A stretch of 64,000 nucleotides of DNA from a virus (lineage: Duplodnaviria > Heunggongvirae > Uroviricota > Caudoviricetes), in the IMG/VR virus record IMGVR_UViG_2744054962_000001; one strand, written 5' to 3'. Under the pieces are notes generated by a model. The model was not told the origin of the DNA, made no database searches, and saw only the letters and a list, made by a program, of their open reading frames with translations. Made by a program: the position numbers and the translations under genes. Shown piece after piece: positions 1 to 64,000 of the stretch. Numbering within the stretch: position 1 is the first letter of the stretch; the number at the start of each line of letters is the position of its first letter.

Positions 1-933
1 ATCGCTGCCAATCCATTTCACCGAATACGGCGGGTTAGAAACGATGGCATCAAACGGTTTTTCATCTCTGAAGTGCGGTTCAGTCAGCGTATTACCCAGC
101 TTGATATCAAACTTGTCGTAGTTGATGTTGTGCAAAAACATGTTCATACGCGCCAGGTTATAGGTCGTATGGTTGATTTCCTGACCGAAAAAGCCTTCTT
201 CGATGATATGGTTATCAAACTGTTTTTTCGCCTGCAACAACAGTGAGCCGGAACCCGCTGCCGGGTCGTAGATTTTGTTAACGCTGGTCTGCCCGTGCAT
301 AGCCAGTTGTGCAATCAGCTTGGAGACGTGCTGCGGTGTAAAGAACTCACCGCCTGACTTACCGGCATTTGCCGCATAGTTAGAAATCAGGAACTCATAG
401 GCATCACCGAACAGGTCAATCTGATGTTCGTTAAAGTCACCAAGTTTTAACCCTTCAACCCCTTTCAGAACCGCAGCCAGGCGGGCATTTTTATCTTTAA
501 CGGTGTTACCCAGGCGGTTACTGGTGGTATCGAAATCAGCAAACAAACCTTTGATGTCAGCTTCTGAAGGATAACCGTAAGCAGAACTTTCGATAGCAAC
601 GAAGATACTGTTTAAATCTGCATTCAATCTGTCATTGGTATTTGCTTTCGCAGCTACGTTGCAGAAAAGCTGGCTTGGGTAGATGAAGTAGCCTTTGGTT
701 TTGATGGCATCGTCTTTAATGTCATCAGTAATTACGCTGTCATCCAGTTTCGCATAACAGATACTGTCATCACCGGCTTCAATATAACTGGAAAAATTTT
801 CGCTGATAAAACGGTAGAAAAGTGCGCCCAGAACGTATTGCTTAAAATCCCATCCGTCAACAGAACCTCTGACATCATTGGCAATTTGCCAGATCTGGCG
901 ATGAAGCTCTGCACGTTGTTGAATACTTGTCAT
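1..933 (-). CDS. hsdM: Type I restriction-modification DNA methyltransferase subunit (HsdM-like), N-terminal 311 codons only; gene continues beyond window start
   Basis: Minus-strand frame open to position 1, ATG at 933 ([15 protein letters not shown]..); HsdM-type N-terminal region ([19 protein letters not shown]), AdoMet motif [11 protein letters not shown] and NPPY motif at the window edge; absent from ORF track because truncated. Confidence 0.85.
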
Positions 934-1361
934 TTTCATCCACTTATTTCAGGTTTAAGTAATTGGATGTGATTCTACAGCAACTTGGATGCTTTAGCAG
1001 TTCGGACATTAGGTAACGAATGACCTAATTAGAGCTTTTTGGAAAAGCGGTATTGTCGGTGCGATGATAGCTATGTTTGGGTGCGCGATGGTGCAATACA
1101 ATGACGGTGAAAAGGTAAGCATCCAGTTCGATGGCTGGTATTGGCTTGGATAGCCTGCCAAAAAACGCAGATAAAGCCTGTCAGCAATACGGAAAGTCTA
1201 AAGCTGTATATCTGCATAGCGCGAACGCTAACCCTCATCTTGCGCCTGGTACGGGTGTTCAGAATACCATCTGGAAATGTGAGCCTTAAACATGAGCAAC
1301 TGGAACATAGCAGCCAAAAGCCAGGAAGAAAGGAATAAAGTTAACGTTGACCTGGCTGCCA

Positions 1362-1370
1362 GGGGGGGGG
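1362..1370. repeat. G9 homopolymeric tract in hsdM / umuD-like intergenic region
   Basis: Nine consecutive G read directly; lies within fragmented short ORFs. Confidence 0.9.
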
Positions 1371-1605
1371 TGCCTACAAAGAGCGATTGAACATACCCGT
1401 CATAGCGGAACAGGTAGCCCGTGAGCAACCTGAGAACCTGCGCACATATTTCATGGAACGGCTACGGCACTACCGGCAGTTAAGCCTCCTGCTGCCAAAA
1501 GGAAACGATCCGGTATATCAGAAAGAAGATATAGCCAAAAAATAACGCGCCACCAGACGAGCGCAAAGCATCGCGCTATTGCACACTTCAAGCATCTTTA
1601 ATGTA

Positions 1606-1625
1606 TACTGTATGGATGAACAGTA
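1606..1625 (+). promoter_or_regulatory. LexA (SOS) box TACTGTATGGATGAACAGTA
   Basis: Fits TACTGT-N8-ACAGTA consensus; 18 nt upstream of ATG at 1644. Confidence 0.7.
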
Positions 1626-1643
1626 CTCTGAGGTGAAAACGCT

Positions 1644-2033
1644 ATGGGCTTCCCTTCTCCTGCGGCGGATTATGCTGAGAGCCGTATTTCTCTTGATCAG
1701 CAGATAATTAGACATCCTTCAGCGACCTACTTCTTGAGGGCAGCTGATAGCCATCATCGTGAGGGAATATTGCAGGGTGCATTGCTGGTGGTCGATTCCT
1801 CACTCACCCCGGTTGATGGTTCTCTGCTTGTATGCGCTCTGGATGGGGAATATCGCGTAAAAAGATACCGGAAGTATCCACGTCAGCATCTGGAGGATTT
1901 AAGAACCGGTAAGAAGGAAGCATTGCCAAAGGATGACGATGGATGCACGGGCAGCAATGCCGTGTTTGGTGTGATCACTCACATTATCAACGACGCAAGA
2001 AGTGGCGAGTTTGATGATTGTCCCGTGATGTAG
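1644..2033 (+). CDS. UmuD-like S24 peptidase lacking the N-terminal arm (UmuD'-like), no adjacent umuC
   Basis: 129 aa starting MGFPSPAADY, colinear with UmuD from Gly25; Ser (ADSH) and Lys (RVKRY) dyad positions retained; GAGG RBS; LexA box upstream. Confidence 0.75.
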   Translation: MGFPSPAADYAESRISLDQQIIRHPSATYFLRAADSHHREGILQGALLVVDSSLTPVDGSLLVCALDGEYRVKRYRKYPRQHLEDLRTGKKEALPKDDDGCTGSNAVFGVITHIINDARSGEFDDCPVM

Positions 2034-2046
2034 GAGAACTGATTAG

Positions 2047-2071
2047 GCGGTGCAATGCACCGCCTTTTTAT
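2047..2071. terminator. Rho-independent terminator between convergent umuD-like and apbC
   Basis: Palindrome GGCGGTGCA-A-TGCACCGCC followed by TTTTTA. Confidence 0.65.
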
Positions 2072-3171
2072 CACACTGCGCGGAATGCGATTTCGCCAGG
2101 TATTACTTCACCTTGCCAATACATTTGGGCAGCAACGTGATCTGCGAGGTCACGATAAATAGCCGTAAATTCGCTATCTGGACGACTAATAACGGTTGGT
2201 GTTCCGTTATCCAGATCTTCACGAAGAGAGATATGAAGTGGCATTTGGCCTAACAACTGCGTGTTGTATTTCTCGGCCAGTTTCTGTGCGCCACCGGTGC
2301 CAAAAATTGGCTCGTGATGACCGCAGTTACTGCAAATATGCACACTCATGTTTTCGACGATACCCAGTACCGGCACTTCGACTTTTTCGAACATCACAAT
2401 GCCTTTCTTCGCATCGATCAGCGCGATGTCTTGCGGCGTAGTTACCACAACCGCACCAGTTACAGGAATGTTCTGCGCCAGCGTCAACTGAATATCACCA
2501 GTGCCCGGCGGCATATCGAGAACGAGATAGTCCAGATCAGGCCACAGTGTTTCCTGCAACATCTGCATCAGCGCCTTGCTGGCCATCGGTCCACGCCACA
2601 CCATCGCATTGTCGTCAGTGACCAGATAACCAATTGAATTGGTTGCCAGGCCATGAGACATGATAGGTGCCATGTGAGTACCGTCAGGTGAGGTTGGACG
2701 TTGGTTTTCCGCGCCCAGCATGGTTGGAATTGATGGCCCGTAGATATCGGCATCCAAAATACCAACTTTCGCACCTTCAGCCGCCAGCGCCAGCGCCAGG
2801 TTTACCGCCGTGGAGGATTTACCCACGCCGCCTTTACCGGAGCTGACCGCAATGATGTTCTTCACGCCATTAATGCCTGGTTGGTTTTTGACGCGCTTAA
2901 GCGTGGCAATGTTGTACGACAGCTTCCAGTCAATAGCCTTTGCGCCAGTGATACGGAGCAGATCACCACTACATTGCTCTTTCAGATCTTCAAAAGGCTT
3001 ATTCCACACGAAAGGCATGATTAGTTCGACATGCAGTGTGTCATCCATCAACGCAACATGGTGTAACGCTTTAAGCGTAGTCAGGTTGTGTTTCAGGGTT
3101 GGGTGCTGAAAATTAGCCAGCGTACCGGCTACCATTGCTCTCAGGGCATCCGGCGATTTGGACTCGCTCAT
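2071..3171 (-). CDS. apbC: Iron-sulfur cluster carrier ATPase ApbC/Mrp
   Basis: 366 aa; P-loop SSGKGGVGKSS; near-identity to enterobacterial Mrp as recalled; divergent from metG. Confidence 0.95.
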   Translation of the reverse strand: MSESKSPDALRAMVAGTLANFQHPTLKHNLTTLKALHHVALMDDTLHVELIMPFVWNKPFEDLKEQCSGDLLRITGAKAIDWKLSYNIATLKRVKNQPGINGVKNIIAVSSGKGGVGKSSTAVNLALALAAEGAKVGILDADIYGPSIPTMLGAENQRPTSPDGTHMAPIMSHGLATNSIGYLVTDDNAMVWRGPMASKALMQMLQETLWPDLDYLVLDMPPGTGDIQLTLAQNIPVTGAVVVTTPQDIALIDAKKGIVMFEKVEVPVLGIVENMSVHICSNCGHHEPIFGTGGAQKLAEKYNTQLLGQMPLHISLREDLDNGTPTVISRPDSEFTAIYRDLADHVAAQMYWQGEVIPGEIAFRAV

Positions 3172-3328
3172 CCCGTCTCCTTTATTTTAATTTGCGCAAT
3201 TGTCGCCTTGTAGTGTACTCCAGCTACGACATTTAATCATTTATGAGAAATGCTGTTATCACATGGCAGACATAAGGCCATTTTGTTACTATCAAGCCCC
3301 TTTTCACTACAAAGAAGTAATGCCTACT

Positions 3329-5362
3329 ATGACCCAAGTCGCGAAGAAAATTCTGGTGACGTGCGCGCTGCCGTACGCTAACGGCTCAATCCACCTCGGC
3401 CATATGCTGGAGCACATCCAGGCTGATGTCTGGGTTCGTTACCAGCGAATGCGCGGCCACGAGGTTAATTTCATCTGTGCCGACGATGCCCACGGTACGC
3501 CGATCATGCTGAAAGCGCAGCAGCTTGGTATCACACCGGAGCAGATGATTGGCGAAATGAGTCAGGAACACCAGACTGATTTCGCAGGCTTTAACATCAG
3601 CTATGACAACTATCACTCGACGCACAGCGAAGAGAACCGTCAGTTGTCTGAGCTTATCTATACTCGCCTGAAAGAGAACGGTTTTATTAAAAACCGCACT
3701 ATCTCTCAGTTGTACGACCCGGAAAAAGGCATGTTCCTGCCGGATCGTTTTGTAAAAGGCACCTGCCCGAAATGTAAAGCGCCAGATCAATACGGCGATA
3801 ACTGTGAAGTCTGCGGCGCAACATATAGCCCGACTGAATTGATCGAGCCGAAATCGGTGGTTTCTGGCGCTACCCCGGTAATGCGTGATTCCGAACACTT
3901 CTTCTTTGATCTGCCTTCTTTCAGCGAAATGTTGCAGGCATGGACCCGCAGCGGCGCGTTGCAGGAGCAGGTGGCGAACAAAATGCAGGAATGGTTTGAA
4001 TCCGGCCTGCAACAGTGGGATATCTCCCGAGATGCGCCTTACTTCGGTTTTGAAATTCCGAACGCGCCGGGCAAATATTTCTACGTCTGGCTGGACGCGC
4101 CGATTGGCTACATGGGTTCCTTCAAGAATCTGTGCGACAAGCGCGGCGATACCACCAGCTTCGATGAATACTGGAAGAAAGACTCCACCGCCGAGCTGTA
4201 CCACTTCATCGGTAAAGATATTGTTTACTTCCACAGCCTGTTCTGGCCTGCCATGCTGGAAGGCAGCAACTTCCGCAAGCCGACCAACCTGTTTGTTCAC
4301 GGCTATGTGACGGTGAACGGCGCGAAGATGTCCAAGTCTCGCGGCACCTTTATTAAAGCCAGCACCTGGCTGAATCATTTTGACGCCGACAGCCTGCGTT
4401 ACTACTACACTGCGAAACTCTCTTCGCGCATTGATGATATCGATCTCAACCTGGAGGATTTCGTTCAGCGCGTGAATGCCGATATCGTGAACAAAGTGGT
4501 TAACCTGGCCTCCCGTAATGCAGGCTTTATCAACAAGCGTTTTGACGGCGTGCTGGCAAGCGAACTGGCTGACCCGCAACTGTACAAAACCTTTACTGAT
4601 GCCGCTGAAGTGATTGGCGAAGCATGGGAAAGCCGCGAATTTGGTAAAGCTATCCGTGAAATCATGGCATTGGCTGACCTGGCTAACCGCTATGTCGATG
4701 AACAGGCTCCGTGGGTGGTGGCGAAGCAGGAAGGACGCGATGCCGATCTGCAGGCGATTTGCTCTATGGGCATTAACCTGTTCCGCGTGCTGATGACGTA
4801 CCTGAAGCCGGTACTGCCGAAACTGACTGAACGTGCAGAAGCATTCCTGAATACAGAACTGACCTGGGATGGTATCCAGCAACCGCTGCTGGGCCATAAA
4901 GTAAATCCGTTCAAGGCACTGTATAACCGCATCGATATGAAGCAGGTTGAAGCACTGGTGGAAGCATCCAAAGAAGAAGTGAAAGCCACAGCCGCACCGG
5001 TAACTGGCCCACTGGCTGACGACCCGATTCAGGAAACTATCACCTTTGACGACTTCGCCAAAGTTGACCTGCGCGTGGCGCTGATTGAAAACGCAGAGTT
5101 TGTAGAAGGTTCTGACAAACTGCTTCGCCTGACGCTGGATCTCGGTGGTGAAAAGCGTAATGTCTTCTCAGGCATCCGTTCCGCTTATCCAGATCCACAG
5201 GCACTGATTGGTCGTCACACCATTATGGTGGCTAACCTGGCACCACGTAAAATGCGCTTCGGTATCTCCGAAGGCATGGTGATGGCTGCTGGCCCTGGCG
5301 GAAAAGATATCTTCCTGTTAAGCCCGGATACCGGTGCTAAACCTGGCCACCAGGTTAAGTAA
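3329..5362 (+). CDS. metG: Methionyl-tRNA synthetase
   Basis: ORF track starts at 3200 but conserved N-terminus [25 protein letters not shown] begins at ATG 3329; 677 aa; C-terminal tRNA-binding domain present. Confidence 0.97.
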
Positions 5363-5382
5363 TTAAACAACCTCTGTTCGCA

Positions 5383-5409
5383 ATGCCCGGCAACACGCTG
5401 GGCATTTTC
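5383..5409 (+). terminator. metG terminator
   Basis: ATGCCCGG...CTGGGCAT inverted repeat followed by TTTT. Confidence 0.55.
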
Positions 5410-5445
5410 ATATAGACACAATCCCTCCTGATTTACACAAGCCCT

Positions 5446-5460
5446 AAAACAATTTGTTTT
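5446..5460. promoter_or_regulatory. Palindromic operator-like site AAAACAATTTGTTTT
   Basis: Perfect 15-bp palindrome; first copy of the repeated AAACAAnTTGTTT family. Confidence 0.5.
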
Positions 5461-5478
5461 CTACCTTTTGTTGATTGA

Positions 5479-5510
5479 GATAATAAGCCACATAAGAAAA
5501 CAAATTGTTT
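5479..5510 (+). promoter_or_regulatory. Early promoter/operator motif (GATAAT..ACA..GAAAACAAATTGTTT)
   Basis: Palindrome AAACAA-A-TTGTTT immediately upstream of RBS AGGAG and ATG 5516. Confidence 0.5.
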
Positions 5511-5515
5511 AGGAG

Positions 5516-5764
5516 ATGAAGATGTTTGGAACAGCAAAAGAAATCATCGAGAAACTGAAAAACTATCCAGAAGACGAACCCTTACTCATGGTTATGTGGC
5601 ACAAAGAAGATATTGCTGAAGTAAGGACAGATCTCACTGATGAACAATGCGTACAGGTGATGCAAAAAATCAGACAATGCCATAACGCTGATGTCGGCGT
5701 TAATTGGGAGGTTATATCAACTACGGCGAATGAGTTGTTTCCGAACGAGGTGGTAAAATGCTGA
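5516..5764 (+). CDS. Hypothetical early protein (82 aa)
   Basis: ORF with AGGAG RBS; start 5516 or 5522. Confidence 0.5.
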   Translation: MKMFGTAKEIIEKLKNYPEDEPLLMVMWHKEDIAEVRTDLTDEQCVQVMQKIRQCHNADVGVNWEVISTTANELFPNEVVKC

Positions 5765-5946
5765 AACTCACCAAATTGTATAAGACGACAGTTAGTAGCC
5801 CTACCCTCGTTACACAGCATGACTCTGAGTGTCTACCAAATATCTGTTTCGAGCACCATACGATCTCGGACTCAATTGGGTACAGAAACGGAGTATGGGG
5901 GAGTCAGGGGAGGGAAGAAAAGCTGCGTGATTACGGTGTCACATAG
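5758..5946 (+). CDS. Hypothetical small protein (62 aa)
   Basis: ATG overlaps upstream stop (ATGCTGA), suggesting translational coupling; no recognised domain. Confidence 0.3.
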   Translation: MLKLTKLYKTTVSSPTLVTQHDSECLPNICFEHHTISDSIGYRNGVWGSQGREEKLRDYGVT

Positions 5947-6058
5947 CAAACCATCAAGAACATTCGAAAGGTGCTCGATGTAGGATTTGATGCGGTACAA
6001 TTCCACCCTGACGCTGAAATAGACGATGGTCTGGAAAATTGGAAATTGTGAGGGATAA

Positions 6059-6457
6059 ATGAAATATGCACCATTGGCACTAATATTTTTTGTGCTTTCT
6101 GCTAATGCCACGCCAGTTGAAGAGCCTAACACTATCGTGTACCCACGATGCATGAAAATAGATCCGGAAACACACAAGCAATTACCTGGTTACAATATTG
6201 TTATGGATATAGGGAATAAATTTAAAATCGTTTCCCCAAATGGGAATTCGGTGATATCCATCTCGCTTGCCCAAAGTGAAAAAGATAGGAACATGTTCGA
6301 CGCCTCAGTCGGCGATGTTTACTTCTCTCGTTACCATGTTCAACCTGATGGGAACTTTCTATACTCAGCCTGGAGTGAAAAGGCGAAAGTTACAGTGCTG
6401 TGTAATGGTAAAAGCGGTGAGCGGCATTACGTTGACCCTATTCATTTCGAGAACTGA
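6059..6457 (+). CDS. Hypothetical exported protein with N-terminal signal peptide
   Basis: MKYAPLALIFFVLSANA-TPVEE signal-peptide-like N-terminus; GAGGG RBS. Confidence 0.6.
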   Translation: MKYAPLALIFFVLSANATPVEEPNTIVYPRCMKIDPETHKQLPGYNIVMDIGNKFKIVSPNGNSVISISLAQSEKDRNMFDASVGDVYFSRYHVQPDGNFLYSAWSEKAKVTVLCNGKSGERHYVDPIHFEN

Positions 6458-6589
6458 CTACACAAGTAAACAAATCAATCAGTTGATAATGGCGGTCACA
6501 ATTTGATTCTTTTCTATAAGAATCCGTTGATCGCCACTACTCCCCTTCCATACCTGCAATCACATCCTTAAATATCAATAAGTTATGGT

Positions 6590-7370
6590 TGTTTATACAA
6601 ACAAGAAAACAACTGAATAACAGATCAACGAAACGTCAATGCTTTCTCCCGATTTGGTCTAAAAAATTGACGTTTTCACACATCACTTCTTATACCCGTA
6701 ATTCTACGCAGCATATAGCGCCACAGCGTCCAAATTTCACCACAGACGACCCAACACACTACCAACAAAAACACACGCTCAAAATCGCTCCCGTTGCGTT
6801 ACACAACCATATAAACAACTTATTTTCAGGCATAACAAAACAACTAAATAACACACATGCCATTCCCCAAAACAACCAACCTCTTTATGGCAGGCTACCG
6901 AAAAGACCCACCTCTTCTCCCCAGGCTACCGGACAACCAACCTAACTTTCACAGGCAATCCGAAAACATTCATACGCGCGATACCCACGACACGCCATTC
7001 CCCAAACAGCGAAGAAACACCAGAATCACTGAAACCCCAACGAAGCCTGTAACAGCAAGGTTTCTCTCAATCCCAAAAGACACGAAACATAACAATCACG
7101 GGAAACGCCATTACCCAATACACGAATAACTACAAAAGCCCTTCACACTACAGACAAACAACTCAAACACAATAACGAAAGGAATCGCCCACCTGCCATT
7201 ACTCCATACACGGAGAAGAACAATCACCAAAACGACGAGAACACCCCATAGAAGAACCACCGCAAAACTAACGAAACCACATACACCGACAGGGAAAACA
7301 ACACACCCAATTCACCAACAGAAATAGTCGCCGTATAGAACGTTCTGGAAGGAGTGAGCATTAACGCCTA
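6590..7370 (+). other. A+C-rich, G-depleted stretch with no credible ORF (candidate untranslated RNA / Rho-loading region)
   Basis: Top strand dominated by A and C with CAA/ACA/CCAAC motifs; ORF-track ORFs here translate to low-complexity P/T/Q/N-rich peptides. Confidence 0.55.
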
Positions 7371-7537
7371 TAGAGAGGTTGAGACAGATAAAACACGAAG
7401 AAAACACAACATGTATAGCGAAGAAGCCAGGTATGTATAAGTGGGGAGGGAAGGAGGGGTGTCGCCTCCTTTTTCGTATTTATTCAACTCCTGATTTTAT
7501 CCCCCGTAACACCCCTACGGTCAGCCTTCGGTCCATA

Positions 7538-7676
7538 CAGGGAAAAGGTTGCATCCCGCTACAGAAACGGCTGGGTTGCCTTCGGGGAACGGCTGGAGGT
7601 TTTCAGGGAAACGGTCGAGTTGCCTGTGTGGATTTCGGGAAAAGGCTCGATGCCGGTTCAGGAACGGCGGCGTACC
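7538..7676 (+). repeat. Array of six direct repeats (iterons), consensus approx GGGAAACGGCTGGGTTGCC
   Basis: Six copies at roughly 21-32 bp spacing: 7538, 7562, 7583, 7604, 7636, 7659. Confidence 0.7.
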
Positions 7677-7987
7677 GGTATAGCGTGAGGGAGAGTTGCG
7701 GCTACCCACCTGTAATGTGCGGGAAGAAGAGAGGCGCTCACGTGCAGGCGAACTTACTTACCGCTGGATTCCCTCTGAATGCCCAGCTACAGCGTAATTG
7801 TGCCAGACAGCCAACGGGTCACAATCGATTTCAGTAGGTTTTCGGGGAGAGGATTATTCTGCCCACCAGCCACCTTCGGCCACTAAATCAGAATAATGTA
7901 AAAAGTGTACTCGATACTGAACCTGAAAACTCACTGCCAAAACAACATTCACCGGAATAAAATCCTTTTTCGCCTGTGCGTTATTGC

Positions 7988-8019
7988 GATAATAACACCA
8001 ACGAGAAAACAAGTTGTTT
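7988..8019 (+). promoter_or_regulatory. Conserved early promoter/operator (GATAATAACACCAACGAGAAAACAAGTTGTTT)
   Basis: One of four near-identical 32-bp copies (7988, 8471, 10126, 10610) ending in the AAACAAnTTGTTT palindrome; upstream of ATG 8032. Confidence 0.6.
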
Positions 8020-8031
8020 AAGGATTGCTTT

Positions 8032-8361
8032 ATGTTTGCAAATATCGACATCAACCAAATCAAGAAATTAACTCAAAAAGAGTTTGATCAGTTTTATGAG
8101 TTAGAAGGTTGGTCTTCCACTCTGATTAATTCAAGATGGGTGCTGGAGCTGATGACTCGTGATGACGCACCTGCTTTGATGATTTGCGACATGGGTGAAG
8201 ATGCTGACTTTATGGATATGAGCGAATTTTGTGTGGACACATACAACCGCAGCCAGAAGTACTACTTCACATGCGATAGCGAAAATGACGTGATTTCTAA
8301 GGTCTATCTTCACCTCGTCCAGCATTGGGACGTTCAGGAGTTTCTTGAGGTATTCGCGTAA
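8032..8361 (+). CDS. Hypothetical early protein (109 aa)
   Basis: ORF track 8014..8361; ATG 8032 preferred (AAGGA RBS, downstream of operator). Confidence 0.55.
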   Translation: MFANIDINQIKKLTQKEFDQFYELEGWSSTLINSRWVLELMTRDDAPALMICDMGEDADFMDMSEFCVDTYNRSQKYYFTCDSENDVISKVYLHLVQHWDVQEFLEVFA

Positions 8362-8470
8362 TCCCAACCAAAGCCAGCAATGCTGGCTTAATTTCTCTAT
8401 AGCCGCAGGGAGGAACCTGCATATCGATCATGCACCTGATCATTATGCTTTGTAGCCGTTTTCTTACTGG

Positions 8471-8503
8471 TATTATTTACGCCATTGAGAAAACAAGTTG
8501 TTT
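8471..8503 (+). promoter_or_regulatory. Conserved early promoter/operator copy
   Basis: TATTATTTACGCCATTGAGAAAACAAGTTGTTT upstream of ATG 8515. Confidence 0.6.
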
Positions 8504-8514
8504 ACGGAGTTGTG

Positions 8515-8826
8515 ATGAAAAAATCATTGGTTCTTGGTCTGGACAAAGACCAGAAGAGAAAAGAGAAGCCTGCGCTGGTTGCTCAATTAACTTTGCTGGA
8601 CATCGTTGCCAATGGAACCTCTATTCGTCTGTTCCGTGAAACAGCGGTGTCTTTCGATAAAAACACCTTTACTCGTTATGTAATGAATGTTCGTCGCCAG
8701 CGTGGAAAAGGCTGGATGGCATTTCAAAGAATGTGGCCGGAACATCAGCTCGAACTGGCTTTGATGGAAGTTAACCGCGTGGCCCAGCAAGAAATTCAGA
8801 GAGCATCAGTGATGGCAATAGCCTGA
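8515..8826 (+). CDS. Hypothetical early protein (103 aa)
   Basis: ORF track 8485..8826; ATG 8515 lies after the operator. Confidence 0.55.
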   Translation: MKKSLVLGLDKDQKRKEKPALVAQLTLLDIVANGTSIRLFRETAVSFDKNTFTRYVMNVRRQRGKGWMAFQRMWPEHQLELALMEVNRVAQQEIQRASVMAIA

Positions 8827-8861
8827 TAATGTGCAAGTGGTAATTAGTCGACCGTACGACA

Positions 8862-8889
8862 GCCCCGCCATCCTTACGGGGCTTTTTTT
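8862..8889 (+). terminator. Rho-independent terminator
   Basis: GCCCCG..CGGGGC stem followed by TTTTTTT. Confidence 0.6.
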
Positions 8890-8953
8890 GTATTGTAAGT
8901 ACATACTTACGATCATAGAATATAAAAATAACCAATACACTACGGAGAGTGAA

Positions 8954-9349
8954 ATGACCGTTAAACGCGAAAAACTGACAGTTGATGTTTACTATGCCTC
9001 TGAAACCGCCGAAGGTAAGAATGTGGCAAAAATCACCGTTGTTACGTACAACACCGAAACTGGTGCCGAAGTCCAGGCCAGTACGATCGTGCGTAAAGGT
9101 GATGCCTCCGGCGGCGAGTACGCGACTCAATACCAGTCCATTCTCGATGCAACTGACCCGCTGCTGCTGAAAATCGAGAACTACTTCCGCCAGGTTGATG
9201 AGGAGGTGTTTGAAACCATGATGAATATGGTTAACACCGTATTCGCCTCCAGCCTGAATACCAACACTACCTGGATTGGTCAGTACGGCCTGCGCATTAC
9301 CTCCGGCATTCCTGCTGACACCTTAATCCCTGAAAGCGTATTCGCTTAA
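8954..9349 (+). CDS. Hypothetical protein (131 aa)
   Basis: ATG 8954 with GGAGAG RBS; upstream part of track ORF 8831..9349 overlaps the terminator. Confidence 0.55.
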   Translation: MTVKREKLTVDVYYASETAEGKNVAKITVVTYNTETGAEVQASTIVRKGDASGGEYATQYQSILDATDPLLLKIENYFRQVDEEVFETMMNMVNTVFASSLNTNTTWIGQYGLRITSGIPADTLIPESVFA

Positions 9350-9361
9350 TCCTCTTTGAAT

Positions 9362-9385
9362 GGCGCGTAAACCGCGCCATTTTCT
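9362..9385 (+). terminator. Rho-independent terminator
   Basis: GGCGCGTAAACCGCGCC hairpin followed by ATTTTCTT. Confidence 0.55.
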
Positions 9386-9392
9386 TATGCCC

Positions 9393-9408
9393 GATAACAA
9401 TTTGTTTT
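9393..9408. promoter_or_regulatory. Operator-like palindrome (GATAACAATTTGTTTT)
   Basis: Near-perfect member of the AAACAAnTTGTTT family. Confidence 0.45.
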
Positions 9409-9466
9409 CTGCCTTATCTGATTTGTGAAAATGATTTCACTGAAGCAACTTAATAAGGAAACCATC

Positions 9467-9841
9467 ATGGGACTTGATATCTATATCGAGACACAGCCTA
9501 AAAACGATCTGAATAACGAGGCATCCAGAAAGCAGGTTGCTTACTTCCGTAAGTTCAATGCGCTCGTTGGGTGGATGGAGCGCAACGTAGGTGAAGTCGA
9601 AAATTGTGAGCTTTTAGAATTAACGATGAATGACATTTGTTTTCTGAAGGCTCATTTGATGCACATAAACGAAAGTAATTGCGAAGAGTACTTGCCTACC
9701 CGGGAAGGTTTTTTCTTCGGCAGTCAGGAGTACGATGAAGGTTACTGGCATGATGTGGGGCAGTTGAAAGAGCTTGTGGAAGATCTGATTAAGAACCACG
9801 ACTTTCACAATAACAGACTGACCTTCTGCGCCTGGTGGTAA
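9467..9841 (+). CDS. Hypothetical protein (124 aa)
   Basis: ATG 9467 with AAGGA RBS (track ORF starts 9425). Confidence 0.5.
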   Translation: MGLDIYIETQPKNDLNNEASRKQVAYFRKFNALVGWMERNVGEVENCELLELTMNDICFLKAHLMHINESNCEEYLPTREGFFFGSQEYDEGYWHDVGQLKELVEDLIKNHDFHNNRLTFCAWW

Positions 9842-9844
9842 ATA

Positions 9845-9988
9845 TGGGCGATTTCAAGAAACGCCTGAAGGAAAGAGCCGAGATGGTCAGAAAGCAAAAC
9901 GCCTCTTCTGTCATCAGATACGCAAGGCAGTTTAGTCGCAACAACAAATCAGTTGAGGAAAAGATCCTTAGCGTAATCGGTCGATAAT
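9845..9988 (+). CDS. Possible small protein (47 aa)
   Basis: ATG 4 nt after upstream stop; below track size cut-off; no other support. Confidence 0.25.
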
Positions 9989-9992
9989 TATT

Positions 9993-10016
9993 AAGGCCAC
10001 CAGCATTGGTGGTCTT
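9993..10016 (+). terminator. Hairpin, copy 1 of repeated ATTAAGGCCACC..GGTGGCCTTAAATGAC element
   Basis: Inverted repeat AAGGCCACCAGCATTGGTGGTCTT; near-identical copy at 10464. Confidence 0.45.
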
Positions 10017-10125
10017 AAATGACTTTTAATAACCGAAGGTTAGTTTGAAACCTGGCTATCAACTTCCAGAACCTTTCTTGTGTATTCAGCCTGTATTAAC
10101 TTCTTTTATGCCTTATCTACACTGC

Positions 10126-10157
10126 GATAATTACACCAACAAGAAAACAACATGTTT
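10126..10157 (+). promoter_or_regulatory. Conserved early promoter/operator copy
   Basis: GATAATTACACCAACAAGAAAACAACATGTTT; lies inside track ORF 10045..10458, so the true start is downstream. Confidence 0.6.
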
Positions 10158-10176
10158 ACGCAGTGAGGATATGCTC

Positions 10177-10458
10177 ATGACTGATTTCACCATTACCCCT
10201 AAAGCACAAAATGTATTCCTTGAATCATGGCTGGACTTGCCGGAAACAGAACAGCAAGAAATGGATCATGTGGATTATGACGAGCAGGTAAGCACGCGAT
10301 TCTTCCACTTTGAGGGATGCGTTTACGACATTGCCGACTTCATGCGAGATGACCGCTTCCCTGAATGGCACGCAAGCTATCCACTAAACGCCTTTGCCAT
10401 GCTGATGATCCGTGTGGATGATTCAGGGGATACCATCGACATCGGTCTGCTCCACTAA
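10177..10458 (+). CDS. Hypothetical early protein (93 aa)
   Basis: GAGGA RBS 7 nt before ATG 10177. Confidence 0.5.
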   Translation: MTDFTITPKAQNVFLESWLDLPETEQQEMDHVDYDEQVSTRFFHFEGCVYDIADFMRDDRFPEWHASYPLNAFAMLMIRVDDSGDTIDIGLLH

Positions 10459-10463
10459 AGATT

Positions 10464-10487
10464 AAGGCCACCAATGCTGGTGGCCTT
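10464..10487 (+). terminator. Hairpin, copy 2 of repeated element
   Basis: Perfect palindrome AAGGCCACCAATGCTGGTGGCCTT followed by AAATGAC. Confidence 0.5.
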
Positions 10488-10497
10488 AAATGACCAT

Positions 10498-10572
10498 CCT
10501 GTTTCCCGCAGGCTAAAAACACCAACCTCTTACCTCCAGGCAACCGACAAACCCACCTGTTCCCGTCCGGCT
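10498..10572 (-). repeat. Iteron-like repeats in reverse orientation (CCTGTTTCCCG..)
   Basis: CCTGTTTCCCGCAGGC and CCTGTTCCCGTCCGGC contain the reverse complement of the GGGAAAC core; CAGGCTACCG-type motifs shared with 6893-6960. Confidence 0.45.
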
Positions 10573-10609
10573 ACCGCAACTTTCCACTTTGACGCCTTAT
10601 TCGTACAAC

Positions 10610-10641
10610 GATAATTAACACCAACAAGAAAACAATATGTT
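10610..10641 (+). promoter_or_regulatory. Conserved early promoter/operator copy (degenerate palindrome)
   Basis: GATAATTAACACCAACAAGAAAACAATATGTT upstream of ATG 10663. Confidence 0.5.
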
Positions 10642-10662
10642 ATTTACGATAAGGAATTAATC

Positions 10663-11145
10663 ATGAATTTTATCGCTACTGTAAACGCACCCGCACATGG
10701 CAATATCGCTGTAACGTTCTCTGACATTGAAAAACGAGTACTTGGTGCATGGCGCGACAATGAGACGGTAGAACTGTCAGCACAAGAAAAATGCATTATT
10801 GCACGCGACATCATTGGCAATCGTCGTTACTCGCGGGTATTTGAGAAAGCGTATGTGGTAAATTCTGGATTCGGAACGTTCGTCTTTCCGGTGCGCTCCG
10901 GGCGATTCTGCCAGTCCAAGCTGATTGAGTTCGCTACGCAGATTTCTGTCTGGATTAAAACTCAATCGTCGTTCAAATTTTCCGACGATGAAGCAGTATC
11001 GCAGGGGATGCGGATCGCCAACAATGCGATTAAATGCAAAAACATTACGTATACCGCTGGCGTTGATACATGGAAACTGTTTTGCGCTAACTTTATGCTG
11101 AATGTATACGCAAGCAACCGCATCCACATCCTTGATGGCGTGTAA
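10663..11145 (+). CDS. Hypothetical protein (160 aa)
   Basis: ORF with AAGGA RBS; followed by hairpin GGGCCAGAAACGGCCC. Confidence 0.55.
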   Translation: MNFIATVNAPAHGNIAVTFSDIEKRVLGAWRDNETVELSAQEKCIIARDIIGNRRYSRVFEKAYVVNSGFGTFVFPVRSGRFCQSKLIEFATQISVWIKTQSSFKFSDDEAVSQGMRIANNAIKCKNITYTAGVDTWKLFCANFMLNVYASNRIHILDGV

Positions 11146-11154
11146 CTGAGAAGA

Positions 11155-11275
11155 GGGCCAGAAACGGCCCTTTCTCTATAGCCACCAGCTGCCTCAGGGA
11201 AATTTTCAGAAACGGCGAGGAACGTATTCATAAGCCGACGGGAAACGGCCAGGATTTTTTCGGGAAACGGCTGCA
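11155..11275 (+). repeat. Second iteron cluster (GAAACGGC core, at least 4 copies)
   Basis: CAGAAACGGCCC, CAGAAACGGCGAGG, GGGAAACGGCCAGG, GGGAAACGGCTGCA. Confidence 0.55.
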
Positions 11276-11724
11276 TTCGCCTTTATGTAGAAAAAACATC
11301 GGGAAGCTGGTGGAATCCAACCAGCGGTTGTCGGACAGGTGAGCGGGGAAAATTATGATGACTTTCGTCACCTGAGACATCCAGATTTCTTTCGTAGCGT
11401 AATCACATACGTGATTAAGTGGTGTGATTATGTGAAAAATCACGCGCACATAATACGCGAGCGGATACAGAACAACACAAAATGCCGATCCGCGCCGACA
11501 AATAAACGCGGATCACATAGCAAGAATAAAAGCCAATGATTAGCCATACACCATAACGCAATATAACGCGATTTAAGCGCGTTAATGCGCTAAGTAATGG
11601 GTATGTACTGGTAAGGATATAAAAGCGCGTCTATGGCGTTATTTTGGCGCTTATTTTTATGTTGTTGGTGTGAGTCAAAGACAATAAAAAACGCGCTAAT
11701 GATGGCGCGTTATGGTGGGAGTAT

Positions 11725-11755
11725 TGGAAACGAAAAAAGCGCCCATAGTGGGCGC
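11725..11755 (-). terminator. Rho-independent terminator (hairpin GCGCCCATAGTGGGCGC, copy 1)
   Basis: 17-bp palindrome at 11739-11755 followed on minus strand by T-run; just after stop of 11762..11992. Confidence 0.65.
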
Positions 11756-11761
11756 TCGATT

Positions 11762-11992
11762 TTATTTATGTAAACTGATTTCAAATCCCATTTCTACAAA
11801 CGCTTTTAACATTAAAAATATATCAGCGTCATTCACGTCTGCTTTTTTTCGCTCCTGGTCGCTCAATAAGTCAATTTTGCGCGTCGTTTCATCTATAAGC
11901 TCGACTGCGCGCCCAGCGTAACCAGCGATCCCAGCGATGCGATTAACAAAATATTCATTGCGCACGTTAACGCCAGCGATAAGAATAAACAT
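11762..11992 (-). CDS. Hypothetical small protein (76 aa) bracketed by identical terminator hairpins
   Basis: AAGGAG RBS 7 nt before ATG; identical 17-bp hairpins on both sides. Confidence 0.55.
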   Translation of the reverse strand: MFILIAGVNVRNEYFVNRIAGIAGYAGRAVELIDETTRKIDLLSDQERKKADVNDADIFLMLKAFVEMGFEISLHK

Positions 11993-12005
11993 GATTAAGC
12001 TCCTT

Positions 12006-12026
12006 AAAAGCGCCCATAGTGGGCGC
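12006..12026 (-). terminator. Rho-independent terminator (hairpin GCGCCCATAGTGGGCGC, copy 2)
   Basis: Identical hairpin at 12010-12026 plus T-run, after stop of 12040..12690. Confidence 0.6.
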
Positions 12027-12039
12027 CAGATTCCATTAA

Positions 12040-12690
12040 TTACGCTTTGAAAGCATCAGCCAGATAGTTATAGAAATCATTTTTAATAAAGCGATATTGC
12101 TGCGTACCAGCTTTTGCGCTTCCCATTCCTTTGACTTTCTCAACAAGTCCAAGACGTTCGCAAAGATTGATAAGCTGGTTGGCTTGAGTGTATCCTGCGT
12201 CTAATTTTATTTCGTTGGCTTTTTTCGCTTCATTCATTAAATCGAAAACAGCTCCATTTGTGAACGTCTCGATCTCGTCGTTAATCATATCGATTAATGC
12301 GAATACACGAGATCCGGACATATCAGCGACGGAATAAACACACTTTCCAGCTTTAATGGATTTAACCAGATAAACCAGTTTTTCCAGAGAATAACTATTA
12401 GTCATTGCATCACGGAAAAATACTTCTGGCGCTTGTTTGCTTGCTTTGATCGCATAGTAGAAAACAGAGCATAATTTTTCGTCTTCTACTGCGTTTACGA
12501 CGTTGTTGATGAAGTAAGCAAGTTTGGTGGTTGCAGCTTGCATATTTGCTTTGTCTGCTTTTGTGTGCGTACCATTTTTATAATGTTCGTTATATGTTTG
12601 AGTTGCCAGATCTGCTTTTTCGCGCAGCTCGTCGGATACAATGGCAGCAGCTTCAATGATGGACTTTTTAGAAATGATAATGTTAGCCAT
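12040..12690 (-). CDS. Hypothetical protein (216 aa), AT-rich island
   Basis: Start moved to ATG 12690 (AAGGA RBS, 8-nt spacer) from track start 12699. Confidence 0.6.
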   Translation of the reverse strand: MANIIISKKSIIEAAAIVSDELREKADLATQTYNEHYKNGTHTKADKANMQAATTKLAYFINNVVNAVEDEKLCSVFYYAIKASKQAPEVFFRDAMTNSYSLEKLVYLVKSIKAGKCVYSVADMSGSRVFALIDMINDEIETFTNGAVFDLMNEAKKANEIKLDAGYTQANQLINLCERLGLVEKVKGMGSAKAGTQQYRFIKNDFYNYLADAFKA

Positions 12691-12985
12691 GATGGACATC
12701 CTTACGAAAAATTAAAATGAATTTATTTTTTACTGTCGTTAGCCAGCTCGCTTTCGACGAGTTCAATTATCAATACGTGAAAAAAGATTGCAAGTGTTTT
12801 TTTTAAATATTCTGCAGGGATGAAAGTCCTAGAAATAAAAGCGAGATCGTCGAAGGTGTTCCCTAAATAAATAATCAATTCGGGCCTTTAACCTTATATA
12901 TTTATACGGGGTGGCATTGAAAGAGTTTTAAATGAATGGCATGTAAAATAATAACCGGACTTAGCCGGTTATTACCCTTATAGAT

Positions 12986-13510
12986 TTAAAATGGAAGGAT
13001 TCGTTCAACCCAATCGAAGAAAACAAGTATTTTTCTGCCGTCTTCTAACTTAAGAGTGACCTGGCAAGCATCAACGCCTCTTGACACCCCTTCTATTTCA
13101 CGACCGTCTGTCATGTAGACCCTTATAGATTGGTCGTTTTGATAAGCCTTGCGACATATCGCAAAAAAGTCACGGCGTGATGGCTGATTGTCAACATAGT
13201 CTGGATGTATTGTTAGCCTACCTTTGAACTCGCGAGCAATGCCATCGATTACACCTGATTCAATTGTGCTAATGCGCTCAAGTGGGAGTCTTATACGATT
13301 TTCTTTATCATATGGAATCGGGCATAAATCTAGCTTATTGCGTGAAGGCATTGTCCCCTGAACGTACATGCAAAACACCTGACCGTCTTCAAGCGTGACT
13401 CTTACAGGAATGTTGTTCTTCCGCCAGAACATAAGTATGTTCTCAGCATGTTCGTAGTCTCGCGGCCAGACTTCAGCCGGTATGCCGTAGGTGATGTCCA
13501 ATGTTCTCAT
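12986..13510 (-). CDS. Hypothetical protein (174 aa), AT-rich island
   Basis: Stop overlaps upstream gene by 4 nt (coupled); no recognised motif. Confidence 0.55.
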   Translation of the reverse strand: MRTLDITYGIPAEVWPRDYEHAENILMFWRKNNIPVRVTLEDGQVFCMYVQGTMPSRNKLDLCPIPYDKENRIRLPLERISTIESGVIDGIAREFKGRLTIHPDYVDNQPSRRDFFAICRKAYQNDQSIRVYMTDGREIEGVSRGVDACQVTLKLEDGRKILVFFDWVERILPF

Positions 13511-14106
13511 TCTGATACTCTTAGAGGTGTTTTCAGCAACCCAAATTTAAATTCTTTGTTACCAACGACAAAGAAGGGAACCTCAACATAGATTTTTTTA
13601 TCGACGGATTTAGAGTTAGCTGTTTTCTGTATGTCACGAACGATACGTTTTGAGATATTTTCATCGATAAACAATACCTTTCCACTTGTATTCCCTTCAG
13701 CCTTGGCGTAAGTAACGATAGGCTCTTCATTGCCAACCCTAATGTTTACTTGGCAACCTGTTGTAGCCATTTCATCACAGTAAAGTGTGCCGTCTTGAAC
13801 TTCTAAAACAATTCCAGATGGCTTCATGGCTTCGTCAGAGCTTACATTAACGTTTTCTGGTACAGCGGTCCCGTTAATTTGCAACCGTAATCTTTCTTTT
13901 CCTCCATTAAGTATTGTTTCTTCTGCGTTGTCTGAGAATCTGAACCAAACTGGCTGATTCAGACCTCGTGATTTGTATTCTACTACGTCTTCGGAGGTAA
14001 ACATGCTGTACGTTTTTTGCATGTCATAGACGAAATCTGATAATGCGTTGGCGGAAAACGCCGGGAGGTATATACAAGCAAGGAGTAACGAAAGTTTCAT
14101 TTTCAT
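13507..14106 (-). CDS. Hypothetical exported protein (signal peptide), AT-rich island
   Basis: Track start 14121 is TTG; ATG 14106 gives MKMKLSLLLACIYLPAFSANA, a signal-peptide-like N-terminus. Confidence 0.5.
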   Translation of the reverse strand: MKMKLSLLLACIYLPAFSANALSDFVYDMQKTYSMFTSEDVVEYKSRGLNQPVWFRFSDNAEETILNGGKERLRLQINGTAVPENVNVSSDEAMKPSGIVLEVQDGTLYCDEMATTGCQVNIRVGNEEPIVTYAKAEGNTSGKVLFIDENISKRIVRDIQKTANSKSVDKKIYVEVPFFVVGNKEFKFGLLKTPLRVSE

Positions 14107-14121
14107 ATCATGATAATCCAA

Positions 14122-14610
14122 TTATTTAACATCACACTTTCTAAGTTTTTCTATTTGTTCTAATTTTTCATGATCATCATTTAGATTTCCTTCGACTATC
14201 TCCGTTTCAAGTTTGCTGATTAGCATGTTAAGTGCGTTGTAGTTATTGCATTTTACTTTGTAGGCGTAGTATGACCTTGTCCCTGGTTTTTGTACACCCA
14301 TATCATTAAAGTTAGAGCTTAAAGTATAACCTTCAAGTTCAACCCCTTTTATTGTAGGAAGAATTATATTTAATGGTTCTAATTTAAATGGGTAGATATA
14401 AATATGTGATATGAAGTACTCTTCTGAAGAGATTTTCTTCATGTCTTTTGTGATTGAAACTGAATATTTACGGTTCCGAGTGATATAAAATTTTGTACAT
14501 TTGTACGGCTCTAAGTTGAATAGATAATATTTTTCTTTAAAAAGAACATCTTTTCCATGTGATATTTTATGTCGTAAAGAGTTAATTATTTTGTTTATAG
14601 AAATACTCAT
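14122..14610 (-). CDS. Hypothetical protein (162 aa), strongly AT-rich
   Basis: K/N/I/Y-rich composition; abuts downstream gene. Confidence 0.5.
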   Translation of the reverse strand: MSISINKIINSLRHKISHGKDVLFKEKYYLFNLEPYKCTKFYITRNRKYSVSITKDMKKISSEEYFISHIYIYPFKLEPLNIILPTIKGVELEGYTLSSNFNDMGVQKPGTRSYYAYKVKCNNYNALNMLISKLETEIVEGNLNDDHEKLEQIEKLRKCDVK

Positions 14611-14720
14611 CTACAGTATCCGACCTTAGTTATCAATTGAAAAGCCTACAAATATCGTTCAGCCAATCAAGAAATTTTTTCAGCCGGAGGTGTGTGCTTC
14701 AAAAAATGTGATGAATGTCA

Positions 14721-14748
14721 CATGCAGGTGCTCTCATACACCTGCATG
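14721..14748 (-). terminator. Hairpin terminator separating two minus-strand operons
   Basis: Perfect palindrome CATGCAGGTG-N8-CACCTGCATG; T-run on minus strand nearby. Confidence 0.5.
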
Positions 14749-14755
14749 TAGACTA

Positions 14756-15322
14756 TTAATCATTCAATAATCTATATTTTCTTTTGATTAAATCTTCACC
14801 TTTTTTGGTGAACACAAAACCAAATTGCGATTTTTTGTTCAGCCTAAGGACTCTGTTATCCAACGCATCGGTTGATGGAATCAATGTTTGATCATCTATC
14901 CAATTTAGTAGCGTAAGAAAGTTCAGCAGCCTCAACGTTGTTGTGCGAAGCTCTTTCGATATATTTTCAATGCTGGCAATTCGTCTTTCTTTTTTCTCAG
15001 GTGGTACAGACAATTGTTCTTGAGGTTTCGTGGATAGATAATCAATTTCGTTTGCAGCATCGAATGATATGTGTGGCGTTATTTTGCTAAAAAAGCCTTT
15101 CGCTGACTCACTTGATAATAAACCAGACCTATTCATATCGTTTGTTATTCTGTACAGGAGTGGACTGTGTTTCATTTCAGGATAACGTTGATAAAAGTTA
15201 AGCAATTCAAAAGCAGCATTAGCGCCAACAAGAAAATCAGAAGGATCGCTGACTTTCCAGAAAGAATGATTTTTCTTAGCGCCAGTGGTGTCAACAAATG
15301 ATAATTCTTTTAACCAACTCAT
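14756..15322 (-). CDS. Hypothetical protein (188 aa)
   Basis: Start moved to ATG 15322 (AAGGAG RBS, 6-nt spacer) from track start 15355. Confidence 0.55.
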   Translation of the reverse strand: MSWLKELSFVDTTGAKKNHSFWKVSDPSDFLVGANAAFELLNFYQRYPEMKHSPLLYRITNDMNRSGLLSSESAKGFFSKITPHISFDAANEIDYLSTKPQEQLSVPPEKKERRIASIENISKELRTTTLRLLNFLTLLNWIDDQTLIPSTDALDNRVLRLNKKSQFGFVFTKKGEDLIKRKYRLLND

Positions 15323-15387
15323 GATGTGCTCCTTTCTAACAAGTGAGCACATCATAGAATTAGTAGATAGGGGGTAAATATGAAATG

Positions 15388-15666
15388 TTACGGCAACCTG
15401 CTCAGTATTTCCTCTAAATCTTTTTTTGTCATATTGGAGTTTTCATAGATGCGCATGATTTTCTCACGCGTCTTAGCGGAAACCCCAACAGCAGATGTGA
15501 CTTTGTCAAATTCAGCCATAGTCATCGTCTCCAGAATGGCATTGATAACTTCAGCTTTAGACATCTTGATTTTTTTCTCTTTGAGTTTTATTTGAAATTT
15601 TCCAAGTTTTTCATTGGCCTTATCAGACAATGCCACTTGGCAATAAGTTGTTTTCTTTTCGCTCAT
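15388..15666 (-). CDS. Hypothetical protein (92 aa)
   Basis: ORF begins 2 nt after helicase stop; K/E-rich. Confidence 0.5.
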   Translation of the reverse strand: MSEKKTTYCQVALSDKANEKLGKFQIKLKEKKIKMSKAEVINAILETMTMAEFDKVTSAVGVSAKTREKIMRIYENSNMTKKDLEEILSRLP

Positions 15667-15668
15667 AA

Positions 15669-17228
15669 CTAATCTCGTTTCAGAACTCCAAAATCGAATG
15701 CGCCATCAATAGGCAATACACCTTCTGCAAAGCCAGGTGTGGTGTCGATGATGTGTTTTCGCTCATAAGAGTGAGACAACAGGTATTTGTTGCTAATGTC
15801 AATGAAATCAGTGATAAAACACACGTTTGCCTGATTCTTCTTGGCTCGTAAGCCACGACCGACACGCTGTCTCATTTCAACTTCTGCTTTCCCACCACCA
15901 GCAAGAATGACCGCACCAACGCTTGGCACATCAACACCAACATCCAGAATAGTCGAGCCTATTAAAACATCTATTTCACCAGACGCTAAACTGTTCAGCT
16001 TTGCTTGCCTTGTCGACTGGTTCGATTCCCCATAAATGAAGTCAACTCTAAGGCCGGACTCTTTCATCATTTCCATCAGGATTTGCCCGTGGCGTTTAAG
16101 ACGAACCAGAGTCATACAATTGAGAGAATGTTGCTTATAGAGCAATGCTTCGCGAACAATGGCCTCATTACGTCCCAAATTATACACGATCCCCAACTGA
16201 TAAGCCTTTTGGTAGGCTGTGCTCATACCTACTCTAAAATTAAGGTGTTTGTTGGCAAGTTCCGCCTTGATTCTGACCTCGTCTGGCTTGTAAGCAACTT
16301 TATGATAAAGGAAGTACGGTTTTGCCAGAATGCCTCGATCAATCAGGTACTTTTCTGTGACTTTAATTTCAATTCGACCGGCCACAGCCATCAGACGCAT
16401 GTTGGCTTCTGTAGAATCCTTCATGAACGGCGTGGCCGTAAGCGCCAGACGATAGTCTGCGTTCACACATAATCTGGCAATGTCATAGAAATTAGAGCCT
16501 GAAGACTCATGCGCTTCTTCCAGAATAAGCAGAGACACACTTGAAAGGAAGCGTTTCACTAGCTCCCGACGTTTGAGGTGGTAGCTCTTTTTATCTGGTG
16601 TTGCATCGCGTGGTGGTTCTTCAAGGAAACTTGCCAGAGTTTGAACTGTAGCGACGTTGATATGTCGTGATACCTGGAACTCACCCGAGCCAATGACTCC
16701 AACCTTTTGGTCTTTTAACCACGGTTCGCCATTTTTGGCGCGGTAGTCGATGGATCTCTGGAAGTTTTCGGCCATTTGAAACATCAGAACAGAGCGGGTT
16801 GTTAAAAATAATGTCATTCGACCGATACGTGCAGCTGCTTTGCAGGCAACATTAGATTTCCCGCCACCAGTAGCGATCTGCGCAATCATCATTCCCTCTC
16901 GAACCAGTGTTTCCACAGTCTGATCCTGATACGCATAATCAGGATTGTATGGGAATGGGTTAACCGCCGGATTTGGTTTTCCAAGCGCCGGGGCTTTGTC
17001 TTTGCGGATATGAACACATTTGATGCCCGCCTTGTTCAAGTTCGCCGCTACAGGCTTGGCAAAGCCTGCAGGGAACGAGTTTTTACTCCAGTTGAACATT
17101 GTGCTTGTGCCCTTCCAGTCGCCAGTCTCGACTTCGTAGCTCAACATCTGTTGCACCAGTTGCTTTACCTTGTCATCTGCGCCAGAAATAAGCGCATTAA
17201 CTGCGTTAGATACAATCCGAACAGTCAT
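15669..17228 (-). CDS. Superfamily 2 (DEAD/DEAH-type) DNA helicase
   Basis: Walker A ATGGGKS, motif II LEEAHE, motif III TATP, motif VI QRVGRGLR. Confidence 0.85.
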   Translation of the reverse strand: MTVRIVSNAVNALISGADDKVKQLVQQMLSYEVETGDWKGTSTMFNWSKNSFPAGFAKPVAANLNKAGIKCVHIRKDKAPALGKPNPAVNPFPYNPDYAYQDQTVETLVREGMMIAQIATGGGKSNVACKAAARIGRMTLFLTTRSVLMFQMAENFQRSIDYRAKNGEPWLKDQKVGVIGSGEFQVSRHINVATVQTLASFLEEPPRDATPDKKSYHLKRRELVKRFLSSVSLLILEEAHESSGSNFYDIARLCVNADYRLALTATPFMKDSTEANMRLMAVAGRIEIKVTEKYLIDRGILAKPYFLYHKVAYKPDEVRIKAELANKHLNFRVGMSTAYQKAYQLGIVYNLGRNEAIVREALLYKQHSLNCMTLVRLKRHGQILMEMMKESGLRVDFIYGESNQSTRQAKLNSLASGEIDVLIGSTILDVGVDVPSVGAVILAGGGKAEVEMRQRVGRGLRAKKNQANVCFITDFIDISNKYLLSHSYERKHIIDTTPGFAEGVLPIDGAFDFGVLKRD

Positions 17229-17270
17229 AAACCTCTTTCCTTAGTGCCTTTTGTATGTTATTTGGCTATT

Positions 17271-17293
17271 ATAATAAGTAAGTGATTACTTAG
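17271..17293. promoter_or_regulatory. ATAAGTA-family motif (palindromic TAAGTAA-GTGA-TTACTTA) in divergent promoter region
   Basis: Between helicase (-) and ParB-like operon (+); member of repeated ATAAGTA motif family. Confidence 0.5.
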
Positions 17294-17310
17294 TGGATTG
17301 TAGCAATAAA

Positions 17311-17991
17311 ATGGATGTAAAAATCACGATTTTGCAGGTTGATGTTGCCAACCTTCGCCCGAATACCTGGAACACCAATTCGGTTGGTGCGCAGAATTTT
17401 GAAAAACTGAAAGGTTCTATCGAAAAATTGGGCTTTTTTAAGCCAATTTTGGCTCGTGAACTTGAAGATGGATTTTTTGAAATCCTCGGCGGCGAACATC
17501 GCTGGCGTGCCGCTATTGAGCAAGGAATTTCAACGGTTCCAGTGCTTTCTGTGGGCAAAATTAGCGATGTCGTAGCTAAACAGATGTCACTGGTGGACAA
17601 CGAGCGATACGGTGAAGACGACCAAATCGCATTGCAACGCTTCATTGAAGAAATTCAGTCAGAACTTGACTATCAACTGTCTGAAATCGCCCCGTATGAC
17701 GACGAAATCTCGATGGTTTTAGCAAAAGAGGCGGCAATCGACCTTGAAGCACTGGAGGCGTTGTCTCGTGGTAGTGATGAGCCTGTCGATACCGACAAAC
17801 GAGAGAAAACCGAACGTGTGGGGGCGGAACATCAGACCATGCGCTTCAAAGTAACTTTCGATGCGTCAGATCGCGTTGCAGAAACCATAAAAAACATCAT
17901 CAAAGAGCAGGCTATTAACACCGGTAATGAAATGGAGAACGCTGGTGAGGCTCTGGTGTGGCTGGTCGACTACTACAAGGAGCGTATGTAA
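17311..17991 (+). CDS. ParB-like nuclease-domain protein 1
   Basis: ParB/Srx-type N-terminal domain (GGEHRWRAA); ATG 17311 preferred over track GTG 17293. Confidence 0.65.
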   Translation: MDVKITILQVDVANLRPNTWNTNSVGAQNFEKLKGSIEKLGFFKPILARELEDGFFEILGGEHRWRAAIEQGISTVPVLSVGKISDVVAKQMSLVDNERYGEDDQIALQRFIEEIQSELDYQLSEIAPYDDEISMVLAKEAAIDLEALEALSRGSDEPVDTDKREKTERVGAEHQTMRFKVTFDASDRVAETIKNIIKEQAINTGNEMENAGEALVWLVDYYKERM

Positions 17992-18659
17992 TGACCAAAA
18001 AGTTTGAAATCGTATATCGCGACCCGGCAGATCTTATTCCCTATGAGATGAATGCCAAAAAGCATGATGAACAGCAGATCCGAGATCTAGCCGCAGCCAT
18101 TAAAAAGCGCGGATTTGACCAGCCAATTACGGTCGATAAGAACGACGTAATTATTACTGGCCACGGCCGCCGTGAGGCTGCAATTTTTGCTGGACTTGAG
18201 CGCGTACCGGTTATTGTTCGCGATGATCTCAGTGATGACGAGGTTCGTGCGAAGCGCCTTGAAGATAACCGACTTGCCAGCATTGATTACGATGCAATTA
18301 AGCTACAGAAAGAGCTTGAGTCGCTTGTTCTGGACGATATCGAGGTTTTCGGCTTTGAAGAGCGTGAGTTGAATGTTCTCGTTGGCAGCATGACAGAAGA
18401 AATGGACACCGACTCGCTAGTTATCGATCTTGGCGAAGAAACTAAACGACAGAAGGATGAACACACCGAGATCAGTCGTGAAGTTGCAGCGGAAGAAGTA
18501 CGTGTTGTCGACGTATTGGGCTTTAAAACGCTTCCTGCTGGCTCTGCCATTGTTGTTGGTGATTTGCTTGCCCACATGGAAGAAATGACGGGAGAAAGCG
18601 GGGTAGACGCATTTGTGGCATATGCGGAGAAGATCTCTTCCGGGGAGATGGCTGCATGA
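17958..18659 (+). CDS. ParB-like nuclease-domain protein 2
   Basis: Second ParB-type N-terminal domain (ITGHGRREAA); overlaps upstream gene by 34 nt; acidic C-terminal half. Confidence 0.6.
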   Translation: MAGRLLQGAYVMTKKFEIVYRDPADLIPYEMNAKKHDEQQIRDLAAAIKKRGFDQPITVDKNDVIITGHGRREAAIFAGLERVPVIVRDDLSDDEVRAKRLEDNRLASIDYDAIKLQKELESLVLDDIEVFGFEERELNVLVGSMTEEMDTDSLVIDLGEETKRQKDEHTEISREVAAEEVRVVDVLGFKTLPAGSAIVVGDLLAHMEEMTGESGVDAFVAYAEKISSGEMAA

Positions 18660-19321
18660 GCAAATACATCATCAACGTATCGTTTCAGACACGCGTAAAT
18701 AAAACCACGCGCACGTTGGAAATCGCTGAGTCGTTCGGGCTTGGCCTGGACGAAAAAGAGTGGACGCTTTACGACAATCTGGAGCTGGAAGTGAAGCAGG
18801 GCGATGTGGTGTACATCACCGGCCAATCCGGTTCCGGCAAATCAGTTGTGCTGCGCGAGTTGCAACGACAGATGAAGGATGAAGGGCTGTCTGTAGCCTC
18901 CATCGATGATTTTACCTTCGATAATGAGGTTAACGTCATCGATCAGTTGGGCAAAACGACCAGCGATGCGCTTGGGTTGTTATCTATGGCTGGTCTGAAC
19001 GATGCATATCTGTTTGTTCGCAAGCCTTCTGAAATGTCAGACGGTCAGAAATATCGTCTCAAGATTGCCAAACTGATTGAGTCAGGCGCTAAAGTGTGGG
19101 CTGCTGACGAGTTCGGTGCTGTTCTAGACCGTGTAACCGCTCAGGTTGTGGCATCTAACCTCCAGCGTGCCGCTCGAAAGGTTGGTGCAACGGTAATGGT
19201 GGCGACGACTCACGAAGACCTGAAGAACGCGCTGCGCCCGGATATGCAGATCACCAAGCACTACAAAGAACGCGTGAAGGTGGAATATCACAATGGTAGT
19301 CATGATGAGGTTCATTTATGA
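18656..19321 (+). CDS. Stand-alone ABC-type ATPase domain protein
   Basis: Walker A GQSGSGKS, signature MSDGQKYRL, Walker B VWAADEF, H-loop TTHEDL; ATGA overlap with neighbours. Confidence 0.75.
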   Translation: MSKYIINVSFQTRVNKTTRTLEIAESFGLGLDEKEWTLYDNLELEVKQGDVVYITGQSGSGKSVVLRELQRQMKDEGLSVASIDDFTFDNEVNVIDQLGKTTSDALGLLSMAGLNDAYLFVRKPSEMSDGQKYRLKIAKLIESGAKVWAADEFGAVLDRVTAQVVASNLQRAARKVGATVMVATTHEDLKNALRPDMQITKHYKERVKVEYHNGSHDEVHL

Positions 19322-20208
19322 CGGACATCATCATTAAACGCTACCGCCCTGAAGAGTTTCCGCGTCATCTGGACTTTCTGGAGCGAATGACTGTCACAAA
19401 GGGAACTGTAGAGGACTGGTACGCTCTTAAGTCGCTTCACTACAAAACAGACGGCAAACCTTTCGCGCCAACTTACTATCGCTGCGAACTTGATGACCGT
19501 CTGGTGGGCGTCGTGGTTATGGCTTACCCGAAACTACTGCTGGCACCTCGCCACCGCATGTTTCCTAAGTTGAAACCAACCACTAATACCACCGTGGCTA
19601 ACCAGTACTGGGGTCGGTACGTGAATAACAACTTTGCGGTGATCAGTCGCTCAGTTGTGGATACTCAGTATCGTGGCGTAGGCGTCTCTTATCGAATGAT
19701 TAACCTGGTTAGCAGGATGCATGACCGGCCAATCATTGAGATCCAGTCCTCGATGAGCAAATACAATCCCTTCGCCATGAAAGCAGGGTTTAAGTTCATC
19801 CGCCCTGAGCGACCGAAGAGCTATGAAAGTGCACTGCGTGTATTCCAGCGCCATTTCCGTTCCGACCCGGGTGATAACGAGGCGATCGTCAAAGAGTTGT
19901 TCGCAATGAGCGAGTCTCGTCGTCGCCGTGCACTGCGTGATCTGGTGGCGGACTACCACAAGAACAGTTCCCTGGCAAAAGCTGGGCGGAATCGTGGCAC
20001 GACGATTCAGGACATTGCCGACAGTCTGGTGGACGAGGCCAGCATTGTGAAGCTGCTCAAGGACATTCACAACCTGAGCTTTACGTCTCCGTTGTATGGT
20101 GTGTACCGAAACCCTGACTTTGGTCGTCGACTGCCTGACACGCTGCCACTGCTGGCATTCGACAAACAACCTTTGGATAAACCGTTAGAAATTGCTTTAC
20201 CGGCATAA
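19318..20208 (+). CDS. Hypothetical protein with weak GNAT-like motif (296 aa)
   Basis: YRGVGVSYRMINLV resembles GNAT motif A; ATGA overlap with ABC ATPase gene. Confidence 0.45.
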   Translation: MTDIIIKRYRPEEFPRHLDFLERMTVTKGTVEDWYALKSLHYKTDGKPFAPTYYRCELDDRLVGVVVMAYPKLLLAPRHRMFPKLKPTTNTTVANQYWGRYVNNNFAVISRSVVDTQYRGVGVSYRMINLVSRMHDRPIIEIQSSMSKYNPFAMKAGFKFIRPERPKSYESALRVFQRHFRSDPGDNEAIVKELFAMSESRRRRALRDLVADYHKNSSLAKAGRNRGTTIQDIADSLVDEASIVKLLKDIHNLSFTSPLYGVYRNPDFGRRLPDTLPLLAFDKQPLDKPLEIALPA

Positions 20209-20217
20209 GGATTTGCC

Positions 20218-20484
20218 ATGACGTTAACCGATAAACAAAAGGACATCATCAAAACGCTCAATCTCGGTTATGAGCGAGGTCATTTACTTGATCTGGACGA
20301 ATTGCTTGAAGTTTTGCCGTACAAGACAACCAAGCAAAGTATCCAGTTCTCAATTCGCGCTCTGATAAAAAAGGGGCTGGTGGAGAAAGGGCATACGCGC
20401 CAACGCAGTGACAATCGCTATCACCGCCGAACTCTTGGGTTAACCACTTTAGGTCGAGCCAAAGCGAAGTTACTGGTGATGTAA
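20218..20484 (+). CDS. Small basic protein, possible winged-helix DNA binder (88 aa)
   Basis: AAGGA RBS; K/R-rich; fold assignment tentative. Confidence 0.4.
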   Translation: MTLTDKQKDIIKTLNLGYERGHLLDLDELLEVLPYKTTKQSIQFSIRALIKKGLVEKGHTRQRSDNRYHRRTLGLTTLGRAKAKLLVM

Positions 20485-20508
20485 TCGGTCTGGGAGCTTA
20501 TTTAAAGA

Positions 20509-20565
20509 CCTGCTTCTGTATATATAAATAATAAGTAACTTATTAAATATATATACGGAAGCAGG
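20509..20565. repeat. ~57-bp AT-rich imperfect palindrome, copy A
   Basis: CCTGCTTC arms (rc GAAGCAGG) flank core AATAAGTAACTTATT; ~95% identical copy in opposite orientation at 51170-51224. Confidence 0.8.
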
Positions 20566-20601
20566 CTTAATAAGACATGCCAGACCTAATTAAACACCCC
20601 A

Positions 20602-20642
20602 GAAAACAAGTTGGTTAGCAGATGCAGTAAACAAGTTGTTTT
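20602..20642 (+). promoter_or_regulatory. Two tandem operator palindromes upstream of terminase genes
   Basis: GAAAACAAGTTGGTT at 20602 and AAACAAGTTGTTT (perfect) at 20629. Confidence 0.55.
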
Positions 20643-20681
20643 AGAGCGCATGGACGCGCTCTGTGTGTTTTAGAGGGATCT

Positions 20682-21314
20682 ATGACGGTCGAAAAAGACG
20701 AGGTAAAAACTCGCCTGACACCAGCGGAGTGGGCCGAAGCTGAAGCCAAATGGACGTCAGGCGAATATACACTCTCAAAGCTGGAGGAAGAGTACGGCAT
20801 TCGTCGTGAAACACTCTCCAGACATTTCAAAAAGCGAGGATTAGAGAAAGGCGCGGACTCTGTTGGGAAGATGGTTCGTGAGTCTCTTAAATCTGACGCA
20901 GAGCTTCGCGCTAAAGCCCGTGCGGAAAAGATAGAAGAACGTCGTACACGTTATGACGGCTGGGCGTATGCGTTGGGGCAGATGGTGATGGTCGAAGTCA
21001 CTACGGCCAAACGTGAGGGTAAGCCTTTAGGGGCGATTGAGGATTCTCTCAAGAGCTTACAGAGAGCCAGTAATACCCTTGCAAAATGCTTTGAAGTTTC
21101 GTCCAAAGCATTGGGCATGGATCATGCGGAAAATGACGAGGAAGAAATTCCGAACCTGGTATTTGGTGAGCTTACGCCTTCCCAGGTGGCGAAATTACGT
21201 CAGGAAGACGACGAGCCTGAAATCATCGATGACGAATTGCTTGAGACGTTGGAAGAAGAAGCTCTAAGCGAATTTGATGCGACAGATGATGGAAGTGAAG
21301 GGGAGGACGAATAA
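20682..21314 (+). CDS. Terminase small subunit (putative)
   Basis: N-terminal HTH-like segment, acidic C-terminus, directly upstream of TerL with overlapping stop/start. Confidence 0.55.
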   Translation: MTVEKDEVKTRLTPAEWAEAEAKWTSGEYTLSKLEEEYGIRRETLSRHFKKRGLEKGADSVGKMVRESLKSDAELRAKARAEKIEERRTRYDGWAYALGQMVMVEVTTAKREGKPLGAIEDSLKSLQRASNTLAKCFEVSSKALGMDHAENDEEEIPNLVFGELTPSQVAKLRQEDDEPEIIDDELLETLEEEALSEFDATDDGSEGEDE

Positions 21315-22570
21315 TGGCAATCCCGTCCTCGCTCAGTCTTGTGCAACTGCATTCTGGACAGATGAAAGTCTTCCAGTCTCCGCATCGATTTAAAGTTGTT
21401 TGTGCTGGTCGACGCTGGGGAAAATCCCGGTTGTCGATCTCCACTATTATTCGTGCGGCGGCAAAGGAAAAAAAGCAAAGAGTCTGGTATGTCGCTCCTA
21501 CTTACCAGATGGCTCGCCAGATTTTGTGGGACGATCTACAGGAAGTTCTGCCTCGTAAGTGGGTTAGGAAAAAGAACGACACCACGATGACAATCGTGTT
21601 GAAGAACGGTTCGGAGATCGCCCTCAAAGGTGCTGATAAGCCTGACACTCTGCGCGGCGTAGCGTTGCATTTTGTAGTGCTTGATGAATTTCAGGATATG
21701 AAGGCTGACACCTGGTACAAGGTGTTACGACCTACTCTTTCATCGACACGCGGCGGTGCGCTGATCATTGGTACGCCAAAAGGCTTCTCGGAATTTCACA
21801 AACTGTGGACTATAGGCCAGAACGTAGAGCTGCAAAGAAAGGGACAGTGGAAGAGCTGGCAGTTTGTAACTGCCGATTCTCCGTTTGTACCTACGGCGGA
21901 AATTGAAGCTGCTAAGAACGATATGGACCCCAAATCGTTCGCTCAGGAGTACCTGGCGAGCTTTGAGAACATGTCCGGGCGCGTTTACTACCCGTTCGAT
22001 CGTAACGTGCATGTAAAACCGCTTCAGTTCAACCCTCGGTTGCCTATATGGGTAGGGCAGGACTTCAACATTGACCCGATGTCTTCCGTAATTTTGCAAC
22101 CTCAGCCAAATGGTGAGCTATGGGCAATTGATGAATTGGTGCTCTTTTCCTCTAACACGGCAGAGGTTTGTGATGAGCTTGAGAGACGCTTCTGGCGCTG
22201 GAAATCACAGATAACGGTATTTCCAGATCCGGCAGGTGCTTATCGCCAACATGCTCGCGGGGAGTCTGACGTCGACATATTCAAAGAGAAGGGATTCTTA
22301 CGTGTCGATTATTCGAAAAAGCACCCGCCAATTGCGGATCGTGTTAATGCTGTTAACCGAATGCTGATGACCGCATCTGGAGATATCCGGCTGTATATCG
22401 ATCCGAAGTGCAAGCATTTGATTGATTCACTGGAAAAAGTCATCTACAAGCCTGGAACACGAGATATGGATAAGACAGGTGGCATTGAGCATAGTGCAGA
22501 CGCATTGGGCTATCCAGTACATCGTAGGTATCCAGTCAAAAACCGTGTTATTCTTGGTGGTTCTCGATAG
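21314..22570 (+). CDS. Terminase large subunit
   Basis: 418 aa; Walker A CAGRRWGKSR, Walker B-like VVLDEF; position before portal. Confidence 0.85.
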   Translation: MAIPSSLSLVQLHSGQMKVFQSPHRFKVVCAGRRWGKSRLSISTIIRAAAKEKKQRVWYVAPTYQMARQILWDDLQEVLPRKWVRKKNDTTMTIVLKNGSEIALKGADKPDTLRGVALHFVVLDEFQDMKADTWYKVLRPTLSSTRGGALIIGTPKGFSEFHKLWTIGQNVELQRKGQWKSWQFVTADSPFVPTAEIEAAKNDMDPKSFAQEYLASFENMSGRVYYPFDRNVHVKPLQFNPRLPIWVGQDFNIDPMSSVILQPQPNGELWAIDELVLFSSNTAEVCDELERRFWRWKSQITVFPDPAGAYRQHARGESDVDIFKEKGFLRVDYSKKHPPIADRVNAVNRMLMTASGDIRLYIDPKCKHLIDSLEKVIYKPGTRDMDKTGGIEHSADALGYPVHRRYPVKNRVILGGSR

Positions 22571-22583
22571 GTAAGTAATTATC
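22566..22583 (+). promoter_or_regulatory. ATAAGTA-family promoter-like motif
   Basis: GATAGGTAAGTAATTATC, 14 nt upstream of portal ATG. Confidence 0.45.
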
Positions 22584-22596
22584 TAAGGTTATTCAA

Positions 22597-24171
22597 ATGG
22601 AATTGAACGACAAACAAATTAAGGATCTGGTGGCGCGACGCCACCCGGAATACGAAAAGAAAAAAGAACATTGGGACTTCCTCGCCAGCACTTACGCTGG
22701 CGGGCGTGGTTGGTTTACAGACAATATCTTTCGTTACTTTAAAGAGGGAGATCAGGAGTTTAAGGAGCGAGTTGAACGTGCTTATCGCTTCAACCACACT
22801 CGTGAGGTGGTAAACCTCATCAACAAATATCTCTTTAAAGAAGACATTCATAGAAATATCGAAGAGGCACCAGAGCAGATCCGCAATTTCTGGAAACGTG
22901 CGACTCGCCAGAATGCCTCTATTGACTCATTTATGGCCGCTATTGATTTGCAGTCGTCTATTTACGGTCGCATATGGGTTGTTGTCGATAGCACGATGAG
23001 TGGTGATGTTGAGTCAGTAGCTGACGAGAAAAAGAAAGATGCTCGCGCCTACGCCTACTGGATTTCACCTCAGCAAATGCTGGATGTGGCATGGGACGAC
23101 GACGGGAATATGTTATGGGCGTTAATTGTGGAAGTCGCTCGCGATGACGCAGATCCTTTTACTTCTACAGGTCAGGAATACCAACGTTATCGTCTGTGGA
23201 CACAAAACGAGTGGTATCTGTTCCGTGAGGAAGTGAAGAAGGGCGCTGGTGGAGCAGGTCGCCGTCAGGCAAAAGTTATTTTAGAGGATAGCGGTGAGCA
23301 TAATCTCGGCGTAGTTCCTGTGTTTCCTGTTGATTGTATTGGAGAAAGTGAATCACCGTATTTCAGCCCATCGTTGATCGATGATATCGCTTATCTTGAT
23401 CGTGCGGTTGCAAACTATCTGTCAAACCTTGATGCCATTATTCAGGATCAGACATTTAGCCAGTTGGCTATACCAGTACAGTCGCTTTTACCTGGTGATG
23501 AAAACCACACTAAAGTGCTTGAAATGGGCACAAAGCGAGTCTTCACCTACGATTCTGAAGGTGGAAACCAGCCGTTTTATCTGTCACCAGACCCGAAACA
23601 AGCTCAGATGATCATCACTACGATTAAGACGGTGATTAACGAAATCTACCATTCAGTTGGTGTAGCTGGTGAGCGAACGAAGCAGGACAACGCACAGGGA
23701 ATCGATAACTCATCTGGTGCCGCAAAAATGTATGACTTCCAGCGTGTAAATAGCTTGCTTGTCACAAAAGCAGAGCGTCTGGAAAGGGCTGAACGCCAAA
23801 TCATGCTACTGGTTGCGAAATGGATGGGGGTAGATCTGGACGAAGACCACTCTTTAATTGCGTATCCAGAAAGTTTCGATATTCGTGGCCTTACTGATGA
23901 ATTTTCTGTTGCCGAGAAACTGTCATTACTTCAGGCACCGGACTCTGTACGTCGTCACCAGATGGAAATGCTTATTGAGAAGATTTTCCCGAACATTACT
24001 GAGGCGATGAAAAAGGAATTTGATAAAGATCTCTTGAATTTTCCGCCAAAAAATGATCTAAATACTCTTGAAAATAAGTCAGTACTTACTTATGATCAAG
24101 GCGCAGCCCAAGAAAGCGGGCAAGATCAACCCCGAGGGAATGGGGACTCATCTACTCAAGAGAACGAGTGA
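22597..24171 (+). CDS. Portal protein
   Basis: 524 aa immediately after TerL; AAGG RBS. Confidence 0.75.
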   Translation: MELNDKQIKDLVARRHPEYEKKKEHWDFLASTYAGGRGWFTDNIFRYFKEGDQEFKERVERAYRFNHTREVVNLINKYLFKEDIHRNIEEAPEQIRNFWKRATRQNASIDSFMAAIDLQSSIYGRIWVVVDSTMSGDVESVADEKKKDARAYAYWISPQQMLDVAWDDDGNMLWALIVEVARDDADPFTSTGQEYQRYRLWTQNEWYLFREEVKKGAGGAGRRQAKVILEDSGEHNLGVVPVFPVDCIGESESPYFSPSLIDDIAYLDRAVANYLSNLDAIIQDQTFSQLAIPVQSLLPGDENHTKVLEMGTKRVFTYDSEGGNQPFYLSPDPKQAQMIITTIKTVINEIYHSVGVAGERTKQDNAQGIDNSSGAAKMYDFQRVNSLLVTKAERLERAERQIMLLVAKWMGVDLDEDHSLIAYPESFDIRGLTDEFSVAEKLSLLQAPDSVRRHQMEMLIEKIFPNITEAMKKEFDKDLLNFPPKNDLNTLENKSVLTYDQGAAQESGQDQPRGNGDSSTQENE

Positions 24172-24192
24172 TAAGTAACAAAGGGAATTTTT

Positions 24193-25080
24193 ATGCAACT
24201 GTGGCAAATGCTTTTGGCCCGTCGTGGTCTGATGGATGTTGCTGAAGCGCATGAGCGTGGAGGCGCTGGCGGTGTAGCTGCTGATAATGAGCAGAGTACA
24301 CAAGATCCTGACAAACAGGGTGAACAAAAAGAGCAGCCGAAGGGTGATGACGAATACGCTGGCATGACTCATGAAGAGTTACTGGCCGAACTTCGCAAAA
24401 CCAAGAAAGCTGGTGCTGAACTGCTGAAAGAGAACATGAAGCGCAAAGAGAAAGAGCGCACATTGACCGATCAGCTTGCTCAGTACGGTGACATCGACCC
24501 GGCGCGTGCTCGCCAGCTTTTAGAAGCTGAACAGGCCGCAGAAAACGCACGTCGTGAGGCGGAGCAAGCTGAACTGGAGCGTCGTGGTGAGTTCGATGCT
24601 GTTAAAAAACAGATGATCGAAGCACACCAGGCAGAGCTGGCACAGCGTGACGAACGTTATGCAGCACTGGAAAGTGAAAACGCATCACTGAAATCTCAAT
24701 TAGTCGAGATGACCGTGGGCGCTTCCTTCAGTAACTCTCTCTTCCTACGTGACAAAGTTCTGATGACTCCGGCAAAAGCCCGCGTGATCTACGGTTCTCA
24801 TTTTGAAGTGGGTGAAGACGGTAGCGTAGTGGGTTATGACAAACCGGCAGGTTATAAAGAACGAGCTGTTCTGGTTGACGGTGAAGGTAAGCCGTTGCCG
24901 TTTGAATCCGCGATTGAACGCATTGTGCGGGCAGATCCGGAAGCTGACGCATTGATGCGTAGCGAAGCCAAGCAGGGTGTAGGCTCACATTCCAAATCGA
25001 CCTACACAATATCCCAACCGAAGAACAAGTCGACTATGGATAAGTTGGCCTCCGGTCTGGGGAAAATTGGACTTAAGTAA
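24193..25080 (+). CDS. Scaffolding protein (putative)
   Basis: Charged, coiled-coil-like middle region; between portal and major capsid. Confidence 0.5.
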   Translation: MQLWQMLLARRGLMDVAEAHERGGAGGVAADNEQSTQDPDKQGEQKEQPKGDDEYAGMTHEELLAELRKTKKAGAELLKENMKRKEKERTLTDQLAQYGDIDPARARQLLEAEQAAENARREAEQAELERRGEFDAVKKQMIEAHQAELAQRDERYAALESENASLKSQLVEMTVGASFSNSLFLRDKVLMTPAKARVIYGSHFEVGEDGSVVGYDKPAGYKERAVLVDGEGKPLPFESAIERIVRADPEADALMRSEAKQGVGSHSKSTYTISQPKNKSTMDKLASGLGKIGLK

Positions 25081-25105
25081 CATCTAAATCAAAGGGAATT
25101 GATAG

Positions 25106-25981
25106 ATGCCATTACTTCGTGAAGAAGCTGAAAAGCTGTCTAACAACGAACTTGAACAGGGCGTGATTGAAACCATCATCGATCGCGATGACCTGTTTGC
25201 CATCCTGCCTTTTATGAAAATTAATTCAAAGGCATATCTGTACAACCGTGAAAAAACGCTGAGTGAAGCTACCTTCATCGACGTTAACGACACCATCCCT
25301 GAAGGTGCAGCAACCTTCGAAGAATGCGTTGCGAAACTGCGTATTCTGGCTGGTGACGTAGACGTTGATAAATTCCTGGCGACCACTATGGCCGACACCA
25401 ACAACCAGTTGGCTATTCAGGTTCGTCAGAAAGTTAAAGGTCTGGCTCGTGCGTTCCGTCGCAACCTGATTTTGGGTGACTCCAGCTCCAACAACAAGGC
25501 GTTTGACGGCATTCCACGCCTGATGCACGCAGATCAGAAGATCGATATCGCCGGTGCATCTATGACTTTCTCTATGTTCGACGAACTGGTCGATGCGGTG
25601 AAAGATCTTGGTGCTGACTGCATCATGATGCGTTCAGAGCACCTGCGTGCTTACCGTGCGCTGCTGCGTACAGTAAACGTAGGCCCGTCTGAAATCATGA
25701 TGGAGAACTTCGGTCGTCCGATGCTGTGTCATAACGGCGTTCCGTTCATCATCAACGACTTCATCCCGACCGATTCTGGCAAAGCAAGCATCTACTGCCT
25801 GCACCTGTCAGAAGAGAACGGCGTTACTGGTCTGTATGGCGGCGACAACGCAGGTATCGTTGTTGAAAACATTGGCACTGTACAGAACAAAGACGCAGTA
25901 CGTACCCGTGTGAAGTGGTACTGCTCTCTGGCGAATAAGCACGATAAGGCTATCGCTGCACTGACCAATGTAAAAATTTAA
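25106..25981 (+). CDS. Major capsid protein
   Basis: 291 aa, follows scaffold, strong terminator after it. Confidence 0.75.
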   Translation: MPLLREEAEKLSNNELEQGVIETIIDRDDLFAILPFMKINSKAYLYNREKTLSEATFIDVNDTIPEGAATFEECVAKLRILAGDVDVDKFLATTMADTNNQLAIQVRQKVKGLARAFRRNLILGDSSSNNKAFDGIPRLMHADQKIDIAGASMTFSMFDELVDAVKDLGADCIMMRSEHLRAYRALLRTVNVGPSEIMMENFGRPMLCHNGVPFIINDFIPTDSGKASIYCLHLSEENGVTGLYGGDNAGIVVENIGTVQNKDAVRTRVKWYCSLANKHDKAIAALTNVKI

Positions 25982-25991
25982 TCAGTGCAGT

Positions 25992-26009
25992 AGATAAGTA
26001 ATTATCTAT
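25992..26009 (+). promoter_or_regulatory. ATAAGTA-family motif (TAGATAAGTAATTATCTA)
   Basis: Palindromic copy of motif between capsid stop and terminator. Confidence 0.45.
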
Positions 26010-26013
26010 GTTA

Positions 26014-26042
26014 AAGGGTGGGCTATACGCCCACCCTTTTTG
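26014..26042 (+). terminator. Rho-independent terminator after major capsid gene
   Basis: GGGTGGGC-TATAC-GCCCACCC followed by TTTTT. Confidence 0.75.
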
Positions 26043-26054
26043 TAGGAGCAAGAA

Positions 26055-26975
26055 ATGCCAGAACAAAAGATGAAGATTACGGAAGAGGCATTTTCGGATT
26101 TTACGGGGCATATGTGCCGCGCCGGATTTACCAATTCTATCTCCGATGAACCTTTAACCGAGCGGCAACAAAGTCAGCTATCTGCTTGTTTGCAGGCGGT
26201 TCCCCTCTCCCAATCCGTAAACATAACCCCGGCTTCACCGTCAGTTTTGGTTGGGAAAACTGTTCAACTTAGTGCAGGTATTAGTATGGGTAAGAGTGCC
26301 AGTTCATTCACCTGGAAGTCAGCGAATGATCAAATTGCAACCGTTAACGGCACTGGATTAGTAACTGGTGTAGCACCAGGCAAAGTAAAAATTACTGCAA
26401 CTGATCAGGAAACCCAGCTTTCCGCGTCAGTGGAAGTCACCGTAAATCCGGTAGCCGTTCAATCCGTAACGGTAACGCCAGACTCAACCTCTGTTGAGAA
26501 AGGGAAATCAGTCAGTCTGAAAGCGAATGTTCAGCCGTCAAATGCGACGAATAAGGCTGTTACCTGGTCTTCAAAAAATGAAGATAAGGCAACGGTAGAC
26601 CAGAGCGGGAACGTTACTGGTGTAGAAGTTGGCACTGCGACGATTGAGATCGTTTCCCAAGATGGCAGCAAAAAGGCAACTGCAACGGTGGAAGTAACTG
26701 CGCCTGTTGTGGCTGTTACCGCCGTCGAAATCGACCCAAATAGCACAACCGTTGAGGCAAACAAAACTGTTCAGCTGACCGCAAATGTCGAGCCGGCAGG
26801 AGCCACAAATAAAACCGTTACTTGGGAATCCAAAAATACCGAGTTTGCAACGGTTGACAGCGAAACCGGTGTTGTAACTGGTGTTGCGGCTGGTACTGCC
26901 ACAATCGAGGTTACTACCCAAGATGGTAGCCACAAAGCGACAGCAACTGTAGAAGTTACTGCCGCACAGGAATAA
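26055..26975 (+). CDS. Ig-like (BIG2-type) repeat protein, likely head decoration protein
   Basis: Three ~85-aa repeats of type VTVTPDSTSV..KAVTWSSKNEDKATVDQSGNVTGV. Confidence 0.65.
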   Translation: MPEQKMKITEEAFSDFTGHMCRAGFTNSISDEPLTERQQSQLSACLQAVPLSQSVNITPASPSVLVGKTVQLSAGISMGKSASSFTWKSANDQIATVNGTGLVTGVAPGKVKITATDQETQLSASVEVTVNPVAVQSVTVTPDSTSVEKGKSVSLKANVQPSNATNKAVTWSSKNEDKATVDQSGNVTGVEVGTATIEIVSQDGSKKATATVEVTAPVVAVTAVEIDPNSTTVEANKTVQLTANVEPAGATNKTVTWESKNTEFATVDSETGVVTGVAAGTATIEVTTQDGSHKATATVEVTAAQE

Positions 26976-27019
26976 CCGATATTGGGCGGCTTTCGCCGCC
27001 CAAGTGGAGAGAAAGCGTT

Positions 27020-27454
27020 ATGAAACCAGCAAAAATTGTTTTATTAGAACCGCAATTTTCCGGTTATTCGGGAATGCTGTGTGGCGTTCAGTTCGAGAAC
27101 GGGGTATCCGTAGCGGAGTTGCCTTTTATCGATCAGCAGAGGATTTGTGCTTCAATGCGAGCGTCAACAGTAGAGGGCAAAAATGTTTCTCCGTCTGCCG
27201 CATACAGTGATCGTGGTGAATTGACAGCAGACCTGATTACCGAGCCAGCAGCACCTGACATTGTGCCAATGAAACGTGGGACACCAGATGAACCGGCCAA
27301 ACAGATCCAGACTTTCACACGAGAAGAGTTGGAGTCAATTGCAGACAATGAAGGCATTGCCGGTCTACGTGTGATTGGTAATCAGGTTGGTGTCAAAGCG
27401 AAAGGAATTGTCGAGATGATTGAAGGCATCCTGAAAGCACAAGGCGGTGAGTAA
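27020..27454 (+). CDS. Head-tail joining region protein (hypothetical)
   Basis: GGAGAG RBS; position in head-completion block. Confidence 0.45.
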   Translation: MKPAKIVLLEPQFSGYSGMLCGVQFENGVSVAELPFIDQQRICASMRASTVEGKNVSPSAAYSDRGELTADLITEPAAPDIVPMKRGTPDEPAKQIQTFTREELESIADNEGIAGLRVIGNQVGVKAKGIVEMIEGILKAQGGE

Positions 27455-28287
27455 TGGCGCAGATCGACTCGTATCGTAGCGGTGAAGCTGTTTCCCTTTC
27501 ATTTGCCTTCAACGTGCTGGATATCGAATCTGCTACCTACACAGTAAAGGACAGCACCGGGGCTATTCTCGTTGATGGCGAGCCGCTAGAAATTACCAGC
27601 GGTCAAATGTCGATTCCGGTTGTCGTGTCGGCTGAATATAACCAGCTCTCTGAGAAAGAGCGAGATCTGCGGTACGTCATTGTGAAGGCTGTTGCATCGG
27701 GTCTGACGCATGAAGAGCGGCAAATGTATGTTCTGCTGAATAGTTTTGAACTGTCGATACCAGAACAGTCGTTTGCAACTGTCGCTGATGCTCAAATGCA
27801 GGCGATCGATATGCTGAATGGGGACACTTTGCTGTCGGATGGTGAAGGCTTAATGCGCAAGCGTCTCATTGAGGCTACCAGACGAATTAAAACTTTACCG
27901 TTCTCAATCCGCAAAATTCTACGTATCGACTTTGACCGATACGATCGCCCTCAAAATATGCTGAATGTGTATGACATTCCGTGGGGAGCAGATGGAGCGT
28001 ACCGGCATGATTTAGTCGATTGGGAAAAGATGGCGCAGGAGAAGTTTGAAGAGTTCCCTGACTACTTCAAAGAAGCGTTGATGCTTGCCGTTGTCAACGA
28101 AGCGTGTGAGATCGCAAATGGCAATGATGTAGCCGCAGCACGAGAGGATGGCATTTTGTCAGAGTCCATCGGTGAAACAACCAACATGTACCGTACCGGT
28201 AAAGCTGCAAACGTGCATGTGGCTCGTAGTACCTGGCGCTTGCTGGTCAGTTACATCAACAACCGTATGATTGTTCGCCGTGCGTAA
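27454..28287 (+). CDS. Head-tail joining region protein (hypothetical)
   Basis: ATG overlaps upstream stop (TAATGG). Confidence 0.45.
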   Translation: MAQIDSYRSGEAVSLSFAFNVLDIESATYTVKDSTGAILVDGEPLEITSGQMSIPVVVSAEYNQLSEKERDLRYVIVKAVASGLTHEERQMYVLLNSFELSIPEQSFATVADAQMQAIDMLNGDTLLSDGEGLMRKRLIEATRRIKTLPFSIRKILRIDFDRYDRPQNMLNVYDIPWGADGAYRHDLVDWEKMAQEKFEEFPDYFKEALMLAVVNEACEIANGNDVAAAREDGILSESIGETTNMYRTGKAANVHVARSTWRLLVSYINNRMIVRRA

Positions 28288-28366
28288 CGCCAGTCGCATT
28301 ATTTACTTTTGGTCTAAAGGGTTTTTGGCCAGTAATGAGAGCGACCGACAACAACAGGGAGAGAGC

Positions 28367-28711
28367 ATGAATATTTCATGGCAAACAGAAATTGCGATCT
28401 ACCGCTTTGGCGCAAAGAACGTTTACGGTGAGGCGCAATTACAATTCGTCAGGAAGACGAATGTCGGCGTGGTTAAGTTCGAACAGAGTAATGAGAAATC
28501 GTCAGTTCGTGCTGATAGCTCTGGTAGTCGTGGTAAGGCGAGTCTGGAGCTGTTTGATGCTGTGTTAGTTGTCCCTTTAGAAGCGGCTGTACAACTTGAT
28601 GATGTACTGATCCTTGAAGGTCAAAAATTAAAGGTGTCCAGTGTTCATCGCCGCTGGGGGCTACGAGGAAGACCTGGGCATCTTGAAGTAGGGGCGAATA
28701 TATGGGTCTGA
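28367..28711 (+). CDS. Head-tail joining region protein (hypothetical)
   Basis: ATG 28367 with GGGAGAGAG RBS (track start 28271). Confidence 0.45.
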   Translation: MNISWQTEIAIYRFGAKNVYGEAQLQFVRKTNVGVVKFEQSNEKSSVRADSSGSRGKASLELFDAVLVVPLEAAVQLDDVLILEGQKLKVSSVHRRWGLRGRPGHLEVGANIWV

Positions 28712-29175
28712 AATACGATGCGCATCAGTTCAAACGTGCGGGGAATCGACTCAACAACAGCCAGAAAGCATTTAAGCGATATCTTATTCGGGACATGGAA
28801 AAGCTGGCGCGTTTGGTTGAGCGTCTCAGCCGTGCAATGGCCCCGCTGGAAACCGGATCTCTGGAGACAGCCATCTTTGCCAGGGTGATTAAAGAAGGTT
28901 ATTCAGGGCTGCGCATTGAGCTTTCTGTGTCTGGAGCAAAACCACGTCAGGGGCATCCGGGCGTAGAAGTAGGTGACTATGCTAAGTACATGGAGCTGGG
29001 TAAATACCGACTCGGTTATCTTTCTCGAATGAAGAACGTGACCAACCCACCAATTGCCGGTGTTAAACCTCGTGTTGGGCCGCACTTTCTGGAAAGAGCG
29101 GTGGAAATTAGCGAGAAGCAGTTCTCAGAAGCGATTCTTGAGGCTGCCAGAAAAGCCGGTTTTACGAGAGGTTAA
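28702..29175 (+). CDS. Head-tail joining region protein (hypothetical)
   Basis: ORF overlapping upstream gene end. Confidence 0.45.
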   Translation: MGLKYDAHQFKRAGNRLNNSQKAFKRYLIRDMEKLARLVERLSRAMAPLETGSLETAIFARVIKEGYSGLRIELSVSGAKPRQGHPGVEVGDYAKYMELGKYRLGYLSRMKNVTNPPIAGVKPRVGPHFLERAVEISEKQFSEAILEAARKAGFTRG

Positions 29176-29176
29176 T

Positions 29177-29560
29177 GTGTTTATTGAAGCGTTTGCAAGT
29201 TTGATGCAGAAGGCAAAGATTGGCACGGTCGGGACTGACATTTTCTGTCACTACTTGCCTGCCAATGTGAAATCTGGCGTCCTGCTTATTAACCCAAATA
29301 CCGGTATCAGCATCGATCATGAGCTACAGGGCTTTTACCACGAATCATTCACAATAATTGTGCGTGGTTCGTCAATTACTACGACGGTTGAGAAAGCCAA
29401 TAAAATCATTGAGATGTTTCCAGTAGAGGAAACGGAATCTGGTGGTGTTTATTTTCGACTTGTACGACCGATGGCGATGCCAATCATTTATCCCAAAAAT
29501 GATGGGGCATTAATAGAAGCAGGCATTCCTGTTGAATTTGCTGGCTATTTATTGAATTAA
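29177..29560 (+). CDS. Tail completion protein (hypothetical), GTG start
   Basis: GAGAGG RBS 5 nt before GTG 29177; track start 29054 overlaps preceding gene. Confidence 0.4.
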   Translation: MFIEAFASLMQKAKIGTVGTDIFCHYLPANVKSGVLLINPNTGISIDHELQGFYHESFTIIVRGSSITTTVEKANKIIEMFPVEETESGGVYFRLVRPMAMPIIYPKNDGALIEAGIPVEFAGYLLN

Positions 29561-29567
29561 CTCAATT

Positions 29568-29584
29568 GGTAAGTATATACTTAC
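29568..29584 (+). promoter_or_regulatory. ATAAGTA-family motif (GGTAAGTATATACTTAC palindrome)
   Basis: Upstream of major tail gene. Confidence 0.45.
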
Positions 29585-29634
29585 TATTAGCGCAATAAAT
29601 GCGTAGAATTAACGGAAAAAGGAGTTTTCCATCA

Positions 29635-30381
29635 ATGTCTAATACCCATGTAAAAAACATCAAACTTGGTGCCTGTAAGGTGTCGTTTGGTGGTGTGGAT
29701 TTGGGTTACACCAAAGGTGGTGTTCAGGTTGAAGTAGCCACTGAAACGCTGAAAGTCACCGTCGATCAGTTGGGGCAGACCGTAATTTCCGAATTAGTTC
29801 AGGGGCGCAACATTACCATCACCGCGCCTCTGGCTGAGTCTGTACTCCAAAACATGGTTGACCTGATGCCTGGTTCTACTCTGAGCGAAGATGACAACTC
29901 TGTCACGATCACATCTGCACAGGGCGTTAACCTGATTGATGTGGCGAAGGAGCTGGTTCTGACTCCGCAGGACACCACCGACTATGTGTTGACCATCCCG
30001 AAAGCGGCAACCGCGGGCAACTTCACTATGACCTACCAGTCTGATGATGTTCGTGTGTTCTCTGTTCAGTTCAGCGCATACCCGGATGATGAAGGCGTTC
30101 TGGGCAAAATGAGCGGTCCTAAACCGGTAAAAACTGTGTCGATCTCACCGGAATCTCCAACCGTAAAAGCTGGAGAAACTGTGCAACTGACAGCCGAAAT
30201 CACTCCAGCTGATGCCGCAGACAAAACCGGTGTTTGGGAATCCGAAGACCAGGAAAAGGCCACGGTAGATCAAACGGGTCTGGTACGTGGTGTGGCGCAG
30301 GGTTCTACAAATATCTCCTTCACCAGCAATAGCGGTGGTAAGAAGGCAACTAAGTCAGTAACGATTAACCCCGCAGATTAA
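29635..30381 (+). CDS. Major tail protein with C-terminal Ig-like (BIG2) domain
   Basis: AGGAG RBS before ATG 29635; C-terminal domain similar to the repeats at 26055..26975; position before chaperone and tape measure genes. Confidence 0.7.
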   Translation: MSNTHVKNIKLGACKVSFGGVDLGYTKGGVQVEVATETLKVTVDQLGQTVISELVQGRNITITAPLAESVLQNMVDLMPGSTLSEDDNSVTITSAQGVNLIDVAKELVLTPQDTTDYVLTIPKAATAGNFTMTYQSDDVRVFSVQFSAYPDDEGVLGKMSGPKPVKTVSISPESPTVKAGETVQLTAEITPADAADKTGVWESEDQEKATVDQTGLVRGVAQGSTNISFTSNSGGKKATKSVTINPAD

Positions 30382-30436
30382 TCAGTAATTAAGCAGAGGC
30401 TCAGGATGGGCCTCTCTTTTAAAAGGATTTTAACCA

Positions 30437-30754
30437 ATGACCAAATTACTCGATCTCGATTCCATTCTGCCTCCGAAGAAAAGCATCAAATTTGGCGGTC
30501 AGGAATATCCCATCGTTGAAATGACGGTAGGTCTGTTCGTTTCCATCAAGCAGATGGAAGGCAAAGATCTCATGAACATGTCTCCTGTTGAGCAAGTGAC
30601 AGCTTATGCAGATCTGGTTCGTAAGGTTATCCCTTCAGTACCTGACGAAGTTCTTGAAAAACTGACTGTTCCGCAACTCCAGCAGATCTTCACCTTCGCT
30701 ATGGAAGTGATTGATGAAGAAAACGAAAAAGCGGCTGGCGAAGGGGCAAAGTAA
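30437..30754 (+). CDS. Tail assembly chaperone (lambda gpG-like)
   Basis: 105-aa acidic protein immediately upstream of tape measure gene. Confidence 0.6.
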   Translation: MTKLLDLDSILPPKKSIKFGGQEYPIVEMTVGLFVSIKQMEGKDLMNMSPVEQVTAYADLVRKVIPSVPDEVLEKLTVPQLQQIFTFAMEVIDEENEKAAGEGAK

Positions 30755-31104
30755 TTTCCCGCGATGAATCCGGGACAAGGACCGTCTCAATAGATCTCGG
30801 ATTCTATTTCAGTCGTGTAGTTGCTCACTACGCCGTGTCGCCATTAGAGCTACTGAACGTTCCTCTCACGATGTTCTGGATGCTCAGTCGCAATATAGAC
30901 CGTCTGCGTGCGGAAGAGGATGTCCGCAACTTACAAGTCGCTCGTGCGTCCCAGGCGGATGGCGAGGCTGTGAAGGCGTTCATGGAGGGTTTGCAACTCA
31001 GGATTGGAAGACCAGTCGTAACAGATAAAGTCTACGATCCAAGCCAGGATAAGGCAGACCCTGACGCCAAAGAGCAACTGATGCAAATATTTGGCAGAGG
31101 ATGA
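30712..31104 (+). CDS. -1 frame extension of tail assembly chaperone (gpGT-like frameshift product)
   Basis: Frame -1 relative to 30437..30754 is open from 30712 to 31104 with no ATG start; canonical slippery heptamer not identified. Confidence 0.4.
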
Positions 31105-31111
31105 CAAGGGA

Positions 31112-34100
31112 ATGTCACAAAACGTAGAGTTTATCCTGTCGCTGGAAGACAAACAGTTTACAGCGTCAATCGATCGTGCGGGGAAACTGCTTACTCGATT
31201 TGGTGAGCAGGTAACAAAGCCTGCTCAAAAAATCCAAACCTTTGAACGCTCTTTGGGTTCGGTCGCCCGTATCATTGGCGTTCTGGAAAGCAAGCTCGAT
31301 TCTACGGCAGATAAACTACAGGATGTAGCTGCCGGTTTTGAGCTTGCTTCAGATGCTACGCGTAAAATGCGTGGCAACATCACCAGCCTCAATTCTGGTC
31401 TTAAAGCCCTGATTGAGCGCGTCGATACGACAACTTCTTCAGTAGATAAACTCACCGCGTCATTACGTAAAGTGCAATCAGAGCTAAATGATTTCTCTGA
31501 TTGGGCGACCTATGCAAGCAAAAGCGCAAGCCGCTTTGGTACGGAGGCCAAAGAAGCCTCTGCGTCCGTGAGTGGCATGAATACGCGCCTTAATACCACG
31601 ACGAAGCGACTCAGTAATTGGGGTGTCACAACGAGTCAGGCTGCCGAGGGACTGAAAAAGGTTCGTGAGCAGATGGACGAAGTTATCGGACGTCAGCAAC
31701 TGATTAGCAAGCCGGTACGCGTTCGTACATCTGGAAGTGGCGATGGTGGTAGCGGGCGGCGTAGCGGCGCTTCTGGCCATAGCGGTAAAAGTAACGAAGG
31801 AGGTATGTTCTCTGGCCTTCGTGGCAACATTTTCCTGCTTGGCGAGATCGGAGATGCAGCCAGAACGGTTACTGACATCATGTTTGGGTGGCAGAAGCCT
31901 ATTGTTGAAGCTGCGGCCGAAATGGAACGTATGCGGGTGATGCTTCGAGGGTTGAATAAGGAGAAGTCCAACCCGGGCCAGGCTGCCGCTGATGATATGA
32001 AGTACATCGTAGACATGGCGCAAAATGCGCCGTTCGCGATGCAGGCGTTAACAGATTCCTTCGTGAAGTTTCGTTCTGCTGGCTTAGATCCAACCGATGG
32101 TTCTCTGAAGGCGCTGGTGGACTCCGTTGCTCGTTTTGGTGGTGATAGTGAGCTGTTGAAACGTGCGGCTGTGGCCGTTCAGCAGATGTCCGGTAAGGGC
32201 GTTGTGTCAATGGAAGAGCTACGTCAGCAATTAGGTGAAGCCGTTCCTAACGCGATGCAGGCAATGGCAGACGCCGCAGGCATCACTATGGGGGAACTGA
32301 CTAAAGCCGTTGCCAGCGGTACGGTTGAGGCAAAACAGGCGTTGTCTCTGATGTTTGTTGGTCTGCGTGCGGAGAATGAGAACGCAGCGAAAGACATGAT
32401 GCAAACCTACACAGGTGCGCTGGCGCAACTTCAGACGTCATTCACGTTATTTGCTGATCGGGTTGGTCAGGCCGGATATCTGGATTCTCTATCGAAGGGG
32501 ATGAAAGAACTGGCTTCAATCATGAATAGCGCCGAAGGGATTTCGTTTGCCAATTCTTTAGGCTCGGGGTTAACGACGGCAATCGATGGGTTGCGTCAGC
32601 TTGCTCAATGGTTAGCAAAGAACCAAGAGCTGGTGATTAATCTCGGTAAGGTCGTGGCCGCGATGGTTGCGTTCAAACTGATGCGAGCAGGGATCATGGG
32701 GGTAGTTGGCGCAGGCAGCCAGATGGTTAGCACCTTTGCCACGATGGCGACCGCCATACAGACTCCATTTAACCTCGGCGCTACAGCAGTAACCCGATTC
32801 AATCGTGCGGCACGTATGGGGCTGGCTCCGATCCCCTCTCTTATTTTCGCCATCCGTGGGGCGATTACGGGGCTTAAAGGCGCTTTTGCTGGATTAACGG
32901 CGTTCATTGCAGCAAACCCTATAGGGGCAGCATTTACAGTTGCCACTGTAGCTGTTGCTGGCCTAATCACGTACATGACCATGCTCCGCAGCGAAACTTC
33001 AAAGGTCGTTGACGAGATTAGGAAAATACCAGAGGCGATGACGGCGGCCAAACGTGCACAGATGGCGGAGTATAAAGCGCGTCTTGAGCAACAAATCACG
33101 CAAAAGGAACAAGAGTTAAAATCTGGCGAAAAGGTGGTTTATGGGCCGGGTATGGCCGGAACTACAGTAAAGATTAATCAGGATGAACGTAAGCGTATAG
33201 AAAATGAGCTAAATGACCTTCGTAAGAAACGCGATAAAACTACTGGGGCAATTGAACGCGGAGACATTGCTGTAGCCAAACGTCTTGCAAAAGATGCGGC
33301 AGAATCACAGATAGAGAAAATACGGGAAGAGAATAGAGACTTTGCGGCAACATTCGTGAAAGCCCGGCAGGAGGCTCTGGATAAGATCCAGAAAATCAAT
33401 GATGACGGTTCACTTTCAGATGACGAAAAGAACAAGCTATTGGCACCGTTACGTGAAACGGTAAACAAAAGCTATCTGGAGCCTGCGCAAAAACTGGTTG
33501 ATTCACTTTCTTCTCGTAAGAATGCTGTCGAGGGGCAAATAGCCACTCTTAATGATCAGCTTGAAAAAGCGAAAAAGGAAGGAAACACCGAGCAGATCAA
33601 GAAACTGCAAGGCAGTATTCGTGGTTATCAGGAGAATTTGGAAGTCGTCGCTCAGGAACTGACTCAGGCAGAGTTCGAGAGAGATAACGCTGCCAAAACT
33701 GGTAAGGGCGTAATGTCAAACCAGGGGACTGTTCTGGGGTTAGGTACAACTGATAAAGCTGCTCAGAAGGCGCTGGCGCAATATATGCGAAACCAGATGG
33801 ATTCTGCGACTTATCAACGTACTTTGCCTGACGGCACTCCGATGATGGACTTCGAAGGTAAGCCGATTATTGGGCCTAAACAACTCAAGACGCAGCTTAA
33901 TTTGCAGAAAGCATCCAGTGCCAGCTCTCTGGAGAAAATGAGCGATGAAGAGCGTGCCGCAGCCATTGCCGCACTTACTAAAGCTCGTGAACAGGATGCC
34001 GCAGCCGCCGAGAAAGCAGCCCAACGATCAGCTAATGCCTCGCAGCGTGCGGCCAAGAAAGAACAGGCAGCGCAACAGAAACTGGCGGCCGGATATCAGA

Positions 34101-35689
34101 AGGCTCTGGATAAAGCCGATCAGCTTATGGGGCAAATGGGTGAAAGCTCTAAGGCTACGGTATCGTTTGATCAGTCTCTTCGCGATACAACAAAATCGCT
34201 AACTGATTTGGCTAATGCGATTCCTAACGAGTTCATCACTCAAGAGATGATCGACAAGGCGAAAAAACGTCTTGAAGACCTCAAAAATGCGACACCTGAA
34301 TATCGCGAGATGTTTAATCGCCGCAATGTTGAGCAGATGATCTCCACTTGGGCACCGAAGGCGGATTCCATTATTAGTGCTGGCTATACGCCGTCTCGCG
34401 AAGATAAAGTTGCTGATTTCGAAGACACCTACAACCGCAATCTCAAAGCGTTGATAGAACTTCGTGATAAGGCGTCTGATCCTAAAGTTGTGGCGCTTTA
34501 TACAAAGAAAATCAATCAACTGATTGCTGCTGGCAATACCGCGCTTATTAAAGAGACGGGGACTGCGACGCAGAAGTTGGCACTGGAATACGAAAACCTG
34601 GCAGAGCAGATCGAAAGCACCTGGACTGATTTGTTTAGTGGCTTAACTGATGTCCTGACTGATTTCGTTATTAACGGGAAGATGAGCTTCTCCAGCCTGT
34701 CTCAGTCCATTTTGAAAGATATCACCAATATGGTCGTGAAGTCGCAAATCACGCTGCCTCTAATGAACATGTTGGGGATGGGAGCCACCGCAGCTGGTAG
34801 TTCACAGAGTGGTAATTTGCTCACCGGGGTTGCTTCCGCAGTTGCCAATCAAGGTGTGCGCATAAGCAACACTGTTAATGGCGACAAGTCGGTAGGAGAA
34901 GCCACGAAGGAGACGTCCAGTTCGGTAACTGGATTGGGGCAAACAACACAGCAGACCACCAGCGCAATTGGCACTGCAACAAATGCGATTGGTAGCTGGG
35001 TATCAGGGCTATTTGATAGCACTGAAGCCAAAGATGCCGAGACAAAAGCCGTGAAGGACTCCATCTTCTCGATGCAGAACCTCAGCTCTGTTACCGGCGC
35101 TCTGTCTGCCGCGTTTGCAATGCTTGGAGCTAATGCTTCCGGCTCTGGTAATAAGTGGTTGAATTTCGGCGCGACAGTTGCATCTGGTTTGGTTTCAGTA
35201 TGGGCTGGTGGTGGATTCGATGGATTGATGTCCGGTTCTTCTGGCTCAACTTCCGGGTTCAACAATCTGACCAGTTCTGCTGCCGATGGCACGAATGGTA
35301 TTCCTGCAATTCCGAAGTTTGCAAATGGTGGCATATTCGGAAAAGACGGCGTGATCCCGCTCCGGGCATACCAGAAAGGCGGTATCGCCAACTCACCTCA
35401 ATTGGCGTTGTTTGGGGAAGGCGATATGAATGAGGCGTATGTTCCATTGCCTGATGGTCGAACAATCCCTGTAACGCTCAGTACCGATGGTATGAGTGGA
35501 GGAGGAAATGTTCTTTCTCCGGTATCAATTGAGATCAACGTCCATAGTGACGGTAGCACAACTGAATCCGGCGATACAGAAAGCATATGGAACAATGCCG
35601 CTCAACGGATGAAAGCAATCGCGCTTGAGACTATCGCTCAAGAGAAACGCCCTGGCGGATCACTCAACCCAAACACTCAACGTAACTAA
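31112..35689 (+). CDS. Tail tape measure protein
   Basis: ~1525 aa, coiled-coil and Gly/Ala-rich segments; ATG 31112 (track start 31091 is TTG). Confidence 0.9.
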   Translation: MSQNVEFILSLEDKQFTASIDRAGKLLTRFGEQVTKPAQKIQTFERSLGSVARIIGVLESKLDSTADKLQDVAAGFELASDATRKMRGNITSLNSGLKALIERVDTTTSSVDKLTASLRKVQSELNDFSDWATYASKSASRFGTEAKEASASVSGMNTRLNTTTKRLSNWGVTTSQAAEGLKKVREQMDEVIGRQQLISKPVRVRTSGSGDGGSGRRSGASGHSGKSNEGGMFSGLRGNIFLLGEIGDAARTVTDIMFGWQKPIVEAAAEMERMRVMLRGLNKEKSNPGQAAADDMKYIVDMAQNAPFAMQALTDSFVKFRSAGLDPTDGSLKALVDSVARFGGDSELLKRAAVAVQQMSGKGVVSMEELRQQLGEAVPNAMQAMADAAGITMGELTKAVASGTVEAKQALSLMFVGLRAENENAAKDMMQTYTGALAQLQTSFTLFADRVGQAGYLDSLSKGMKELASIMNSAEGISFANSLGSGLTTAIDGLRQLAQWLAKNQELVINLGKVVAAMVAFKLMRAGIMGVVGAGSQMVSTFATMATAIQTPFNLGATAVTRFNRAARMGLAPIPSLIFAIRGAITGLKGAFAGLTAFIAANPIGAAFTVATVAVAGLITYMTMLRSETSKVVDEIRKIPEAMTAAKRAQMAEYKARLEQQITQKEQELKSGEKVVYGPGMAGTTVKINQDERKRIENELNDLRKKRDKTTGAIERGDIAVAKRLAKDAAESQIEKIREENRDFAATFVKARQEALDKIQKINDDGSLSDDEKNKLLAPLRETVNKSYLEPAQKLVDSLSSRKNAVEGQIATLNDQLEKAKKEGNTEQIKKLQGSIRGYQENLEVVAQELTQAEFERDNAAKTGKGVMSNQGTVLGLGTTDKAAQKALAQYMRNQMDSATYQRTLPDGTPMMDFEGKPIIGPKQLKTQLNLQKASSASSLEKMSDEERAAAIAALTKAREQDAAAAEKAAQRSANASQRAAKKEQAAQQKLAAGYQKALDKADQLMGQMGESSKATVSFDQSLRDTTKSLTDLANAIPNEFITQEMIDKAKKRLEDLKNATPEYREMFNRRNVEQMISTWAPKADSIISAGYTPSREDKVADFEDTYNRNLKALIELRDKASDPKVVALYTKKINQLIAAGNTALIKETGTATQKLALEYENLAEQIESTWTDLFSGLTDVLTDFVINGKMSFSSLSQSILKDITNMVVKSQITLPLMNMLGMGATAAGSSQSGNLLTGVASAVANQGVRISNTVNGDKSVGEATKETSSSVTGLGQTTQQTTSAIGTATNAIGSWVSGLFDSTEAKDAETKAVKDSIFSMQNLSSVTGALSAAFAMLGANASGSGNKWLNFGATVASGLVSVWAGGGFDGLMSGSSGSTSGFNNLTSSAADGTNGIPAIPKFANGGIFGKDGVIPLRAYQKGGIANSPQLALFGEGDMNEAYVPLPDGRTIPVTLSTDGMSGGGNVLSPVSIEINVHSDGSTTESGDTESIWNNAAQRMKAIALETIAQEKRPGGSLNPNTQRN

Positions 35690-35731
35690 CTATCGACTGC
35701 CCCGACCGGGGCAGTCTCACAAGGATGTGAG

Positions 35732-36067
35732 ATGGAAAGACAAACGTTTAATTGGTATCCAGATTACGAATCTGAAAAAAGCGTAAAACCGAATGTAACG
35801 GTACTTAATTTTGGTGATGACTACGAGCAGCGACAGGCTCAAGGTCTTAATCGTATTAAAGAAGAATGGTCGTTAACCTTTACCAGATCATACAACGAAA
35901 TTAATGCAATCGATGACTTCCTGACTGAGCGAGCAGGCGTTGAGTCGTTCTATTGGGTTAATCCAAGAGGAAAACGGATTGTAGTTGTATGTGACAGTCA
36001 TACGGTCAAGCGATATCAGGGGTACTGTGTCTTAACTGCTACATTCAGACAAGTATTTGAGGCTTAA
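35732..36067 (+). CDS. Minor tail protein (lambda gpM-like)
   Basis: 111 aa; FGDDYEQR and SFYW segments match gpM pattern; synteny. Confidence 0.75.
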   Translation: MERQTFNWYPDYESEKSVKPNVTVLNFGDDYEQRQAQGLNRIKEEWSLTFTRSYNEINAIDDFLTERAGVESFYWVNPRGKRIVVVCDSHTVKRYQGYCVLTATFRQVFEA

Positions 36068-36073
36068 GTATCT

Positions 36074-36096
36074 GGATAAGTAAGTACTAATTTACT
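36074..36096 (+). promoter_or_regulatory. ATAAGTA-family motif
   Basis: GGATAAGTAAGTACTAATTTACT upstream of gpL-like gene. Confidence 0.45.
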
Positions 36097-36149
36097 ATCA
36101 TTGTGGCGCTGACAGGATGCTAGCGCCTACTTATTTCAAGGATGAAACA

Positions 36150-36848
36150 ATGGGAATTAAAGCTGATATTCAGAGCTTATCTCCCTCTGCACTCATTGAG
36201 TTGTTCGTACTGGATATGTCGAACACAACTTCAGGGGGGAAGTTATTCTTCCACGCCGGAACAAACGAACTGATGCAACCGGTCGTCTGGCAAGGAGTGA
36301 CATACGAGCCGTGGCCAATCAAAGCATCAGGCTTTGACAAAACTGGCCAGGGAACGTTGCCACGTCCAAAAATTCAGGTATCGAACTTTGCCGGAACCGT
36401 CTCTGCGGAAGTTCAGGCGAACGACGATCTTGTTGGCTGCCGCATTATTCGCAAGATGACGCTGGCTCGCTTCCTCGATGCCGTTAATTTTAAAGACGGC
36501 AACCCAACAGCAGATCCAAACCAACATTTCCCGGATGAAATGTGGTTTATCGAACAGAAAACTCTCGAAACTCATCAGGTTGTCGAGTTTGAATTGTCCA
36601 GTGTGTTCGATTTGATGGGGGTGCAACTGCCGTATCGTCAGATCATTAAAAACACCTGCCCGTGGAAATACCGAGGGCCAGAATGCGGCTATACCGGTCC
36701 ATATTTCGACAAAAATAACCAGCAGACGTCTATGTCTGGTGCTGATTACTGCACAAAACGTTATGACGCCTGTAATGCGCGTCGGAATTATTTTGCCAAC
36801 GGAGTGATCCATTTTGGCGGGTTTATTGGAGCTACGCGATATGGGTAA
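36150..36848 (+). CDS. Minor tail protein (lambda gpL-like)
   Basis: C-terminal Cys cluster CPWKYRGPECGY..C..C; ATG 36150 with AAGGA RBS. Confidence 0.85.
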   Translation: MGIKADIQSLSPSALIELFVLDMSNTTSGGKLFFHAGTNELMQPVVWQGVTYEPWPIKASGFDKTGQGTLPRPKIQVSNFAGTVSAEVQANDDLVGCRIIRKMTLARFLDAVNFKDGNPTADPNQHFPDEMWFIEQKTLETHQVVEFELSSVFDLMGVQLPYRQIIKNTCPWKYRGPECGYTGPYFDKNNQQTSMSGADYCTKRYDACNARRNYFANGVIHFGGFIGATRYG

Positions 36849-37638
36849 TAAAGCAATCCCTGAGCTTGGCTCTGATGTTATGCAGCAAATCTATCTCTGC
36901 GCCATAAATCGCTACCCTAATGAAGCGTGTGGCTTTCTGGTGAGAACTAATGGCGACAAATATCGCTTTATGGAAGCGCGAAATGTTTCGGAGAACCCGC
37001 AGAACACTTTTGTAATGCACGTTGACGACATTATGGCGGCAGAGGATGCGGGTGATGTTATCGCAATCTGGCATTCACATACTGATGAATCAGCAGAAGC
37101 ATCTGATGCCGATCGTGCAGGCTGCGAAGCGACGGAAGTTCCGTGGATGATTCTGGCTATTCGCAAGAATGTTGAGGGAGATGCCCCTTTCCATTTTAGC
37201 GAGATGAATGTGATCACTCCTGATGGTTTCGAAATGCCATACCTGGGTAGACCGTATGTATTTGGCGTATTCGATTGCTGGATGTTGTGTCGGGACTATT
37301 TGAAGCGTGAGTTTAACGTCGAGCTTAACCCGAACGCACACCTGCATATTCCATCGTGGTACACCGGCGATAACGACATTCTCGACCAGAACTACCGAAA
37401 CGAGGGATTGGTACGGCTTGCGCCTGGAACAAAGCCTCAACGTGGGGACGTCTTCTTTATTCAATACGGGAAAATGCCAGATCACTGCGCGGTTTATATC
37501 GGCGATGGAATGATTCTTCATCACCAGATCGACCGTCTTAGTTGTCGTGCTTATTACGGCGGAATGTATCAGAAACATACGACGCATCACTTGCGTCACA
37601 GAGACTTGCTCAAGGGAGATGAGACGTGTCTGAGTTAG
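36841..37638 (+). CDS. Tail assembly protein (lambda gpK-like; JAB/MPN plus NlpC/P60 domains)
   Basis: JAMM-like HSHTDESAEASDAD and NlpC/P60 Cys-His region (DCWMLCRDYL..H); start overlaps gpL stop. Confidence 0.85.
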   Translation: MGNKAIPELGSDVMQQIYLCAINRYPNEACGFLVRTNGDKYRFMEARNVSENPQNTFVMHVDDIMAAEDAGDVIAIWHSHTDESAEASDADRAGCEATEVPWMILAIRKNVEGDAPFHFSEMNVITPDGFEMPYLGRPYVFGVFDCWMLCRDYLKREFNVELNPNAHLHIPSWYTGDNDILDQNYRNEGLVRLAPGTKPQRGDVFFIQYGKMPDHCAVYIGDGMILHHQIDRLSCRAYYGGMYQKHTTHHLRHRDLLKGDETCLS

Positions 37639-38219
37639 TTCATGTGCAGCTTGGCGGCCCTATGGCCAAACATTTTGGCCGCCACTGGCATCTAAAGGTG
37701 CGCAATACAAAACAGGCTCTGGATTTAATTGAGGCCAACAAGCCTGGGTTTAAAGCATGGATGAAGCGCAATATCAAAACCTATGACCGTTACCACATCC
37801 AGATCACCAATAAACAGGGCCACAAGTGGTCTGTTGACGAAAGTGAATATCAGATGATGGGGCAGTCTGACAACATTGCCAAAATCCGCATTACACCTGT
37901 TCCGCGAGGAAGCGGTGGATCTGCTTTTGGGTGGTTTCAGACGGTAGTAGGGGCCGCTTTGTTGGTTGTATCGGCGGTAGTGATGCCTGCTTTAGCACCT
38001 CTCGGTTTGTCACTGATGATGGGCGGCATATCACAAATCATATCGCCGCAAGCCACTAACGAAAGTGTGAGACAGGCAGATAACTCGAACTCTTATTATT
38101 TCGACGGCCCTCAAAATACAGAAAACCAGGGCAACCCAGTACAACTTATCTATGGCGAGGAAATTCTGGTTGGCTCACAGGTTGTGAGTTCTTCAATCAC
38201 GATTGACCAGCTAATGTAA
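37626..38219 (+). CDS. Tail assembly protein (lambda gpI-like)
   Basis: GTG start with GGGAGA RBS; hydrophobic central segment; synteny. Confidence 0.75.
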   Translation: MSELVHVQLGGPMAKHFGRHWHLKVRNTKQALDLIEANKPGFKAWMKRNIKTYDRYHIQITNKQGHKWSVDESEYQMMGQSDNIAKIRITPVPRGSGGSAFGWFQTVVGAALLVVSAVVMPALAPLGLSLMMGGISQIISPQATNESVRQADNSNSYYFDGPQNTENQGNPVQLIYGEEILVGSQVVSSSITIDQLM

Positions 38220-38236
38220 ACAAGGATTTTTTGAAC

Positions 38237-41200
38237 ATGGAACAGTTCAAGAAGAAAAAGCTACCGCTGTTTATTGCCGGTGCGGGTGGTAAAAAAAGCA
38301 GCAAAAGCTCCAGCCGTACACCGGTTGAAGCCGACGATACCGTAAATTCTCGTGCAATGGCCGCTATCCTCGATCTTCTTGGGGAAGGGGTAATTGGCGG
38401 CTTAGTAAATGGCGCAAGATCTATTTTTATCGACGATCTGCCGATTGTAAATGAAGACGGTTCCTCCAACTTCAGCGGAATCACATGGGATTTTCGCGAC
38501 GGTTCACAAGACCAGACTCCAATGTCTGGCTTTGATTTCGTTGAAACGCCTAAATCCGTCAATATCCAGTTAAAAAAAACACATTATGTAACGGTTTCAA
38601 TCGATAACGATGAAGCTGATCGGGTTCGTGTCATCATGAAGTTTCCTTCTTTGCGAAGCATAGATAAAAAAACTGGTGACACGAACGGTACGACTGTTGA
38701 GTACAAGTTCCAGATAGCAAATGGCGACTCAACATTTGTAGATGTGGTCGCTGAAGGTGAAAAAAGCGTTGGCATTAAGCTAACAGCAAAGAAGACCGGC
38801 GTTTATTACCGTAGCTATGAGCTGAAGCTGCCTAAGCCTGGACGAGCATACAAGGTTCGTGTGGTCCGTATTACCGATGATAACAGCAGCCAGTATCTCT
38901 ATAACGATACATGGGTGGACTCAATAGGTGAGATTGTAGATACACCGATGAACTACCCAAACTCTGTGCTGGTGGGTCTGAAGGTTAATTCTGAGCAGTT
39001 TGGTAGCACCATGCCATCTCGTTCGTATTTGGTACGTGGATTAAAAATTCGCGTGCCGTCAAACTACAACGAGGCCAGCAACACTTATGATGGTGTATGG
39101 GATGGCACTTTTAAGCTGTTGTCTTCTTCAAACCCCGCGTGGATTCTCTTTGATTTGCTGACCAATGCTCGATATGGCCTTGGTCAGTATGTGTCGGAAT
39201 CTATGATTGACCTTGGCCAGTTGTACCAGATTGGTCGATATTGTGACGAAGAGGTCGATGATGGCTTTGGTGGCAAAGAGAAACGCTTTGCAATCAATAC
39301 GCAGATCACCAGTCGACAGGACGCATACCGGCTAATTCAGGATATTGCCGGAGCATTCCGCGGCATGGTGTTTTGGGCTGGTGGGATGGTTAACATCATG
39401 CAGGATAGCCCATCAGATCCGGTAATGATGTTTACCAACTCTAACGTCAAAGATGGATTGTTTACCTATAAAGGTTCTGCGCGTAAAGATCGCCCATCCG
39501 TTGCGCTCGTAACCTACAACAACAAGGAGGACGGTTATAAGCAAAACATCGAGTACGTTGAAGATCAGGACGCAATGCGCCGTTATGGTGAGCGTAAGAC
39601 AGAAGTCGTAGCATTTGGCTGTACAAGCCGAGGCCAGGCCCACCGAGTTGGTTTATGGCTTTTGTATACAGCCAGAATGGAGTCGGATGTAATTACATTT
39701 ACTGCCGGCTTAGATGCGTCATTCCTGATGCCTGGTGAAACCGTTCTGATTCAGAACAAATATCGCGCAGGCAAACGTAACTCAGGTCGAATTGTGGCGT
39801 TTACCAAAAACAGCGTCACACTCGATGCGCCTGTGTCGTTAGCCAAAGGCGGCTGCTTTATTCGAATACTGAATCAGGAAGGCAAAATCGTTGAACGCGA
39901 TGTTCTTGAAACTGGCGAAAATATAACAAAAGTTACGTTTTCAAAAGCCCTGTCTTCTGCTGAAACGCCTGTTTTGAACGGCGTCTGGACTATTACAGAA
40001 CCAGATCTCGAACCTATGCGCGTTCGCATTGTTAACATAGCACAGGGGGAAACGCCGGGTAGCTTTGACATCACCGCTGTTGAGAACAATCCGTCTAAAT
40101 ATGAGGCGATCGATAATGGTGCAACGCTTATCCCGCAGAATACGACGGTATTGGACCCGACTTATTCCAAGCCGTCTAATTTGCAAATCACTGAAGGGAC
40201 TTATCTCTCAAGCCCGGGCAACCTGTCAGTAAAACTGACTGCAACATGGGAAGGGAAATCTCCAGAGTATTGGATCAGTTGGCGACGTTCTGATGCAAAC
40301 AATGTATCGAACTGGCAATCGGCGCGTGTAACCGAAGAGCAATACGAAATCGTTAATGTCGCGGAGAATGGACGCTACGACTTCCAGCTGTATGCGGTTT
40401 CATTCAACGGTAAAAAAACAGAGATTATCAGTACCGTTTATCAGGTGCTGGGCACAATGACACCGCCAGATGCCCCAACGTCATTAACGGCCGTTGGAGA
40501 CTATCGTAATGTGATACTGAATTGGGTTAATCCAGATTCGGTAGACCTTGATCACATTAATGTTTACGCATCCCAGACCAACAATCTGGATACAGCGAAA
40601 CTGATCGCAGAGTCTGCAAGCACCACCTTTACACATGCTGGTCTTGGGGATAGCGAAACGTGGTATTACTGGGTTCGTGCGTCAAACAAGCGCGGTATGT
40701 TGAGTCCTCCGAACTCAAACTTGGGTACAGAGGCGACGACTCGCGATGTGCTGTCGTTCCTGACAGGCAAAATTACGTCTTCTGAACTTGGCCAGACTTT
40801 ACTTGAGGAAATCGACTCAAAAGTATCTCAGGAGGCGGTGGATTCCATCTATCAACAGATGGAAGAAAGTCTGAAAATCCTCGATGACAAATTTACAGAT
40901 GCCGATCAGCGGCTTGAAGAAGCTCAAAACAATCTTAAAACGGAAGTTTCCGGTACTGTCAGCAAGGTGGAAGACGCACTTAAGGAGGTTGCAAACTCTA
41001 ACGCTGCCTTAATTCAGTTGCAGGAAACTGTATCAGAGCAGGGTAAAGCTGTAGCTGGAGCTGTTGAGGCGGCAAATGCAGCACTTGACAATTCATCGGC
41101 TTTAATTGCGGAGGAGCGTGAAGCACGAGTTGAGGGTGACTTGGCAAACGCGAAAGAAATCGAGGCGATGAAGTCAACTGTAGATAGCAGTTTAGCCACC

Positions 41201-42397
41201 ATTGAAGAAATGAAAAAAACCGTGGCTGAAGTTGAACGTTCTAGTGCCGAAGTTACGACAAACATTGAGGCATTGGCTAAAACAAACATCGATCTTGCTT
41301 TGCGTCAGGATGAAGATCAGCACAAGCAGATGGTGAGTAATGCGAAGATCACCACAACTCAGAAGGCTTTTGCAGACGATATATCTGCAATGGCTACGAA
41401 AATGGAGGAAATTCGCGCTGAAATAAATGAGGATATCAGAGCTTCAATCACTGAAGAAACAACGGCTCGTGTAGATGCTGATAATGCTATTGCAAGCAGA
41501 ATCACCAAACTTGAATCAAAGATTAACGATGATATTTCTGCCGCAATTGTGAGTGAACAAGAGGCACGAGCTAGTGCCGATGAAGCACTTTCAAAAGAAA
41601 TACTATCGTTACAAGCCAAAATTGAAGGCGATATTAGTGCAGCTATATCTGAAGAAAAAATTGCCCGAGCAACTGCTGATGAATCTTTAGCACAACAGAT
41701 AACCACATTGAAGAGCCAGACGGGTAAAGATATTAAGGCGGCTGTAGCAGAAGAGACGAAAGCCAGAACTGACGCTGATTCGGCTTTGGCTTCTAGCATC
41801 ACTAATCTACAGGCGCAAACGAGCAAAGATATTAATGCCGCGATTACGTCTGAGGCGACTGTGCGCACAAACGCCGACAATGCTCTAAGTGGACGAATTG
41901 ACACCTTAAAAGCATCAGTTGATGGAAATACAGCGACAATTCAAGAGCAGGCAACTGCTATTGCTGATACTAACAAAAAGGTTTCAACCGCGTGGACGTT
42001 GAAGATGGAAACGTCAACAAGTGGTGGGCAAAAATATGTCGCAGGTATTGCGCTTGGAATTGACACCACGGGGCTTTCCCAGTTTTTGGTGCAAGCAGAT
42101 CGATTTGGTCTAGTTAACTCAGTTAACGGAAAGATCACCACACCATTTGTTATCGAAAACAGCGTTGCATACATGAATGGTGCGTATATTAAGGATGGTA
42201 CTATCACAAATGCAAAGGTAGGTGACTTGCAATCAACAAACTTCGTAAGCGGACGAGCCGGATGGCGATTTGGTAAAAATGGAACGCTTGAGATCAACGG
42301 CAATAGTGGCGGCAATGGGAGATTGGTTATAAATGGTCAGAGGATTGACGTTTATGATGACAATAATGTCCTTCGAGTGAGGATTGGTCGGCTTTGA
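38237..42397 (+). CDS. Host specificity / central tail fibre protein (lambda gpJ-like)
   Basis: ~1386 aa after K/I genes; C-terminal ~20-aa coiled-coil repeat series. Confidence 0.9.
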   Translation: MEQFKKKKLPLFIAGAGGKKSSKSSSRTPVEADDTVNSRAMAAILDLLGEGVIGGLVNGARSIFIDDLPIVNEDGSSNFSGITWDFRDGSQDQTPMSGFDFVETPKSVNIQLKKTHYVTVSIDNDEADRVRVIMKFPSLRSIDKKTGDTNGTTVEYKFQIANGDSTFVDVVAEGEKSVGIKLTAKKTGVYYRSYELKLPKPGRAYKVRVVRITDDNSSQYLYNDTWVDSIGEIVDTPMNYPNSVLVGLKVNSEQFGSTMPSRSYLVRGLKIRVPSNYNEASNTYDGVWDGTFKLLSSSNPAWILFDLLTNARYGLGQYVSESMIDLGQLYQIGRYCDEEVDDGFGGKEKRFAINTQITSRQDAYRLIQDIAGAFRGMVFWAGGMVNIMQDSPSDPVMMFTNSNVKDGLFTYKGSARKDRPSVALVTYNNKEDGYKQNIEYVEDQDAMRRYGERKTEVVAFGCTSRGQAHRVGLWLLYTARMESDVITFTAGLDASFLMPGETVLIQNKYRAGKRNSGRIVAFTKNSVTLDAPVSLAKGGCFIRILNQEGKIVERDVLETGENITKVTFSKALSSAETPVLNGVWTITEPDLEPMRVRIVNIAQGETPGSFDITAVENNPSKYEAIDNGATLIPQNTTVLDPTYSKPSNLQITEGTYLSSPGNLSVKLTATWEGKSPEYWISWRRSDANNVSNWQSARVTEEQYEIVNVAENGRYDFQLYAVSFNGKKTEIISTVYQVLGTMTPPDAPTSLTAVGDYRNVILNWVNPDSVDLDHINVYASQTNNLDTAKLIAESASTTFTHAGLGDSETWYYWVRASNKRGMLSPPNSNLGTEATTRDVLSFLTGKITSSELGQTLLEEIDSKVSQEAVDSIYQQMEESLKILDDKFTDADQRLEEAQNNLKTEVSGTVSKVEDALKEVANSNAALIQLQETVSEQGKAVAGAVEAANAALDNSSALIAEEREARVEGDLANAKEIEAMKSTVDSSLATIEEMKKTVAEVERSSAEVTTNIEALAKTNIDLALRQDEDQHKQMVSNAKITTTQKAFADDISAMATKMEEIRAEINEDIRASITEETTARVDADNAIASRITKLESKINDDISAAIVSEQEARASADEALSKEILSLQAKIEGDISAAISEEKIARATADESLAQQITTLKSQTGKDIKAAVAEETKARTDADSALASSITNLQAQTSKDINAAITSEATVRTNADNALSGRIDTLKASVDGNTATIQEQATAIADTNKKVSTAWTLKMETSTSGGQKYVAGIALGIDTTGLSQFLVQADRFGLVNSVNGKITTPFVIENSVAYMNGAYIKDGTITNAKVGDLQSTNFVSGRAGWRFGKNGTLEINGNSGGNGRLVINGQRIDVYDDNNVLRVRIGRL

Positions 42398-42427
42398 TTG
42401 TGGAAAAAAATAATCATTTCTGTAAAA

Positions 42428-42469
42428 ATAGGTAGGTACTAACTTAATGGTGGGCATGGAACGCCCACC
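42428..42469 (+). promoter_or_regulatory. ATAAGTA-family motif plus hairpin upstream of tail fibre gene
   Basis: ATAGGTAGGTACTAACTTA followed by hairpin GGTGGGC..GCCCACC. Confidence 0.45.
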
Positions 42470-42490
42470 ATATCTAGGAGCAAAGGATAA

Positions 42491-44878
42491 ATGTGGTACA
42501 GAGAAGGTACAATAAATCTCACTAAAGGAAATAAAACTGTAGTGGGAACAGGCACAGCCTGGGGAGTGACGGCGAACGGCGTCCTTCCAGGTATGATATT
42601 GATTGGCCCCGATAATAAGTTATATGAAATAAAATCAATCGAGAGTGACACTTCGTTAACTCTTGTTGAAGCCTACGGTGGCAGCACCCAAACAAATGTT
42701 CCGTGCAGAATAATTACGACCTATGAAGGTGATTTGACCCAATTTAGTGCTCGTTTTACTGCGCTTATGTCTCGCATGTCAGCCGATTCAAAAATGATGC
42801 GTAGTTGGCTGACTGCTGTGGATGAAATAACAATTGAGCGTGAAGATGGCACGGAATTAACCGTAAAATCCCTTACGCAGATCGTTAATGAGCACAATGA
42901 GAACCTAGAATGGTATAAAGAAAATACTCCCATAATTAACACCGCTGCACAAAAAGCTAAAGAGGCGGCAGCGAGCGCAACAGCGGCCAAAAAATCAGAA
43001 ACTAACTCAAAAGCGAGTGAGACAGCTTCAAAGACTAGCGAAACTAATGCGAAAAATAGCGAGGTAGCTGCAAAATCGAGTCAGAGTGCTGCCGCAAACT
43101 CCGCTACCGCAGCAAAAAACAGCCAGGATGCAGCAGCCGAAAGCGAGAGTGCTGCAGCTGGTTCTGCGACTTCAGCAGCTGGATCAGCAACTGCTGCGGC
43201 TAACAGCCAGAAAGCCGCGAAGACGAGCGAAACTAACGCAAAGTCCAGCCAGACGGCAGCGAAGACCAGCGAAACAAATGCCAAAGCCAGCGAAACTGCG
43301 GCGAAAAACAGTCAGGATGCAGCAGCCCAAAGCGAGAGTGCCGCAGCTGGTTCTGCAAGTGCGGCGGCTTCTTCTGCCTCTGCATCAGCCAACAGTCAAA
43401 AAGCTGCAAAAACCAGTGAAACCAACGCAAAGGCGAGCGAGACTGCGGCGGCTAACTCAGCGAAAGCATCGGCAGCAAGCCAGACGGCTGCAAAAGCAAG
43501 TGAAGACGCAGCCAGAGAGTATGCAAGCCAGGCTGCGGAGCCGTATAAACAAGTTTTGCAGCCGCTTCCCGATGTGTGGATACCGTTTAACGATTCACTG
43601 GATATGATTACGGGCTTTTCGCCGTCATATAAAAAGATTGTTATTGGTGATGATGAAATAACGATGCCTGGCGATAAGGTTGTAAAGTTTAAACGCGCAT
43701 CAACTGCCACATATATCAATAAATCAGGCGTATTTAGTGTTGCTAAAATTGATGAGCCACGATTTGAAAAAGAAGGTTTATTGATTGAAGGACAGCGCAC
43801 TAACTATTTTGTTAAATCCAATATCCCCGCTGAATGGACGAGTACCAGCAATATCGATAAAACTAATAATGGTGTTGATGAATTTGGTTTTTCATATGCC
43901 AAAATGCGAACAAAAGATAATATGACAGGACAATCATCTGCACTTAGTCTGCATACATGCAGTGCATCCCGGGGGATTGATGTTAGTGGCGATAATAAGT
44001 ATTGCACTGTTTCATGCAGGGTTAAAGCTCCTGATGGTCTTCGTTGTCGTTTGCGTTTTGAAAAATACGATGGGTCGGTTTATACATTTTTAGGAGATGC
44101 TTATTTAACTTTCGGAACTCTGATAATAGAAAAAACTGGCGGAGCAGCCAATAGAATAGCAGCTACTGCAACTAAAGATCCGGTTACAGGGTGGATTTTC
44201 TATGAGGCAACTATAGAAGCTGTTGAAGGTGAAACCTTAATTGGCGCAATGATTCAGTATGCGCCGAAAAAAGGTGGTGTAACTGAAGCGGGAGATTATA
44301 TTTACCTTGCAACACCACAATTTGAAAACGGCGGATGTGCTTCATCTTTTGTTATTACGACAACTGTACCCGCAACCCGCTCCAGTGATATGGTGACGAT
44401 CCCAACTGAAAATAATATCTATAATAGACCGCTTACGTGCCTGGTCGAGGTTAATAGAAATTGGGGCGATATTCCTCCTAATGTAGCACCGCGTATTTTT
44501 GATTTTTCTGGTGTGCCACCTATTGAGTCAATTACATACGCTTTTAACACAACTGAGAAATATTACGGTCAGCTTTATATGCAAACTTATAAAGCGTCGA
44601 CAAGTACTTACGTTTCTAGTGTGTTTGCTGGTCGAACTGATGTTCGAAAATTCATTGGTGGTTTTAATATTTATTCTGATGGTACTAAACGAGTAGTTTC
44701 TAACGGTGAGGCTACTAAAACCATGAAAACGGAGTGGACGGGCGTAAAAACACGGACCTTTATTCGAATTGGAGGTCAAGCCACATCGGGAACTCGTCAT
44801 CTATTCGGCCATTTGAGAAATCTTCGTCTCTGGCATAAAGAATTAACTGATGCGCAAATGGGGGAGAGTATTAAATGA
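42491..44878 (+). CDS. Tail fibre protein with Ala/Ser/Lys-rich tandem repeats
   Basis: 795 aa; repeated AAKNSQDAAAESESAAAGSA / KTSETNAK units. Confidence 0.8.
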   Translation: MWYREGTINLTKGNKTVVGTGTAWGVTANGVLPGMILIGPDNKLYEIKSIESDTSLTLVEAYGGSTQTNVPCRIITTYEGDLTQFSARFTALMSRMSADSKMMRSWLTAVDEITIEREDGTELTVKSLTQIVNEHNENLEWYKENTPIINTAAQKAKEAAASATAAKKSETNSKASETASKTSETNAKNSEVAAKSSQSAAANSATAAKNSQDAAAESESAAAGSATSAAGSATAAANSQKAAKTSETNAKSSQTAAKTSETNAKASETAAKNSQDAAAQSESAAAGSASAAASSASASANSQKAAKTSETNAKASETAAANSAKASAASQTAAKASEDAAREYASQAAEPYKQVLQPLPDVWIPFNDSLDMITGFSPSYKKIVIGDDEITMPGDKVVKFKRASTATYINKSGVFSVAKIDEPRFEKEGLLIEGQRTNYFVKSNIPAEWTSTSNIDKTNNGVDEFGFSYAKMRTKDNMTGQSSALSLHTCSASRGIDVSGDNKYCTVSCRVKAPDGLRCRLRFEKYDGSVYTFLGDAYLTFGTLIIEKTGGAANRIAATATKDPVTGWIFYEATIEAVEGETLIGAMIQYAPKKGGVTEAGDYIYLATPQFENGGCASSFVITTTVPATRSSDMVTIPTENNIYNRPLTCLVEVNRNWGDIPPNVAPRIFDFSGVPPIESITYAFNTTEKYYGQLYMQTYKASTSTYVSSVFAGRTDVRKFIGGFNIYSDGTKRVVSNGEATKTMKTEWTGVKTRTFIRIGGQATSGTRHLFGHLRNLRLWHKELTDAQMGESIK

Positions 44879-45156
44879 AAGATTTAACGCTCAAATTTGC
44901 AGACAGGGCCGACTTTTCGGCCTTTATGGAGAGTATTGGCTATTATGATGACGAGTCGATGCAGGGTGATATTCTTATTGACGTGATAGGTAACGTGTAC
45001 AAAGAAACCGGAGAACTGACTGAAGATGGCGAACCGGTATGTGTTAAGGAGGACGGATATTTTGTAAACGTGCGCATCATTAATGATGCAAAAAAATCGT
45101 CAATATTCGATAAATACGCGATTGTTGTTGAGCATCAACTTCGTGGCTGGATGTGA
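44875..45156 (+). CDS. Hypothetical protein (93 aa), possibly fibre-associated
   Basis: ATGA overlap with tail fibre stop. Confidence 0.45.
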   Translation: MKDLTLKFADRADFSAFMESIGYYDDESMQGDILIDVIGNVYKETGELTEDGEPVCVKEDGYFVNVRIINDAKKSSIFDKYAIVVEHQLRGWM

Positions 45157-45165
45157 GGGAGACAA

Positions 45166-45870
45166 ATGGCTACATCGACAGTAATTCCAGGAGACATCAC
45201 CACGTTAAAGGGAGATGTCAGTAAAGCCAAGGAAGATATTTCCTCAATTAACGGAAAAGTATCAACGCTTCAGACTGATATGACCAGTGCAAAGCAGGAT
45301 ATCAGCACCAGATACACAAAAACTGAAGTTGATAATAAGCTGAAAAACAAAGTGGAAGTGAACGATCTGGAAAGTGGTCGTTATGGTGGAGATTTTTACC
45401 CGCTGACTGGTCGTGAAGCGTTTTATTTGTGGGGATTGGGCACGACTACAGCGGCGGCAAACCTTTATCTTAATCCTGACCCCGCAATTTCGTCTGTACT
45501 GCGGTCCACATCGTCTATCCGCTATAAACATTCAGTAGAGACGATAGATTCGGAGCACGCCGATCTCATTTTCAAGATGCGCCCTGTGTGGTACAGGTCG
45601 CAATGCGAAAATGACAGGCGCGATTGGGGATTCTATGGATTGATTGCCGAGGAAGTAGGAGAAATTGCCCCTCAGTTTGTTCACTGGCGACCAGCTAACG
45701 AGAATGATGCTCCTGAAGCTATTTCCAGCAATGGCCTTGTTGCCGAAGGTGTAATGTACGAACGTCTGGTTGTTCCACTGATTCACCATATCCAGAAACT
45801 GACTGAAAGAGTTGATGAACTTGAGTCAGAATTAAAGTTGTTATCAACTTCCCGAAGCGATATTGGATAA
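45166..45870 (+). CDS. Fibre-like protein with C-terminal intramolecular chaperone (peptidase S74-like) domain
   Basis: N-terminal coiled coil; C-terminus SSIRYKHSVETIDSEHADLIFKMRPVWYRS..GLIAEEVGEIAPQFVHW resembles the autoproteolytic chaperone domain of phage fibres. Confidence 0.55.
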   Translation: MATSTVIPGDITTLKGDVSKAKEDISSINGKVSTLQTDMTSAKQDISTRYTKTEVDNKLKNKVEVNDLESGRYGGDFYPLTGREAFYLWGLGTTTAAANLYLNPDPAISSVLRSTSSIRYKHSVETIDSEHADLIFKMRPVWYRSQCENDRRDWGFYGLIAEEVGEIAPQFVHWRPANENDAPEAISSNGLVAEGVMYERLVVPLIHHIQKLTERVDELESELKLLSTSRSDIG

Positions 45871-45880
45871 AGGAGGAGTA

Positions 45881-46165
45881 ATGGATATAACACCTTTCCT
45901 TCATGCACTTTGTGCTGTGGCTGCGCAGGTACTGGTTGGTCTTTTTACCGGAAACTGGGCTTACGGGGCGATAGCCGGTTGTACGTTCTTCATTGCTCGT
46001 GAACATACCCAGGCAGAATATCGCTGGATTGAAATATTCGGGCATGGCAAGCGAATGAATATGCCGTGGTGGGGCGGTTTTGATCCGCGCGCGTGGGATG
46101 TAGCAAGTCTGATGGATTTTGCGATTCCACTTTTAGCGTGCACATTATTATATATTTTTATTTAA
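45881..46165 (+). CDS. Small membrane protein (94 aa)
   Basis: AGGAGG RBS; two hydrophobic segments. Confidence 0.5.
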   Translation: MDITPFLHALCAVAAQVLVGLFTGNWAYGAIAGCTFFIAREHTQAEYRWIEIFGHGKRMNMPWWGGFDPRAWDVASLMDFAIPLLACTLLYIFI

Positions 46166-46263
46166 TATAAGATTAACTGAGATATAGCTTACGCAAAGAA
46201 GGTAATAAATATAAAGAGAGATGTTCTGAGGTAATTTATTGTTGGTGTTTAAGGTTATTTACA

Positions 46264-46286
46264 GATAGGTAAGTGCATACCTATAT
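46264..46286 (+). promoter_or_regulatory. ATAAGTA-family motif (ATAGGTA..TACCTAT inverted repeat)
   Basis: Upstream of lysis cassette. Confidence 0.45.
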
Positions 46287-46346
46287 AAAAAAGATAAAAT
46301 GTGATATAAATCCGCCATCCCGATTTGACTTTTCATGGAGGAAAAT

Positions 46347-46670
46347 ATGTCGAACGAGATGGCGGGCGTAACAACAGAGCAAGTTGAGCGCATTGCCGCG
46401 ATCGTTGCTCGGGAGGTTGTCGGCAAATTAGGTAAAGAGCTACGTGAAGAAATTGGCCAGGAGGTCAACGATCAGCTGAAAACCTACTTTGGTGATATGA
46501 CCCCGGCGCAACATAGTATTCAACACTCCAACCTGGACAAACTCCTTAACCGGTTAGATTCCATCTCCAGTGGGTTCTTTGGCGGCATTGTTTCTAAAAT
46601 AACGTCGTTCATTATTACCGCACTGCTTTTGGGGTTAGCCGCGTATGGCGTGAAAAATGGACTGCAATAA
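46347..46670 (+). CDS. Putative holin or lysis regulator (C-terminal transmembrane helix)
   Basis: GGAGGA RBS; hydrophobic C-terminus; first gene of lysis block. Confidence 0.4.
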   Translation: MSNEMAGVTTEQVERIAAIVAREVVGKLGKELREEIGQEVNDQLKTYFGDMTPAQHSIQHSNLDKLLNRLDSISSGFFGGIVSKITSFIITALLLGLAAYGVKNGLQ

Positions 46671-46683
46671 CAGGAGATCAAGG

Positions 46684-47376
46684 ATGAAGACTCCGAGAGG
46701 CATTCGTAACAATAACCCCGGTAATCTTGATAAAGGATCGCCGTGGCAAGGTCTGGTTGCTAATCCAGACGAACCCCGCTTTTGCACGTTTAAAGACCCT
46801 GTTTGGGGGATTCGTGCGCTGGCGGTGACTCTAATTACCTACCACGACAAACGTCGCGCAAAAGACGGCTCAAGTATCGATACCATTCGTGAAGTTATTG
46901 AACGCTGGGCACCGCCGAACGAAAATAACACTGACGCCTATATTAATGAGGTGTCCAAAGCAGTTGGTGTAACCGCAGACATGATTATCGATCTGCATGA
47001 TTACGACATCCTTCGACCTTTAGTTGAGGCAATCATTCGCCACGAGAATGGCCGAGGCCCGCTAAAAACGCTGAACACCTGGTATGCGGCAGAAGTTATT
47101 GAGGAAGGTCTGCGTCGAGCTGGCGTCGTTAAGCCGGTGAAAACGGTGAAGGCTGTTCCTGTAACGAAAGAAACCGCAGGCGCAACTGTTACAGCAGGTA
47201 TTGGTCTGGCGCAGCTTGCCGATGTTATGCCGCAGATTTCCGCTGCTATGGATAAAGCACAAGGTCATATCTCTAGCGGGGATACAGTACGCATCATCTT
47301 CGGTATTGCCACTATTGTTGTGGCAGGATTCATTGCCTGGTCGCAGGTAAGAAAACACCAGAAAGGGATGGTCTAA
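46684..47376 (+). CDS. Putative endolysin (by position), with C-terminal hydrophobic helix
   Basis: Between holin-like gene and spanin pair; AGGAG RBS; catalytic family not assigned. Confidence 0.4.
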   Translation: MKTPRGIRNNNPGNLDKGSPWQGLVANPDEPRFCTFKDPVWGIRALAVTLITYHDKRRAKDGSSIDTIREVIERWAPPNENNTDAYINEVSKAVGVTADMIIDLHDYDILRPLVEAIIRHENGRGPLKTLNTWYAAEVIEEGLRRAGVVKPVKTVKAVPVTKETAGATVTAGIGLAQLADVMPQISAAMDKAQGHISSGDTVRIIFGIATIVVAGFIAWSQVRKHQKGMV

Positions 47377-47377
47377 T

Positions 47378-47629
47378 ATGCTAGGCAGCCTGATGACAAA
47401 GCTAAAAGTTGCTTTGATTACGCTGGCTGCCGTTCTTTTCGTTCTTGTCGGCGCTTACACGATGGGCGGGAATGCGGCGCGACGAGCAATGGAAGAGAAG
47501 GCAAAACAGGAAGACAGAAAACGACTTCAAAACACAGTGAAAGTGGTGAATGAGACGAGCAGTAAAATACGTCAGAAAGATGCTTCTGCCGTTCATCGTG
47601 AGTTGTATGATAAGTGGGTGCGTCATTAA
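47378..47629 (+). CDS. i-spanin (Rz-like)
   Basis: N-terminal TM helix then charged coiled coil; o-spanin-like gene embedded in +1 frame. Confidence 0.6.
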   Translation: MLGSLMTKLKVALITLAAVLFVLVGAYTMGGNAARRAMEEKAKQEDRKRLQNTVKVVNETSSKIRQKDASAVHRELYDKWVRH

Positions 47630-47765
47630 ACCACAAACAGCCAGCGTGTTGTTCTGCGATGGGGCTGAGCCTATCTATATCAGCAATAATGATGTAATGA
47701 CTGAAGAAACCGAACGCCAAATCCTTTTTCACAATACGATGGGAGAGAGGGTTTGTGGTTGGTGA
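47550..47765 (+). CDS. o-spanin (Rz1-like lipoprotein)
   Basis: Lipobox ISGC after short hydrophobic leader (real start possibly ATG 47580); overlaps i-spanin 3' end. Confidence 0.55.
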   Translation: MRRAVKYVRKMLLPFIVSCMISGCVIKPQTASVLFCDGAEPIYISNNDVMTEETERQILFHNTMGERVCGW

Positions 47766-47772
47766 TGTCGAA

Positions 47773-47794
47773 GTTCCCCTCAAATGAGGGGAAC
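47773..47794. terminator. Bidirectional hairpin between lysis genes and toxin gene
   Basis: GTTCCCCTC-AAAT-GAGGGGAAC. Confidence 0.55.
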
Positions 47795-47797
47795 ACA

Positions 47798-48319
47798 TTA
47801 TTCTTCGAACAATTTTTCGATAGATTTTGTAGGATAGAACAAAGAACGCTCGTTGTTACCAACCAGCTGGATAAAGCCTAAACTTTTATAAAACGCCTTG
47901 GCTTTGTCATTTAACGCCTCAACGAAAAGTCCATGAATGCCTACAGCAAGAGATGCATTGTACACAACGCGCATTGCATGTGTTACAAGCATTGAGCCAA
48001 ATCCTTGACCTTGAAGGGACTTGTCCAAAGCCAGCCTACCCAAAGTAACACTTGGAACATTCCGATAAGGAACCTTCTTTTGTTTGCTTCTTGAAGGTAA
48101 GGACTCCTTTTCAAAACAACTACCTGACAAAGTGTAATATCCTAACACTTTTGGCCTTTCTTCTTGAGTGCAAAGCACATAAGCACGAAGAATTTTTCCC
48201 TCATGCTGCCTTTTTAAGTGGTTGGCTAAAAAGGCGTTTAGTGACTCTTCGCCGCAATCAAAACCGTTTAGATCATAATCTTTCTCTCCAGAGAAAATCT
48301 CTATCGTTGTATTGCTCAC
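47798..48319 (-). CDS. GNAT-family acetyltransferase toxin (TacT/AtaT-like)
   Basis: GNAT motif LQGQGFGSML; GTG start 7 nt after antitoxin stop. Confidence 0.75.
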   Translation of the reverse strand: MSNTTIEIFSGEKDYDLNGFDCGEESLNAFLANHLKRQHEGKILRAYVLCTQEERPKVLGYYTLSGSCFEKESLPSRSKQKKVPYRNVPSVTLGRLALDKSLQGQGFGSMLVTHAMRVVYNASLAVGIHGLFVEALNDKAKAFYKSLGFIQLVGNNERSLFYPTKSIEKLFEE

Positions 48320-48326
48320 GAGTAAA

Positions 48327-48596
48327 CTACTCCATGCTTTTCAGACGATCAGCAGCTCGTTTCAGCTTGTCGTTCGGTGCCGGAGGATTGCTTATAGCGT
48401 CCATAACCAGATTCCAGGATTCTTCATTCAGAACTAGTCTACGGTGTTGCTCTATAACTTTCACGGCACGTTCAGATGCACTGCTAACCATAAACTGAGT
48501 AATGCTCTGGTTAGACATTGCGGCAGCTTCCTCGATGATGCTTTTATCGTCATCGGTTAATCTCAAATCGATGCGCTGCTTTTTTAGTGCTGACAT
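48327..48596 (-). CDS. RHH antitoxin (DUF1778/TacA-like)
   Basis: 89 aa from ATG 48596 (AGGAGG RBS); immediately upstream of GNAT toxin. Confidence 0.7.
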   Translation of the reverse strand: MSALKKQRIDLRLTDDDKSIIEEAAAMSNQSITQFMVSSASERAVKVIEQHRRLVLNEESWNLVMDAISNPPAPNDKLKRAADRLKSME

Positions 48597-48864
48597 GTAT
48601 TCCTCCTGATGGCCGTGATGTAGGAAGGCCATCAATCTCCTCTGTTCAAACTGAGTTTTCGACTCAAAAATTACTTTAAAAGGCTATAGCCCATTACGTG
48701 TGCATTATCAAATTGTGTACGGCATATCACCGTACTTGTAATATAGAGGTCATTGTTACTTTTTTCAACAGACAAATACAAGCTATGATTGCCAATTGTT
48801 AATCACAACCTACCATTTAACCTTTACACCGCAGCCGTAGGCATTTAGGCTATATCACATATAA

Positions 48865-48879
48865 GAAAACAAGTTGTTT
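48865..48879. promoter_or_regulatory. Operator palindrome GAAAACAAGTTGTTT upstream of parA
   Basis: Perfect AAACAAGTTGTTT core 36 nt before parA ATG. Confidence 0.55.
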
Positions 48880-48914
48880 CAGACGATAATTATATACGCA
48901 AAGGGAACTCTCCA

Positions 48915-49583
48915 ATGACCAAGATCTTTGTGGTTGGCGGCACAAAGGGCGGGCCTGGCAAATCCACCGTTGCCCAGCAAATTGCCGTTTGCCTGAAAGT
49001 CAAAAAGAAGAAGAAGGTTTATATTACCGATATAGATATTCAGCGCACGACAACGAGCTGGTGTGAAGACCGTCGACAGAACGAAGACCTTGAGCTGATT
49101 CCTTTTGCATACGTTCAGGATGACATCATTAAGCACCTAAAATCGCTTCAGGGTAGAGCTGAGTTTGTAGTGGTAGATGCTGGTGGCTTCGACTCCGAAA
49201 TTCAGCGACAAGCGATGCTGATGGCTGACGTTATCATTATCCCGCTGCGTCCTAAGCGTCGTGATTTGAAATCTTTACGTGACATCGATCCTATTATCGA
49301 CAATGTTCGCAATGTAAACGATAAAGTGAAGGTCCGCGCGGTCATGAACCAGTGCCCGGCTTTGCCATCACAAGTGTCTCGCATTCTGGCGGCTAAAGAG
49401 ATTGTTGAGACGTTTGGAATCGAGTCTGCGCCAGTCAATCTATATAACCGCAACGTCTATGATGATGCGGAAGAGTCTGGTCGTTCTATCTTTGAAATGA
49501 CCGGTAGCGAGCGCGACAAAAAGGCGGAAGCCGAGTTTGAAGAATTTGTAGATTATCTGTTGAGTCTGGAGGAAGAAGAATAA
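48915..49583 (+). CDS. parA: ParA-family partition ATPase (small, type Ib-like)
   Basis: Deviant Walker A GGTKGGPGKST; 222 aa. Confidence 0.85.
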   Translation: MTKIFVVGGTKGGPGKSTVAQQIAVCLKVKKKKKVYITDIDIQRTTTSWCEDRRQNEDLELIPFAYVQDDIIKHLKSLQGRAEFVVVDAGGFDSEIQRQAMLMADVIIIPLRPKRRDLKSLRDIDPIIDNVRNVNDKVKVRAVMNQCPALPSQVSRILAAKEIVETFGIESAPVNLYNRNVYDDAEESGRSIFEMTGSERDKKAEAEFEEFVDYLLSLEEEE

Positions 49584-49942
49584 TGTCCATGAAAATGGGT
49601 GACCTAGCAAAGCGCAAAGAGCCTGATGCACCGGCTAAGAACACAACTCCTTTGCGCCAACCAGTCAGACCACAAGGACGCCCGACTCGTGGCAAAGAGA
49701 AAATTAAAAGCCGCACTATGTCACTGGAAGACGAATACTTCGAGCTTCTGGAAATGATGAAGTTTATCCCTCGTTTCGAGAAGTTCACCCGCTCTGATGT
49801 GATTCGTGCTGCTATTTTCCATCTGGCAGAGAAGTCACCGCAGGAAATCGAGGACATCGTAAAGCTGAACGAGGCGATCACAGCTGCCGATGTCACGATG
49901 CGTACCGATGAAATTAAACGCGAGTTGATGAAGAAAGGTTAA
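49583..49942 (+). CDS. Small partition partner protein (RHH/ParG-like, putative)
   Basis: TAATG overlap with parA; basic N-terminal tail then RHH-like segment. Confidence 0.5.
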   Translation: MSMKMGDLAKRKEPDAPAKNTTPLRQPVRPQGRPTRGKEKIKSRTMSLEDEYFELLEMMKFIPRFEKFTRSDVIRAAIFHLAEKSPQEIEDIVKLNEAITAADVTMRTDEIKRELMKKG

Positions 49943-49945
49943 TAA

Positions 49946-49978
49946 TGTGGGCTGTCTAGCCCACATTATTTTAATTAA
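49946..49978 (+). terminator. Rho-independent terminator
   Basis: TAATGTGGGC-TGTC-TAGCCCACATTA followed by TTTTAATT. Confidence 0.6.
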
Positions 49979-49993
49979 AGTGGAGTGATAATT

Positions 49994-50746
49994 ATGCATT
50001 CGTTAGTATTTGCATTTAAAAACATACTCAAGAATGTTATAAACATACTAGGGATGTTAAATATTTTTTTGTCTGTGAGGGTGAGGAGAAAAGATATAAA
50101 AGATAAATTAAAGGAACTTAACAAAGAAAAAGAACAATTAAAAAGCGAAGAAATTATTATTGATTTATACAAGAAAAAACTCGCATCTAGCAAGGGGAAA
50201 GCTAATGATAAAATCAAAGGAAAAATAATTCACTATATTATTGCTAGAGAGTTGGGGAATGATCCTGATAATGAAGATTTGCGACATAATCTTTTTACAA
50301 AGATAAAAGAATCAGAAGAACAGGTTGAAGTTCTGGTTCATCAAAGAGAAGTAAGTGAGCAGGCGAACAAAAAAGAAACGGTTGTCAATTTGTTTTTATT
50401 GTATGAAAAAAATAAATTGTTTAAAGCTAAGGGGTTGGCTGTGTTTCTTATAGTTATAAACTTAATTATAGTTGCGACTCTCGATCTTCCAGCTTGGTCA
50501 TTGATTATAAGTTTTTTTATTCTCTCTTTGATTATGTTGAAAGATCAGATACTTACTATTCGTGTCTCTAAAGGATATTTTGGCACAAGTGCGTATGAAG
50601 CGGTTCAATTGCTTAAATTCATCAGAGAAAATTCAGACAAATTTGACTCAGATGATAATGACGGTAGCCCACGACGGATATTGAATCCGAAGGGAACAAC
50701 AAAAAAATCAGACAACCTATTCGATAAAGGGTGGCAAAATGTTTGA
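49994..50746 (+). CDS. Hypothetical membrane protein (250 aa), AT-rich
   Basis: GGAG RBS; K/E-rich N-terminal region then two hydrophobic segments. Confidence 0.5.
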   Translation: MHSLVFAFKNILKNVINILGMLNIFLSVRVRRKDIKDKLKELNKEKEQLKSEEIIIDLYKKKLASSKGKANDKIKGKIIHYIIARELGNDPDNEDLRHNLFTKIKESEEQVEVLVHQREVSEQANKKETVVNLFLLYEKNKLFKAKGLAVFLIVINLIIVATLDLPAWSLIISFFILSLIMLKDQILTIRVSKGYFGTSAYEAVQLLKFIRENSDKFDSDDNDGSPRRILNPKGTTKKSDNLFDKGWQNV

Positions 50747-51161
50747 CCTTGACGCCATCACTAAGTTCTTAAATCAGTGTTTTGATCTACTTTTGCTCAA
50801 GCAGCCTTTAAGAACTGTTTTCGGAATACTGATTGGTTTCATTATTTTTGTTTTTGTTTACACGTTTAGGTTTGCGATAGCTCAAGATTTTTATGAAATA
50901 GATGGTGTGCATTACGCTGCATGTTTCGTCATCGGTGTTTTAGTTGTTCACACAAGAACATTTTTTGACGTTATCAAGGGCACCGCAGTTGATGAAGAAA
51001 TAGATAGTATGATCAGAGTTATTACGAAGCAGCCACACCTATCTAACCATCAAAAAAACATAATGATTGCTGAAATACTTCAAAAAGAAATTGCAGCCAT
51101 AAGTCAAAAGAGATTGGATAAAGTTGCACAAGAAATAACGGAGAAAAAGACAACTGATTAA
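50739..51161 (+). CDS. Hypothetical membrane protein (140 aa), AT-rich
   Basis: Start overlaps upstream stop; two predicted TM helices. Confidence 0.5.
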   Translation: MFDLDAITKFLNQCFDLLLLKQPLRTVFGILIGFIIFVFVYTFRFAIAQDFYEIDGVHYAACFVIGVLVVHTRTFFDVIKGTAVDEEIDSMIRVITKQPHLSNHQKNIMIAEILQKEIAAISQKRLDKVAQEITEKKTTD

Positions 51162-51169
51162 TTTAATTA

Positions 51170-51224
51170 CCTGTTTCTGTATATAAATAATAAGTAACTT
51201 ATTAAATATATATACGGAAGCAGG
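51170..51224. repeat. ~55-bp AT-rich imperfect palindrome, copy B
   Basis: CCTGTTTCTGTATATAAATAATAAGTAACTTATTAAATATATATACGGAAGCAGG; flanking TTAAAGAC indicates inverted orientation relative to copy A. Confidence 0.8.
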
Positions 51225-51307
51225 TCTTTTAAAAGACACCCACCAGAACAACTCCCTTCCGTTTCCACTTCCAAAAACTGCCACCAGTCGCTATCATCCG
51301 CTCATTG

Positions 51308-51330
51308 TGATAAGTAAGTAACTACCTACC
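51308..51330 (+). promoter_or_regulatory. ATAAGTA-family motif
   Basis: TGATAAGTAAGTAACTACCTACC upstream of 51342 gene. Confidence 0.45.
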
Positions 51331-51341
51331 AGGTGAGCCAC

Positions 51342-52082
51342 ATGAGCCAAATCTTTTTCGATACCATCGACAACAACCAGTACGACTTCATGACAGAGTG
51401 GAATACCGCTGTTATGGACAAGTGGGTTGCTGAAAACATTGGTTTGTCGCGCTGTAAAGACGAGGCTGAACTCTTCGAGACGAAGTGGTTTGATTATCGC
51501 GACATGCATCCTCTCATGGCCACCTGTCTTTTTACGGAGGCATACAAACGTCAGTACTCAAATATCATGCTGACGCACGGTCGCGAACACTTTGAAACAG
51601 CTCCGTTCACCACCGGGTTAAAACGTCTGCCTTATCAGGAGTTGTCGACTGCCAACAAAACGTCGCTATGGAAAGCACGCCAGTTTGCGGATCGCTATTG
51701 CTGCTCATACGACTACTTTATCTCCACCGTTCTTTCCGCAGCTGCACGACGGCTGTGGGACAAGCTGCCGCGCCCACAGCATTTGTGGCAGCCAGAACTG
51801 ATTGAGATATTTGAAGAGAAATTAGCCAGACGCGCAACAACCCGTCTGGATGACTCTCTGGTTAGCTTTAAGCATATGGGAGACATGCAGTTCAACCCGA
51901 TTCAGGAAAGCTATTTTGAGTGGATTCTGGAGCGTTTGCGCACCATCCCTCGCAGTAAGCGCATACGCGCAATTTTCTCCGCTATCTGGCTAATGGAAAT
52001 CGTTCCAGAGCGCCTTATTTCCGCCCACTTTCCAGAAGAACTGGAAGAAGCACGGCGGTTTATTGATCCCCTATCTAATTAA
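51342..52082 (+). CDS. Hypothetical protein (246 aa), possible replication initiation or helicase-loading factor by position
   Basis: AGGTG RBS; precedes DnaB-like helicase. Confidence 0.45.
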   Translation: MSQIFFDTIDNNQYDFMTEWNTAVMDKWVAENIGLSRCKDEAELFETKWFDYRDMHPLMATCLFTEAYKRQYSNIMLTHGREHFETAPFTTGLKRLPYQELSTANKTSLWKARQFADRYCCSYDYFISTVLSAAARRLWDKLPRPQHLWQPELIEIFEEKLARRATTRLDDSLVSFKHMGDMQFNPIQESYFEWILERLRTIPRSKRIRAIFSAIWLMEIVPERLISAHFPEELEEARRFIDPLSN

Positions 52083-52091
52083 CTAATACTA

Positions 52092-52106
52092 GAAAACAAT
52101 TTGTTT
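52092..52106. promoter_or_regulatory. Operator palindrome GAAAACAATTTGTTT upstream of helicase gene
   Basis: Member of AAACAAnTTGTTT family, 20 nt before ATG 52126. Confidence 0.55.
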
Positions 52107-52125
52107 AAAAAACAAAGGAAAGCAC

Positions 52126-53466
52126 ATGACCGAACTTTGCCATACAGGACGCGGGCTGTCCGAAGAGTTTGATGAAGATTTCCAGAACAGACTGACGGCA
52201 TATTTTTGTCGTGATCACGAGTTTCTTACTCGTGCGGGAGATCTGGTTGTGCCTAGCCAATTTGCCAATGCGGCCAATGCCATATTGGTTAATATGGTTT
52301 CGGGCTATTACCGTATGTACAAGAGCGCGCCCTCTTCATCTGCAATTCTGGATATGCTTAAGCGTGCGAAACGCGATAAGACTATCCGTGAGGAACTATT
52401 CGCCGATGTTGTTGCTGCGTTTAAGCGCATCCTTGCAGAAAAATTGTCCGATACCTCGTACATGGTTGACCAGGTATCAACCTTCGCAAAAAGCGTAGCG
52501 TTTGATGATGCTCTGATTAAGGCTGCTGAACTGAAAGAGAAAGGCGACTTTCAGGGGGCGATGGCAATCATGGCCAAGGTTCAGCAGATTGGATCGAACG
52601 AAGCGACCGGAATCTATGACTACTACACCTCCGCAAGTGAGCGATTGAAAGCGCGTGAATATGAGGCTTCAGAGGAGTATGTACCAAACAGTATTACAAC
52701 TGGACTCCCTCTTCTCGATAGGTTGCTGTACCAAAAAGGCTGGGCAAAGCGCGAAATGGTGCTCTTCATGGGGTTCGCTAAATCCGGTAAATCGACCGCA
52801 ATGGGTGAGTTTTCCATAAACGCAACGCTTGCTGGCTACAATGTTCTGTATCTCTCGCTGGAGGTTCACACCACCATTTTATCCGACCGTTTTGATGCAA
52901 GATTGTCGGAGACGGAAATGTCCAAGCTGGTGGAACGGCGCGATGAGGTTCATCGTAAGTTGGCAGAGTTGGGAGCCACGAAGGGGATTGGTAGTTTGTG
53001 GGTTGTTGAGCGTCCGTCAGGAAGTATGTCACCGGCAGACCTGGATCGTATGCTTAACAGCATGAAAGCCAATGGCATGGTGCCTGACATGGTTGTTGTC
53101 GACTACGCAGATTTGATGCGTGCCAGTTATGACCTTCGTGATGATCGCGCCAACATTCGTAGTATCTACACCGATTTACGTGCTCTTTATGACAAGCATA
53201 ACGTTGCTGGTATCACGGCGTCGCAAACAAACCGTGAAGGTGGCGCGTCAGAAGTTGCCACAATGATGCACGCTGCCGACAACATCGAAAAAGTACGTAT
53301 TGCTGACCTGGTAATAACGATCAACAAAACCGAAGAAGAAGAAGCGAAAGGAGAGGCTCGTCTCTACTTTGCTGGTTCGCGTAACCAGCAGGGAGGGATC
53401 AGCATTCGCGTTAAACAAAACCTCGAACAAATGCGCTTCATTGAGCGAATCTTAGACGTTACCTAA
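52126..53466 (+). CDS. DnaB-family replicative helicase
   Basis: Walker A GFAKSGKST, Walker B VVVDYADL, SQTNR motif; 446 aa. Confidence 0.8.
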   Translation: MTELCHTGRGLSEEFDEDFQNRLTAYFCRDHEFLTRAGDLVVPSQFANAANAILVNMVSGYYRMYKSAPSSSAILDMLKRAKRDKTIREELFADVVAAFKRILAEKLSDTSYMVDQVSTFAKSVAFDDALIKAAELKEKGDFQGAMAIMAKVQQIGSNEATGIYDYYTSASERLKAREYEASEEYVPNSITTGLPLLDRLLYQKGWAKREMVLFMGFAKSGKSTAMGEFSINATLAGYNVLYLSLEVHTTILSDRFDARLSETEMSKLVERRDEVHRKLAELGATKGIGSLWVVERPSGSMSPADLDRMLNSMKANGMVPDMVVVDYADLMRASYDLRDDRANIRSIYTDLRALYDKHNVAGITASQTNREGGASEVATMMHAADNIEKVRIADLVITINKTEEEEAKGEARLYFAGSRNQQGGISIRVKQNLEQMRFIERILDVT

Positions 53467-53473
53467 AAAATAA

Positions 53474-53494
53474 GCGTGGAGAACACCTCCACGC
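53474..53494 (+). terminator. Hairpin after helicase gene
   Basis: GCGTGGAG-AACAC-CTCCACGC; lies inside the N-terminal extension of track ORF 53476. Confidence 0.5.
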
Positions 53495-53547
53495 TTGATT
53501 CATTGGTGAAACAACTTTTCTTTTGCCAAACCACAAAAGAAAAACAC

Positions 53548-54729
53548 ATGAGCCTTTATGTTATATCAACATTTAGGTTGGTCACAATATTGCCTGTTAA
53601 AAGTGGAATTATCGTGAGCGAGCTGAAAGAGCTAATTACCGAATTAGATTTTGAACAATGGTTGGATACTGAAGGTATCGTTTATCGACGTGGAGGCGTG
53701 AGTACTCGCGGTCGTGAAGTGAATATCAAGGAGTGTCCGGTATGCGGCAGCTCCAACTGGAAGGTATATTTCAATCTGACCAGTGGCGTCGGTAAATGCT
53801 TCGCTGGTGATCATCCCGAAGAGATTCAGTTCAATAAGCTGGTCTTCCTCAAGCACTACAGCGGTAAATCACGACGACAGTTCGAGGAATATGTGCAGAA
53901 CGCTCTTCTTTCCCAGGGGTGGGCACCAAAGAAAGAAGAGATAGTGCTTGCAAGCACAGTCGAGTTAGAGGGACCAGTTGCACTCCCTCGTCATTACGAT
54001 CTTCCTATAGATGGCCATCTTCCAGACTATCTGGTTGAACGAAATATATCGCCTGAAATGGCAAAGTATTTTGACCTACGATACTGCGTCGAAGGCAAGC
54101 ACGCTTATGTAGATCCGTATACAGATCAGGTTAAAGGACAGATTTTCGATATGCGAATACTGATACCGGTTTACGATCTGGATGGGGTAATGAAGACATT
54201 TCAAGGACGAGACATTACCGGTACAGCAGAACGCCGCTACCTCTTCCCTATGCAGCTGCCGGCGTCGGGTAAGTTTCTCTACAACGGCCACAACGCAGTC
54301 GGGAAACAAACAGTCGTTGTGTGTGAAGGGGCATTTGACGTAATGGGCGTGAAGCGAGCCATCTTCGACGAAAAGACGCTGAGGGATTATGTAGAGCCAA
54401 TTGGCACGTTCGGGATGCACTTGTCCGGAAATATGAATGAGGACGCTGAAGATCAGTTGGGCGCGTTCCTGACGCTCAAGGCGCGTGGATTACGCAACGT
54501 CATCATGATGTGGGATAGCGAGAAGCAAGCGATCCGCAACACCATGTCGGCGGCCAAACGCCTCACCAGCATCGGACTAAATGTCAAAGTGGCCTGTCTG
54601 GGCGAAGAAGGTCTCGACCCCGGCGACGCGACGCCAGAGCAGATCCTCAAAGCCTATTATCGTGCCAAGCCTTACTCCAAACAGCTGGAGTTAAAATGCA
54701 AAGTGCTCGGTATCAAGTCACTCGTGTAG
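53548..54729 (+). CDS. DNA primase (zinc-ribbon plus TOPRIM)
   Basis: Zn ribbon CPVCGSSNWKVYFNLTSGVGKCF; TOPRIM-like VCEGAFD and MWDSE; start uncertain (53476 GTG or 53548 ATG). Confidence 0.75.
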   Translation: MSLYVISTFRLVTILPVKSGIIVSELKELITELDFEQWLDTEGIVYRRGGVSTRGREVNIKECPVCGSSNWKVYFNLTSGVGKCFAGDHPEEIQFNKLVFLKHYSGKSRRQFEEYVQNALLSQGWAPKKEEIVLASTVELEGPVALPRHYDLPIDGHLPDYLVERNISPEMAKYFDLRYCVEGKHAYVDPYTDQVKGQIFDMRILIPVYDLDGVMKTFQGRDITGTAERRYLFPMQLPASGKFLYNGHNAVGKQTVVVCEGAFDVMGVKRAIFDEKTLRDYVEPIGTFGMHLSGNMNEDAEDQLGAFLTLKARGLRNVIMMWDSEKQAIRNTMSAAKRLTSIGLNVKVACLGEEGLDPGDATPEQILKAYYRAKPYSKQLELKCKVLGIKSLV

Positions 54730-54730
54730 T

Positions 54731-55828
54731 TTAAGTTGTGGGAGACAGACGGTTCAGGACAAACGCTGCGATATTATTTAGTGCTATATTTAGCAAACTT
54801 GCATCATATGTTTGGTCGTTATCCTTAGGTTTAAAATTGCTGATACTGACTGTCTCACTGTGCTCATTTTCATAGAAACGTTTACTGCTTGAATCTAGGC
54901 GTTTGAGGACGTAAATTTGCCCAAATTCAATCCACTCACCTTCACCATTGAGTCCGCTCCCTGTTTTGACTGAGATGAAGTACTTTGCCAGCTTGGTTGT
55001 AATGCAGTCTTCATTTTTTTCTATGCAAACCTTAATGCCGGCGGCTTTCAAACTACGATAAATGCTGTTTGGATATGCCCCACTATAGATTTCGCTGCTT
55101 TCAATGATAATGACGTCGTATTCTTCCTTTGGCTCAATAGATAAAGCTTCAGGCTCCAAATCATCCTTGTGAAAAATAAATCCTAAAAGACGCTCAAGTT
55201 CATCTGTTAATTTGAACATGGGGTTCGCTTGGATCTCGCCAGCCCTGTCTTCGTAGACGAGCCCCGAGGTTATGAGCTTATTTAGCGATCTCAGAGCCAT
55301 TCCACTTTTTTGTGATGTGAGGCTAACTTGGGCTAATACAGTTGATTTATAGCCTTTTATTGGCGAGCTTGTTGTGATGTAAAGTTTGCGCGCATATTCA
55401 ATATCAAAGCAGGTTAACCCACTCAGTATGTGGATAAAAAATAGTTTTTCATCGTCGTTAAGGCTGCTGCGGGCTAGGCTTACCGTCAAGCGAATGTAGT
55501 ATTCTGTTTTCTTGTCTTCATCATCAAGCACGAGCTTTTTGACTAACGCCGAAAAGTGTTCTCTTGAGATATCGACCTCATCGTCGCAAATTTCACCAAT
55601 GCCCATAATGTAACGGTTGAATCGATCACGACAAGTCGTCGCATTTATCTCTGAGAACAACGTGAACATTTTTTCCGCTGCCTCAATATGAGGTCCAACA
55701 AGCGGTATAGATTTGGCAAACGCCAAACCAGTTTCTTTCAATACCTTCCTGTGTTGCATCACGTTTTTGGACAACGTTGTCATAGACCTAAGCCTTGTGT
55801 GTTTAACGTATGAGTTAAGTGAAATCAT
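54731..55828 (-). CDS. Hypothetical protein (365 aa), AT-rich, convergent with primase
   Basis: Opposite orientation to flanking replication genes; stop 2 nt from primase stop; alternative start ATG 55783. Confidence 0.55.
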   Translation of the reverse strand: MISLNSYVKHTRLRSMTTLSKNVMQHRKVLKETGLAFAKSIPLVGPHIEAAEKMFTLFSEINATTCRDRFNRYIMGIGEICDDEVDISREHFSALVKKLVLDDEDKKTEYYIRLTVSLARSSLNDDEKLFFIHILSGLTCFDIEYARKLYITTSSPIKGYKSTVLAQVSLTSQKSGMALRSLNKLITSGLVYEDRAGEIQANPMFKLTDELERLLGFIFHKDDLEPEALSIEPKEEYDVIIIESSEIYSGAYPNSIYRSLKAAGIKVCIEKNEDCITTKLAKYFISVKTGSGLNGEGEWIEFGQIYVLKRLDSSSKRFYENEHSETVSISNFKPKDNDQTYDASLLNIALNNIAAFVLNRLSPTT

Positions 55829-55900
55829 ATAGAAGTGACCTGACAGCTACAACTGGACAAGATTAAGAGCATTTTTTATAAACGAAAATAAACGCCTACA

Positions 55901-55925
55901 TTGATAAGTAGATACATACTTATAT
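55901..55925 (+). promoter_or_regulatory. ATAAGTA-family motif (ATAAGTA..TACTTAT inverted repeat)
   Basis: TTGATAAGTAGATACATACTTATAT upstream of 55967. Confidence 0.45.
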
Positions 55926-55966
55926 TTCTGTAAGAATATGCTCGACGAAGGAATTGAGGAACCTTT

Positions 55967-56761
55967 ATGAAAGCAGATATTCAGAAGTCCGTTACCGAAA
56001 TCATCGACAAATCAGGCGTAGAAATTGATACAGAAGAGCGCCAGAAGATTATCGATGAGGCGATCCAGACTGCGCTGGAGCACATCGCCACGTCTGTGAG
56101 CACCGCACCTCTTTCGGAAGGCTCGAAATACATGCGGGTCTGGGTTCGTTTTGGGGAGTCCCCGGAGCTGCCTGGTGTTAAACAGAAACGCGCGGCACTC
56201 GTGGCGTTCACTCGCAAAATGAAGGACGCAACGGTCGAAGTACGCGCCGGTGCATGGTACGACGGTCGCGTTGTCTACACCAATCAGGCAGTGTGCGATG
56301 AAGGTGAACGGTTTGAGGAAATTGTCGACGCGACTCTTCGCGCGATCAAAGGCAGGGCTGGCGTAGAGGATGATCCTTCTATCGCGGCGTTCCTGAGCAT
56401 TGTCGAACTGCCTGAAGTTACCGAACGCGTTACAGATCTGACAACCCCACCTGGTTTGCTGGAGTTGGTGGTCAGTGGCGATACCAAAAAAGCCGTTGAG
56501 CGCATTCGTGAGGTGGAATACGGCATCATCTGCGATATGTGCCGCAGCGACTTAGACCTGGTGCGCATCATTGTCGACGCGGGTCAGACATGTGACGGTG
56601 TGCTCGCCAGTTTTGCAGGGCAGGTGGCACGCCTGGCCAACGAGCTGCCGATGATTAAACAGGAGGCAAAATCCTACGCCGTCCACCATGCCAACGATTT
56701 ACTGGAACCATACCGGTTCGAAGCCGCTCAGGACAAAATGACTGGCTGGGCTACCTGGTAA
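55967..56761 (+). CDS. Hypothetical protein (264 aa)
   Basis: GAGGA RBS; strong terminator follows. Confidence 0.55.
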   Translation: MKADIQKSVTEIIDKSGVEIDTEERQKIIDEAIQTALEHIATSVSTAPLSEGSKYMRVWVRFGESPELPGVKQKRAALVAFTRKMKDATVEVRAGAWYDGRVVYTNQAVCDEGERFEEIVDATLRAIKGRAGVEDDPSIAAFLSIVELPEVTERVTDLTTPPGLLELVVSGDTKKAVERIREVEYGIICDMCRSDLDLVRIIVDAGQTCDGVLASFAGQVARLANELPMIKQEAKSYAVHHANDLLEPYRFEAAQDKMTGWATW

Positions 56762-56779
56762 GCCTTGATAAACCATTTA

Positions 56780-56800
56780 GCCCCCTGGTGGGGCTTTTTT
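56780..56800 (+). terminator. Rho-independent terminator
   Basis: GCCCCC-TGGT-GGGGC followed by TTTTTT. Confidence 0.7.
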
Positions 56801-56810
56801 AAACTGCGCT

Positions 56811-56834
56811 CAATAAGTAAGTACACGACTACGG
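56811..56834 (+). promoter_or_regulatory. ATAAGTA-family motif
   Basis: CAATAAGTAAGTACACGACTACGG after terminator, before 56843. Confidence 0.45.
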
Positions 56835-56842
56835 TTAGAAGC

Positions 56843-57307
56843 ATGTCCACAAAAACAGATTTGTCGAAAATCCCGTCTATCTCCGGAAACAACGGTTATT
56901 CGCTGCGCTGTCAGGAAGTGAAGATCAACGGCCATGAGGCCCATTGCAGCTATACAGTCTGCCAGCACACCATCCTCGCCTACAAAGAGAAGCGTCTCCC
57001 AGCGACATCGTTCCAGTCCTGCGCTGCGGCCATTGCTGCTGGAAAATGCCAGGCGCTGAAGATGATGGTCGAAGAGATCCGCAAAGGCGAACAGCTCTAC
57101 TTCATCGATATGGCTACGCTTATCAAAGAAGTGGAAGAGCAAAACGACCACGCCAGAACGCTTACCCGGAAGCGCAACACCATGACGATTCAACGCACGA
57201 AGAAAACAGAACCAGCCAAACCCGAAACCACGTCCACCGATTCACTGGCGCCTGTCACTGACGTGTACGCGGCACTCATTGAAGAAGCAACCAAAGAAAA
57301 CACATGA
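56843..57307 (+). CDS. Hypothetical protein (154 aa) with Cys/His cluster
   Basis: HEAHCSYTVCQH segment; start after terminator and promoter motif (track start 56765). Confidence 0.45.
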   Translation: MSTKTDLSKIPSISGNNGYSLRCQEVKINGHEAHCSYTVCQHTILAYKEKRLPATSFQSCAAAIAAGKCQALKMMVEEIRKGEQLYFIDMATLIKEVEEQNDHARTLTRKRNTMTIQRTKKTEPAKPETTSTDSLAPVTDVYAALIEEATKENT

Positions 57308-57341
57308 AAACTCCCGAGCGACCGATGGAGGTTAAACACTA

Positions 57342-58664
57342 ATGGAAAAACTGATCGCCCTAAAGCACAAGCTGGATGCCATAAAAACGATGGGAACCAA
57401 CGCCAAAAAAGAGGCGCTGGCCAACCTTGATAAATTTGAGCAGAGCATGGTCTCGCTAATGCTCAACCCATTCATTCGATTCGGTGTGAAGAAGTACAAA
57501 GTGGTCGAGCCACTCGATACTTCCGTACCCATCGACCAGAAGGTAGTCGAGCTGCTGGAGAAGCTGGCGGCGCGCGAACTGACCGGGAACGCGGCCATTA
57601 CTGCTGTTGAGTCTATCGTGGCGTCAATGTGCGCCGATGGGCAGGACGTGTTCCGTCGTTTCCTCTTAAAAGACCCAAAAGCGGGTGTTGGGATTAGCCT
57701 ATGCAACAAGGTTTTTGAAAATCCCATTCCGAAATTCGAGGTGCAGCTGGCGTCACCGTATAAAGAAAAAGGCGACAAATACCCCTTCAAGCCAAACCCT
57801 AAAGCAAAATGGCCTATGATTGGCAGCCTTAAGCTCGATGGTTTGCGAGTAATTTGCGAGGTTATTGTTGACGAAGAAGAGGTTAACTTCCTTTCTCGTA
57901 CTGGTAATCCAATCACGTCTCTCGATCACCTAAAGCCAGCCATGCTCGAATTAGGCAAACTTTCAGGCCACAAACACATCTTCTTCGATGGTGAAGGAAC
58001 TGCCGGTTCATTTAACCAGTCCGTATCTGCATTGCGCAAAAAGAACGTGCAGGCAATTGGCGCTATTTATCATGTTTTCGACTTCTTCCTACCGGAATGG
58101 CGGGCACAGGCTAAATCCAAAGAGTATGCAAAGACAGGTATGAAGCTGAAAGAGCGCCTGGCTATTCTCGTGGCGTTGTTCAAAAACGATCGCAGTGAAG
58201 GCTACGCACAAGACATTCACCTGCATCCGTTCTATATCATCCATAGCCACGAAGACTTCATCGAACGCTTCATGAAACGCCTGGACGATAACGAAGAAGG
58301 GGAGATGGGCAAAGATCCGAACTCTGTTTACGAGTTTAAACGTACCCGCAGCTGGTGGAAGTTAAAAGACGAAGATTCAGAAGATGGTGAAATTATCGAT
58401 TTTGAGCCGGGCGATCCGGACTCTGGTTTTGCCAACACGCTTGGAAAAATTGTTATTCGTCTTGAAAACGGCGTCATCGTTCGTGCGAGCGGTATTAAGC
58501 ATAAATATCTGGACGAGATCTGGAACAACAAAGAGAAGTACCGTGGTCGTATTGTTGAGGTTCATTGTCACGAGAAAACACTGGATGGCAGCTTACGCCA
58601 CCCCCGACTGAAATGGCCGCGTTGCTTACGCGATACAGAAGATCGAATCGGAGATAAAGAATGA
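57342..58664 (+). CDS. ATP-dependent DNA ligase
   Basis: Adenylation motif I KLDGLR; motif III-like FFDGEG; GGAGG RBS. Confidence 0.8.
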   Translation: MEKLIALKHKLDAIKTMGTNAKKEALANLDKFEQSMVSLMLNPFIRFGVKKYKVVEPLDTSVPIDQKVVELLEKLAARELTGNAAITAVESIVASMCADGQDVFRRFLLKDPKAGVGISLCNKVFENPIPKFEVQLASPYKEKGDKYPFKPNPKAKWPMIGSLKLDGLRVICEVIVDEEEVNFLSRTGNPITSLDHLKPAMLELGKLSGHKHIFFDGEGTAGSFNQSVSALRKKNVQAIGAIYHVFDFFLPEWRAQAKSKEYAKTGMKLKERLAILVALFKNDRSEGYAQDIHLHPFYIIHSHEDFIERFMKRLDDNEEGEMGKDPNSVYEFKRTRSWWKLKDEDSEDGEIIDFEPGDPDSGFANTLGKIVIRLENGVIVRASGIKHKYLDEIWNNKEKYRGRIVEVHCHEKTLDGSLRHPRLKWPRCLRDTEDRIGDKE

Positions 58665-58840
58665 TGCTCGGCTGGATGATTGCATTTTTAGCAGTTGGTT
58701 TTTTCATAGGTATTGTGGTGATGTCCAGTTGCATTAATGACTACATTAAAAACGGTGTTATAGAAAGACGCGGTCGCATTTATCGCATTGTAGAAATAAC
58801 CAACACCGTGAAGGAGATTAAGGATGATCGTATTAAGTAA
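58661..58840 (+). CDS. Small single-pass membrane protein (59 aa)
   Basis: ATGA overlap with ligase stop; GGAG RBS; TM helix then RGRIYRIVEIT motif; paralogue at 59036. Confidence 0.45.
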   Translation: MMLGWMIAFLAVGFFIGIVVMSSCINDYIKNGVIERRGRIYRIVEITNTVKEIKDDRIK

Positions 58841-59039
58841 ACGGGAGAAGGAAACGCTTCATGAAATCAGTAAGTGGCCGGAGTTCCCTGAGTACTGGAA
58901 GCCTAAAACGCGAGCTAAGTTAGAGCGGTTAGGGTTGGTTGCAAACGTTTCTGAAACGAAGTGTTCGGCCAACTACCAGTTAACTGATAAAGGGAAAGTA
59001 TTGCTACAGCAATTAGTAGAATCAGGAGTGTTAAAATGA
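58824..59039 (+). CDS. Hypothetical protein (71 aa)
   Basis: AAGGAG RBS; overlaps 3' end of 58661..58840 in another frame. Confidence 0.45.
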   Translation: MIVLSKREKETLHEISKWPEFPEYWKPKTRAKLERLGLVANVSETKCSANYQLTDKGKVLLQQLVESGVLK

Positions 59040-59188
59040 TTCCATACATCTCATTAGCTTTTATGGGTGGCTTCCTTATCGGCTTCGGCATCTGTCGTGA
59101 TTTAATTAAGCAGGAACTTAAAACCAAAACACTGTGCATCGGAAAGCGTGTGTATCGGGTAGTTCATGAAACAAAGGTTAGAAAATGA
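59036..59188 (+). CDS. Small single-pass membrane protein (50 aa), paralogue of 58661..58840
   Basis: ATGA overlap with upstream stop; AGGAG RBS; TM helix then GKRVYRVVHET motif. Confidence 0.4.
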   Translation: MIPYISLAFMGGFLIGFGICRDLIKQELKTKTLCIGKRVYRVVHETKVRK

Positions 59189-59475
59189 GCAATTTAACTT
59201 CTTGGGACTGGTGGTTGGCCACCTATTTCTTAGCGGCCGGAGTCGCATTCGCCTTTTACGTAGGTCAGTTAGTCGTAAAACTGTTGCTGATTAAATTTGC
59301 CAGTCATAAACGTATCGATGATGGTCTGTGGCGTCTTGGCACCCTGGTGGAAACTCGCTACGGGCAACTTAAGGAGAACGAAACCATTACTATCCAAGCG
59401 AAACGATTCACTGCCACCATCACAAGAACACCTAGTCGTAGAGTGGCCTTGATCAAAAAAGTCACAACCGAATAA
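59185..59475 (+). CDS. Small membrane protein (96 aa)
   Basis: ATGA overlap with upstream gene; N-terminal TM helix. Confidence 0.45.
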   Translation: MSNLTSWDWWLATYFLAAGVAFAFYVGQLVVKLLLIKFASHKRIDDGLWRLGTLVETRYGQLKENETITIQAKRFTATITRTPSRRVALIKKVTTE

Positions 59476-59483
59476 AAACATAT

Positions 59484-59506
59484 CGATAAGTATTTACTTA
59501 CTTATC
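59484..59506 (+). promoter_or_regulatory. ATAAGTA-family motif (GATAAGTATTTACTTACTTATC)
   Basis: Palindromic copy at start of the non-coding leader that precedes the tRNA cluster. Confidence 0.45.
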
Positions 59507-59865
59507 CTTTGTGTATAAGATGACTTTGTTTTCGTTGAGACGCGACTGTTTGAACTTAAATACAAGTGCAAACGAAGAAGTCTATCTGGCAGTAGCCTAA
59601 TAAGCCAAACACCAGCGAGGTCAGTTTCCAGCCTCGTTACCGAAATGGGACACACTGAGCGAGTGTGATTGCAGAACGCAGGAGGGAACATTCATGTTCC
59701 CTCCGATGAAGTAACAGAATGGGCGGTTGGTATATTTTCAACTCCATATGACTCCCGGATTCTTAGCCACTGACCGCCCATCCTGTTACGTCATTTTGTT
59801 CAATTATGTCGTTTATACTGGGTTAAAAAGCGGCGACGTAGCCCGGCTGGTATGGTTAGCCAGCA

Positions 59866-59987
59866 CACAACGTTGAGGCCATTACATTTTTATCAATTCT
59901 AAGGTTCTATTCACAGAGATACCGGCGAGCGTTGATATGTAACATGTTGGGCAAACATTCAATCGGAGTAGTGGCCTCAACGTTGTG
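59866..59987. repeat. Perfect 16-bp inverted repeat pair (CACAACGTTGAGGCCA / TGGCCTCAACGTTGTG) separated by 90 nt
   Basis: Arms at 59866-59881 and 59972-59987 are exact reverse complements. Confidence 0.8.
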
Positions 59988-60253
59988 AAGACGGGATTGT
60001 TGTGTAGGTTTAACCACTGTTGCCATTGGTGCCTGTTTTCACAACAAATGATTCCATACATCACATTGTATAAATTACAAAGTAGGTGCTGTCCTCAGAA
60101 ACATCATCTACTTAAAGATTTTGCCTTCTACTATTGAGCGAAGTCGAAAGCGTCTGGCACTAACGAAAAGTGCAAGTAGCGGTGCGTTTCATGGCAGAAA
60201 CTAAACCGTCGCGATTGGCACTGTTGAGTAATAAATACTGGCAGTGCTGAATT

Positions 60254-60328
60254 GATGGTGTAGCTCAGCGGTAGAGCAGTTGGCTGTTAACCAACTGGTC
60301 GGTGGTTCGAATCCACCCACCATCGCCA
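60254..60328 (+). tRNA. tRNA-Asn (anticodon GTT)
   Basis: Cloverleaf: acceptor GATGGTG/CACCATC, D-arm GCTCAGCGGTAGAGC, anticodon loop CTGTTAA, T-loop TTCGAAT, encoded CCA. Confidence 0.85.
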
Positions 60329-60330
60329 AT

Positions 60331-60406
60331 GCCGGTTTAGCTCAGTTGGTAGAGCACCTGCCTTGTAAGCAGGATGTCAGCGGTTCGAATCCGTTAACCG
60401 GCACCA
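60331..60406 (+). tRNA. tRNA-Thr (anticodon TGT)
   Basis: Acceptor GCCGGTT/AACCGGC, anticodon stem CCTGC/GCAGG with loop CTTGTAA, T-loop TTCGAAT, encoded CCA. Confidence 0.85.
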
Positions 60407-60414
60407 ACACAATT

Positions 60415-60501
60415 GGAGAGTAGAGAGCATGGTGCTCAAGCGGTCTTGAAAGCCGTCCCATTGCGCAAGCGATGATGGTTCGATTCCATTACTCTCCGCC
60501 A
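60415..60501 (+). tRNA. tRNA-Ser (anticodon TGA), class II with long variable arm
   Basis: Acceptor GGAGAGT/ACTCTCC, anticodon loop CTTGAAA, variable arm with TTGCGCAA hairpin, T-loop TTCGATT, discriminator G plus CCA; anticodon stem has two G-U pairs. Confidence 0.65.
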
Positions 60502-60503
60502 GA

Positions 60504-60581
60504 CACAGCGTTGAGCGGTTTGGCCTATTAATCAACTCGATTAAGACTCCGCTAACATAAACCAGACCGCTCAACGCTGTG
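60504..60581. repeat. Perfect 16-bp inverted repeat (CACAGCGTTGAGCGGT / ACCGCTCAACGCTGTG) directly after tRNA-Ser
   Basis: Arms 60504-60519 and 60566-60581, 46-nt spacer; arm sequence related to the 59866 repeat. Confidence 0.8.
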
Positions 60582-60659
60582 ATAGACAATTACGGCAGAC
60601 GTTCTTAACCATAGCTTGCTAACATCATAGCAACACTTTTTTTCAGCGCAAAATTCAAA

Positions 60660-60679
60660 GGGGCTTCGGCCCCTTTTTT
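60660..60679 (+). terminator. Rho-independent terminator
   Basis: GGGGC-TTCG-GCCCC followed by TTTTTT. Confidence 0.75.
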
Positions 60680-60722
60680 GCAACTGAAAGAGTCAAGTCT
60701 ACGAACTTTGTAGGAAGAAATA

Positions 60723-61073
60723 ATGACCAGCAAAGAGAACACACCACTAAAAGTCACCTCTGAACACATTGAACAACTCATTCAAAGTGAACATTATTTC
60801 ACTGCATATGATGCCAGCCACGGGGATAACTTCATCTCTGTTTACAATTCAAAAACAGATATCGACAAAGGTCATGAGTCGTTAAAACTCTTAACGTTCT
60901 GCGTTATGGTTCTCAAAAATGGATATACCGTAACGGGAAAATCTGCGTGCGTAAGACCAGAAATCTTCAACTTTGATGTTGGTCGCGAGTACGCTCGAAA
61001 AGATGCTATCGATCAAATCTGGCCCCTGGAAGGCTATCTCCTGAAGCAAAAGTGGCATGAGGCAAAGCAATGA
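60723..61073 (+). CDS. Hypothetical protein (116 aa)
   Basis: ORF; ATGA overlap with downstream glutaredoxin-like gene. Confidence 0.5.
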   Translation: MTSKENTPLKVTSEHIEQLIQSEHYFTAYDASHGDNFISVYNSKTDIDKGHESLKLLTFCVMVLKNGYTVTGKSACVRPEIFNFDVGREYARKDAIDQIWPLEGYLLKQKWHEAKQ

Positions 61074-61315
61074 CGATCACTATCTACGGACGAGATAACT
61101 GCTCATACTGCAAACGTGCGGTCGAGCTGGCGAAGCAACTAAAGGGACATGGCTACGGTGATTATGAGTACATCGACATCACCACTGCCGGTATCGATAA
61201 GGAAAAACTTAGCGAAATTGTTGGAAAACCGGTAGAGACTATCCCCCAGGTGCTGATCGATGGCCAGCCGATTGGCGGATACACAGAGATGGCATCTTTC
61301 GTAAGTTTCTTATAA
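61070..61315 (+). CDS. Glutaredoxin-like protein (NrdH/Grx fold)
   Basis: 81 aa; redox motif CSYC near N-terminus; thioredoxin-fold length. Confidence 0.7.
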   Translation: MTITIYGRDNCSYCKRAVELAKQLKGHGYGDYEYIDITTAGIDKEKLSEIVGKPVETIPQVLIDGQPIGGYTEMASFVSFL

Positions 61316-61352
61316 GTAAAGGCCACATCTTTGTATATATAGTACATATAAC

Positions 61353-61377
61353 AAAAAAGGCCCATATGGGCCTTTTT
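61353..61377. terminator. Bidirectional rho-independent terminator
   Basis: AAAAAA-GGCCC-ATAT-GGGCC-TTTTT. Confidence 0.7.
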
Positions 61378-61499
61378 CATAACTTCTAGCTAATCACTAC
61401 AGAGGCTTAAAGACCACTTCACCCTTGCGTTCAGCTTCAGCTTTAGCAGTCATGAATCGTTTGATCATTTCGACTTTGCTAGCATGGATAGTTTTAAAA

Positions 61500-62054
61500 T
61501 CAATCTTCCCTTTGTTTTGGGTAGTGTTGTGTTCGTATCGCATAGGAAGCTCCGTCATTTAAATAAGTTAGGCCACGCTCTTGTGTAAATCTCTTCACAT
61601 ATCTCTTGTATGTGGCCATCAGTTCTTCGCGTTCTGCCGCAAAGAATAAAATCTGTATGCCTTCATTGTCGGCAACTTTGAGCATTAAGTCAACTAAAGT
61701 ACCGTAAAGGTATTGAAGTTCACCTAAAGTAAGATTAAAAGACCCTTCGGGTTTGGCAAATACGTTAATTGGCTCTTCCGCTCCAAGAGCAGCATTCTGG
61801 AGCTGTTCTTGCTGCCTGTCAAGTTGAATCATGTCCACAAAACTAACGACAGATACACACAACCCATAAACATCAGCACCTAACATATTATGCATAGTTT
61901 CTGCGGCAACAGGATCTAAAGAAGGAGGGCAAAAGACTAAACGGTATCTAGCCTTACGAGCTTCATTGCCAGAGAAAACAAAGTCTATATCTAAATATGA
62001 CAGATCACCCGGCAATGAAGCCAAACCAGGTGTAACCAACTTATGCAAGTGCAT
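61500..62054 (-). CDS. Hypothetical protein (184 aa)
   Basis: ORF divergent from integrase; no motif recognised. Confidence 0.5.
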   Translation of the reverse strand: MHLHKLVTPGLASLPGDLSYLDIDFVFSGNEARKARYRLVFCPPSLDPVAAETMHNMLGADVYGLCVSVVSFVDMIQLDRQQEQLQNAALGAEEPINVFAKPEGSFNLTLGELQYLYGTLVDLMLKVADNEGIQILFFAAEREELMATYKRYVKRFTQERGLTYLNDGASYAIRTQHYPKQRED

Positions 62055-62275
62055 CTGTCTCGAATCCCTCTTTATTAGTATAAGTTGTCTTATTGTACCC
62101 TACCAAACGTTTATATGCATTGTTATGTATTATTTTGATTTTCAATATTACCTCCTAGAACGAAGGGTAGATTTCAAAAAACGCATCCTTAATGATTCCA
62201 TACCTACTATGTATGGAATCATTGCCGAAAATGAGTTACTTTTACTCTTGATCCTATAAGAATCTATGCCTAATA

Positions 62276-62295
62276 TACTGTTTACTTATACAGTA
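62276..62295. promoter_or_regulatory. LexA-box-like site TACTGTTTACTTATACAGTA
   Basis: Fits TACTGT-N8-ACAGTA; 26 nt upstream of integrase ATG, in divergent promoter region. Confidence 0.5.
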
Positions 62296-62321
62296 CATCG
62301 GCGTAACTCGGTGATTGTCAT

Positions 62322-63425
62322 ATGAAAAATAGCTTTGACAGAGCACGCGCTGCGGAGAACACCTCAAAAGAGGCGATTGAGTATCTCGAAAGAGCATCTC
62401 AAATGCAGGCCGTTATGATCTCCCAGGTCAGCAATGACATGAGATTCTCGGACGCATTCATGTTATTCACTCGCTTATCTCTGCTGATAACCAGACGTCG
62501 GCCAGAGATCGCTGTTCATTGTATTTTGATACATGTTTTGCCGCACATTGCCGATGTAAAAGTAAGTGACATTAATAGGTTCATGGTGAACCAACTGGTC
62601 AACCCACTAATACTGGATGGCAAAATTGTTATGGGCCGCCGCGTTTTCTCTCTGATGAAGCAGTTCCTTAGCTGGTGCGCCTTCCAGGGGATGATAGACG
62701 TGTCACCGTTAAACGATATGTCACTTAACAAAGTTGCCGGTGGCGCAAAGCCCACACCTCGCGAGCGGAAGCTGACCGACGCAGAGGTATGGGTGTTCTG
62801 GAATATATGGGACTACTTCAATGTGTGTGCTGGTACAAAATGGGCGGCCAGGCTATGTCTTGTATCCGCAAGACGACCTGACGAAGTACTGCGGGCTAAA
62901 AAAAGTGAGTTCAATCTTAAGCGTGGGGTTTGGAATCAAGGCAAGAGGAACAAATCTGCCCGTGAGCATTCTCTGCCTTTAAGCTCATTAATGCGCACTT
63001 GTATTGAAGAGTTGTTCGAATATGGTAAAGACAGCCAGTGGCTCGTGCCTTCGAATAAAAAAATCGGGAAAGACCTTCCTATGTCTAAAGTGGCAATAGC
63101 CCAGGCATTACGTCGTATTCTGGAACGACCAGAACTGATGGAGCTTGAGCCATTTACACCCCGAGATTTGCGCCGTACTGCGCGTAGTTACTTCCCAGCA
63201 TTAGGCATAAGCCAGGAGGTATCACGTAAAATCATGAACCACAGTCTTGAGGGGATAGATCGGGTCTACGACCGGCACGATTATATGGACGAGATGCGAG
63301 ACGCCTTAGAAAGTTTCTCGACGTACATCGCATCAATCGTAGAGCAACCGGATTTAGACGAAATTGACCACAAATTCAAGGGAGATCGTCTATCAACAGA
63401 GCTTATTCGTGTAAATTTTTCATAG
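62322..63425 (+). CDS. int: Tyrosine recombinase / phage integrase
   Basis: C-terminal catalytic region with conserved Arg, RDLRRT and VYDRHDY tyrosine segment; N-terminal ~60 aa atypical, start uncertain. Confidence 0.7.
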   Translation: MKNSFDRARAAENTSKEAIEYLERASQMQAVMISQVSNDMRFSDAFMLFTRLSLLITRRRPEIAVHCILIHVLPHIADVKVSDINRFMVNQLVNPLILDGKIVMGRRVFSLMKQFLSWCAFQGMIDVSPLNDMSLNKVAGGAKPTPRERKLTDAEVWVFWNIWDYFNVCAGTKWAARLCLVSARRPDEVLRAKKSEFNLKRGVWNQGKRNKSAREHSLPLSSLMRTCIEELFEYGKDSQWLVPSNKKIGKDLPMSKVAIAQALRRILERPELMELEPFTPRDLRRTARSYFPALGISQEVSRKIMNHSLEGIDRVYDRHDYMDEMRDALESFSTYIASIVEQPDLDEIDHKFKGDRLSTELIRVNFS

Positions 63426-63806
63426 AGACTTTATGGCCTCAACAACCTTTTGTGATGCGCCTTTCTCTTTACCGAATCGCTCGTTATATGCAGCAAGAAC
63501 CTGTTTTTCGTCCTCGTTAAGAGGAGCAGTGCCTTCTTTGTATAAAAATGCTGCGAGTTCGGGTTGGCGTTCTTCCAGCACCATCATCATAAGACGACTT
63601 GGCTCAATACCCAGTGCCAGCGCCAGCGGACGAACCTTATCGATAGGCAAAGGAATTTTGCCGCTTTTAATTAAAGAAAGGTTGTTGGCGTTTTTATACC
63701 CAATTGTTTTGGCTATCTGGGCCTGGCTCATAGGTGAGGATTCAATCAACCCTGCGATAAAAGCAGCGTAGCGACTTTCTATAAATTCAATCTTGTTATC
63801 AGACAT
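63420..63806 (-). CDS. XRE-family HTH transcriptional regulator (repressor-like)
   Basis: HTH segment SQAQIAKTIGYKNANNLSLIKSG; convergent with integrase, overlapping by 6 nt. Confidence 0.7.
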   Translation of the reverse strand: MSDNKIEFIESRYAAFIAGLIESSPMSQAQIAKTIGYKNANNLSLIKSGKIPLPIDKVRPLALALGIEPSRLMMMVLEERQPELAAFLYKEGTAPLNEDEKQVLAAYNERFGKEKGASQKVVEAIKSL

Positions 63807-64000
63807 GGTTACAACCTTTGCGCGTTCAATTCTCTCTGGTAAGTGCTTACCGATATTACATCAAAGGTTATGGTTGTAAAGCTATTATCATTTTTTTCGA
63901 TAGGCACTTAAAAGACCGGTTAAAGGCCATTGCACGGAGAAAAATTAGCCAAAAATAGGTAAGAAAATCAACTTGCATATGATATGAATGTATTCAGTAT

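Follow-up and report, generated by a model that had tools for sequence, protein, structure and literature searches.

The humD locus and the element that carries it

The window, by which we mean the whole 64,000-nucleotide stretch of DNA analyzed here, carries near its start, in this order, hsdM, hot, a LexA box, humD, apbC (convergent to humD) and metG (Table 1). The humD reading frame begins with an ATG, and its translation is exactly the sequence quoted in an earlier sequence-only reading of this DNA, in which the gene was taken for an SOS-controlled, orphan UmuD'-like gene lying between a type I restriction-modification gene and apbC.

Table 1. Positions of features at the humD locus, counted from the first letter of the window
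Feature	Position	Strand	Remark
hsdM	about 1-933	-	cut by the start of the window
hot (phage homologue of DNA polymerase III theta), frameshifted	1292-1545	+	tblastn with P1 Hot, two frames
Promoter-like site	1580-1609	+	consensus scan, 9/12 matches; pattern match only
-35-like element TGCACA	1580-1585	+	followed by an 18-nt spacer
-10-like element TATACT	1604-1609	+
LexA operator (SOS box) TACTGTATGGATGAACAGTA	1606-1625		sequence match, predicted
In-frame TGA, five codons 5' of the humD start	1629-1631	+	closes the reading frame
Ribosome binding site GAGGTG, 8 nt 5' of the humD ATG	1630-1635	+	GAGGTGAAAACGCTATG also in P1
humD (129 codons and stop)	1644-2033	+	pre-processed UmuD' homologue
Ser36 codon of humD	1749-1751	+
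Lys73 codon of humD	1860-1862	+
Codons of the family-specific C-terminal tail, E122-F-D-D-C-P-V-M129	2007-2030	+
Terminator-like hairpin AGGCGGTGCAATGCACCGCCT, then TTTTTATCACA	2045-2076	+	9 pairs, 7 of them G-C
apbC/mrp (366 aa), convergent to humD	2071-3171	-
metG (methionyl-tRNA synthetase)	about 3329-5362

Alignment with a solved UmuD structure (8gmt_B) pairs residues 2-116 of the product with residues 25-136 of the chain and sets Gly2, Ser36 and Lys73 opposite Gly25, Ser60 and Lys97 of UmuD; the Cys24-Gly25 junction itself was confirmed in the translation of the MG1655 gene (...VQC24-G25FPSPAADY). The product thus has neither N-terminal arm nor cleavage site, its Met1-Gly2 lying at the equivalent of UmuD Gly25, just where the sequence-only reading had put it. 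An alternative upstream start was sought and excluded: read upstream from the ATG, the in-frame codons are GCT, AAC, GAA and GGT and then the TGA, and because this stop closes the frame, no longer product with an N-terminal arm is possible. A stop in frame 2 to 8 codons 5' of the start is also found in 78 of 80 related viral loci. In two P1-type loci from IMG/VR (L045 and L053) the upstream in-frame stop is gone; the frame is then open for 37 codons, an ATG stands 27 codons 5' of the usual start, and an N-terminal extension is possible there.

The GFPSPA motif stands directly behind Met1 in 105 of the 120 homologues listed. Database homologues of 148 to 223 amino acids often retain the Met-Gly junction internally, preceded by extensions that are unrelated and vary from entry to entry, and in these entries of the HumD family the start codons have probably been over-called, to judge from their sequences. 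The over-long entries are P0022, P0024, P0046, P0048, P0063, P0071 and P0088 in our list, and some such entries bear the name 'LexA family transcriptional regulator'.

A chromosomal location between hsd and apbC was weighed and discarded, as the window belongs to an SSU5-like phage-plasmid of E. coli. In reverse orientation it aligns collinearly with about 66 kb of p88COLEC-2, an E. coli plasmid of 111 kb; the matching blocks are 91 to 99.8% identical, and an 801-bp query around humD was 100% identical to this plasmid. The best matches listed (at least 98.6% identical) are all plasmids of 101 to 116 kb or phage genomes. The gene set of p88COLEC-2 is typical of an SSU5-like phage-plasmid: it has plasmid maintenance genes (repA, parB), structural genes of a siphovirus (terminase, portal, capsid, tape measure, tail) and genes of DNA metabolism (dnaE, nrdAB, thyA), in addition to tRNA genes, metG and apbC. 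Of 5426 complete E. coli genomes, 779 (about 14%) contained a match to a query spanning hot and humD (positions 1300-2100 of the window); 718 of the matching places are on plasmids, and 114 are chromosomal.

The apbC/mrp and metG genes (2071-5362) are full-length paralogues of two housekeeping genes, and their conservation extends to phage Cyrano and to many E. coli plasmids of 101 to 116 kb. The IS1A that p88COLEC-2 carries 3' of metG is missing from the window (5818-5833, against 77538-78300 of NZ_CP070908). Segments of the window at about 13.5-14.6, 40.8-46.3, 54.7-57.3 and 60.7-62.2 kb have no counterpart in p88COLEC-2 and form variable cargo regions.

As to the immediate neighbours, hsdM and apbC do flank the gene as had been stated, but the frameshifted hot gene, located between hsdM and the LexA box, had been missed. 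A G-run at 1362-1370 reads G9-T in the window against G6-TT in relatives, and the resulting excess of 2 nt leads to a premature stop. The plasmid that is 100% identical in this region has the same lesion, annotated as 'frameshifted' by PGAP; it could reflect either a real pseudogene or a homopolymer sequencing error shared by the two records. The hot gene travels with humD in a module of the hot-(lxr)-humD type known from P1. The flanks of this module vary among the 80 related loci, with phd or apbC downstream and, 5' of the operator, hot directly, lxr, or neither of them. It is because of this variable upstream segment that we consider the operator and humD to be a unit that recombines as a cassette. 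P1 has a divergent lxr gene, regulated by LexA, that the window lacks (1531-1594 of the window, against 4233-4950 of locus L002), and a terminator-like hairpin on the minus strand (1565-1546) may be the relic of a leftward transcription unit.

Family membership and relationship to P1 humD and UmuD

The product matches the NCBIfam equivalog model NF051876, 'HumD family translesion DNA polymerase', from end to end (residues 1-129 on model positions 1-129 of 129) with a score of 217.7 bits for a cut-off of 120. It scores below the cut-off with the UmuD subfamily model (NF007621/PRK10276; 86.6 for a cut-off of 110) and with the LexA model TIGR00498 (29 bits for a cut-off of 110.95). Among more general collections, it is assigned to Peptidase_S24 in Pfam and to phrog_811, 'UmuD-like protein', in PHROGs. 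The best relatives of solved structure are UmuD' and UmuD (E from 7e-23, for UmuD' 1umu, to 7e-22), with LexA at 7e-4. The protein consists of an S24-like domain alone, and the N-terminal winged-helix or helix-turn-helix DNA-binding domain is absent.

The Peptidase_S24 match, and the fact that some relatives are named 'LexA family transcriptional regulator' in databases, could be taken to mean that the reading frame is the C-terminal domain of a prophage repressor of the CI or LexA type whose DNA-binding domain has been lost, a subgroup that the sequence-only reading had itself kept in mind. The profile scores refute this: the LexA model remains far under its cut-off whereas the HumD model is well above its own, the match to the solved structure of LexA is much poorer than that to UmuD', and a GFPSPAADY start is peculiar to proteins of the UmuD lineage. 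We give a repressor fragment practically no credence.

The window gene is an ordinary copy of humD, orthologous to that of phage P1. Its product is 99% identical to a protein of Escherichia phage Cyrano and 90.7% identical to P1 HumD (AAQ14181), which is likewise 129 amino acids long, starts with Met-Gly and has the same ribosome binding site; in P1 too, a homologous LexA box precedes the gene, hot lies upstream and umuC is absent. Nucleotide homology to P1 falls into two blocks, one of which (1595-2032) covers the operator, the ribosome binding site and humD to its last codon, while the other (1301-1530) corresponds to hot. The two replicons are nevertheless different: the window is of the SSU5-like type, with siphovirus tail genes, dnaE, nrdAB, thyA, metG and apbC, whereas P1 is a Punavirus. 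Moreover, P1 has the divergent lxr between hot and the operator, its humD is followed by phd-doc instead of the convergent apbC, and its operator spacer contains AAATGA where the window has GGATGA.

To call the gene an orphan relative of UmuD' was thus correct with regard to the lack of umuC, but the gene is not new: it belongs to a named family already curated at NCBI, and the name HumD is already in use on near-identical E. coli plasmids. McLenigan et al. (1999, J Bacteriol 181:7005) reported the gene from P1, and PMC7092418 calls its product an 'already activated, shorter version of UmuD'; PMC9603915 presents humD as a LexA-regulated SOS gene of P1-like phage-plasmids.

A 5'-truncated umuDC remnant, a decaying pseudogene produced when the DNA beside the hsd and apbC insertions was rearranged, would fit with the frameshift in the neighbouring hot gene, the missing lxr and the mosaic surroundings. 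Against this, the reading frame is intact and matches a curated model of 129 positions over its full length, and the Met-Gly start, the ribosome binding site and the operator recur in the related loci (80 of 80) as well as in distant phages. Comparison with P1 humD gave a dN/dS ratio of 0.062 (dN 0.046, dS 0.73), and the gene is under strong purifying selection; because this ratio is so low, humD is not a truncated remnant. Conservation and dN/dS together refute the pseudogene, whose probability we set close to nil.

More distant short proteins are known from temperate phages. N15 gp26, phiKO2 gp23 and HK140 gp28 (65 to 72% identical to the window product) are also short, orphan and end with an EFDD tail, and in N15 and phiKO2 the gene is preceded by a CTGT-N8-ACAG box; the proteins differ by a Thr at the equivalent of Ser60. 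In lambdoid and telomere phages, the genes for these short forms reside at the tail-fibre/partition or att junction, and in some cases a dinI homologue is divergent from them.

E. coli UmuD is 42% identical over its residues 25-139 and of the same fold family, with which the product shares the GFPSPAADY motif, the Ser and Lys positions and control by LexA. UmuD differs by its 24-residue arm, removed with the help of RecA*, its co-transcribed umuC, its GDSM motif and the lack of a C-terminal tail. MucA, ImpA, RumA and SamA resemble the product as UmuD-type, SOS-controlled proteins borne by mobile elements. These four are precursors with a cleavable arm, each paired with its own gene for an UmuC-type polymerase. 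The long-form loci that we surveyed follow this pattern of arm and umuC; humD of the window has neither.

Predicted SOS control and absence of umuC

The LexA box reported by the sequence-only reading withstood closer inspection, which consisted of match counts, shuffles and conservation. TACTGTATGGATGAACAGTA agrees with the consensus TACTGTATATATATACAGTA at 16 of 20 positions, and its four mismatches all fall within the spacer; the CTGT and ACAG arms are both present, as is the flanking TA. The pattern CTGT-N8-ACAG occurs four times in the window for 0.76 expected, a count reached in none of 100 shuffles. Two of these occurrences, at 8629 and 40751, have G+C-rich spacers without the flanking TA and were treated as chance matches. 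In all 80 related viral loci a CTG-N10-CAG box stands 34 to 37 nt 5' of the ATG, in 16 spacer variants; the outer CTG and CAG were prescribed by the pattern used for the search, and all 16 variants also agree in the inner T and A of the CTGT and ACAG arms. A LexA binding site is also annotated ahead of the humD homologue in the P1 and phiKO2 records. The -10-like element of the candidate promoter overlaps the box, which is the usual layout of SOS promoters.

A second LexA-type box, TACTGTTTACTTATACAGTA, at 62276-62295 matches the consensus at 17 of 20 positions. It lies 27 nt 5' of an open reading frame for a 367-residue tyrosine recombinase (62322-63425, Pfam Phage_integrase), an arrangement of box and gene that is the same in p88COLEC-2. 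The placement of this box suggests that the recombinase of the phage-plasmid may also be under SOS control.

Downstream, a hairpin with a T-run separates the stop of humD from that of the convergent apbC, and the N15 and phiKO2 records have a terminator annotated at the equivalent relative place. The gene is accordingly not in an operon with umuC: a terminator follows its stop, and the next gene is convergent. That no umuC lies nearby, as first reported, was confirmed at several scales. A tblastn search with E. coli UmuC gave no hit in the whole 64 kb of the window, although matches with E<=10 were admitted; the genes annotated on p88COLEC-2, the matching plasmid of 111 kb, include no Y-family polymerase; and none of the 80 related viral loci (0/80) has an UmuC homologue within 4 kb of humD.

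The contrast between long and short forms was examined in a scan of one genome per species. Long forms start about 24 to 28 codons 5' of the Gly codon, have no C-terminal tail and are followed in nearly all cases, 0 to 30 nt downstream, by an umuC homologue. Short forms have the Met-Gly start with a stop nearby upstream, are without umuC, and in most cases end with an EFDD-type tail.

Catalytic dyad, C-terminal tail and the role proposed for HumD

Both residues of the protease dyad named by the sequence-only reading are present in the product (Ser36 and Lys73), although the G-D-S-M motif of UmuD reads A-D-S-H here. The dyad is not conserved across the family, however. Among 99 cluster representatives, 66 to 98% identical, the Ser column holds Ser in 55, Thr in 42 and Ala in 2, and the Lys column holds Lys in 98 of 99. 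In distant short forms, 39 to 59% identical and taken from Aeromonas and Hafnia phages and from Acerihabitans, Enterobacter and Rahnella genomes, the Ser column holds Q, Y, T, A and R, and the Lys column R, R, R, R and W. Because the dyad residues are replaced in these distant forms, we conclude that catalysis is not maintained across the HumD family. Such decay would fit a protein that never has to cut itself, and the presence of Ser and Lys should not be read as a sign of protease activity retained by the window product.

The C-terminal tail, EFDDCPVM, behaves in the opposite way and is almost invariant. Its residues are kept, in order, in 99, 98, 99, 95, 91, 98, 93 and 82 of the 99 representatives. 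The distant short forms still have its F/W-D-D core, with FDD kept at 39 to 50% identity, and the tail persists in short forms whose catalytic dyad is lost. It was found in no long-form UmuD of the one-genome-per-species survey, and E. coli UmuD ends before it. E. coli SSB ends with MDFDDDIPF, and the tail covers the same eight-residue span as the SSB tip DFDDDIPF, with a [D/E]-F-D-D start and a hydrophobic C-terminus; this likeness involves only 3 to 4 residues and was noticed post hoc. A literature search for a link between prophage UmuD-type proteins and SSB C-terminal tails found nothing relevant. A tail of the form (E/x)-F-D-D-x-P-x-hydrophobic-COOH thus marks the short, orphan HumD-type proteins. 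One may speculate that it is a partner-docking peptide, perhaps a mimic of the SSB tip, but we hold this to be rather unlikely. Were it true, HumD would be recruited to SSB- or replisome-binding proteins or compete for them, the loss of the N-terminal arm would be compensated, and HumD would be more than a 'pre-cleaved UmuD'.

The best explanation of the locus, and one that we consider very probable, is that the gene is the orthologue of P1 humD and encodes, under SOS control, a homologue of UmuD' made directly in the 'cleaved' form, which partners with the UmuC of the host. The gene structure, the operator, the family, the orphan status, the purifying selection and the mobile-element context were observed in this DNA itself; the function of this copy, including dimerisation, binding to UmuC and to RecA filaments, and complementation of UmuD', would follow by analogy from the 91%-identical P1 protein. 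P1 HumD reportedly dimerises, binds UmuC and RecA filaments and complements UmuD'. Mutagenesis was reportedly restored best when it was over-expressed, the protein being poorly expressed and complementing well only from a high-copy plasmid. The record of the P1 protein reads 'DNA repair; functionally complements E. coli UmuD'', and the role in translesion synthesis put forward by the sequence-only reading agrees with what is published on P1 HumD.

Under this explanation, humD would be held silent in undamaged cells by LexA of the host, bound to the operator (1606-1625), with which the -10 element overlaps. Upon DNA damage, RecA* would stimulate self-cleavage of LexA, and humD would be transcribed as a single-gene unit whose transcript would end at the hairpin at 2045-2065. 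A HumD dimer would then act in place of UmuD'2, joining host UmuC as its accessory subunit to form a translesion polymerase akin to Pol V. The slow, RecA*-dependent conversion of UmuD to UmuD', which normally delays mutagenic bypass, would be skipped. For the element, the benefit would presumably be damage tolerance, or mutagenesis, of its own genome of roughly 110 kb during the SOS response.

It is also conceivable that HumD is mainly a modulator or decoy of the host SOS machinery rather than a productive cofactor of the polymerase. It might titrate UmuC, form heterodimers with UmuD or UmuD' of the host, or bind RecA filaments, and its acidic tail might dock a further partner. The tail indeed has no counterpart in UmuD', and a model in which HumD simply substitutes for UmuD' leaves it unexplained; it is the best-conserved family-specific feature, is seen in no long-form UmuD, and matches the SSB tip in length and in its [D/E]-F-D-D start, and it does not decay across the family as the dyad does. 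In addition, lytic growth of P1 does not need humD (PMC10695390). Speaking for a productive cofactor instead, complementation of UmuD' function by P1 HumD has been published (McLenigan 1999, as cited in PMC7092418 and in another paper), docking by the tail is putative, and its resemblance to SSB comes down to the few residues mentioned above. Altogether, a role chiefly as modulator or decoy appears to us decidedly unlikely, and we retain as the probable role that of a ready-made partner of host UmuC.

The value of this locus as a discovery is small, since humD has been known since 1999 and is curated and annotated; the use of the present analysis lies in a clean annotation. Two small leads can be put to the test, namely the decay of the dyad throughout the family and the conservation of the tail. 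With regard to the biology of these elements, SSU5-like phage-plasmids carry the same SOS-controlled module for a 'ready-made UmuD'' as P1, and bacteria that host humD elements could undergo faster error-prone bypass during the SOS response induced by antibiotics.

Follow-up and report, generated by a model that had tools for sequence, protein, structure and literature searches.

Bacteriophage P1, maintained as a low-copy plasmid prophage, encodes a partition system and an addiction module together with a homologue of the DNA polymerase III theta subunit and an S24-type HumD protein. Its tyrosine recombinase, Cre, serves multimer resolution and not integration (PMC7969092). The SSU5 supergroup and the pSLy3 group of phage-plasmids were defined previously (PMC7969092; bioRxiv 10.1101/2025.09.12.675607); the broader pSLy3 clade is called clade J, and that of pWPMR2 clade K. 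Members of the pSLy3 group, among them pECOH89 and p88COLEC-2, are enterobacterial plasmids, circular, non-mobilizable and about 100-120 kb long, and carry an SSU5-like virion module (PMC7969092; PMC3999498). Phage Cyrano, which is plasmid pLF82 of E. coli LF82 (OV696614), is kept in plasmid form, with about 5.5 copies in each cell, and gives SOS-inducible siphovirus particles, with virions detected and a 39-fold induction by ciprofloxacin (PMC9928086). The SSU5-supergroup element pWPMR2 of Shigella sonnei includes an auxiliary metG that reportedly favours survival under antimicrobials (Tam et al. 2024, medRxiv, as cited in PMC12452169, bioRxiv 10.1101/2025.09.12.675607). With pWPMR2, a phage-plasmid-borne metG is already published, and apbC has been reported on phage-plasmids of such type (PMC12429562).

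Identity of the 64-kb sequence

The stretch of DNA analysed here (64 kb; the window) is part of a known SSU5-type E. coli phage-plasmid with its own metG aboard. Almost certainly, it makes up ~58% of an element about 106-114 kb long, a phage-plasmid of the SSU5 supergroup that falls in its pSLy3 group beside pLF82/phage Cyrano, pECOH89 and pWPMR2. Along its full length the window is collinear with Cyrano and with circular plasmids of E. coli (about 106-114 kb), and four group members jointly cover ~90% of it (all but about 6 kb) in the same order at a nucleotide identity of at least 85%. Membership was judged by gene repertoire and synteny, a wGRR-type criterion (Pfeifer et al. 2021), and both agreed with those found in the SSU5 supergroup and its pSLy3 group. 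For positions 1-6500, the closest records were all plasmids, of 95-161 kb, including p88COLEC-2 (99.8% identity) and the circular pEC16-2 (99.1%). The element type is already known. The features of the window are listed in Table 1.

A few relatives are 198-240 kb in size and cointegrate-like, so that the window's copy could be part of a bigger replicon. As the window contains neither repA nor a circular junction, the physical state of the source molecule is taken from that of the relatives.

Table 1. Features of the 64-kb window.
Feature	Position	Strand	Basis or remark
hsdM, N-terminal part (type I restriction-modification)	1-933	-	Pfam HsdM_N, N6_Mtase; cut by left window edge
DNA polymerase III theta homologue, frameshifted	1292-1545	+	Stop codons in translation of 1292-1543
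S24 peptidase	1644-2033	+	Pfam Peptidase_S24; S24/HumD annotation in relatives
apbC (mrp), Fe-S cluster carrier ATPase	2071-3171	-	Pfam NUBPL/ParA 2.7e-102; divergent from metG
metG, full-length 677-aa methionyl-tRNA synthetase	3329-5362	+	Pfam tRNA-synt_1g 4.6e-166, anticodon-binding, tRNA_bind
Variable backbone segment	5363-6482	+	Includes post-metG hairpin; holds the DUF1380 gene and the 132-aa ORF
Terminator-like hairpin 3' of metG	about 5383-5406		Read from sequence
Gene annotated DUF1380	5516-5764	+	Inside 5363-6482 segment
132-aa ORF	6059-6457	+	Inside 5363-6482 segment
FljA-like 'repressor of phase-1 flagellin' family protein	12986-13510	-	Pfam Flag1_repress 9e-81
UvsW-like DEAD-box helicase	15669-17228	-	Pfam
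Two ParB_N-domain proteins	17293-18659	+	Pfam
ABC-type ATPase	18656-19321	+	Pfam
296-aa protein	within 15669-20208		With helicase, ParB_N and ATPase genes, upstream of packaging genes
Complete siphovirus virion and lysis module	20682-47629	+	Pfam terminase, capsid, TMP, tail-tip J
Head genes	in 20682-47629		Small and large terminase, portal, major capsid protein, head-tail connectors
Tail genes	in 20682-47629		1532-aa tape measure, tail tip proteins M/L/K/I/J, tail fibres
Lysis genes	in 20682-47629		Holin, endolysin, spanin; homology to annotated Cyrano
GNAT acetyltransferase toxin	47798-48319	-	Pfam GNAT families
TacA RHH antitoxin	48327-48635	-	Pfam TacA1 8.6e-26
ParA/MipZ-type ATPase, small	48915-49583	+	Pfam MipZ, AAA_31, CbiA
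Putative ParA partner, 119 aa	49583-49942	+	Position in partition operon 48915-49942; overlaps ATPase gene
DnaB-like helicase	52126-53466	+	Pfam
Primase	53476-54729	+	Pfam, weak DnaG/Toprim match
Extra 365-aa ORF	54731-55828	-	Between primase and ligase; among genes without assigned function
ATP-dependent DNA ligase	57342-58664	+	Pfam
Element-borne tRNAs Asn(GTT), Thr(TGT), Ser(TGA)	60254-60501	+	ARAGORN, Rfam
Variable accessory spot	60723-62054		Between tRNAs and recombinase; contents differ among relatives
Gp49-family protein	in 60723-62054		Pfam Phage_gp49_66
GrxA glutaredoxin	in 60723-62054		Pfam Glutaredoxin
184-aa ORF	61500-62054	-	phrog_28788
Tyrosine recombinase ('integrase')	62322-63425	+	Pfam Phage_integrase
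HTH protein	63420-63806	-	Weak HTH_19 match; convergent, overlaps recombinase gene

The metG-apbC pair and the left part of the window

In the original prediction, phage sequence began at position 5410 and metG was its chromosomal flank. Neither claim held, as positions 1-5400 are already phage-plasmid DNA (hsdM, theta, S24 peptidase) collinear with circular plasmids. The relatives carry hsdM-hsdS-hsdR at the position of hsdM, on circular plasmids, and their genes to the left of metG comprise nrdAB, those for thymidylate synthase and an epsilon-like exonuclease, dfrA51, rnhA, terB, hsdRSM, theta and the S24 peptidase gene. The hsdM gene is accordingly accessory backbone of the phage-plasmid and not chromosome. 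The flank also differs from that in K-12: yehE and yehD, which stand at the outer side of apbC there, are absent from the window's flank, and the S24 peptidase, theta and hsdM genes are found there, as in the circular plasmids. The theta gene, annotated as frameshifted in p88COLEC-2, is intact in pEC16-2; in the window its C-terminal ORF alone (1387-1545; Pfam DNA_pol3_theta 8e-15) reads through, and the frameshift represents minor decay.

Homology to the chromosome is limited to positions 2075-5363. As compared with K-12, the window's metG shows 94.1% nucleotide identity and 9 amino-acid changes (dS 0.29, omega 0.023), and its apbC is 82.7% identical to E. coli chromosomal apbC (dS 1.30, omega 0.028). 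In contrast, copies 95-99.9% identical to the window's metG are located on plasmids, mostly of 100-120 kb, and in phage Cyrano, and apbC is likewise 95-99.9% identical to plasmid copies. Complete E. coli genomes contained the plasmid-type pair at 223 places on plasmids, and PLSDB had it in 208 plasmids, 203 of which are non-mobilizable. An intact second metG, distinct from the chromosomal allele, is thus present on an SSU5-type phage-plasmid. The low omega values of both genes (0.02-0.03) indicate strong purifying selection. The ancestries of metG and apbC are discordant.

Both metG and apbC are cargo carried by the element. With metG as cargo and backbone continuing to its left, position 5410 is not a prophage/chromosome junction, and no att site is expected there. 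Two other observations made there were borne out, namely the terminator-like hairpin past the metG stop codon and the lack of a tRNA near 5410, the window's only tRNAs (ARAGORN, Rfam) being those listed in Table 1. Several relatives part from the window's sequence at 5515, and Cyrano is without 5516-6482. This captured bacterial pair is present in most of the group's E. coli members and provides the host with a second methionyl-tRNA synthetase copy, which others link to antibiotic survival (Tam et al., cited in PMC12452169).

Virion, packaging and lysis genes

A full set of virion, packaging and lysis genes is present, and all structural, packaging and lysis ORFs in 20682-47629 are open and full-length. 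The part in common with Cyrano (20549-40842) shows about 98% identity, and the genes of the preceding region (15669-20208) are identical in set and order in pEC16-2, p88COLEC-2 and Cyrano. Matches to the virion module (20682-35689) were located in 242 of the 5,426 complete E. coli genomes, at 264 places altogether; every one is on a plasmid and none in a chromosome. In lysogens the relatives are therefore extrachromosomal, and the same is inferred for the window's molecule.

Plasmid maintenance and replication genes

The GNAT/RHH toxin-antitoxin pair was confirmed. The antitoxin gene is directly upstream of the toxin gene, 7 bp apart on the minus strand, the arrangement of a type II system of the TacA/TacT (KacAT) kind; CYRAN_26/27, their counterparts in Cyrano, are expressed during lysogeny (PMC9928086). 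The ATPase of the predicted ParA/RHH pair was also found, but its partner, predicted to be an RHH protein, drew neither a Pfam hit, even with the cut-off at E<=10, nor a match in PDB by sequence or fold. Homologues of the partner occur in related enterobacterial elements of S. Typhi, Klebsiella, Citrobacter and E. coli. Its AlphaFold monomer model, of low confidence, has a disordered basic tail followed by two helices, 48-60 and 70-84; an RHH protein could look like this, but the pattern is not diagnostic. No convincing iterons were found that could be the centromere repeats of a type Ib partition system (ParA with a ParG-like RHH protein). That such maintenance genes are unusual for an integrated prophage had been read correctly.

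Helicase, primase (weak match) and ligase genes are present as predicted. Genes of 52126-58664 without assigned function belong to PHROG families of unknown function, and the annotation of the relatives supports a phage-type replication block in this region. No polymerase gene was met inside the 64-kb window, in line with the description of the replication block as polymerase-less; however, the relatives have dnaE 4-5 kb past the integrase and the right edge, with repA still farther than dnaE in p88COLEC-2. They also encode a Pol III epsilon-like exonuclease, theta and RepA. The apparent lack of a polymerase is thus a window-edge artefact: the window ends short of the relatives' dnaE.

tRNAs and tyrosine recombinase

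The Asn/Thr/Ser tRNA cluster is present in the relatives too. In the adjacent accessory spot, the 184-aa ORF has a positional counterpart of equal length in Cyrano, CYRAN_43, which is expressed at 723 times background in the LF82 lysogen (PMC9928086). The predicted integrase exists, but its placement ~57 kb from a left end was wrong: in a circular replicon, its place is within the immunity region and beside the HTH protein, which the Cyrano annotators named a putative repressor. The recombinase/HTH region is 98.6-98.8% identical in the relatives. Close homologues of the recombinase were found in nine phage records only, and identity to known integrases of integrative phages is <30%; the recombinase is lineage-specific. 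No att-like or attP-like repeat or tRNA-derived core was found nearby. Rather than integrating the element into the chromosome, the enzyme would resolve multimers in the manner of Cre/Xer or catalyse some other recombination within the element. It may have the capacity to integrate in the chromosomes of other hosts.

Lifestyle and alternative explanations

Close relatives are temperate siphoviruses that do not integrate during lysogeny, persist as low-copy circular plasmids and produce virions upon DNA damage, and the window's copy would do likewise. For its persistence it would rely on the ParA operon, on the TacA/GNAT addiction module and, encoded outside the window, on a RepA initiator. Lytic replication would employ the element's own helicase, primase and ligase, to which the relatives add, just outside the window, Pol III alpha (dnaE), the epsilon-like exonuclease and nucleotide-metabolism genes. 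Of the three options left by the original prediction (integrated prophage, phage-plasmid or both), the phage-plasmid was right; the premise of an integrated prophage was wrong, and the right end in effect reveals a different kind of element.

An integrated prophage at the chromosomal metG, with its left end about 40 bp past the terminator and its integrase far to the right, would account for metG-apbC being a chromosomal pair in every E. coli, for the tyrosine recombinase and for chromosomal homology that stops right after the metG stop codon. Given the DNA to the left of apbC, the closer match of both genes to plasmid copies, the exclusively plasmid location of the virion module and the lack of an att-like repeat, this is extremely improbable. 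For the relatives, integration is refuted. In the window, neither chromosomal genes in the left flank nor a repeat indicative of an attL/attR duplication was found. Alternation of the plasmid state with integration via the integrase would fit the full-length recombinase gene adjoining a repressor-like gene, and phage-plasmids may switch states by recombinases (PMC7969092). However, the 5,426 complete E. coli genomes hold no chromosomal copy, and the narrow distribution of the recombinase, its low identity to integrases of integrative phages and the lack of an attP-like repeat or tRNA-derived core also make such a dual lifestyle very unlikely.

A defective, 'domesticated' phage-like plasmid would have the same ancestry but no infectious virions, and would be a non-mobilizable cryptic plasmid. 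The frameshifted theta gene is consistent with this, as is MOB-typing, which classes such plasmids as non-mobilizable; a Klebsiella plasmid predicted to be an intact SSU5-like prophage is reported to have been characterised otherwise (PMC8969562), and virion production by the exact variant is a prediction. Nevertheless, the module is open throughout and closely matches that of Cyrano, which makes inducible virions, and phage records exist for related elements, one of which lists E. coli K-12 MG1655 as its host. A defective plasmid is therefore unlikely, and an active phage-plasmid is preferred.

Comparison with known systems

The alignment with Cyrano takes in 84% of the window, with 96.8% nucleotide identity and an unchanged gene order, and crosses the arbitrary linear ends of the Cyrano record. 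Shared are S24 peptidase-apbC-metG, the virion module, the KacT/antitoxin pair, ParA, helicase-primase-ligase, the three tRNAs, the integrase and the repressor. Cyrano differs in having an Ea22/Ead-type gene block in place of the window's type I restriction-modification genes, in the distal tail-tip protein J and tail-fibre region (about 40.8-46.2 kb), and in small patches at 5516-6482, 13499-14641, 49947-51165 and 54718-56530. Plasmid pECOH89 has the same metG-apbC (96.1% identity) and blaCTX-M-15 in addition, and a 108-kb S. sonnei plasmid carries metG-apbC of the window's type (97.1% identity). With SSU5 of Salmonella the structural part alone is shared, at about 81% identity, and SSU5 is absent from the MetRS-encoding phage records. 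The virion modules of P1, a myovirus, and of the window, a siphovirus, have no sequence relationship, and the partition, replication and toxin-antitoxin proteins differ. Nonetheless, the two work alike as low-copy plasmids with partition, addiction, theta and HumD-type genes and a tyrosine recombinase, which in the window would act as a resolvase.

Identity and lifestyle of the element

The window was scanned for open reading frames (ORFs), base composition and tRNAs, and was then compared with complete E. coli genomes, phage records and plasmids. Positions 1-6500, including metG and the supposed chromosome-prophage junction, are 99.8% identical throughout to plasmid p88COLEC-2 and 99.1% identical to pEC16-2, a circular plasmid of 111,789 bp, and the records covering most of this segment are all replicons of about 95-161 kb. 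Among phage records, Escherichia phages CMS-2020a, PhiR41_1 and Cyrano (plasmid pLF82 of E. coli LF82) match positions 5400-30000 at 94-98% and Klebsiella SSU5-like phages match them at ~79%, while the match to Salmonella phage SSU5, of 81%, spans the structural genes. Positions 39001-64000 have matches of 96-97% in plasmids about 106-114 kb in size (for example pMTY12368_pLF82). Four relatives together cover the window at ≥85% identity except for about 6 kb; Cyrano alone covers 84% at a mean identity of 96.8%, and its alignment continues across the arbitrary linear ends of its record. The family to which Cyrano belongs is known as the pSLy3 group, within the SSU5 supergroup (PMC7969092; bioRxiv 10.1101/2025.09.12.675607). 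The element is a commonplace representative of a known family that has been well sampled, and deposited sequences are almost identical to it. An IS1A inserted in p88COLEC-2 between a gene annotated DUF1380 and a 132-aa ORF (locus L003, 27547-28244) is missing from the window (about 5765-6058), where the two are otherwise 99.8% identical.

The original prediction had left the lifestyle ambiguous between integrated prophage, phage-plasmid, or both. For the close relative Cyrano the literature settles the question: it is a phage-plasmid with about 5.5 copies per cell, its DNase-protected genomes were found above background together with siphovirus particles of SSU5 size, and it is induced 39-fold by ciprofloxacin (PMC9928086). 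A survey of 5,426 complete E. coli genomes with the part of the virion module from the small terminase to the tape measure gene (20682-35689) found this module at 264 places in 242 genomes, all 264 on plasmids, and no chromosomal copy. In PLSDB typing, 203 of 208 metG-bearing plasmids were non-mobilizable. The original prediction was partly confirmed in what it observed and partly supported in its interpretation, since the phage-plasmid was one of the options offered; its central premise of a chromosome-prophage junction and an integrated, polymerase-less phage is refuted. About 4% of complete E. coli genomes contain phage-plasmids of the pSLy3/SSU5 type, which spread ESBL genes and dfrA51, a matter of practical interest that is already in the literature. 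Some of the plasmids that share the virion module or metG have roughly double the usual length (NZ_CP182204.1, 240 kb; NZ_CP139126.1, 218 kb; NZ_CP146657.1, 198 kb), which suggests that they are cointegrates of the phage-plasmid and another plasmid.

The supposed junction at metG

The lifestyle ambiguity arose from taking a plasmid-borne metG for the chromosome. No junction lies after this gene, as the DNA to the left of metG-apbC, both in relatives and in the window, is further element DNA. In pEC16-2, p88COLEC-2 and Cyrano it includes genes for an S24 peptidase, Pol III theta, type I hsdM-S-R, terB, rnhA, a Dam-type methylase, an epsilon-like exonuclease, dfrA51, thymidylate synthase and nrdAB, except that Cyrano has an Ea22-type block at the place of the type I hsdM-S-R genes of the other two. 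The left end of the window has genes of the same kind (Table). The theta homologue (1292-1545) is frameshifted in the window and in p88COLEC-2 and intact in pEC16-2.

Table. Features of the window discussed in the text
Feature	Position	Strand	Remarks
hsdM N-terminal fragment	1-933	-	left end of window
Pol III theta remnant	1387-1545		left end of window
S24 peptidase	1644-2033		left end of window
FljA-like 'repressor of phase-1 flagellin' family protein	12986-13510	-	full-length; Pfam Flag1_repress, 9e-81
184-aa ORF	61500-62054	-	phrog_28788 (unknown function); between tRNA cluster and recombinase
Tyrosine recombinase, 367 aa	62322-63425		overlaps convergent HTH gene

Comparison with the chromosomal metG locus, as proposed with the original prediction, also speaks against a junction. 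On the E. coli chromosome the neighbours of apbC are yehE and yehD, and that of metG is a DUF4132 gene, whereas in the window the S24 peptidase, theta and hsdM genes lie to the left of apbC. Homology between window and chromosome is limited to 2075-5363, which comprises both coding sequences with the promoter region that they share, and the terminator hairpin 3' of the window metG differs from that of K-12. Past this terminator, a variable backbone segment (5516-6482) is replaced in several relatives. Position 5410 therefore marks, at best, the border of a cargo segment captured within a larger mobile element. Housekeeping genes such as metG and apbC alone do not mark chromosomal DNA, which is a caution for genome scans.

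Replication, partition and toxin-antitoxin genes

The DnaB-like helicase, the DnaG/Toprim primase (with a weak score) and the ATP-dependent ligase were all recovered as predicted. The reported lack of a polymerase holds for the window but is an artefact of the window edge: p88COLEC-2, pMTY12368_pLF82 and Cyrano all have dnaE (Pol III alpha) at a distance of 4-5 kb past the integrase, and repA of p88COLEC-2 is located further out than its dnaE. In pMTY12368_pLF82 (locus L006, 38472-42784) dnaE is split, and is followed by an HNH endonuclease gene and then by a fragment annotated as partial. A 2.3-kb ORF of p88COLEC-2 annotated as a LAGLIDADG homing endonuclease (locus L002, 4285-6624) lies near a 5'-3' exonuclease gene. 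In this family, replication genes thus seem to be a target of selfish endonucleases.

Sequence families identify the GNAT/RHH toxin-antitoxin pair as a TacA/TacT (KacAT)-type system, and ParA is confirmed by matches to the MipZ, AAA_31 and CbiA families. The 119-aa partner of ParA has homologues in related enterobacterial elements of S. Typhi, Klebsiella, Citrobacter and E. coli, and the pattern of their alignment would suit a strand-helix-helix fold. Searches for the predicted RHH fold in Pfam, by sequence in the PDB, and with Foldseek against the PDB using an AlphaFold2 model built from a 12-sequence alignment (pLDDT 63) gave nothing significant. The annotation of this protein in Cyrano as 'RelE/ParE' likewise lacks support. 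No convincing centromere-like iterons were found around parA.

Role of the tyrosine recombinase

The HTH gene convergent with the recombinase gene was named a "putative repressor" by the Cyrano annotators. Homologues of the recombinase at ≥80% identity were found in nine phage records only, and the next-best matches, at <30% identity, are integrases of integrative phages. No att-like repeat, tRNA-derived or other, was found near the gene. A tRNA-derived att core, as would be expected of an islet integrated in the tRNA cluster of the element itself, was rejected, the sole match being a 15-nt chance one to the tRNA-Asn anticodon arm inside the int ORF. The survey of complete E. coli genomes likewise had no integrated copy. 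By analogy with Cre of P1, for which a role in multimer resolution is noted in PMC7969092, we infer that the recombinase would act in multimer resolution or in another element-internal role. Occasional chromosomal integration in hosts outside this sample would be a rarer alternative.

Variable patches and accessory genes

For three patches (13499-14641, 49947-51165 and 54718-56530), none of the four relatives compared has a counterpart at ≥85% identity. The first two are in low-GC stretches (about 0.36-0.40), and relatives have DUF2971 or GIY-YIG genes at the place of the second. The ORFs in the patches align over nearly their whole length with PHROG families of unknown function. The patches have the look of accessory hot spots; their assignment as defence systems was rejected, as there were zero PADLOC hits and the PHROGs were only of unknown function. 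A search of the window against Rfam found only three tRNAs. The Cyrano gene at the position of the 184-aa ORF, CYRAN_43, is of equal length; among the Cyrano genes listed for the LF82 lysogen it has the highest expression, 723x local background (PMC9928086). The FljA-like protein is encoded on an E. coli phage-plasmid.

Ancestry of the metG-apbC cargo

As the element itself is already known, possible interest is left only in the discordant ancestry of its two cargo genes. The metG product of the window is a full-length MetRS of 677 aa in which every domain is present. Relative to every E. coli chromosome the metG-apbC segment is only about 90-91% identical, while in complete E. coli genomes it is matched at 223 plasmid places (216 records at 95-99.9%), and therefore most E. 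coli members of the group carry the pair. The window metG is 94.1% identical to that of K-12 (dS 0.29, omega 0.023) with nine conservative substitutions (S112T, S151A, S275T, V276T, S319T, V442I, R538K, A554T and A668T), and apbC is 82.7% identical to that of E. coli (dS 1.30, omega 0.028). Both genes are under strong purifying selection. For calibration, dS between E. coli and Escherichia sp. E1V33 is 0.28 for metG and 0.58 for apbC, and between E. coli and Citrobacter or Salmonella 0.74-0.91 and 1.18-1.34, respectively. By these pairs, the plasmid metG is at a within-Escherichia distance, whereas the plasmid apbC is as remote as that of another genus. The intergenic region groups with apbC in its high divergence from E. 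coli, and a sliding-window comparison places the switch in divergence near the metG start codon.

Among phage-plasmid copies, metG is by far the more variable of the two genes: 24 metG sites but a single apbC site distinguish the window from Cyrano. Exchange of metG between plasmid and chromosome could produce such a contrast. The metG sites are scattered, with Cyrano agreeing with K-12 at 12, the window at 8 and neither at 4, and this pattern was not decisive for recombination tracts in the three-way comparison. No donor of the pair was found among the matches listed for GTDB species representatives, which included nothing closer than about 94% for metG and 83% for apbC and from which several Escherichia species are missing. 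The discordance would fit a history, conceivable but rather unlikely, in which the pair was captured long ago and the phage-plasmid metG then underwent repeated gene conversion with metG of the host chromosome. If true, a mobile copy of an essential gene would generate variant MetRS alleles, and might be a route for exporting them back to chromosomes.

Full-length MetRS genes whose products are 57-66% identical to the window MetRS are present in phage records of Pseudomonas (92 kb) and Acinetobacter (134-139 kb), namely OQ572407.1, CAKLQF020000011.1 and CAKLQH020000007.1; therefore, auxiliary metG on large phage-like elements is not confined to enterobacteria. The presence of apbC on phage-plasmids of the kind studied here was noted in PMC12429562. 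Phage-plasmid-borne metG has likewise been described, and other authors have connected the auxiliary metG of pSLy3/SSU5-type phage-plasmids with survival of antibiotics in Shigella: metG of pWPMR2, a phage-plasmid of S. sonnei, is reported to give rise to a subpopulation that is predisposed to acquire resistance (Tam et al., medRxiv 2024, as cited in PMC12452169 and bioRxiv 10.1101/2025.09.12.675607).

What the first reader, a model, noticed from the sequence alone, without database searches (positions are those of the whole stretch)
5446..52106. Repeated palindromic operator AAACAAnTTGTTT at eleven sites, four within a near-identical 32-bp promoter unit
Perfect or near-perfect copies lie upstream of early genes (5446, 5496, 8005, 8489, 9394, 10143, 10628), the terminase genes (20602, 20629), parA (48865) and the DnaB-like helicase (52092). 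Four copies share an extended unit GATAAT-ACACCAAC-AGAAAACAAnnTGTTT. This looks like a single regulon controlled by one dimeric DNA-binding protein, plausibly the phage repressor or an early activator, linking early genes, partition and replication. The regulator is not identified; the XRE protein at 63420 and the small protein at 20218 are candidates.
Basis: seen in the sequence. Interest (0 to 1): 0.5.

Follow-up and report, generated by a model that had tools for sequence, protein, structure and literature searches.

The report
Dispersed palindromic operator of SSU5-like phage-plasmids
A 13-base palindrome, AAACAAnTTGTTT, sits at a fixed place in about a dozen promoters of this phage-plasmid and in about twenty promoters of each of its relatives, which marks it as the binding site of one still unidentified repressor that keeps viral genes off while the virus lives as a plasmid.

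Summary
The window has 7 perfect copies of AAACAAnTTGTTT (0.01 expected) and 12 copies with at most 1 mismatch (0.53 expected). Nearly all lie between genes.

The window is an SSU5-like phage-plasmid, about 98% identical to E. coli LF82 phage Cyrano over 4000-12000. The motif is unchanged at orthologous promoters in Cyrano, SSU5, two Klebsiella lineages and Y. pestis pMT1, although the flanks have diverged. Related plasmids of Moellerella and Acinetobacter lack it.

There are two fixed layouts:
- The palindrome starts 13-14 bp after an extended -10 (TGnGATAAT), so it is centred near +13.
- The palindrome sits just after a terminator hairpin, centred near -38. It is often paired with a +13 site exactly 51 bp away.

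In published LF82 lysogen RNA-seq, most genes behind these sites are near background. This geometry fits a repressor operator. It does not fit an activator site or an RNA element.

The regulator is unresolved. The XRE protein has a different palindrome, GGTAAGTRCTTACC, over its own promoter, and that palindrome varies along with the XRE sequence. The protein at 20218 is silent in lysogens and conserved where the motif is absent. The best candidate, at about 35%, is the small protein after ParA (49583-49942).

This is a new member of a known kind. No description was found in the papers searched.

The parts
5447..5459 (.). Motif A, upstream-type operator (AAACAATTTGTTT followed by TCT), centred about -38 of the promoter below
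   Evidence: 51 bp centre-to-centre from 5498
5476..5484 (+). Extended -10, TGAGATAAT, of the cassette promoter
   Evidence: inferred promoter, no start-site data
5498..5510 (.). Motif A, downstream-type operator (AAGA-AAACAAATTGTTT), 13 nt after the -10 and 11 nt before the ATG of ORF 5516/5522-5764
   Evidence: sequence identity with Cyrano ends right after this site
6813..6825 (.). Motif A with 1 mismatch (AAACAACTTATTT), in an A/C-rich stretch. Conserved as a perfect site in SSU5 and pJN2-26.
   Evidence: inside a doubtful annotated ORF
7985..8019 (+). Promoter-operator unit TGCGATAAT-N13-AAACAAGTTGTTT; ATG at 8032
8468..8503 (+). Promoter-operator unit TGGTATTAT-N14-AAACAAGTTGTTT; ATG at 8515
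9395..9432 (+). Upstream-type operator TAACAATTTGTTT directly after a terminator hairpin, then TGTGAAAAT as extended -10. Likely start is ATG 9467 with SD AAGGAAA.
10123..10157 (+). Promoter-operator unit TGCGATAAT-N13-AAACAACATGTTT; ATG at 10177
10607..10642 (+). Promoter-operator unit GATAAT-N14-AAACAATATGTTA (2 mismatches here, 1 in Cyrano); ATG at 10663
20604..20641 (+). Two motif A sites 25 bp apart (AAACAAGTTGGTT, AAACAAGTTGTTT) ahead of the small terminase gene and the late operon
   Evidence: the pair is conserved in Cyrano, SSU5 and pMT1 (single site in pJN2-26 and kp2)
20642..20663 (+). Terminator-like hairpin with T tract in the terS leader, between the operators and ATG 20682
   Evidence: -13 kcal/mol; conserved in SSU5 and pJN2-26
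48867..48879 (.). Motif A in the parA promoter, 21 nt after the conserved TAGGCTATA and 35 nt before the parA ATG at 48915
   Evidence: it is the only repeat or palindrome conserved in parA promoters across lineages
52094..52106 (.). Motif A ahead of the DnaB-like helicase (ATG 52126)
49583..49942 (+). Candidate regulator CY29: 119-aa protein whose start overlaps the stop of the ParF-like ParA. It has a conserved N-terminal MGDLAK, a disordered basic arm and a probable ribbon-helix-helix core (SRTMSLEDE...FTRSDVIRAAI).
   Evidence: expressed in the lysogen
63420..63806 (-). XRE-type HTH protein, convergent with the integrase. It is a candidate, but its own promoter carries motif B (63838-63851).
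20218..20484 (+).

Best explanation
AAACAAnTTGTTT is a double-stranded DNA operator. It sits inside host-RNA-polymerase (sigma-70 type) promoters that rely on an extended -10 and have no good -35.

A symmetric, oligomeric repressor made by the phage-plasmid in its plasmid (lysogenic) state binds it at about +13, at about -38, or at both. Pairs are 51 bp apart, about five helical turns, so the two sites face the same side and a loop could form. Binding blocks initiation or promoter escape. About 12 transcription units in this window and about 20 per genome are held off in this way. They include accessory early cassettes, helicase-primase-ligase, cobT-dnaE, nrdB and the late operon, and the same site throttles parA.

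What is shown: enrichment, intergenic location, fixed geometry, conservation across diverged relatives, and low expression of the downstream genes in a lysogen. What is inferred: the start sites, the repression itself and the identity of the protein.

My best single candidate for the binder, at about 0.35, is the small protein encoded after the ParF-like ParA (49583-49942), which looks like a ParG/omega-type ribbon-helix-helix centromere-binding protein. If so, the palindrome would serve both as the par operator or centromere and as a genome-wide silencer.

The terminator-operator-promoter-operator unit also acts as a conserved junction at which unrelated cargo genes are exchanged.
For: Enrichment: 7 perfect sites against 0.01 expected and 12 near-perfect against 0.53. 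Intergenic bias has p = 5e-7.

Geometry: among 44 downstream-type sites in four genomes, the best -10-like hexamer ends 13-14 nt before the palindrome in 21 cases, often with a TGn extension. The start codon usually follows 11-21 nt after the site. Upstream-type sites share TTGTTTTCTrCCTTTTcttatcTGtGAAAAT. Paired sites are 51 bp apart seven times and 25 bp apart five times.

Conservation: 18 sites in Cyrano, 20 in SSU5, 17 in pJN2-26 and 20 in a Klebsiella lineage whose ParA is 68% and CY29 49% identical. The sites sit at the same promoters with diverged flanks.

Expression: in LF82 lysogen RNA-seq the downstream genes score 5-13 against a median of 9.8. Exceptions are parA at 50, the helicase at 21 and CYRAN_111 at 25 (PMC9928086 table S1).

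Not RNA: the hairpin energy is -0.7 kcal/mol with z = -0.5. Upstream-type sites lie upstream of the inferred promoter, outside the 5' leader of the gene they precede.

For CY29 as the binder:
- It is co-transcribed with a ParF-like ParA and expressed in the lysogen at 89.
- The motif is the only conserved palindrome in parA promoters.
- Its putative DNA-contact segments SRTMS.EDE and FTRSDVIRAAI are invariant across homologues about 50% identical, as is the motif.
- Two family members give a weak RHH_1 Pfam hit, E = 0.005.
- Half-sites with centres 7 bp apart match omega-type heptad spacing (my knowledge of that system).
Against: No binding, start-site or reporter data exist. Silence in the lysogen would also follow if the promoters were simply weak.

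Against CY29:
- The fold is not established. The AlphaFold monomer has pLDDT 63, and there is no significant match to the PDB, ParG or CopG.
- Type Ib centromeres are normally repeat arrays, and only one palindrome lies at parA.
- pMT1 keeps 4 sites but has no CY29.
- Phage SSU5 lacks the int-XRE region but keeps parA-CY29, and is used in a biocontrol phage cocktail (the paper on its plaques or lysogeny was not held). If it grows lytically, that is easier to explain if XRE rather than CY29 is the silencer.
- It is unclear how SOS induction would relieve a partition protein.
- parA itself is expressed despite a perfect site.
Confidence: 0.6

Rival explanations
1. The XRE protein next to the integrase (63420-63806) is the master lysogeny repressor and binds AAACAAnTTGTTT directly. 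The design would resemble P1 C1, with one repressor and operators dispersed over the genome.
For: XRE is expressed in the lysogen at 96. It is present next to an integrase in 865 plasmids. It is absent from phage SSU5, which lacks the int-XRE region between the tRNA gene and cobT that relatives carry. A strong LexA box lies just after the integrase promoter's -10, and the integrase gene converges on XRE. This offers an SOS route to lower XRE and fits ciprofloxacin induction of Cyrano. In the Acinetobacter relatives, which lack the other candidates, one palindrome family occupies both the XRE promoter and the early promoters.
Against: No motif A site lies in the XRE/CY46 divergent region. Instead GGTAAGTGCTTACC starts 1 nt after the TAATAT -10 of the XRE promoter. 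That motif B family is retained, with changes, in every lineage including those without motif A. It shifts (TAGGTAAG to TAAGTAAA) in the Klebsiella lineage where the first residue of the XRE recognition helix changes from K to E, while motif A does not change. XRE identity ranges from 100% down to 48% across genomes with an invariant motif A.
Confidence: 0.2
2. The binder is another phage-plasmid protein found only in lineages that carry the motif. Candidates are the 71-aa winged-helix-like protein at 58824-59039 (CY37), the Cra-like 70-aa protein (outside this window) and the FljA-like protein at 12986-13510. It would act as a lytic-phase feedback repressor (for CY37 or the Cra-like protein) or as a second immunity repressor.
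For: These three proteins have homologues in every lineage with the motif that was checked and none in Moellerella or Acinetobacter, which lack it. CY37 and the Cra-like gene sit in operons headed by a motif A promoter, so they would be self-limiting. The putative helix PKTRAKLER of CY37 is nearly invariant at 54% overall identity.
Against: CY37 and the Cra-like gene are at background in the lysogen (6.4 and 13.4), so they cannot explain lysogenic silence. The FljA-like protein is only 34% identical in a lineage with an unchanged motif, and its family is known (from my memory of the FljA literature) to bind RNA. None has a demonstrated DNA-binding fold.
Confidence: 0.15
3. A host protein of Enterobacteriaceae binds the site. 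It could be IHF, which the sequence loosely resembles, or an unrecognised transcription factor.
For: The motif is invariant across phage-plasmids whose own proteins have diverged to about 50% identity. It is confined to elements of Enterobacteriaceae and to Yersinia pMT1, and is absent from Morganellaceae and Acinetobacter relatives. It matches 11 of 13 positions of WATCAANNNNTTR.
Against: The two departures from the IHF consensus (A at position 3, T at position 13) are themselves invariant, and the site is strictly two-fold symmetric, unlike IHF sites. I know of no E. coli factor with this consensus (from memory). Invariance is also expected for any regulator with 20 or more sites.
Confidence: 0.1
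4. The sequence is not a protein-binding operator. It would instead be an RNA leader element, or only a conserved linker for homologous recombination between gene cassettes.
For: Downstream-type sites fall in the predicted 5' leaders, 8-30 nt before the start codon. Sequence identity between the window and Cyrano ends exactly at the edge of the 5498 site, so the unit does serve as a recombination junction.
Against: The RNA hairpin is negligible at -0.7 kcal/mol. Upstream-type sites lie outside the leaders and in mirror orientation. A linker alone would not need perfect dyad symmetry, fixed spacing to the -10, or conservation at core genes such as parA, the helicase and terS, where no cassette exchange is seen.
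Confidence: 0.05

Closest known systems
Phage-plasmid P1 C1 repressor and its dispersed operators
   Same: Both are plasmid-prophages in which many operators scattered over a roughly 100-kb genome place unlinked lytic, replication (helicase) and late-control genes under one regulator. In both, the operators overlap or follow the promoters.
   Different: P1 operators are asymmetric 17-mers (ATTGCTCTAATAAATTT, from memory). The window has no match better than 4 mismatches. The motif here is a 13-bp perfect dyad. A C1 homologue was not specifically searched for.
Global regulators that double as partition proteins: KorB/KorA of IncP-1 plasmids and omega of pSM19035
   Same: Short palindromes or heptad pairs recur at many promoters and tie replication, partition and other functions together. 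KorB and omega are also the centromere-binding partition proteins. That matches the CY29 hypothesis and the site in the parA promoter.
   Different: The sequences are unrelated: there are no KorA sites and only chance-level KorB-like matches. Omega uses arrays of 7-10 heptads, whereas here there are single or paired palindromes. CY29 has no detectable sequence similarity to KorB, and its similarity to ribbon-helix-helix proteins is weak.
N15 prophage SopB centromere sites dispersed among phage promoters
   Same: A phage-plasmid carries palindromic partition sites spread around its genome, some inside promoters of phage genes (from memory).
   Different: N15 has four sites and a type Ia SopAB system. 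Here there are about 20 sites at a fixed distance from the -10, and the ParA is type Ib, ParF-like.
PeSL cassettes (promoter-early stem-loop) of T4-type phages
   Same: A conserved composite of terminator stem-loop plus early promoter flanks variable small genes and acts as the junction for modular shuffling (PMC2839356, PMC4122927). Here a terminator-operator-promoter-operator unit flanks variable cargo, and identity with Cyrano ends at the unit's edge.
   Different: PeSLs are not described as containing a repressor operator, as far as I know (only their titles and abstracts were seen). This unit contains one or two dyad operators, and the same operator is also used at core genes.
lac O1-type repression from a site just downstream of the start
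   Same: In both, the operator is centred about +11 to +13, and auxiliary operators allow looping.
   Different: This is only a mechanistic analogy. There is no LacI-family protein or CG-centred operator here.

Membership tests
P1 C1-type operator regulon | 17-bp asymmetric operator consensus ATTGCTCTAATAAATTT | tested here: not met
   The best matches in the window have 4 mismatches and are not at the motif sites.
P1 C1-type operator regulon | Many operators dispersed over a plasmid-prophage genome at promoters of unlinked genes | tested here: met
   12 sites in the window and 17-20 per complete genome (18 in Cyrano), at promoters of early, replication, partition and late genes.
Type Ib partition operator/centromere bound by a ribbon-helix-helix protein (ParG, omega) | Site lies in the promoter upstream of a short Walker-type ParA | tested here: met
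   Site 48867 lies 35 nt before parA. The closest solved homologue of this ParA is ParF of TP228.
Type Ib partition operator/centromere bound by a ribbon-helix-helix protein (ParG, omega) | Array of several tandem repeats forming the centromere | tested here: not met
   Only one palindrome lies at parA. No repeat array is found upstream or downstream, and the sequence after the small gene is not conserved.
Type Ib partition operator/centromere bound by a ribbon-helix-helix protein (ParG, omega) | Partner protein has a ribbon-helix-helix fold with a flexible N-terminal tail | tested here: inconclusive
   The N-terminal 47 residues are predicted disordered and are followed by helices at 48-60 and 70-84, but pLDDT is only 63. 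Two family members hit RHH_1 at E = 0.005. PDB and hhalign comparisons are not significant.
Type Ib partition operator/centromere bound by a ribbon-helix-helix protein (ParG, omega) | The protein binds the site | not testable with these tools
   This needs EMSA, footprinting or ChIP.
IHF binding site | WATCAANNNNTTR, asymmetric | tested here: not met
   All perfect sites match 11 of 13 positions on both strands. They depart from the consensus at the same two positions and are strictly symmetric.
LexA (SOS) box | CTGT-N8-ACAG | tested here: not met
   The motif does not fit this pattern. True LexA-like boxes lie elsewhere, at 1608 and 62278.
Structured RNA leader element | Stable hairpin or a match to a curated RNA family | tested here: not met
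   Hairpin energy is -0.7 kcal/mol with z = -0.5. Rfam finds only three tRNAs in the window.
PeSL-like mobile regulatory cassette | Conserved promoter plus stem-loop unit flanking variable genes, with recombination breakpoints at the unit | tested here: met
   The upstream-type unit follows terminator hairpins. The window/Cyrano/SSU5 alignment shows identity confined to the unit, with different genes on either side. Only one junction was examined.

The most novel reading that the evidence does not exclude
The ParG-like partition adaptor encoded after ParA is also the genome-wide silencer of the lytic programme. About 20 dispersed palindromes would then act at once as a scattered centromere and as operators. 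Plasmid segregation and the lysis-lysogeny state would be read out by one protein, and the role would have been acquired within the enterobacterial SSU5 lineage. The Moellerella relative keeps only a degenerate site at parA.
Probability: 0.3. Interest if true: 0.75.

Novelty: new member of a known kind. Interest (0 to 1): 0.45.

Why it matters
SSU5-like phage-plasmids are common in clinical Enterobacteriaceae. About 800 PLSDB plasmids encode the proteins examined here. They include pHCM2 of S. Typhi, pMT1 of Y. pestis and, according to a paper abstract, phage-plasmids carrying resistance genes. I found no paper describing how they control lysogeny.

The operator gives a concrete, testable map of the regulon. 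It can serve as bait to identify the repressor by pull-down, and as a sequence signature for the family. It also defines a compact, portable unit of terminator, operator, promoter and operator. That unit explains how accessory genes are swapped while remaining under prophage control.

If the partition protein turns out to be the binder, this would be a new link between plasmid maintenance and phage development.

Tried and rejected
- FljA link. I recalled a similarity between the motif and the fliC leader. I fetched the E. coli fliC upstream region and found no resemblance, so the idea was dropped.
- RNA hairpin. Folding gives a negligible structure.
- Standard sigma-70 scan. It found none of the cassette promoters, because they lack a -35. 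They are extended -10 promoters instead.
- A centromere array near par. None was found, and the inverted repeat after the small gene is a non-conserved terminator.
- Looking for CY29 homologues outside SSU5-like elements, to test whether the protein and the site travel together. The family is tiny: 25 clusters, 18 representatives among 1.84 billion proteins and 6 genome loci, all SSU5-like. One hit in a 188-kb plasmid was an IS-truncated fragment.
- PDB and profile searches for CY29, XRE and the FljA-like protein. Nothing significant was found.
- AlphaFold on CY29. The monomer model had low confidence, so no fold search was run.
- Exact-pattern scan of IMG/VR. Most contigs with several matches are about 90-112 kb (a few are 52-77 kb), and otherwise there were scattered single chance hits. 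It was not informative beyond that.
- Two papers could not be read: a 2026 preprint on phage-plasmid heteroresistance and the 2014 SSU5 paper.
- Pfam on ten cassette and neighbouring ORFs. No families were found.

Full report
**Identity of the window.** Region 4000-12000 is about 98% identical to Escherichia phage Cyrano (OV696614), the pLF82 phage-plasmid of E. coli LF82, and is related to Salmonella phage SSU5 and to Klebsiella phage-plasmids. I fetched seven relatives for comparison:
- Cyrano
- SSU5
- Klebsiella pJN2-26
- Y. pestis pMT1
- a distant Klebsiella plasmid, NZ_CP125183, called 'kp2' below
- a Moellerella plasmid
- an Acinetobacter plasmid

AAACAANTTGTTT occurs 7 times exactly (0.01 expected) and 12 times with at most 1 mismatch (0.53 expected). 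The '10628' site is at 10630 and has 2 mismatches. Site 6813 was missed, and 50410 is probably a chance match inside an AT-rich ORF. With 90% of the window counted as coding, 9 of 13 sites still fall in the non-coding 10% (p = 5e-7). No site lies in the 28-kb late operon between 20641 and 48867.

**Anatomy.** Pooling Cyrano, SSU5 and pJN2-26 gives two classes.
- Downstream type, 37 sites: a -10 element (often TGnGATAAT), then 13-14 nt, then AAGA-AAACAAnTTGTTT, then usually 11-21 nt containing a Shine-Dalgarno sequence, then ATG. If transcription starts about 7 nt after the -10, the dyad is centred near +13.
- Upstream type, 16 sites: the dyad follows directly after a terminator hairpin and is followed by TCTrCCTTTTcttatcTGtGAAAAT. 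This puts it near -38 of the next promoter.

Paired sites are 51 bp apart seven times, as at 5447/5498, and 25 bp apart five times, as at 20604/20629. The generic sigma-70 scan misses these promoters because they have no -35. As RNA the motif folds at only -0.7 kcal/mol, and Rfam finds only tRNAs in the window.

**Conservation.** The motif is unchanged at the same promoters in four genomes: 18 sites in Cyrano, 20 in SSU5, 17 in pJN2-26 and 20 in kp2. In kp2, ParA is 68% and the small par protein 49% identical to the window's. The promoters include terS, parA, the helicase, cobT, nrdB and the accessory cassettes, and the flanks are strongly diverged. pMT1 keeps four sites. The Moellerella and Acinetobacter relatives have none with this architecture. 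Acinetobacter instead has 27 sites of AGTCAGTACTGACT in the same promoter positions. Moellerella has eight copies of TATAAATACTATGGGAGCTAGGC.

**Expression.** Table S1 of PMC9928086 gives LF82 lysogen RNA-seq values for every Cyrano gene. Genes downstream of motif sites score 5-13 against a median of 9.8. The exceptions are parA at 50, the helicase at 21 and CYRAN_111 at 25. The paper also reports that Cyrano is induced 39-fold by ciprofloxacin.

**Mechanism.** A dyad placed at +13 or -38 of otherwise constitutive-looking promoters, with in-phase pairs and silent downstream genes, fits a repressor operator. An activator site upstream of a promoter is excluded at 5498, because only 11 nt separate the dyad from the ATG.

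**Who binds?** I considered six kinds of candidate.
- *XRE (63420-63806).* It is expressed in the lysogen (96) and is found beside an integrase in 865 plasmids. SSU5 lacks it. However, its own promoter (TTTACA-N17-TAATAT) is followed 1 nt later by a different dyad, GGTAAGTGCTTACC. This 'motif B' recurs before the holin gene (46268) and, in relatives, before the portal, nrdA and dam genes. It persists in modified form in Moellerella, kp2 and Acinetobacter. It changes in kp2, where the XRE recognition helix changes, while motif A does not. XRE is therefore more likely to bind motif B.
- *The 20218 protein.* It is at background in the lysogen (7.8), and its helix is conserved in genomes without motif A.
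- *CY29 (49583-49942).* It overlaps the stop codon of a ParF-like ParA and is expressed at 89. Its segments SRTMS.EDE and FTRSDVIRAAI are invariant across homologues about 50% identical. Two family members give a weak RHH_1 hit. Motif A is the only conserved dyad in parA promoters. Against it: the fold is unproven, there is no repeat array, pMT1 lacks it, and SSU5, which is used in a biocontrol phage cocktail, retains it.
- *CY37, the Cra-like protein and the FljA-like protein.* Their presence and absence across lineages tracks the motif. The first two are silent in lysogens.
- *A host factor.* This cannot be excluded.

My estimates are CY29 0.35, XRE 0.2, another phage-plasmid protein 0.25-0.3, and a host factor 0.1-0.15.

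**Cassette behaviour.** The window and Cyrano are identical through 5447-5510 and then encode unrelated genes. SSU5 shares the window's downstream gene but differs upstream of the unit. This resembles the PeSL cassettes of T4-type phages.

**Literature.** Searches on SSU5, pHCM2 and phage-plasmid regulation found no description of this motif or its regulator. Two possibly relevant papers were not held.

**Verdict.** The motif is real, conserved and functional-looking. It is a new member of the known class of dispersed-operator regulons.

Noticed in passing
window 63838-63851, 46268-46281, 22570-22583: A second conserved dyad, ataGGTAAGTRCTTACCtat. It overlaps the start site of the XRE promoter. 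It also lies 18 nt upstream of TGTGATATAAA before the holin gene and, in degenerate form, between the large terminase and portal genes. In SSU5 and pJN2-26 it also precedes nrdA and dam and follows the capsid gene. Its half-site changes between lineages (TAGGTAAG, TAAGTAAA, ATCAGTCAG). This looks like a second regulon, probably that of XRE.
   Followed up: partly
window 62255-62300 and 1608-1623: A near-consensus LexA box, TACTGTTTACTTATACAGTA, starts immediately after a TTGATC-N17-TAATAT promoter upstream of the integrase. The integrase gene converges on the XRE gene, and the two overlap by 6 nt. SOS-driven antisense transcription across XRE is therefore a possible induction route. A second CTGT-N8-ACAG box lies 36 nt before the UmuD-like ORF at 1644-2033.
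   Followed up: partly
window 20642-20672: A terminator-like hairpin with a T tract (-13 kcal/mol) lies in the leader between the two operators and the small terminase ATG. It is conserved in SSU5 and pJN2-26. This suggests the late operon also needs antitermination or is attenuated.
   Followed up: partly
window 5510/5511; Cyrano 93177: Sequence identity between the window and Cyrano stops exactly at the downstream edge of the operator, and a different gene follows. The promoter-operator unit is therefore a recombination junction for cargo exchange.
   Followed up: partly
window 61500-62054 (- strand): A 184-aa ORF of unknown function scores 7084 in LF82 lysogen RNA-seq, about 720 times background and by far the highest value for the element. 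It is absent from SSU5, pJN2-26 and pMT1. It may hide a small RNA or encode a lysogenic-conversion product.
   Followed up: no
window 6000-8000: An A/C-rich stretch with strong AT skew (+0.20) and negative GC skew contains the 6813 site and doubtful ORFs. It may be non-coding.
   Followed up: no
window 12986-13510 (- strand): This ORF gives a full-length match to the FljA family (repressor of phase-1 flagellin, E = 9e-81) and a weak Hfq-like hit at residues 123-165. It is conserved only in lineages that carry motif A.
   Followed up: partly
L138-L140 (Acinetobacter plasmid NZ_CP035046): There are 27 sites of atcAGTCAGTACTGACTgat at promoter positions equivalent to both motif A and motif B. An asymmetric variant, AGTCACTACTGACT, lies mainly at late-gene positions and, at every such site seen, on the same (+, coding) strand. 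The parA promoter there has its own GTATTACC repeats.
   Followed up: partly
L141-L143 (Moellerella plasmid NZ_CP093251): Eight copies of TATAAATACTATGGGAGCTAGGC, plus a near-copy at terS, occur partly at positions (the helicase-region operon and terS) where the enterobacterial relatives have motif A. The unit looks superficially like a T7-type promoter.
   Followed up: no
window 60254-60498: Three tandem tRNA genes lie here. Cyrano annotates them as Asn, Thr and Ser. A short ORF annotated over them in Cyrano probably reflects tRNA reads.
   Followed up: no
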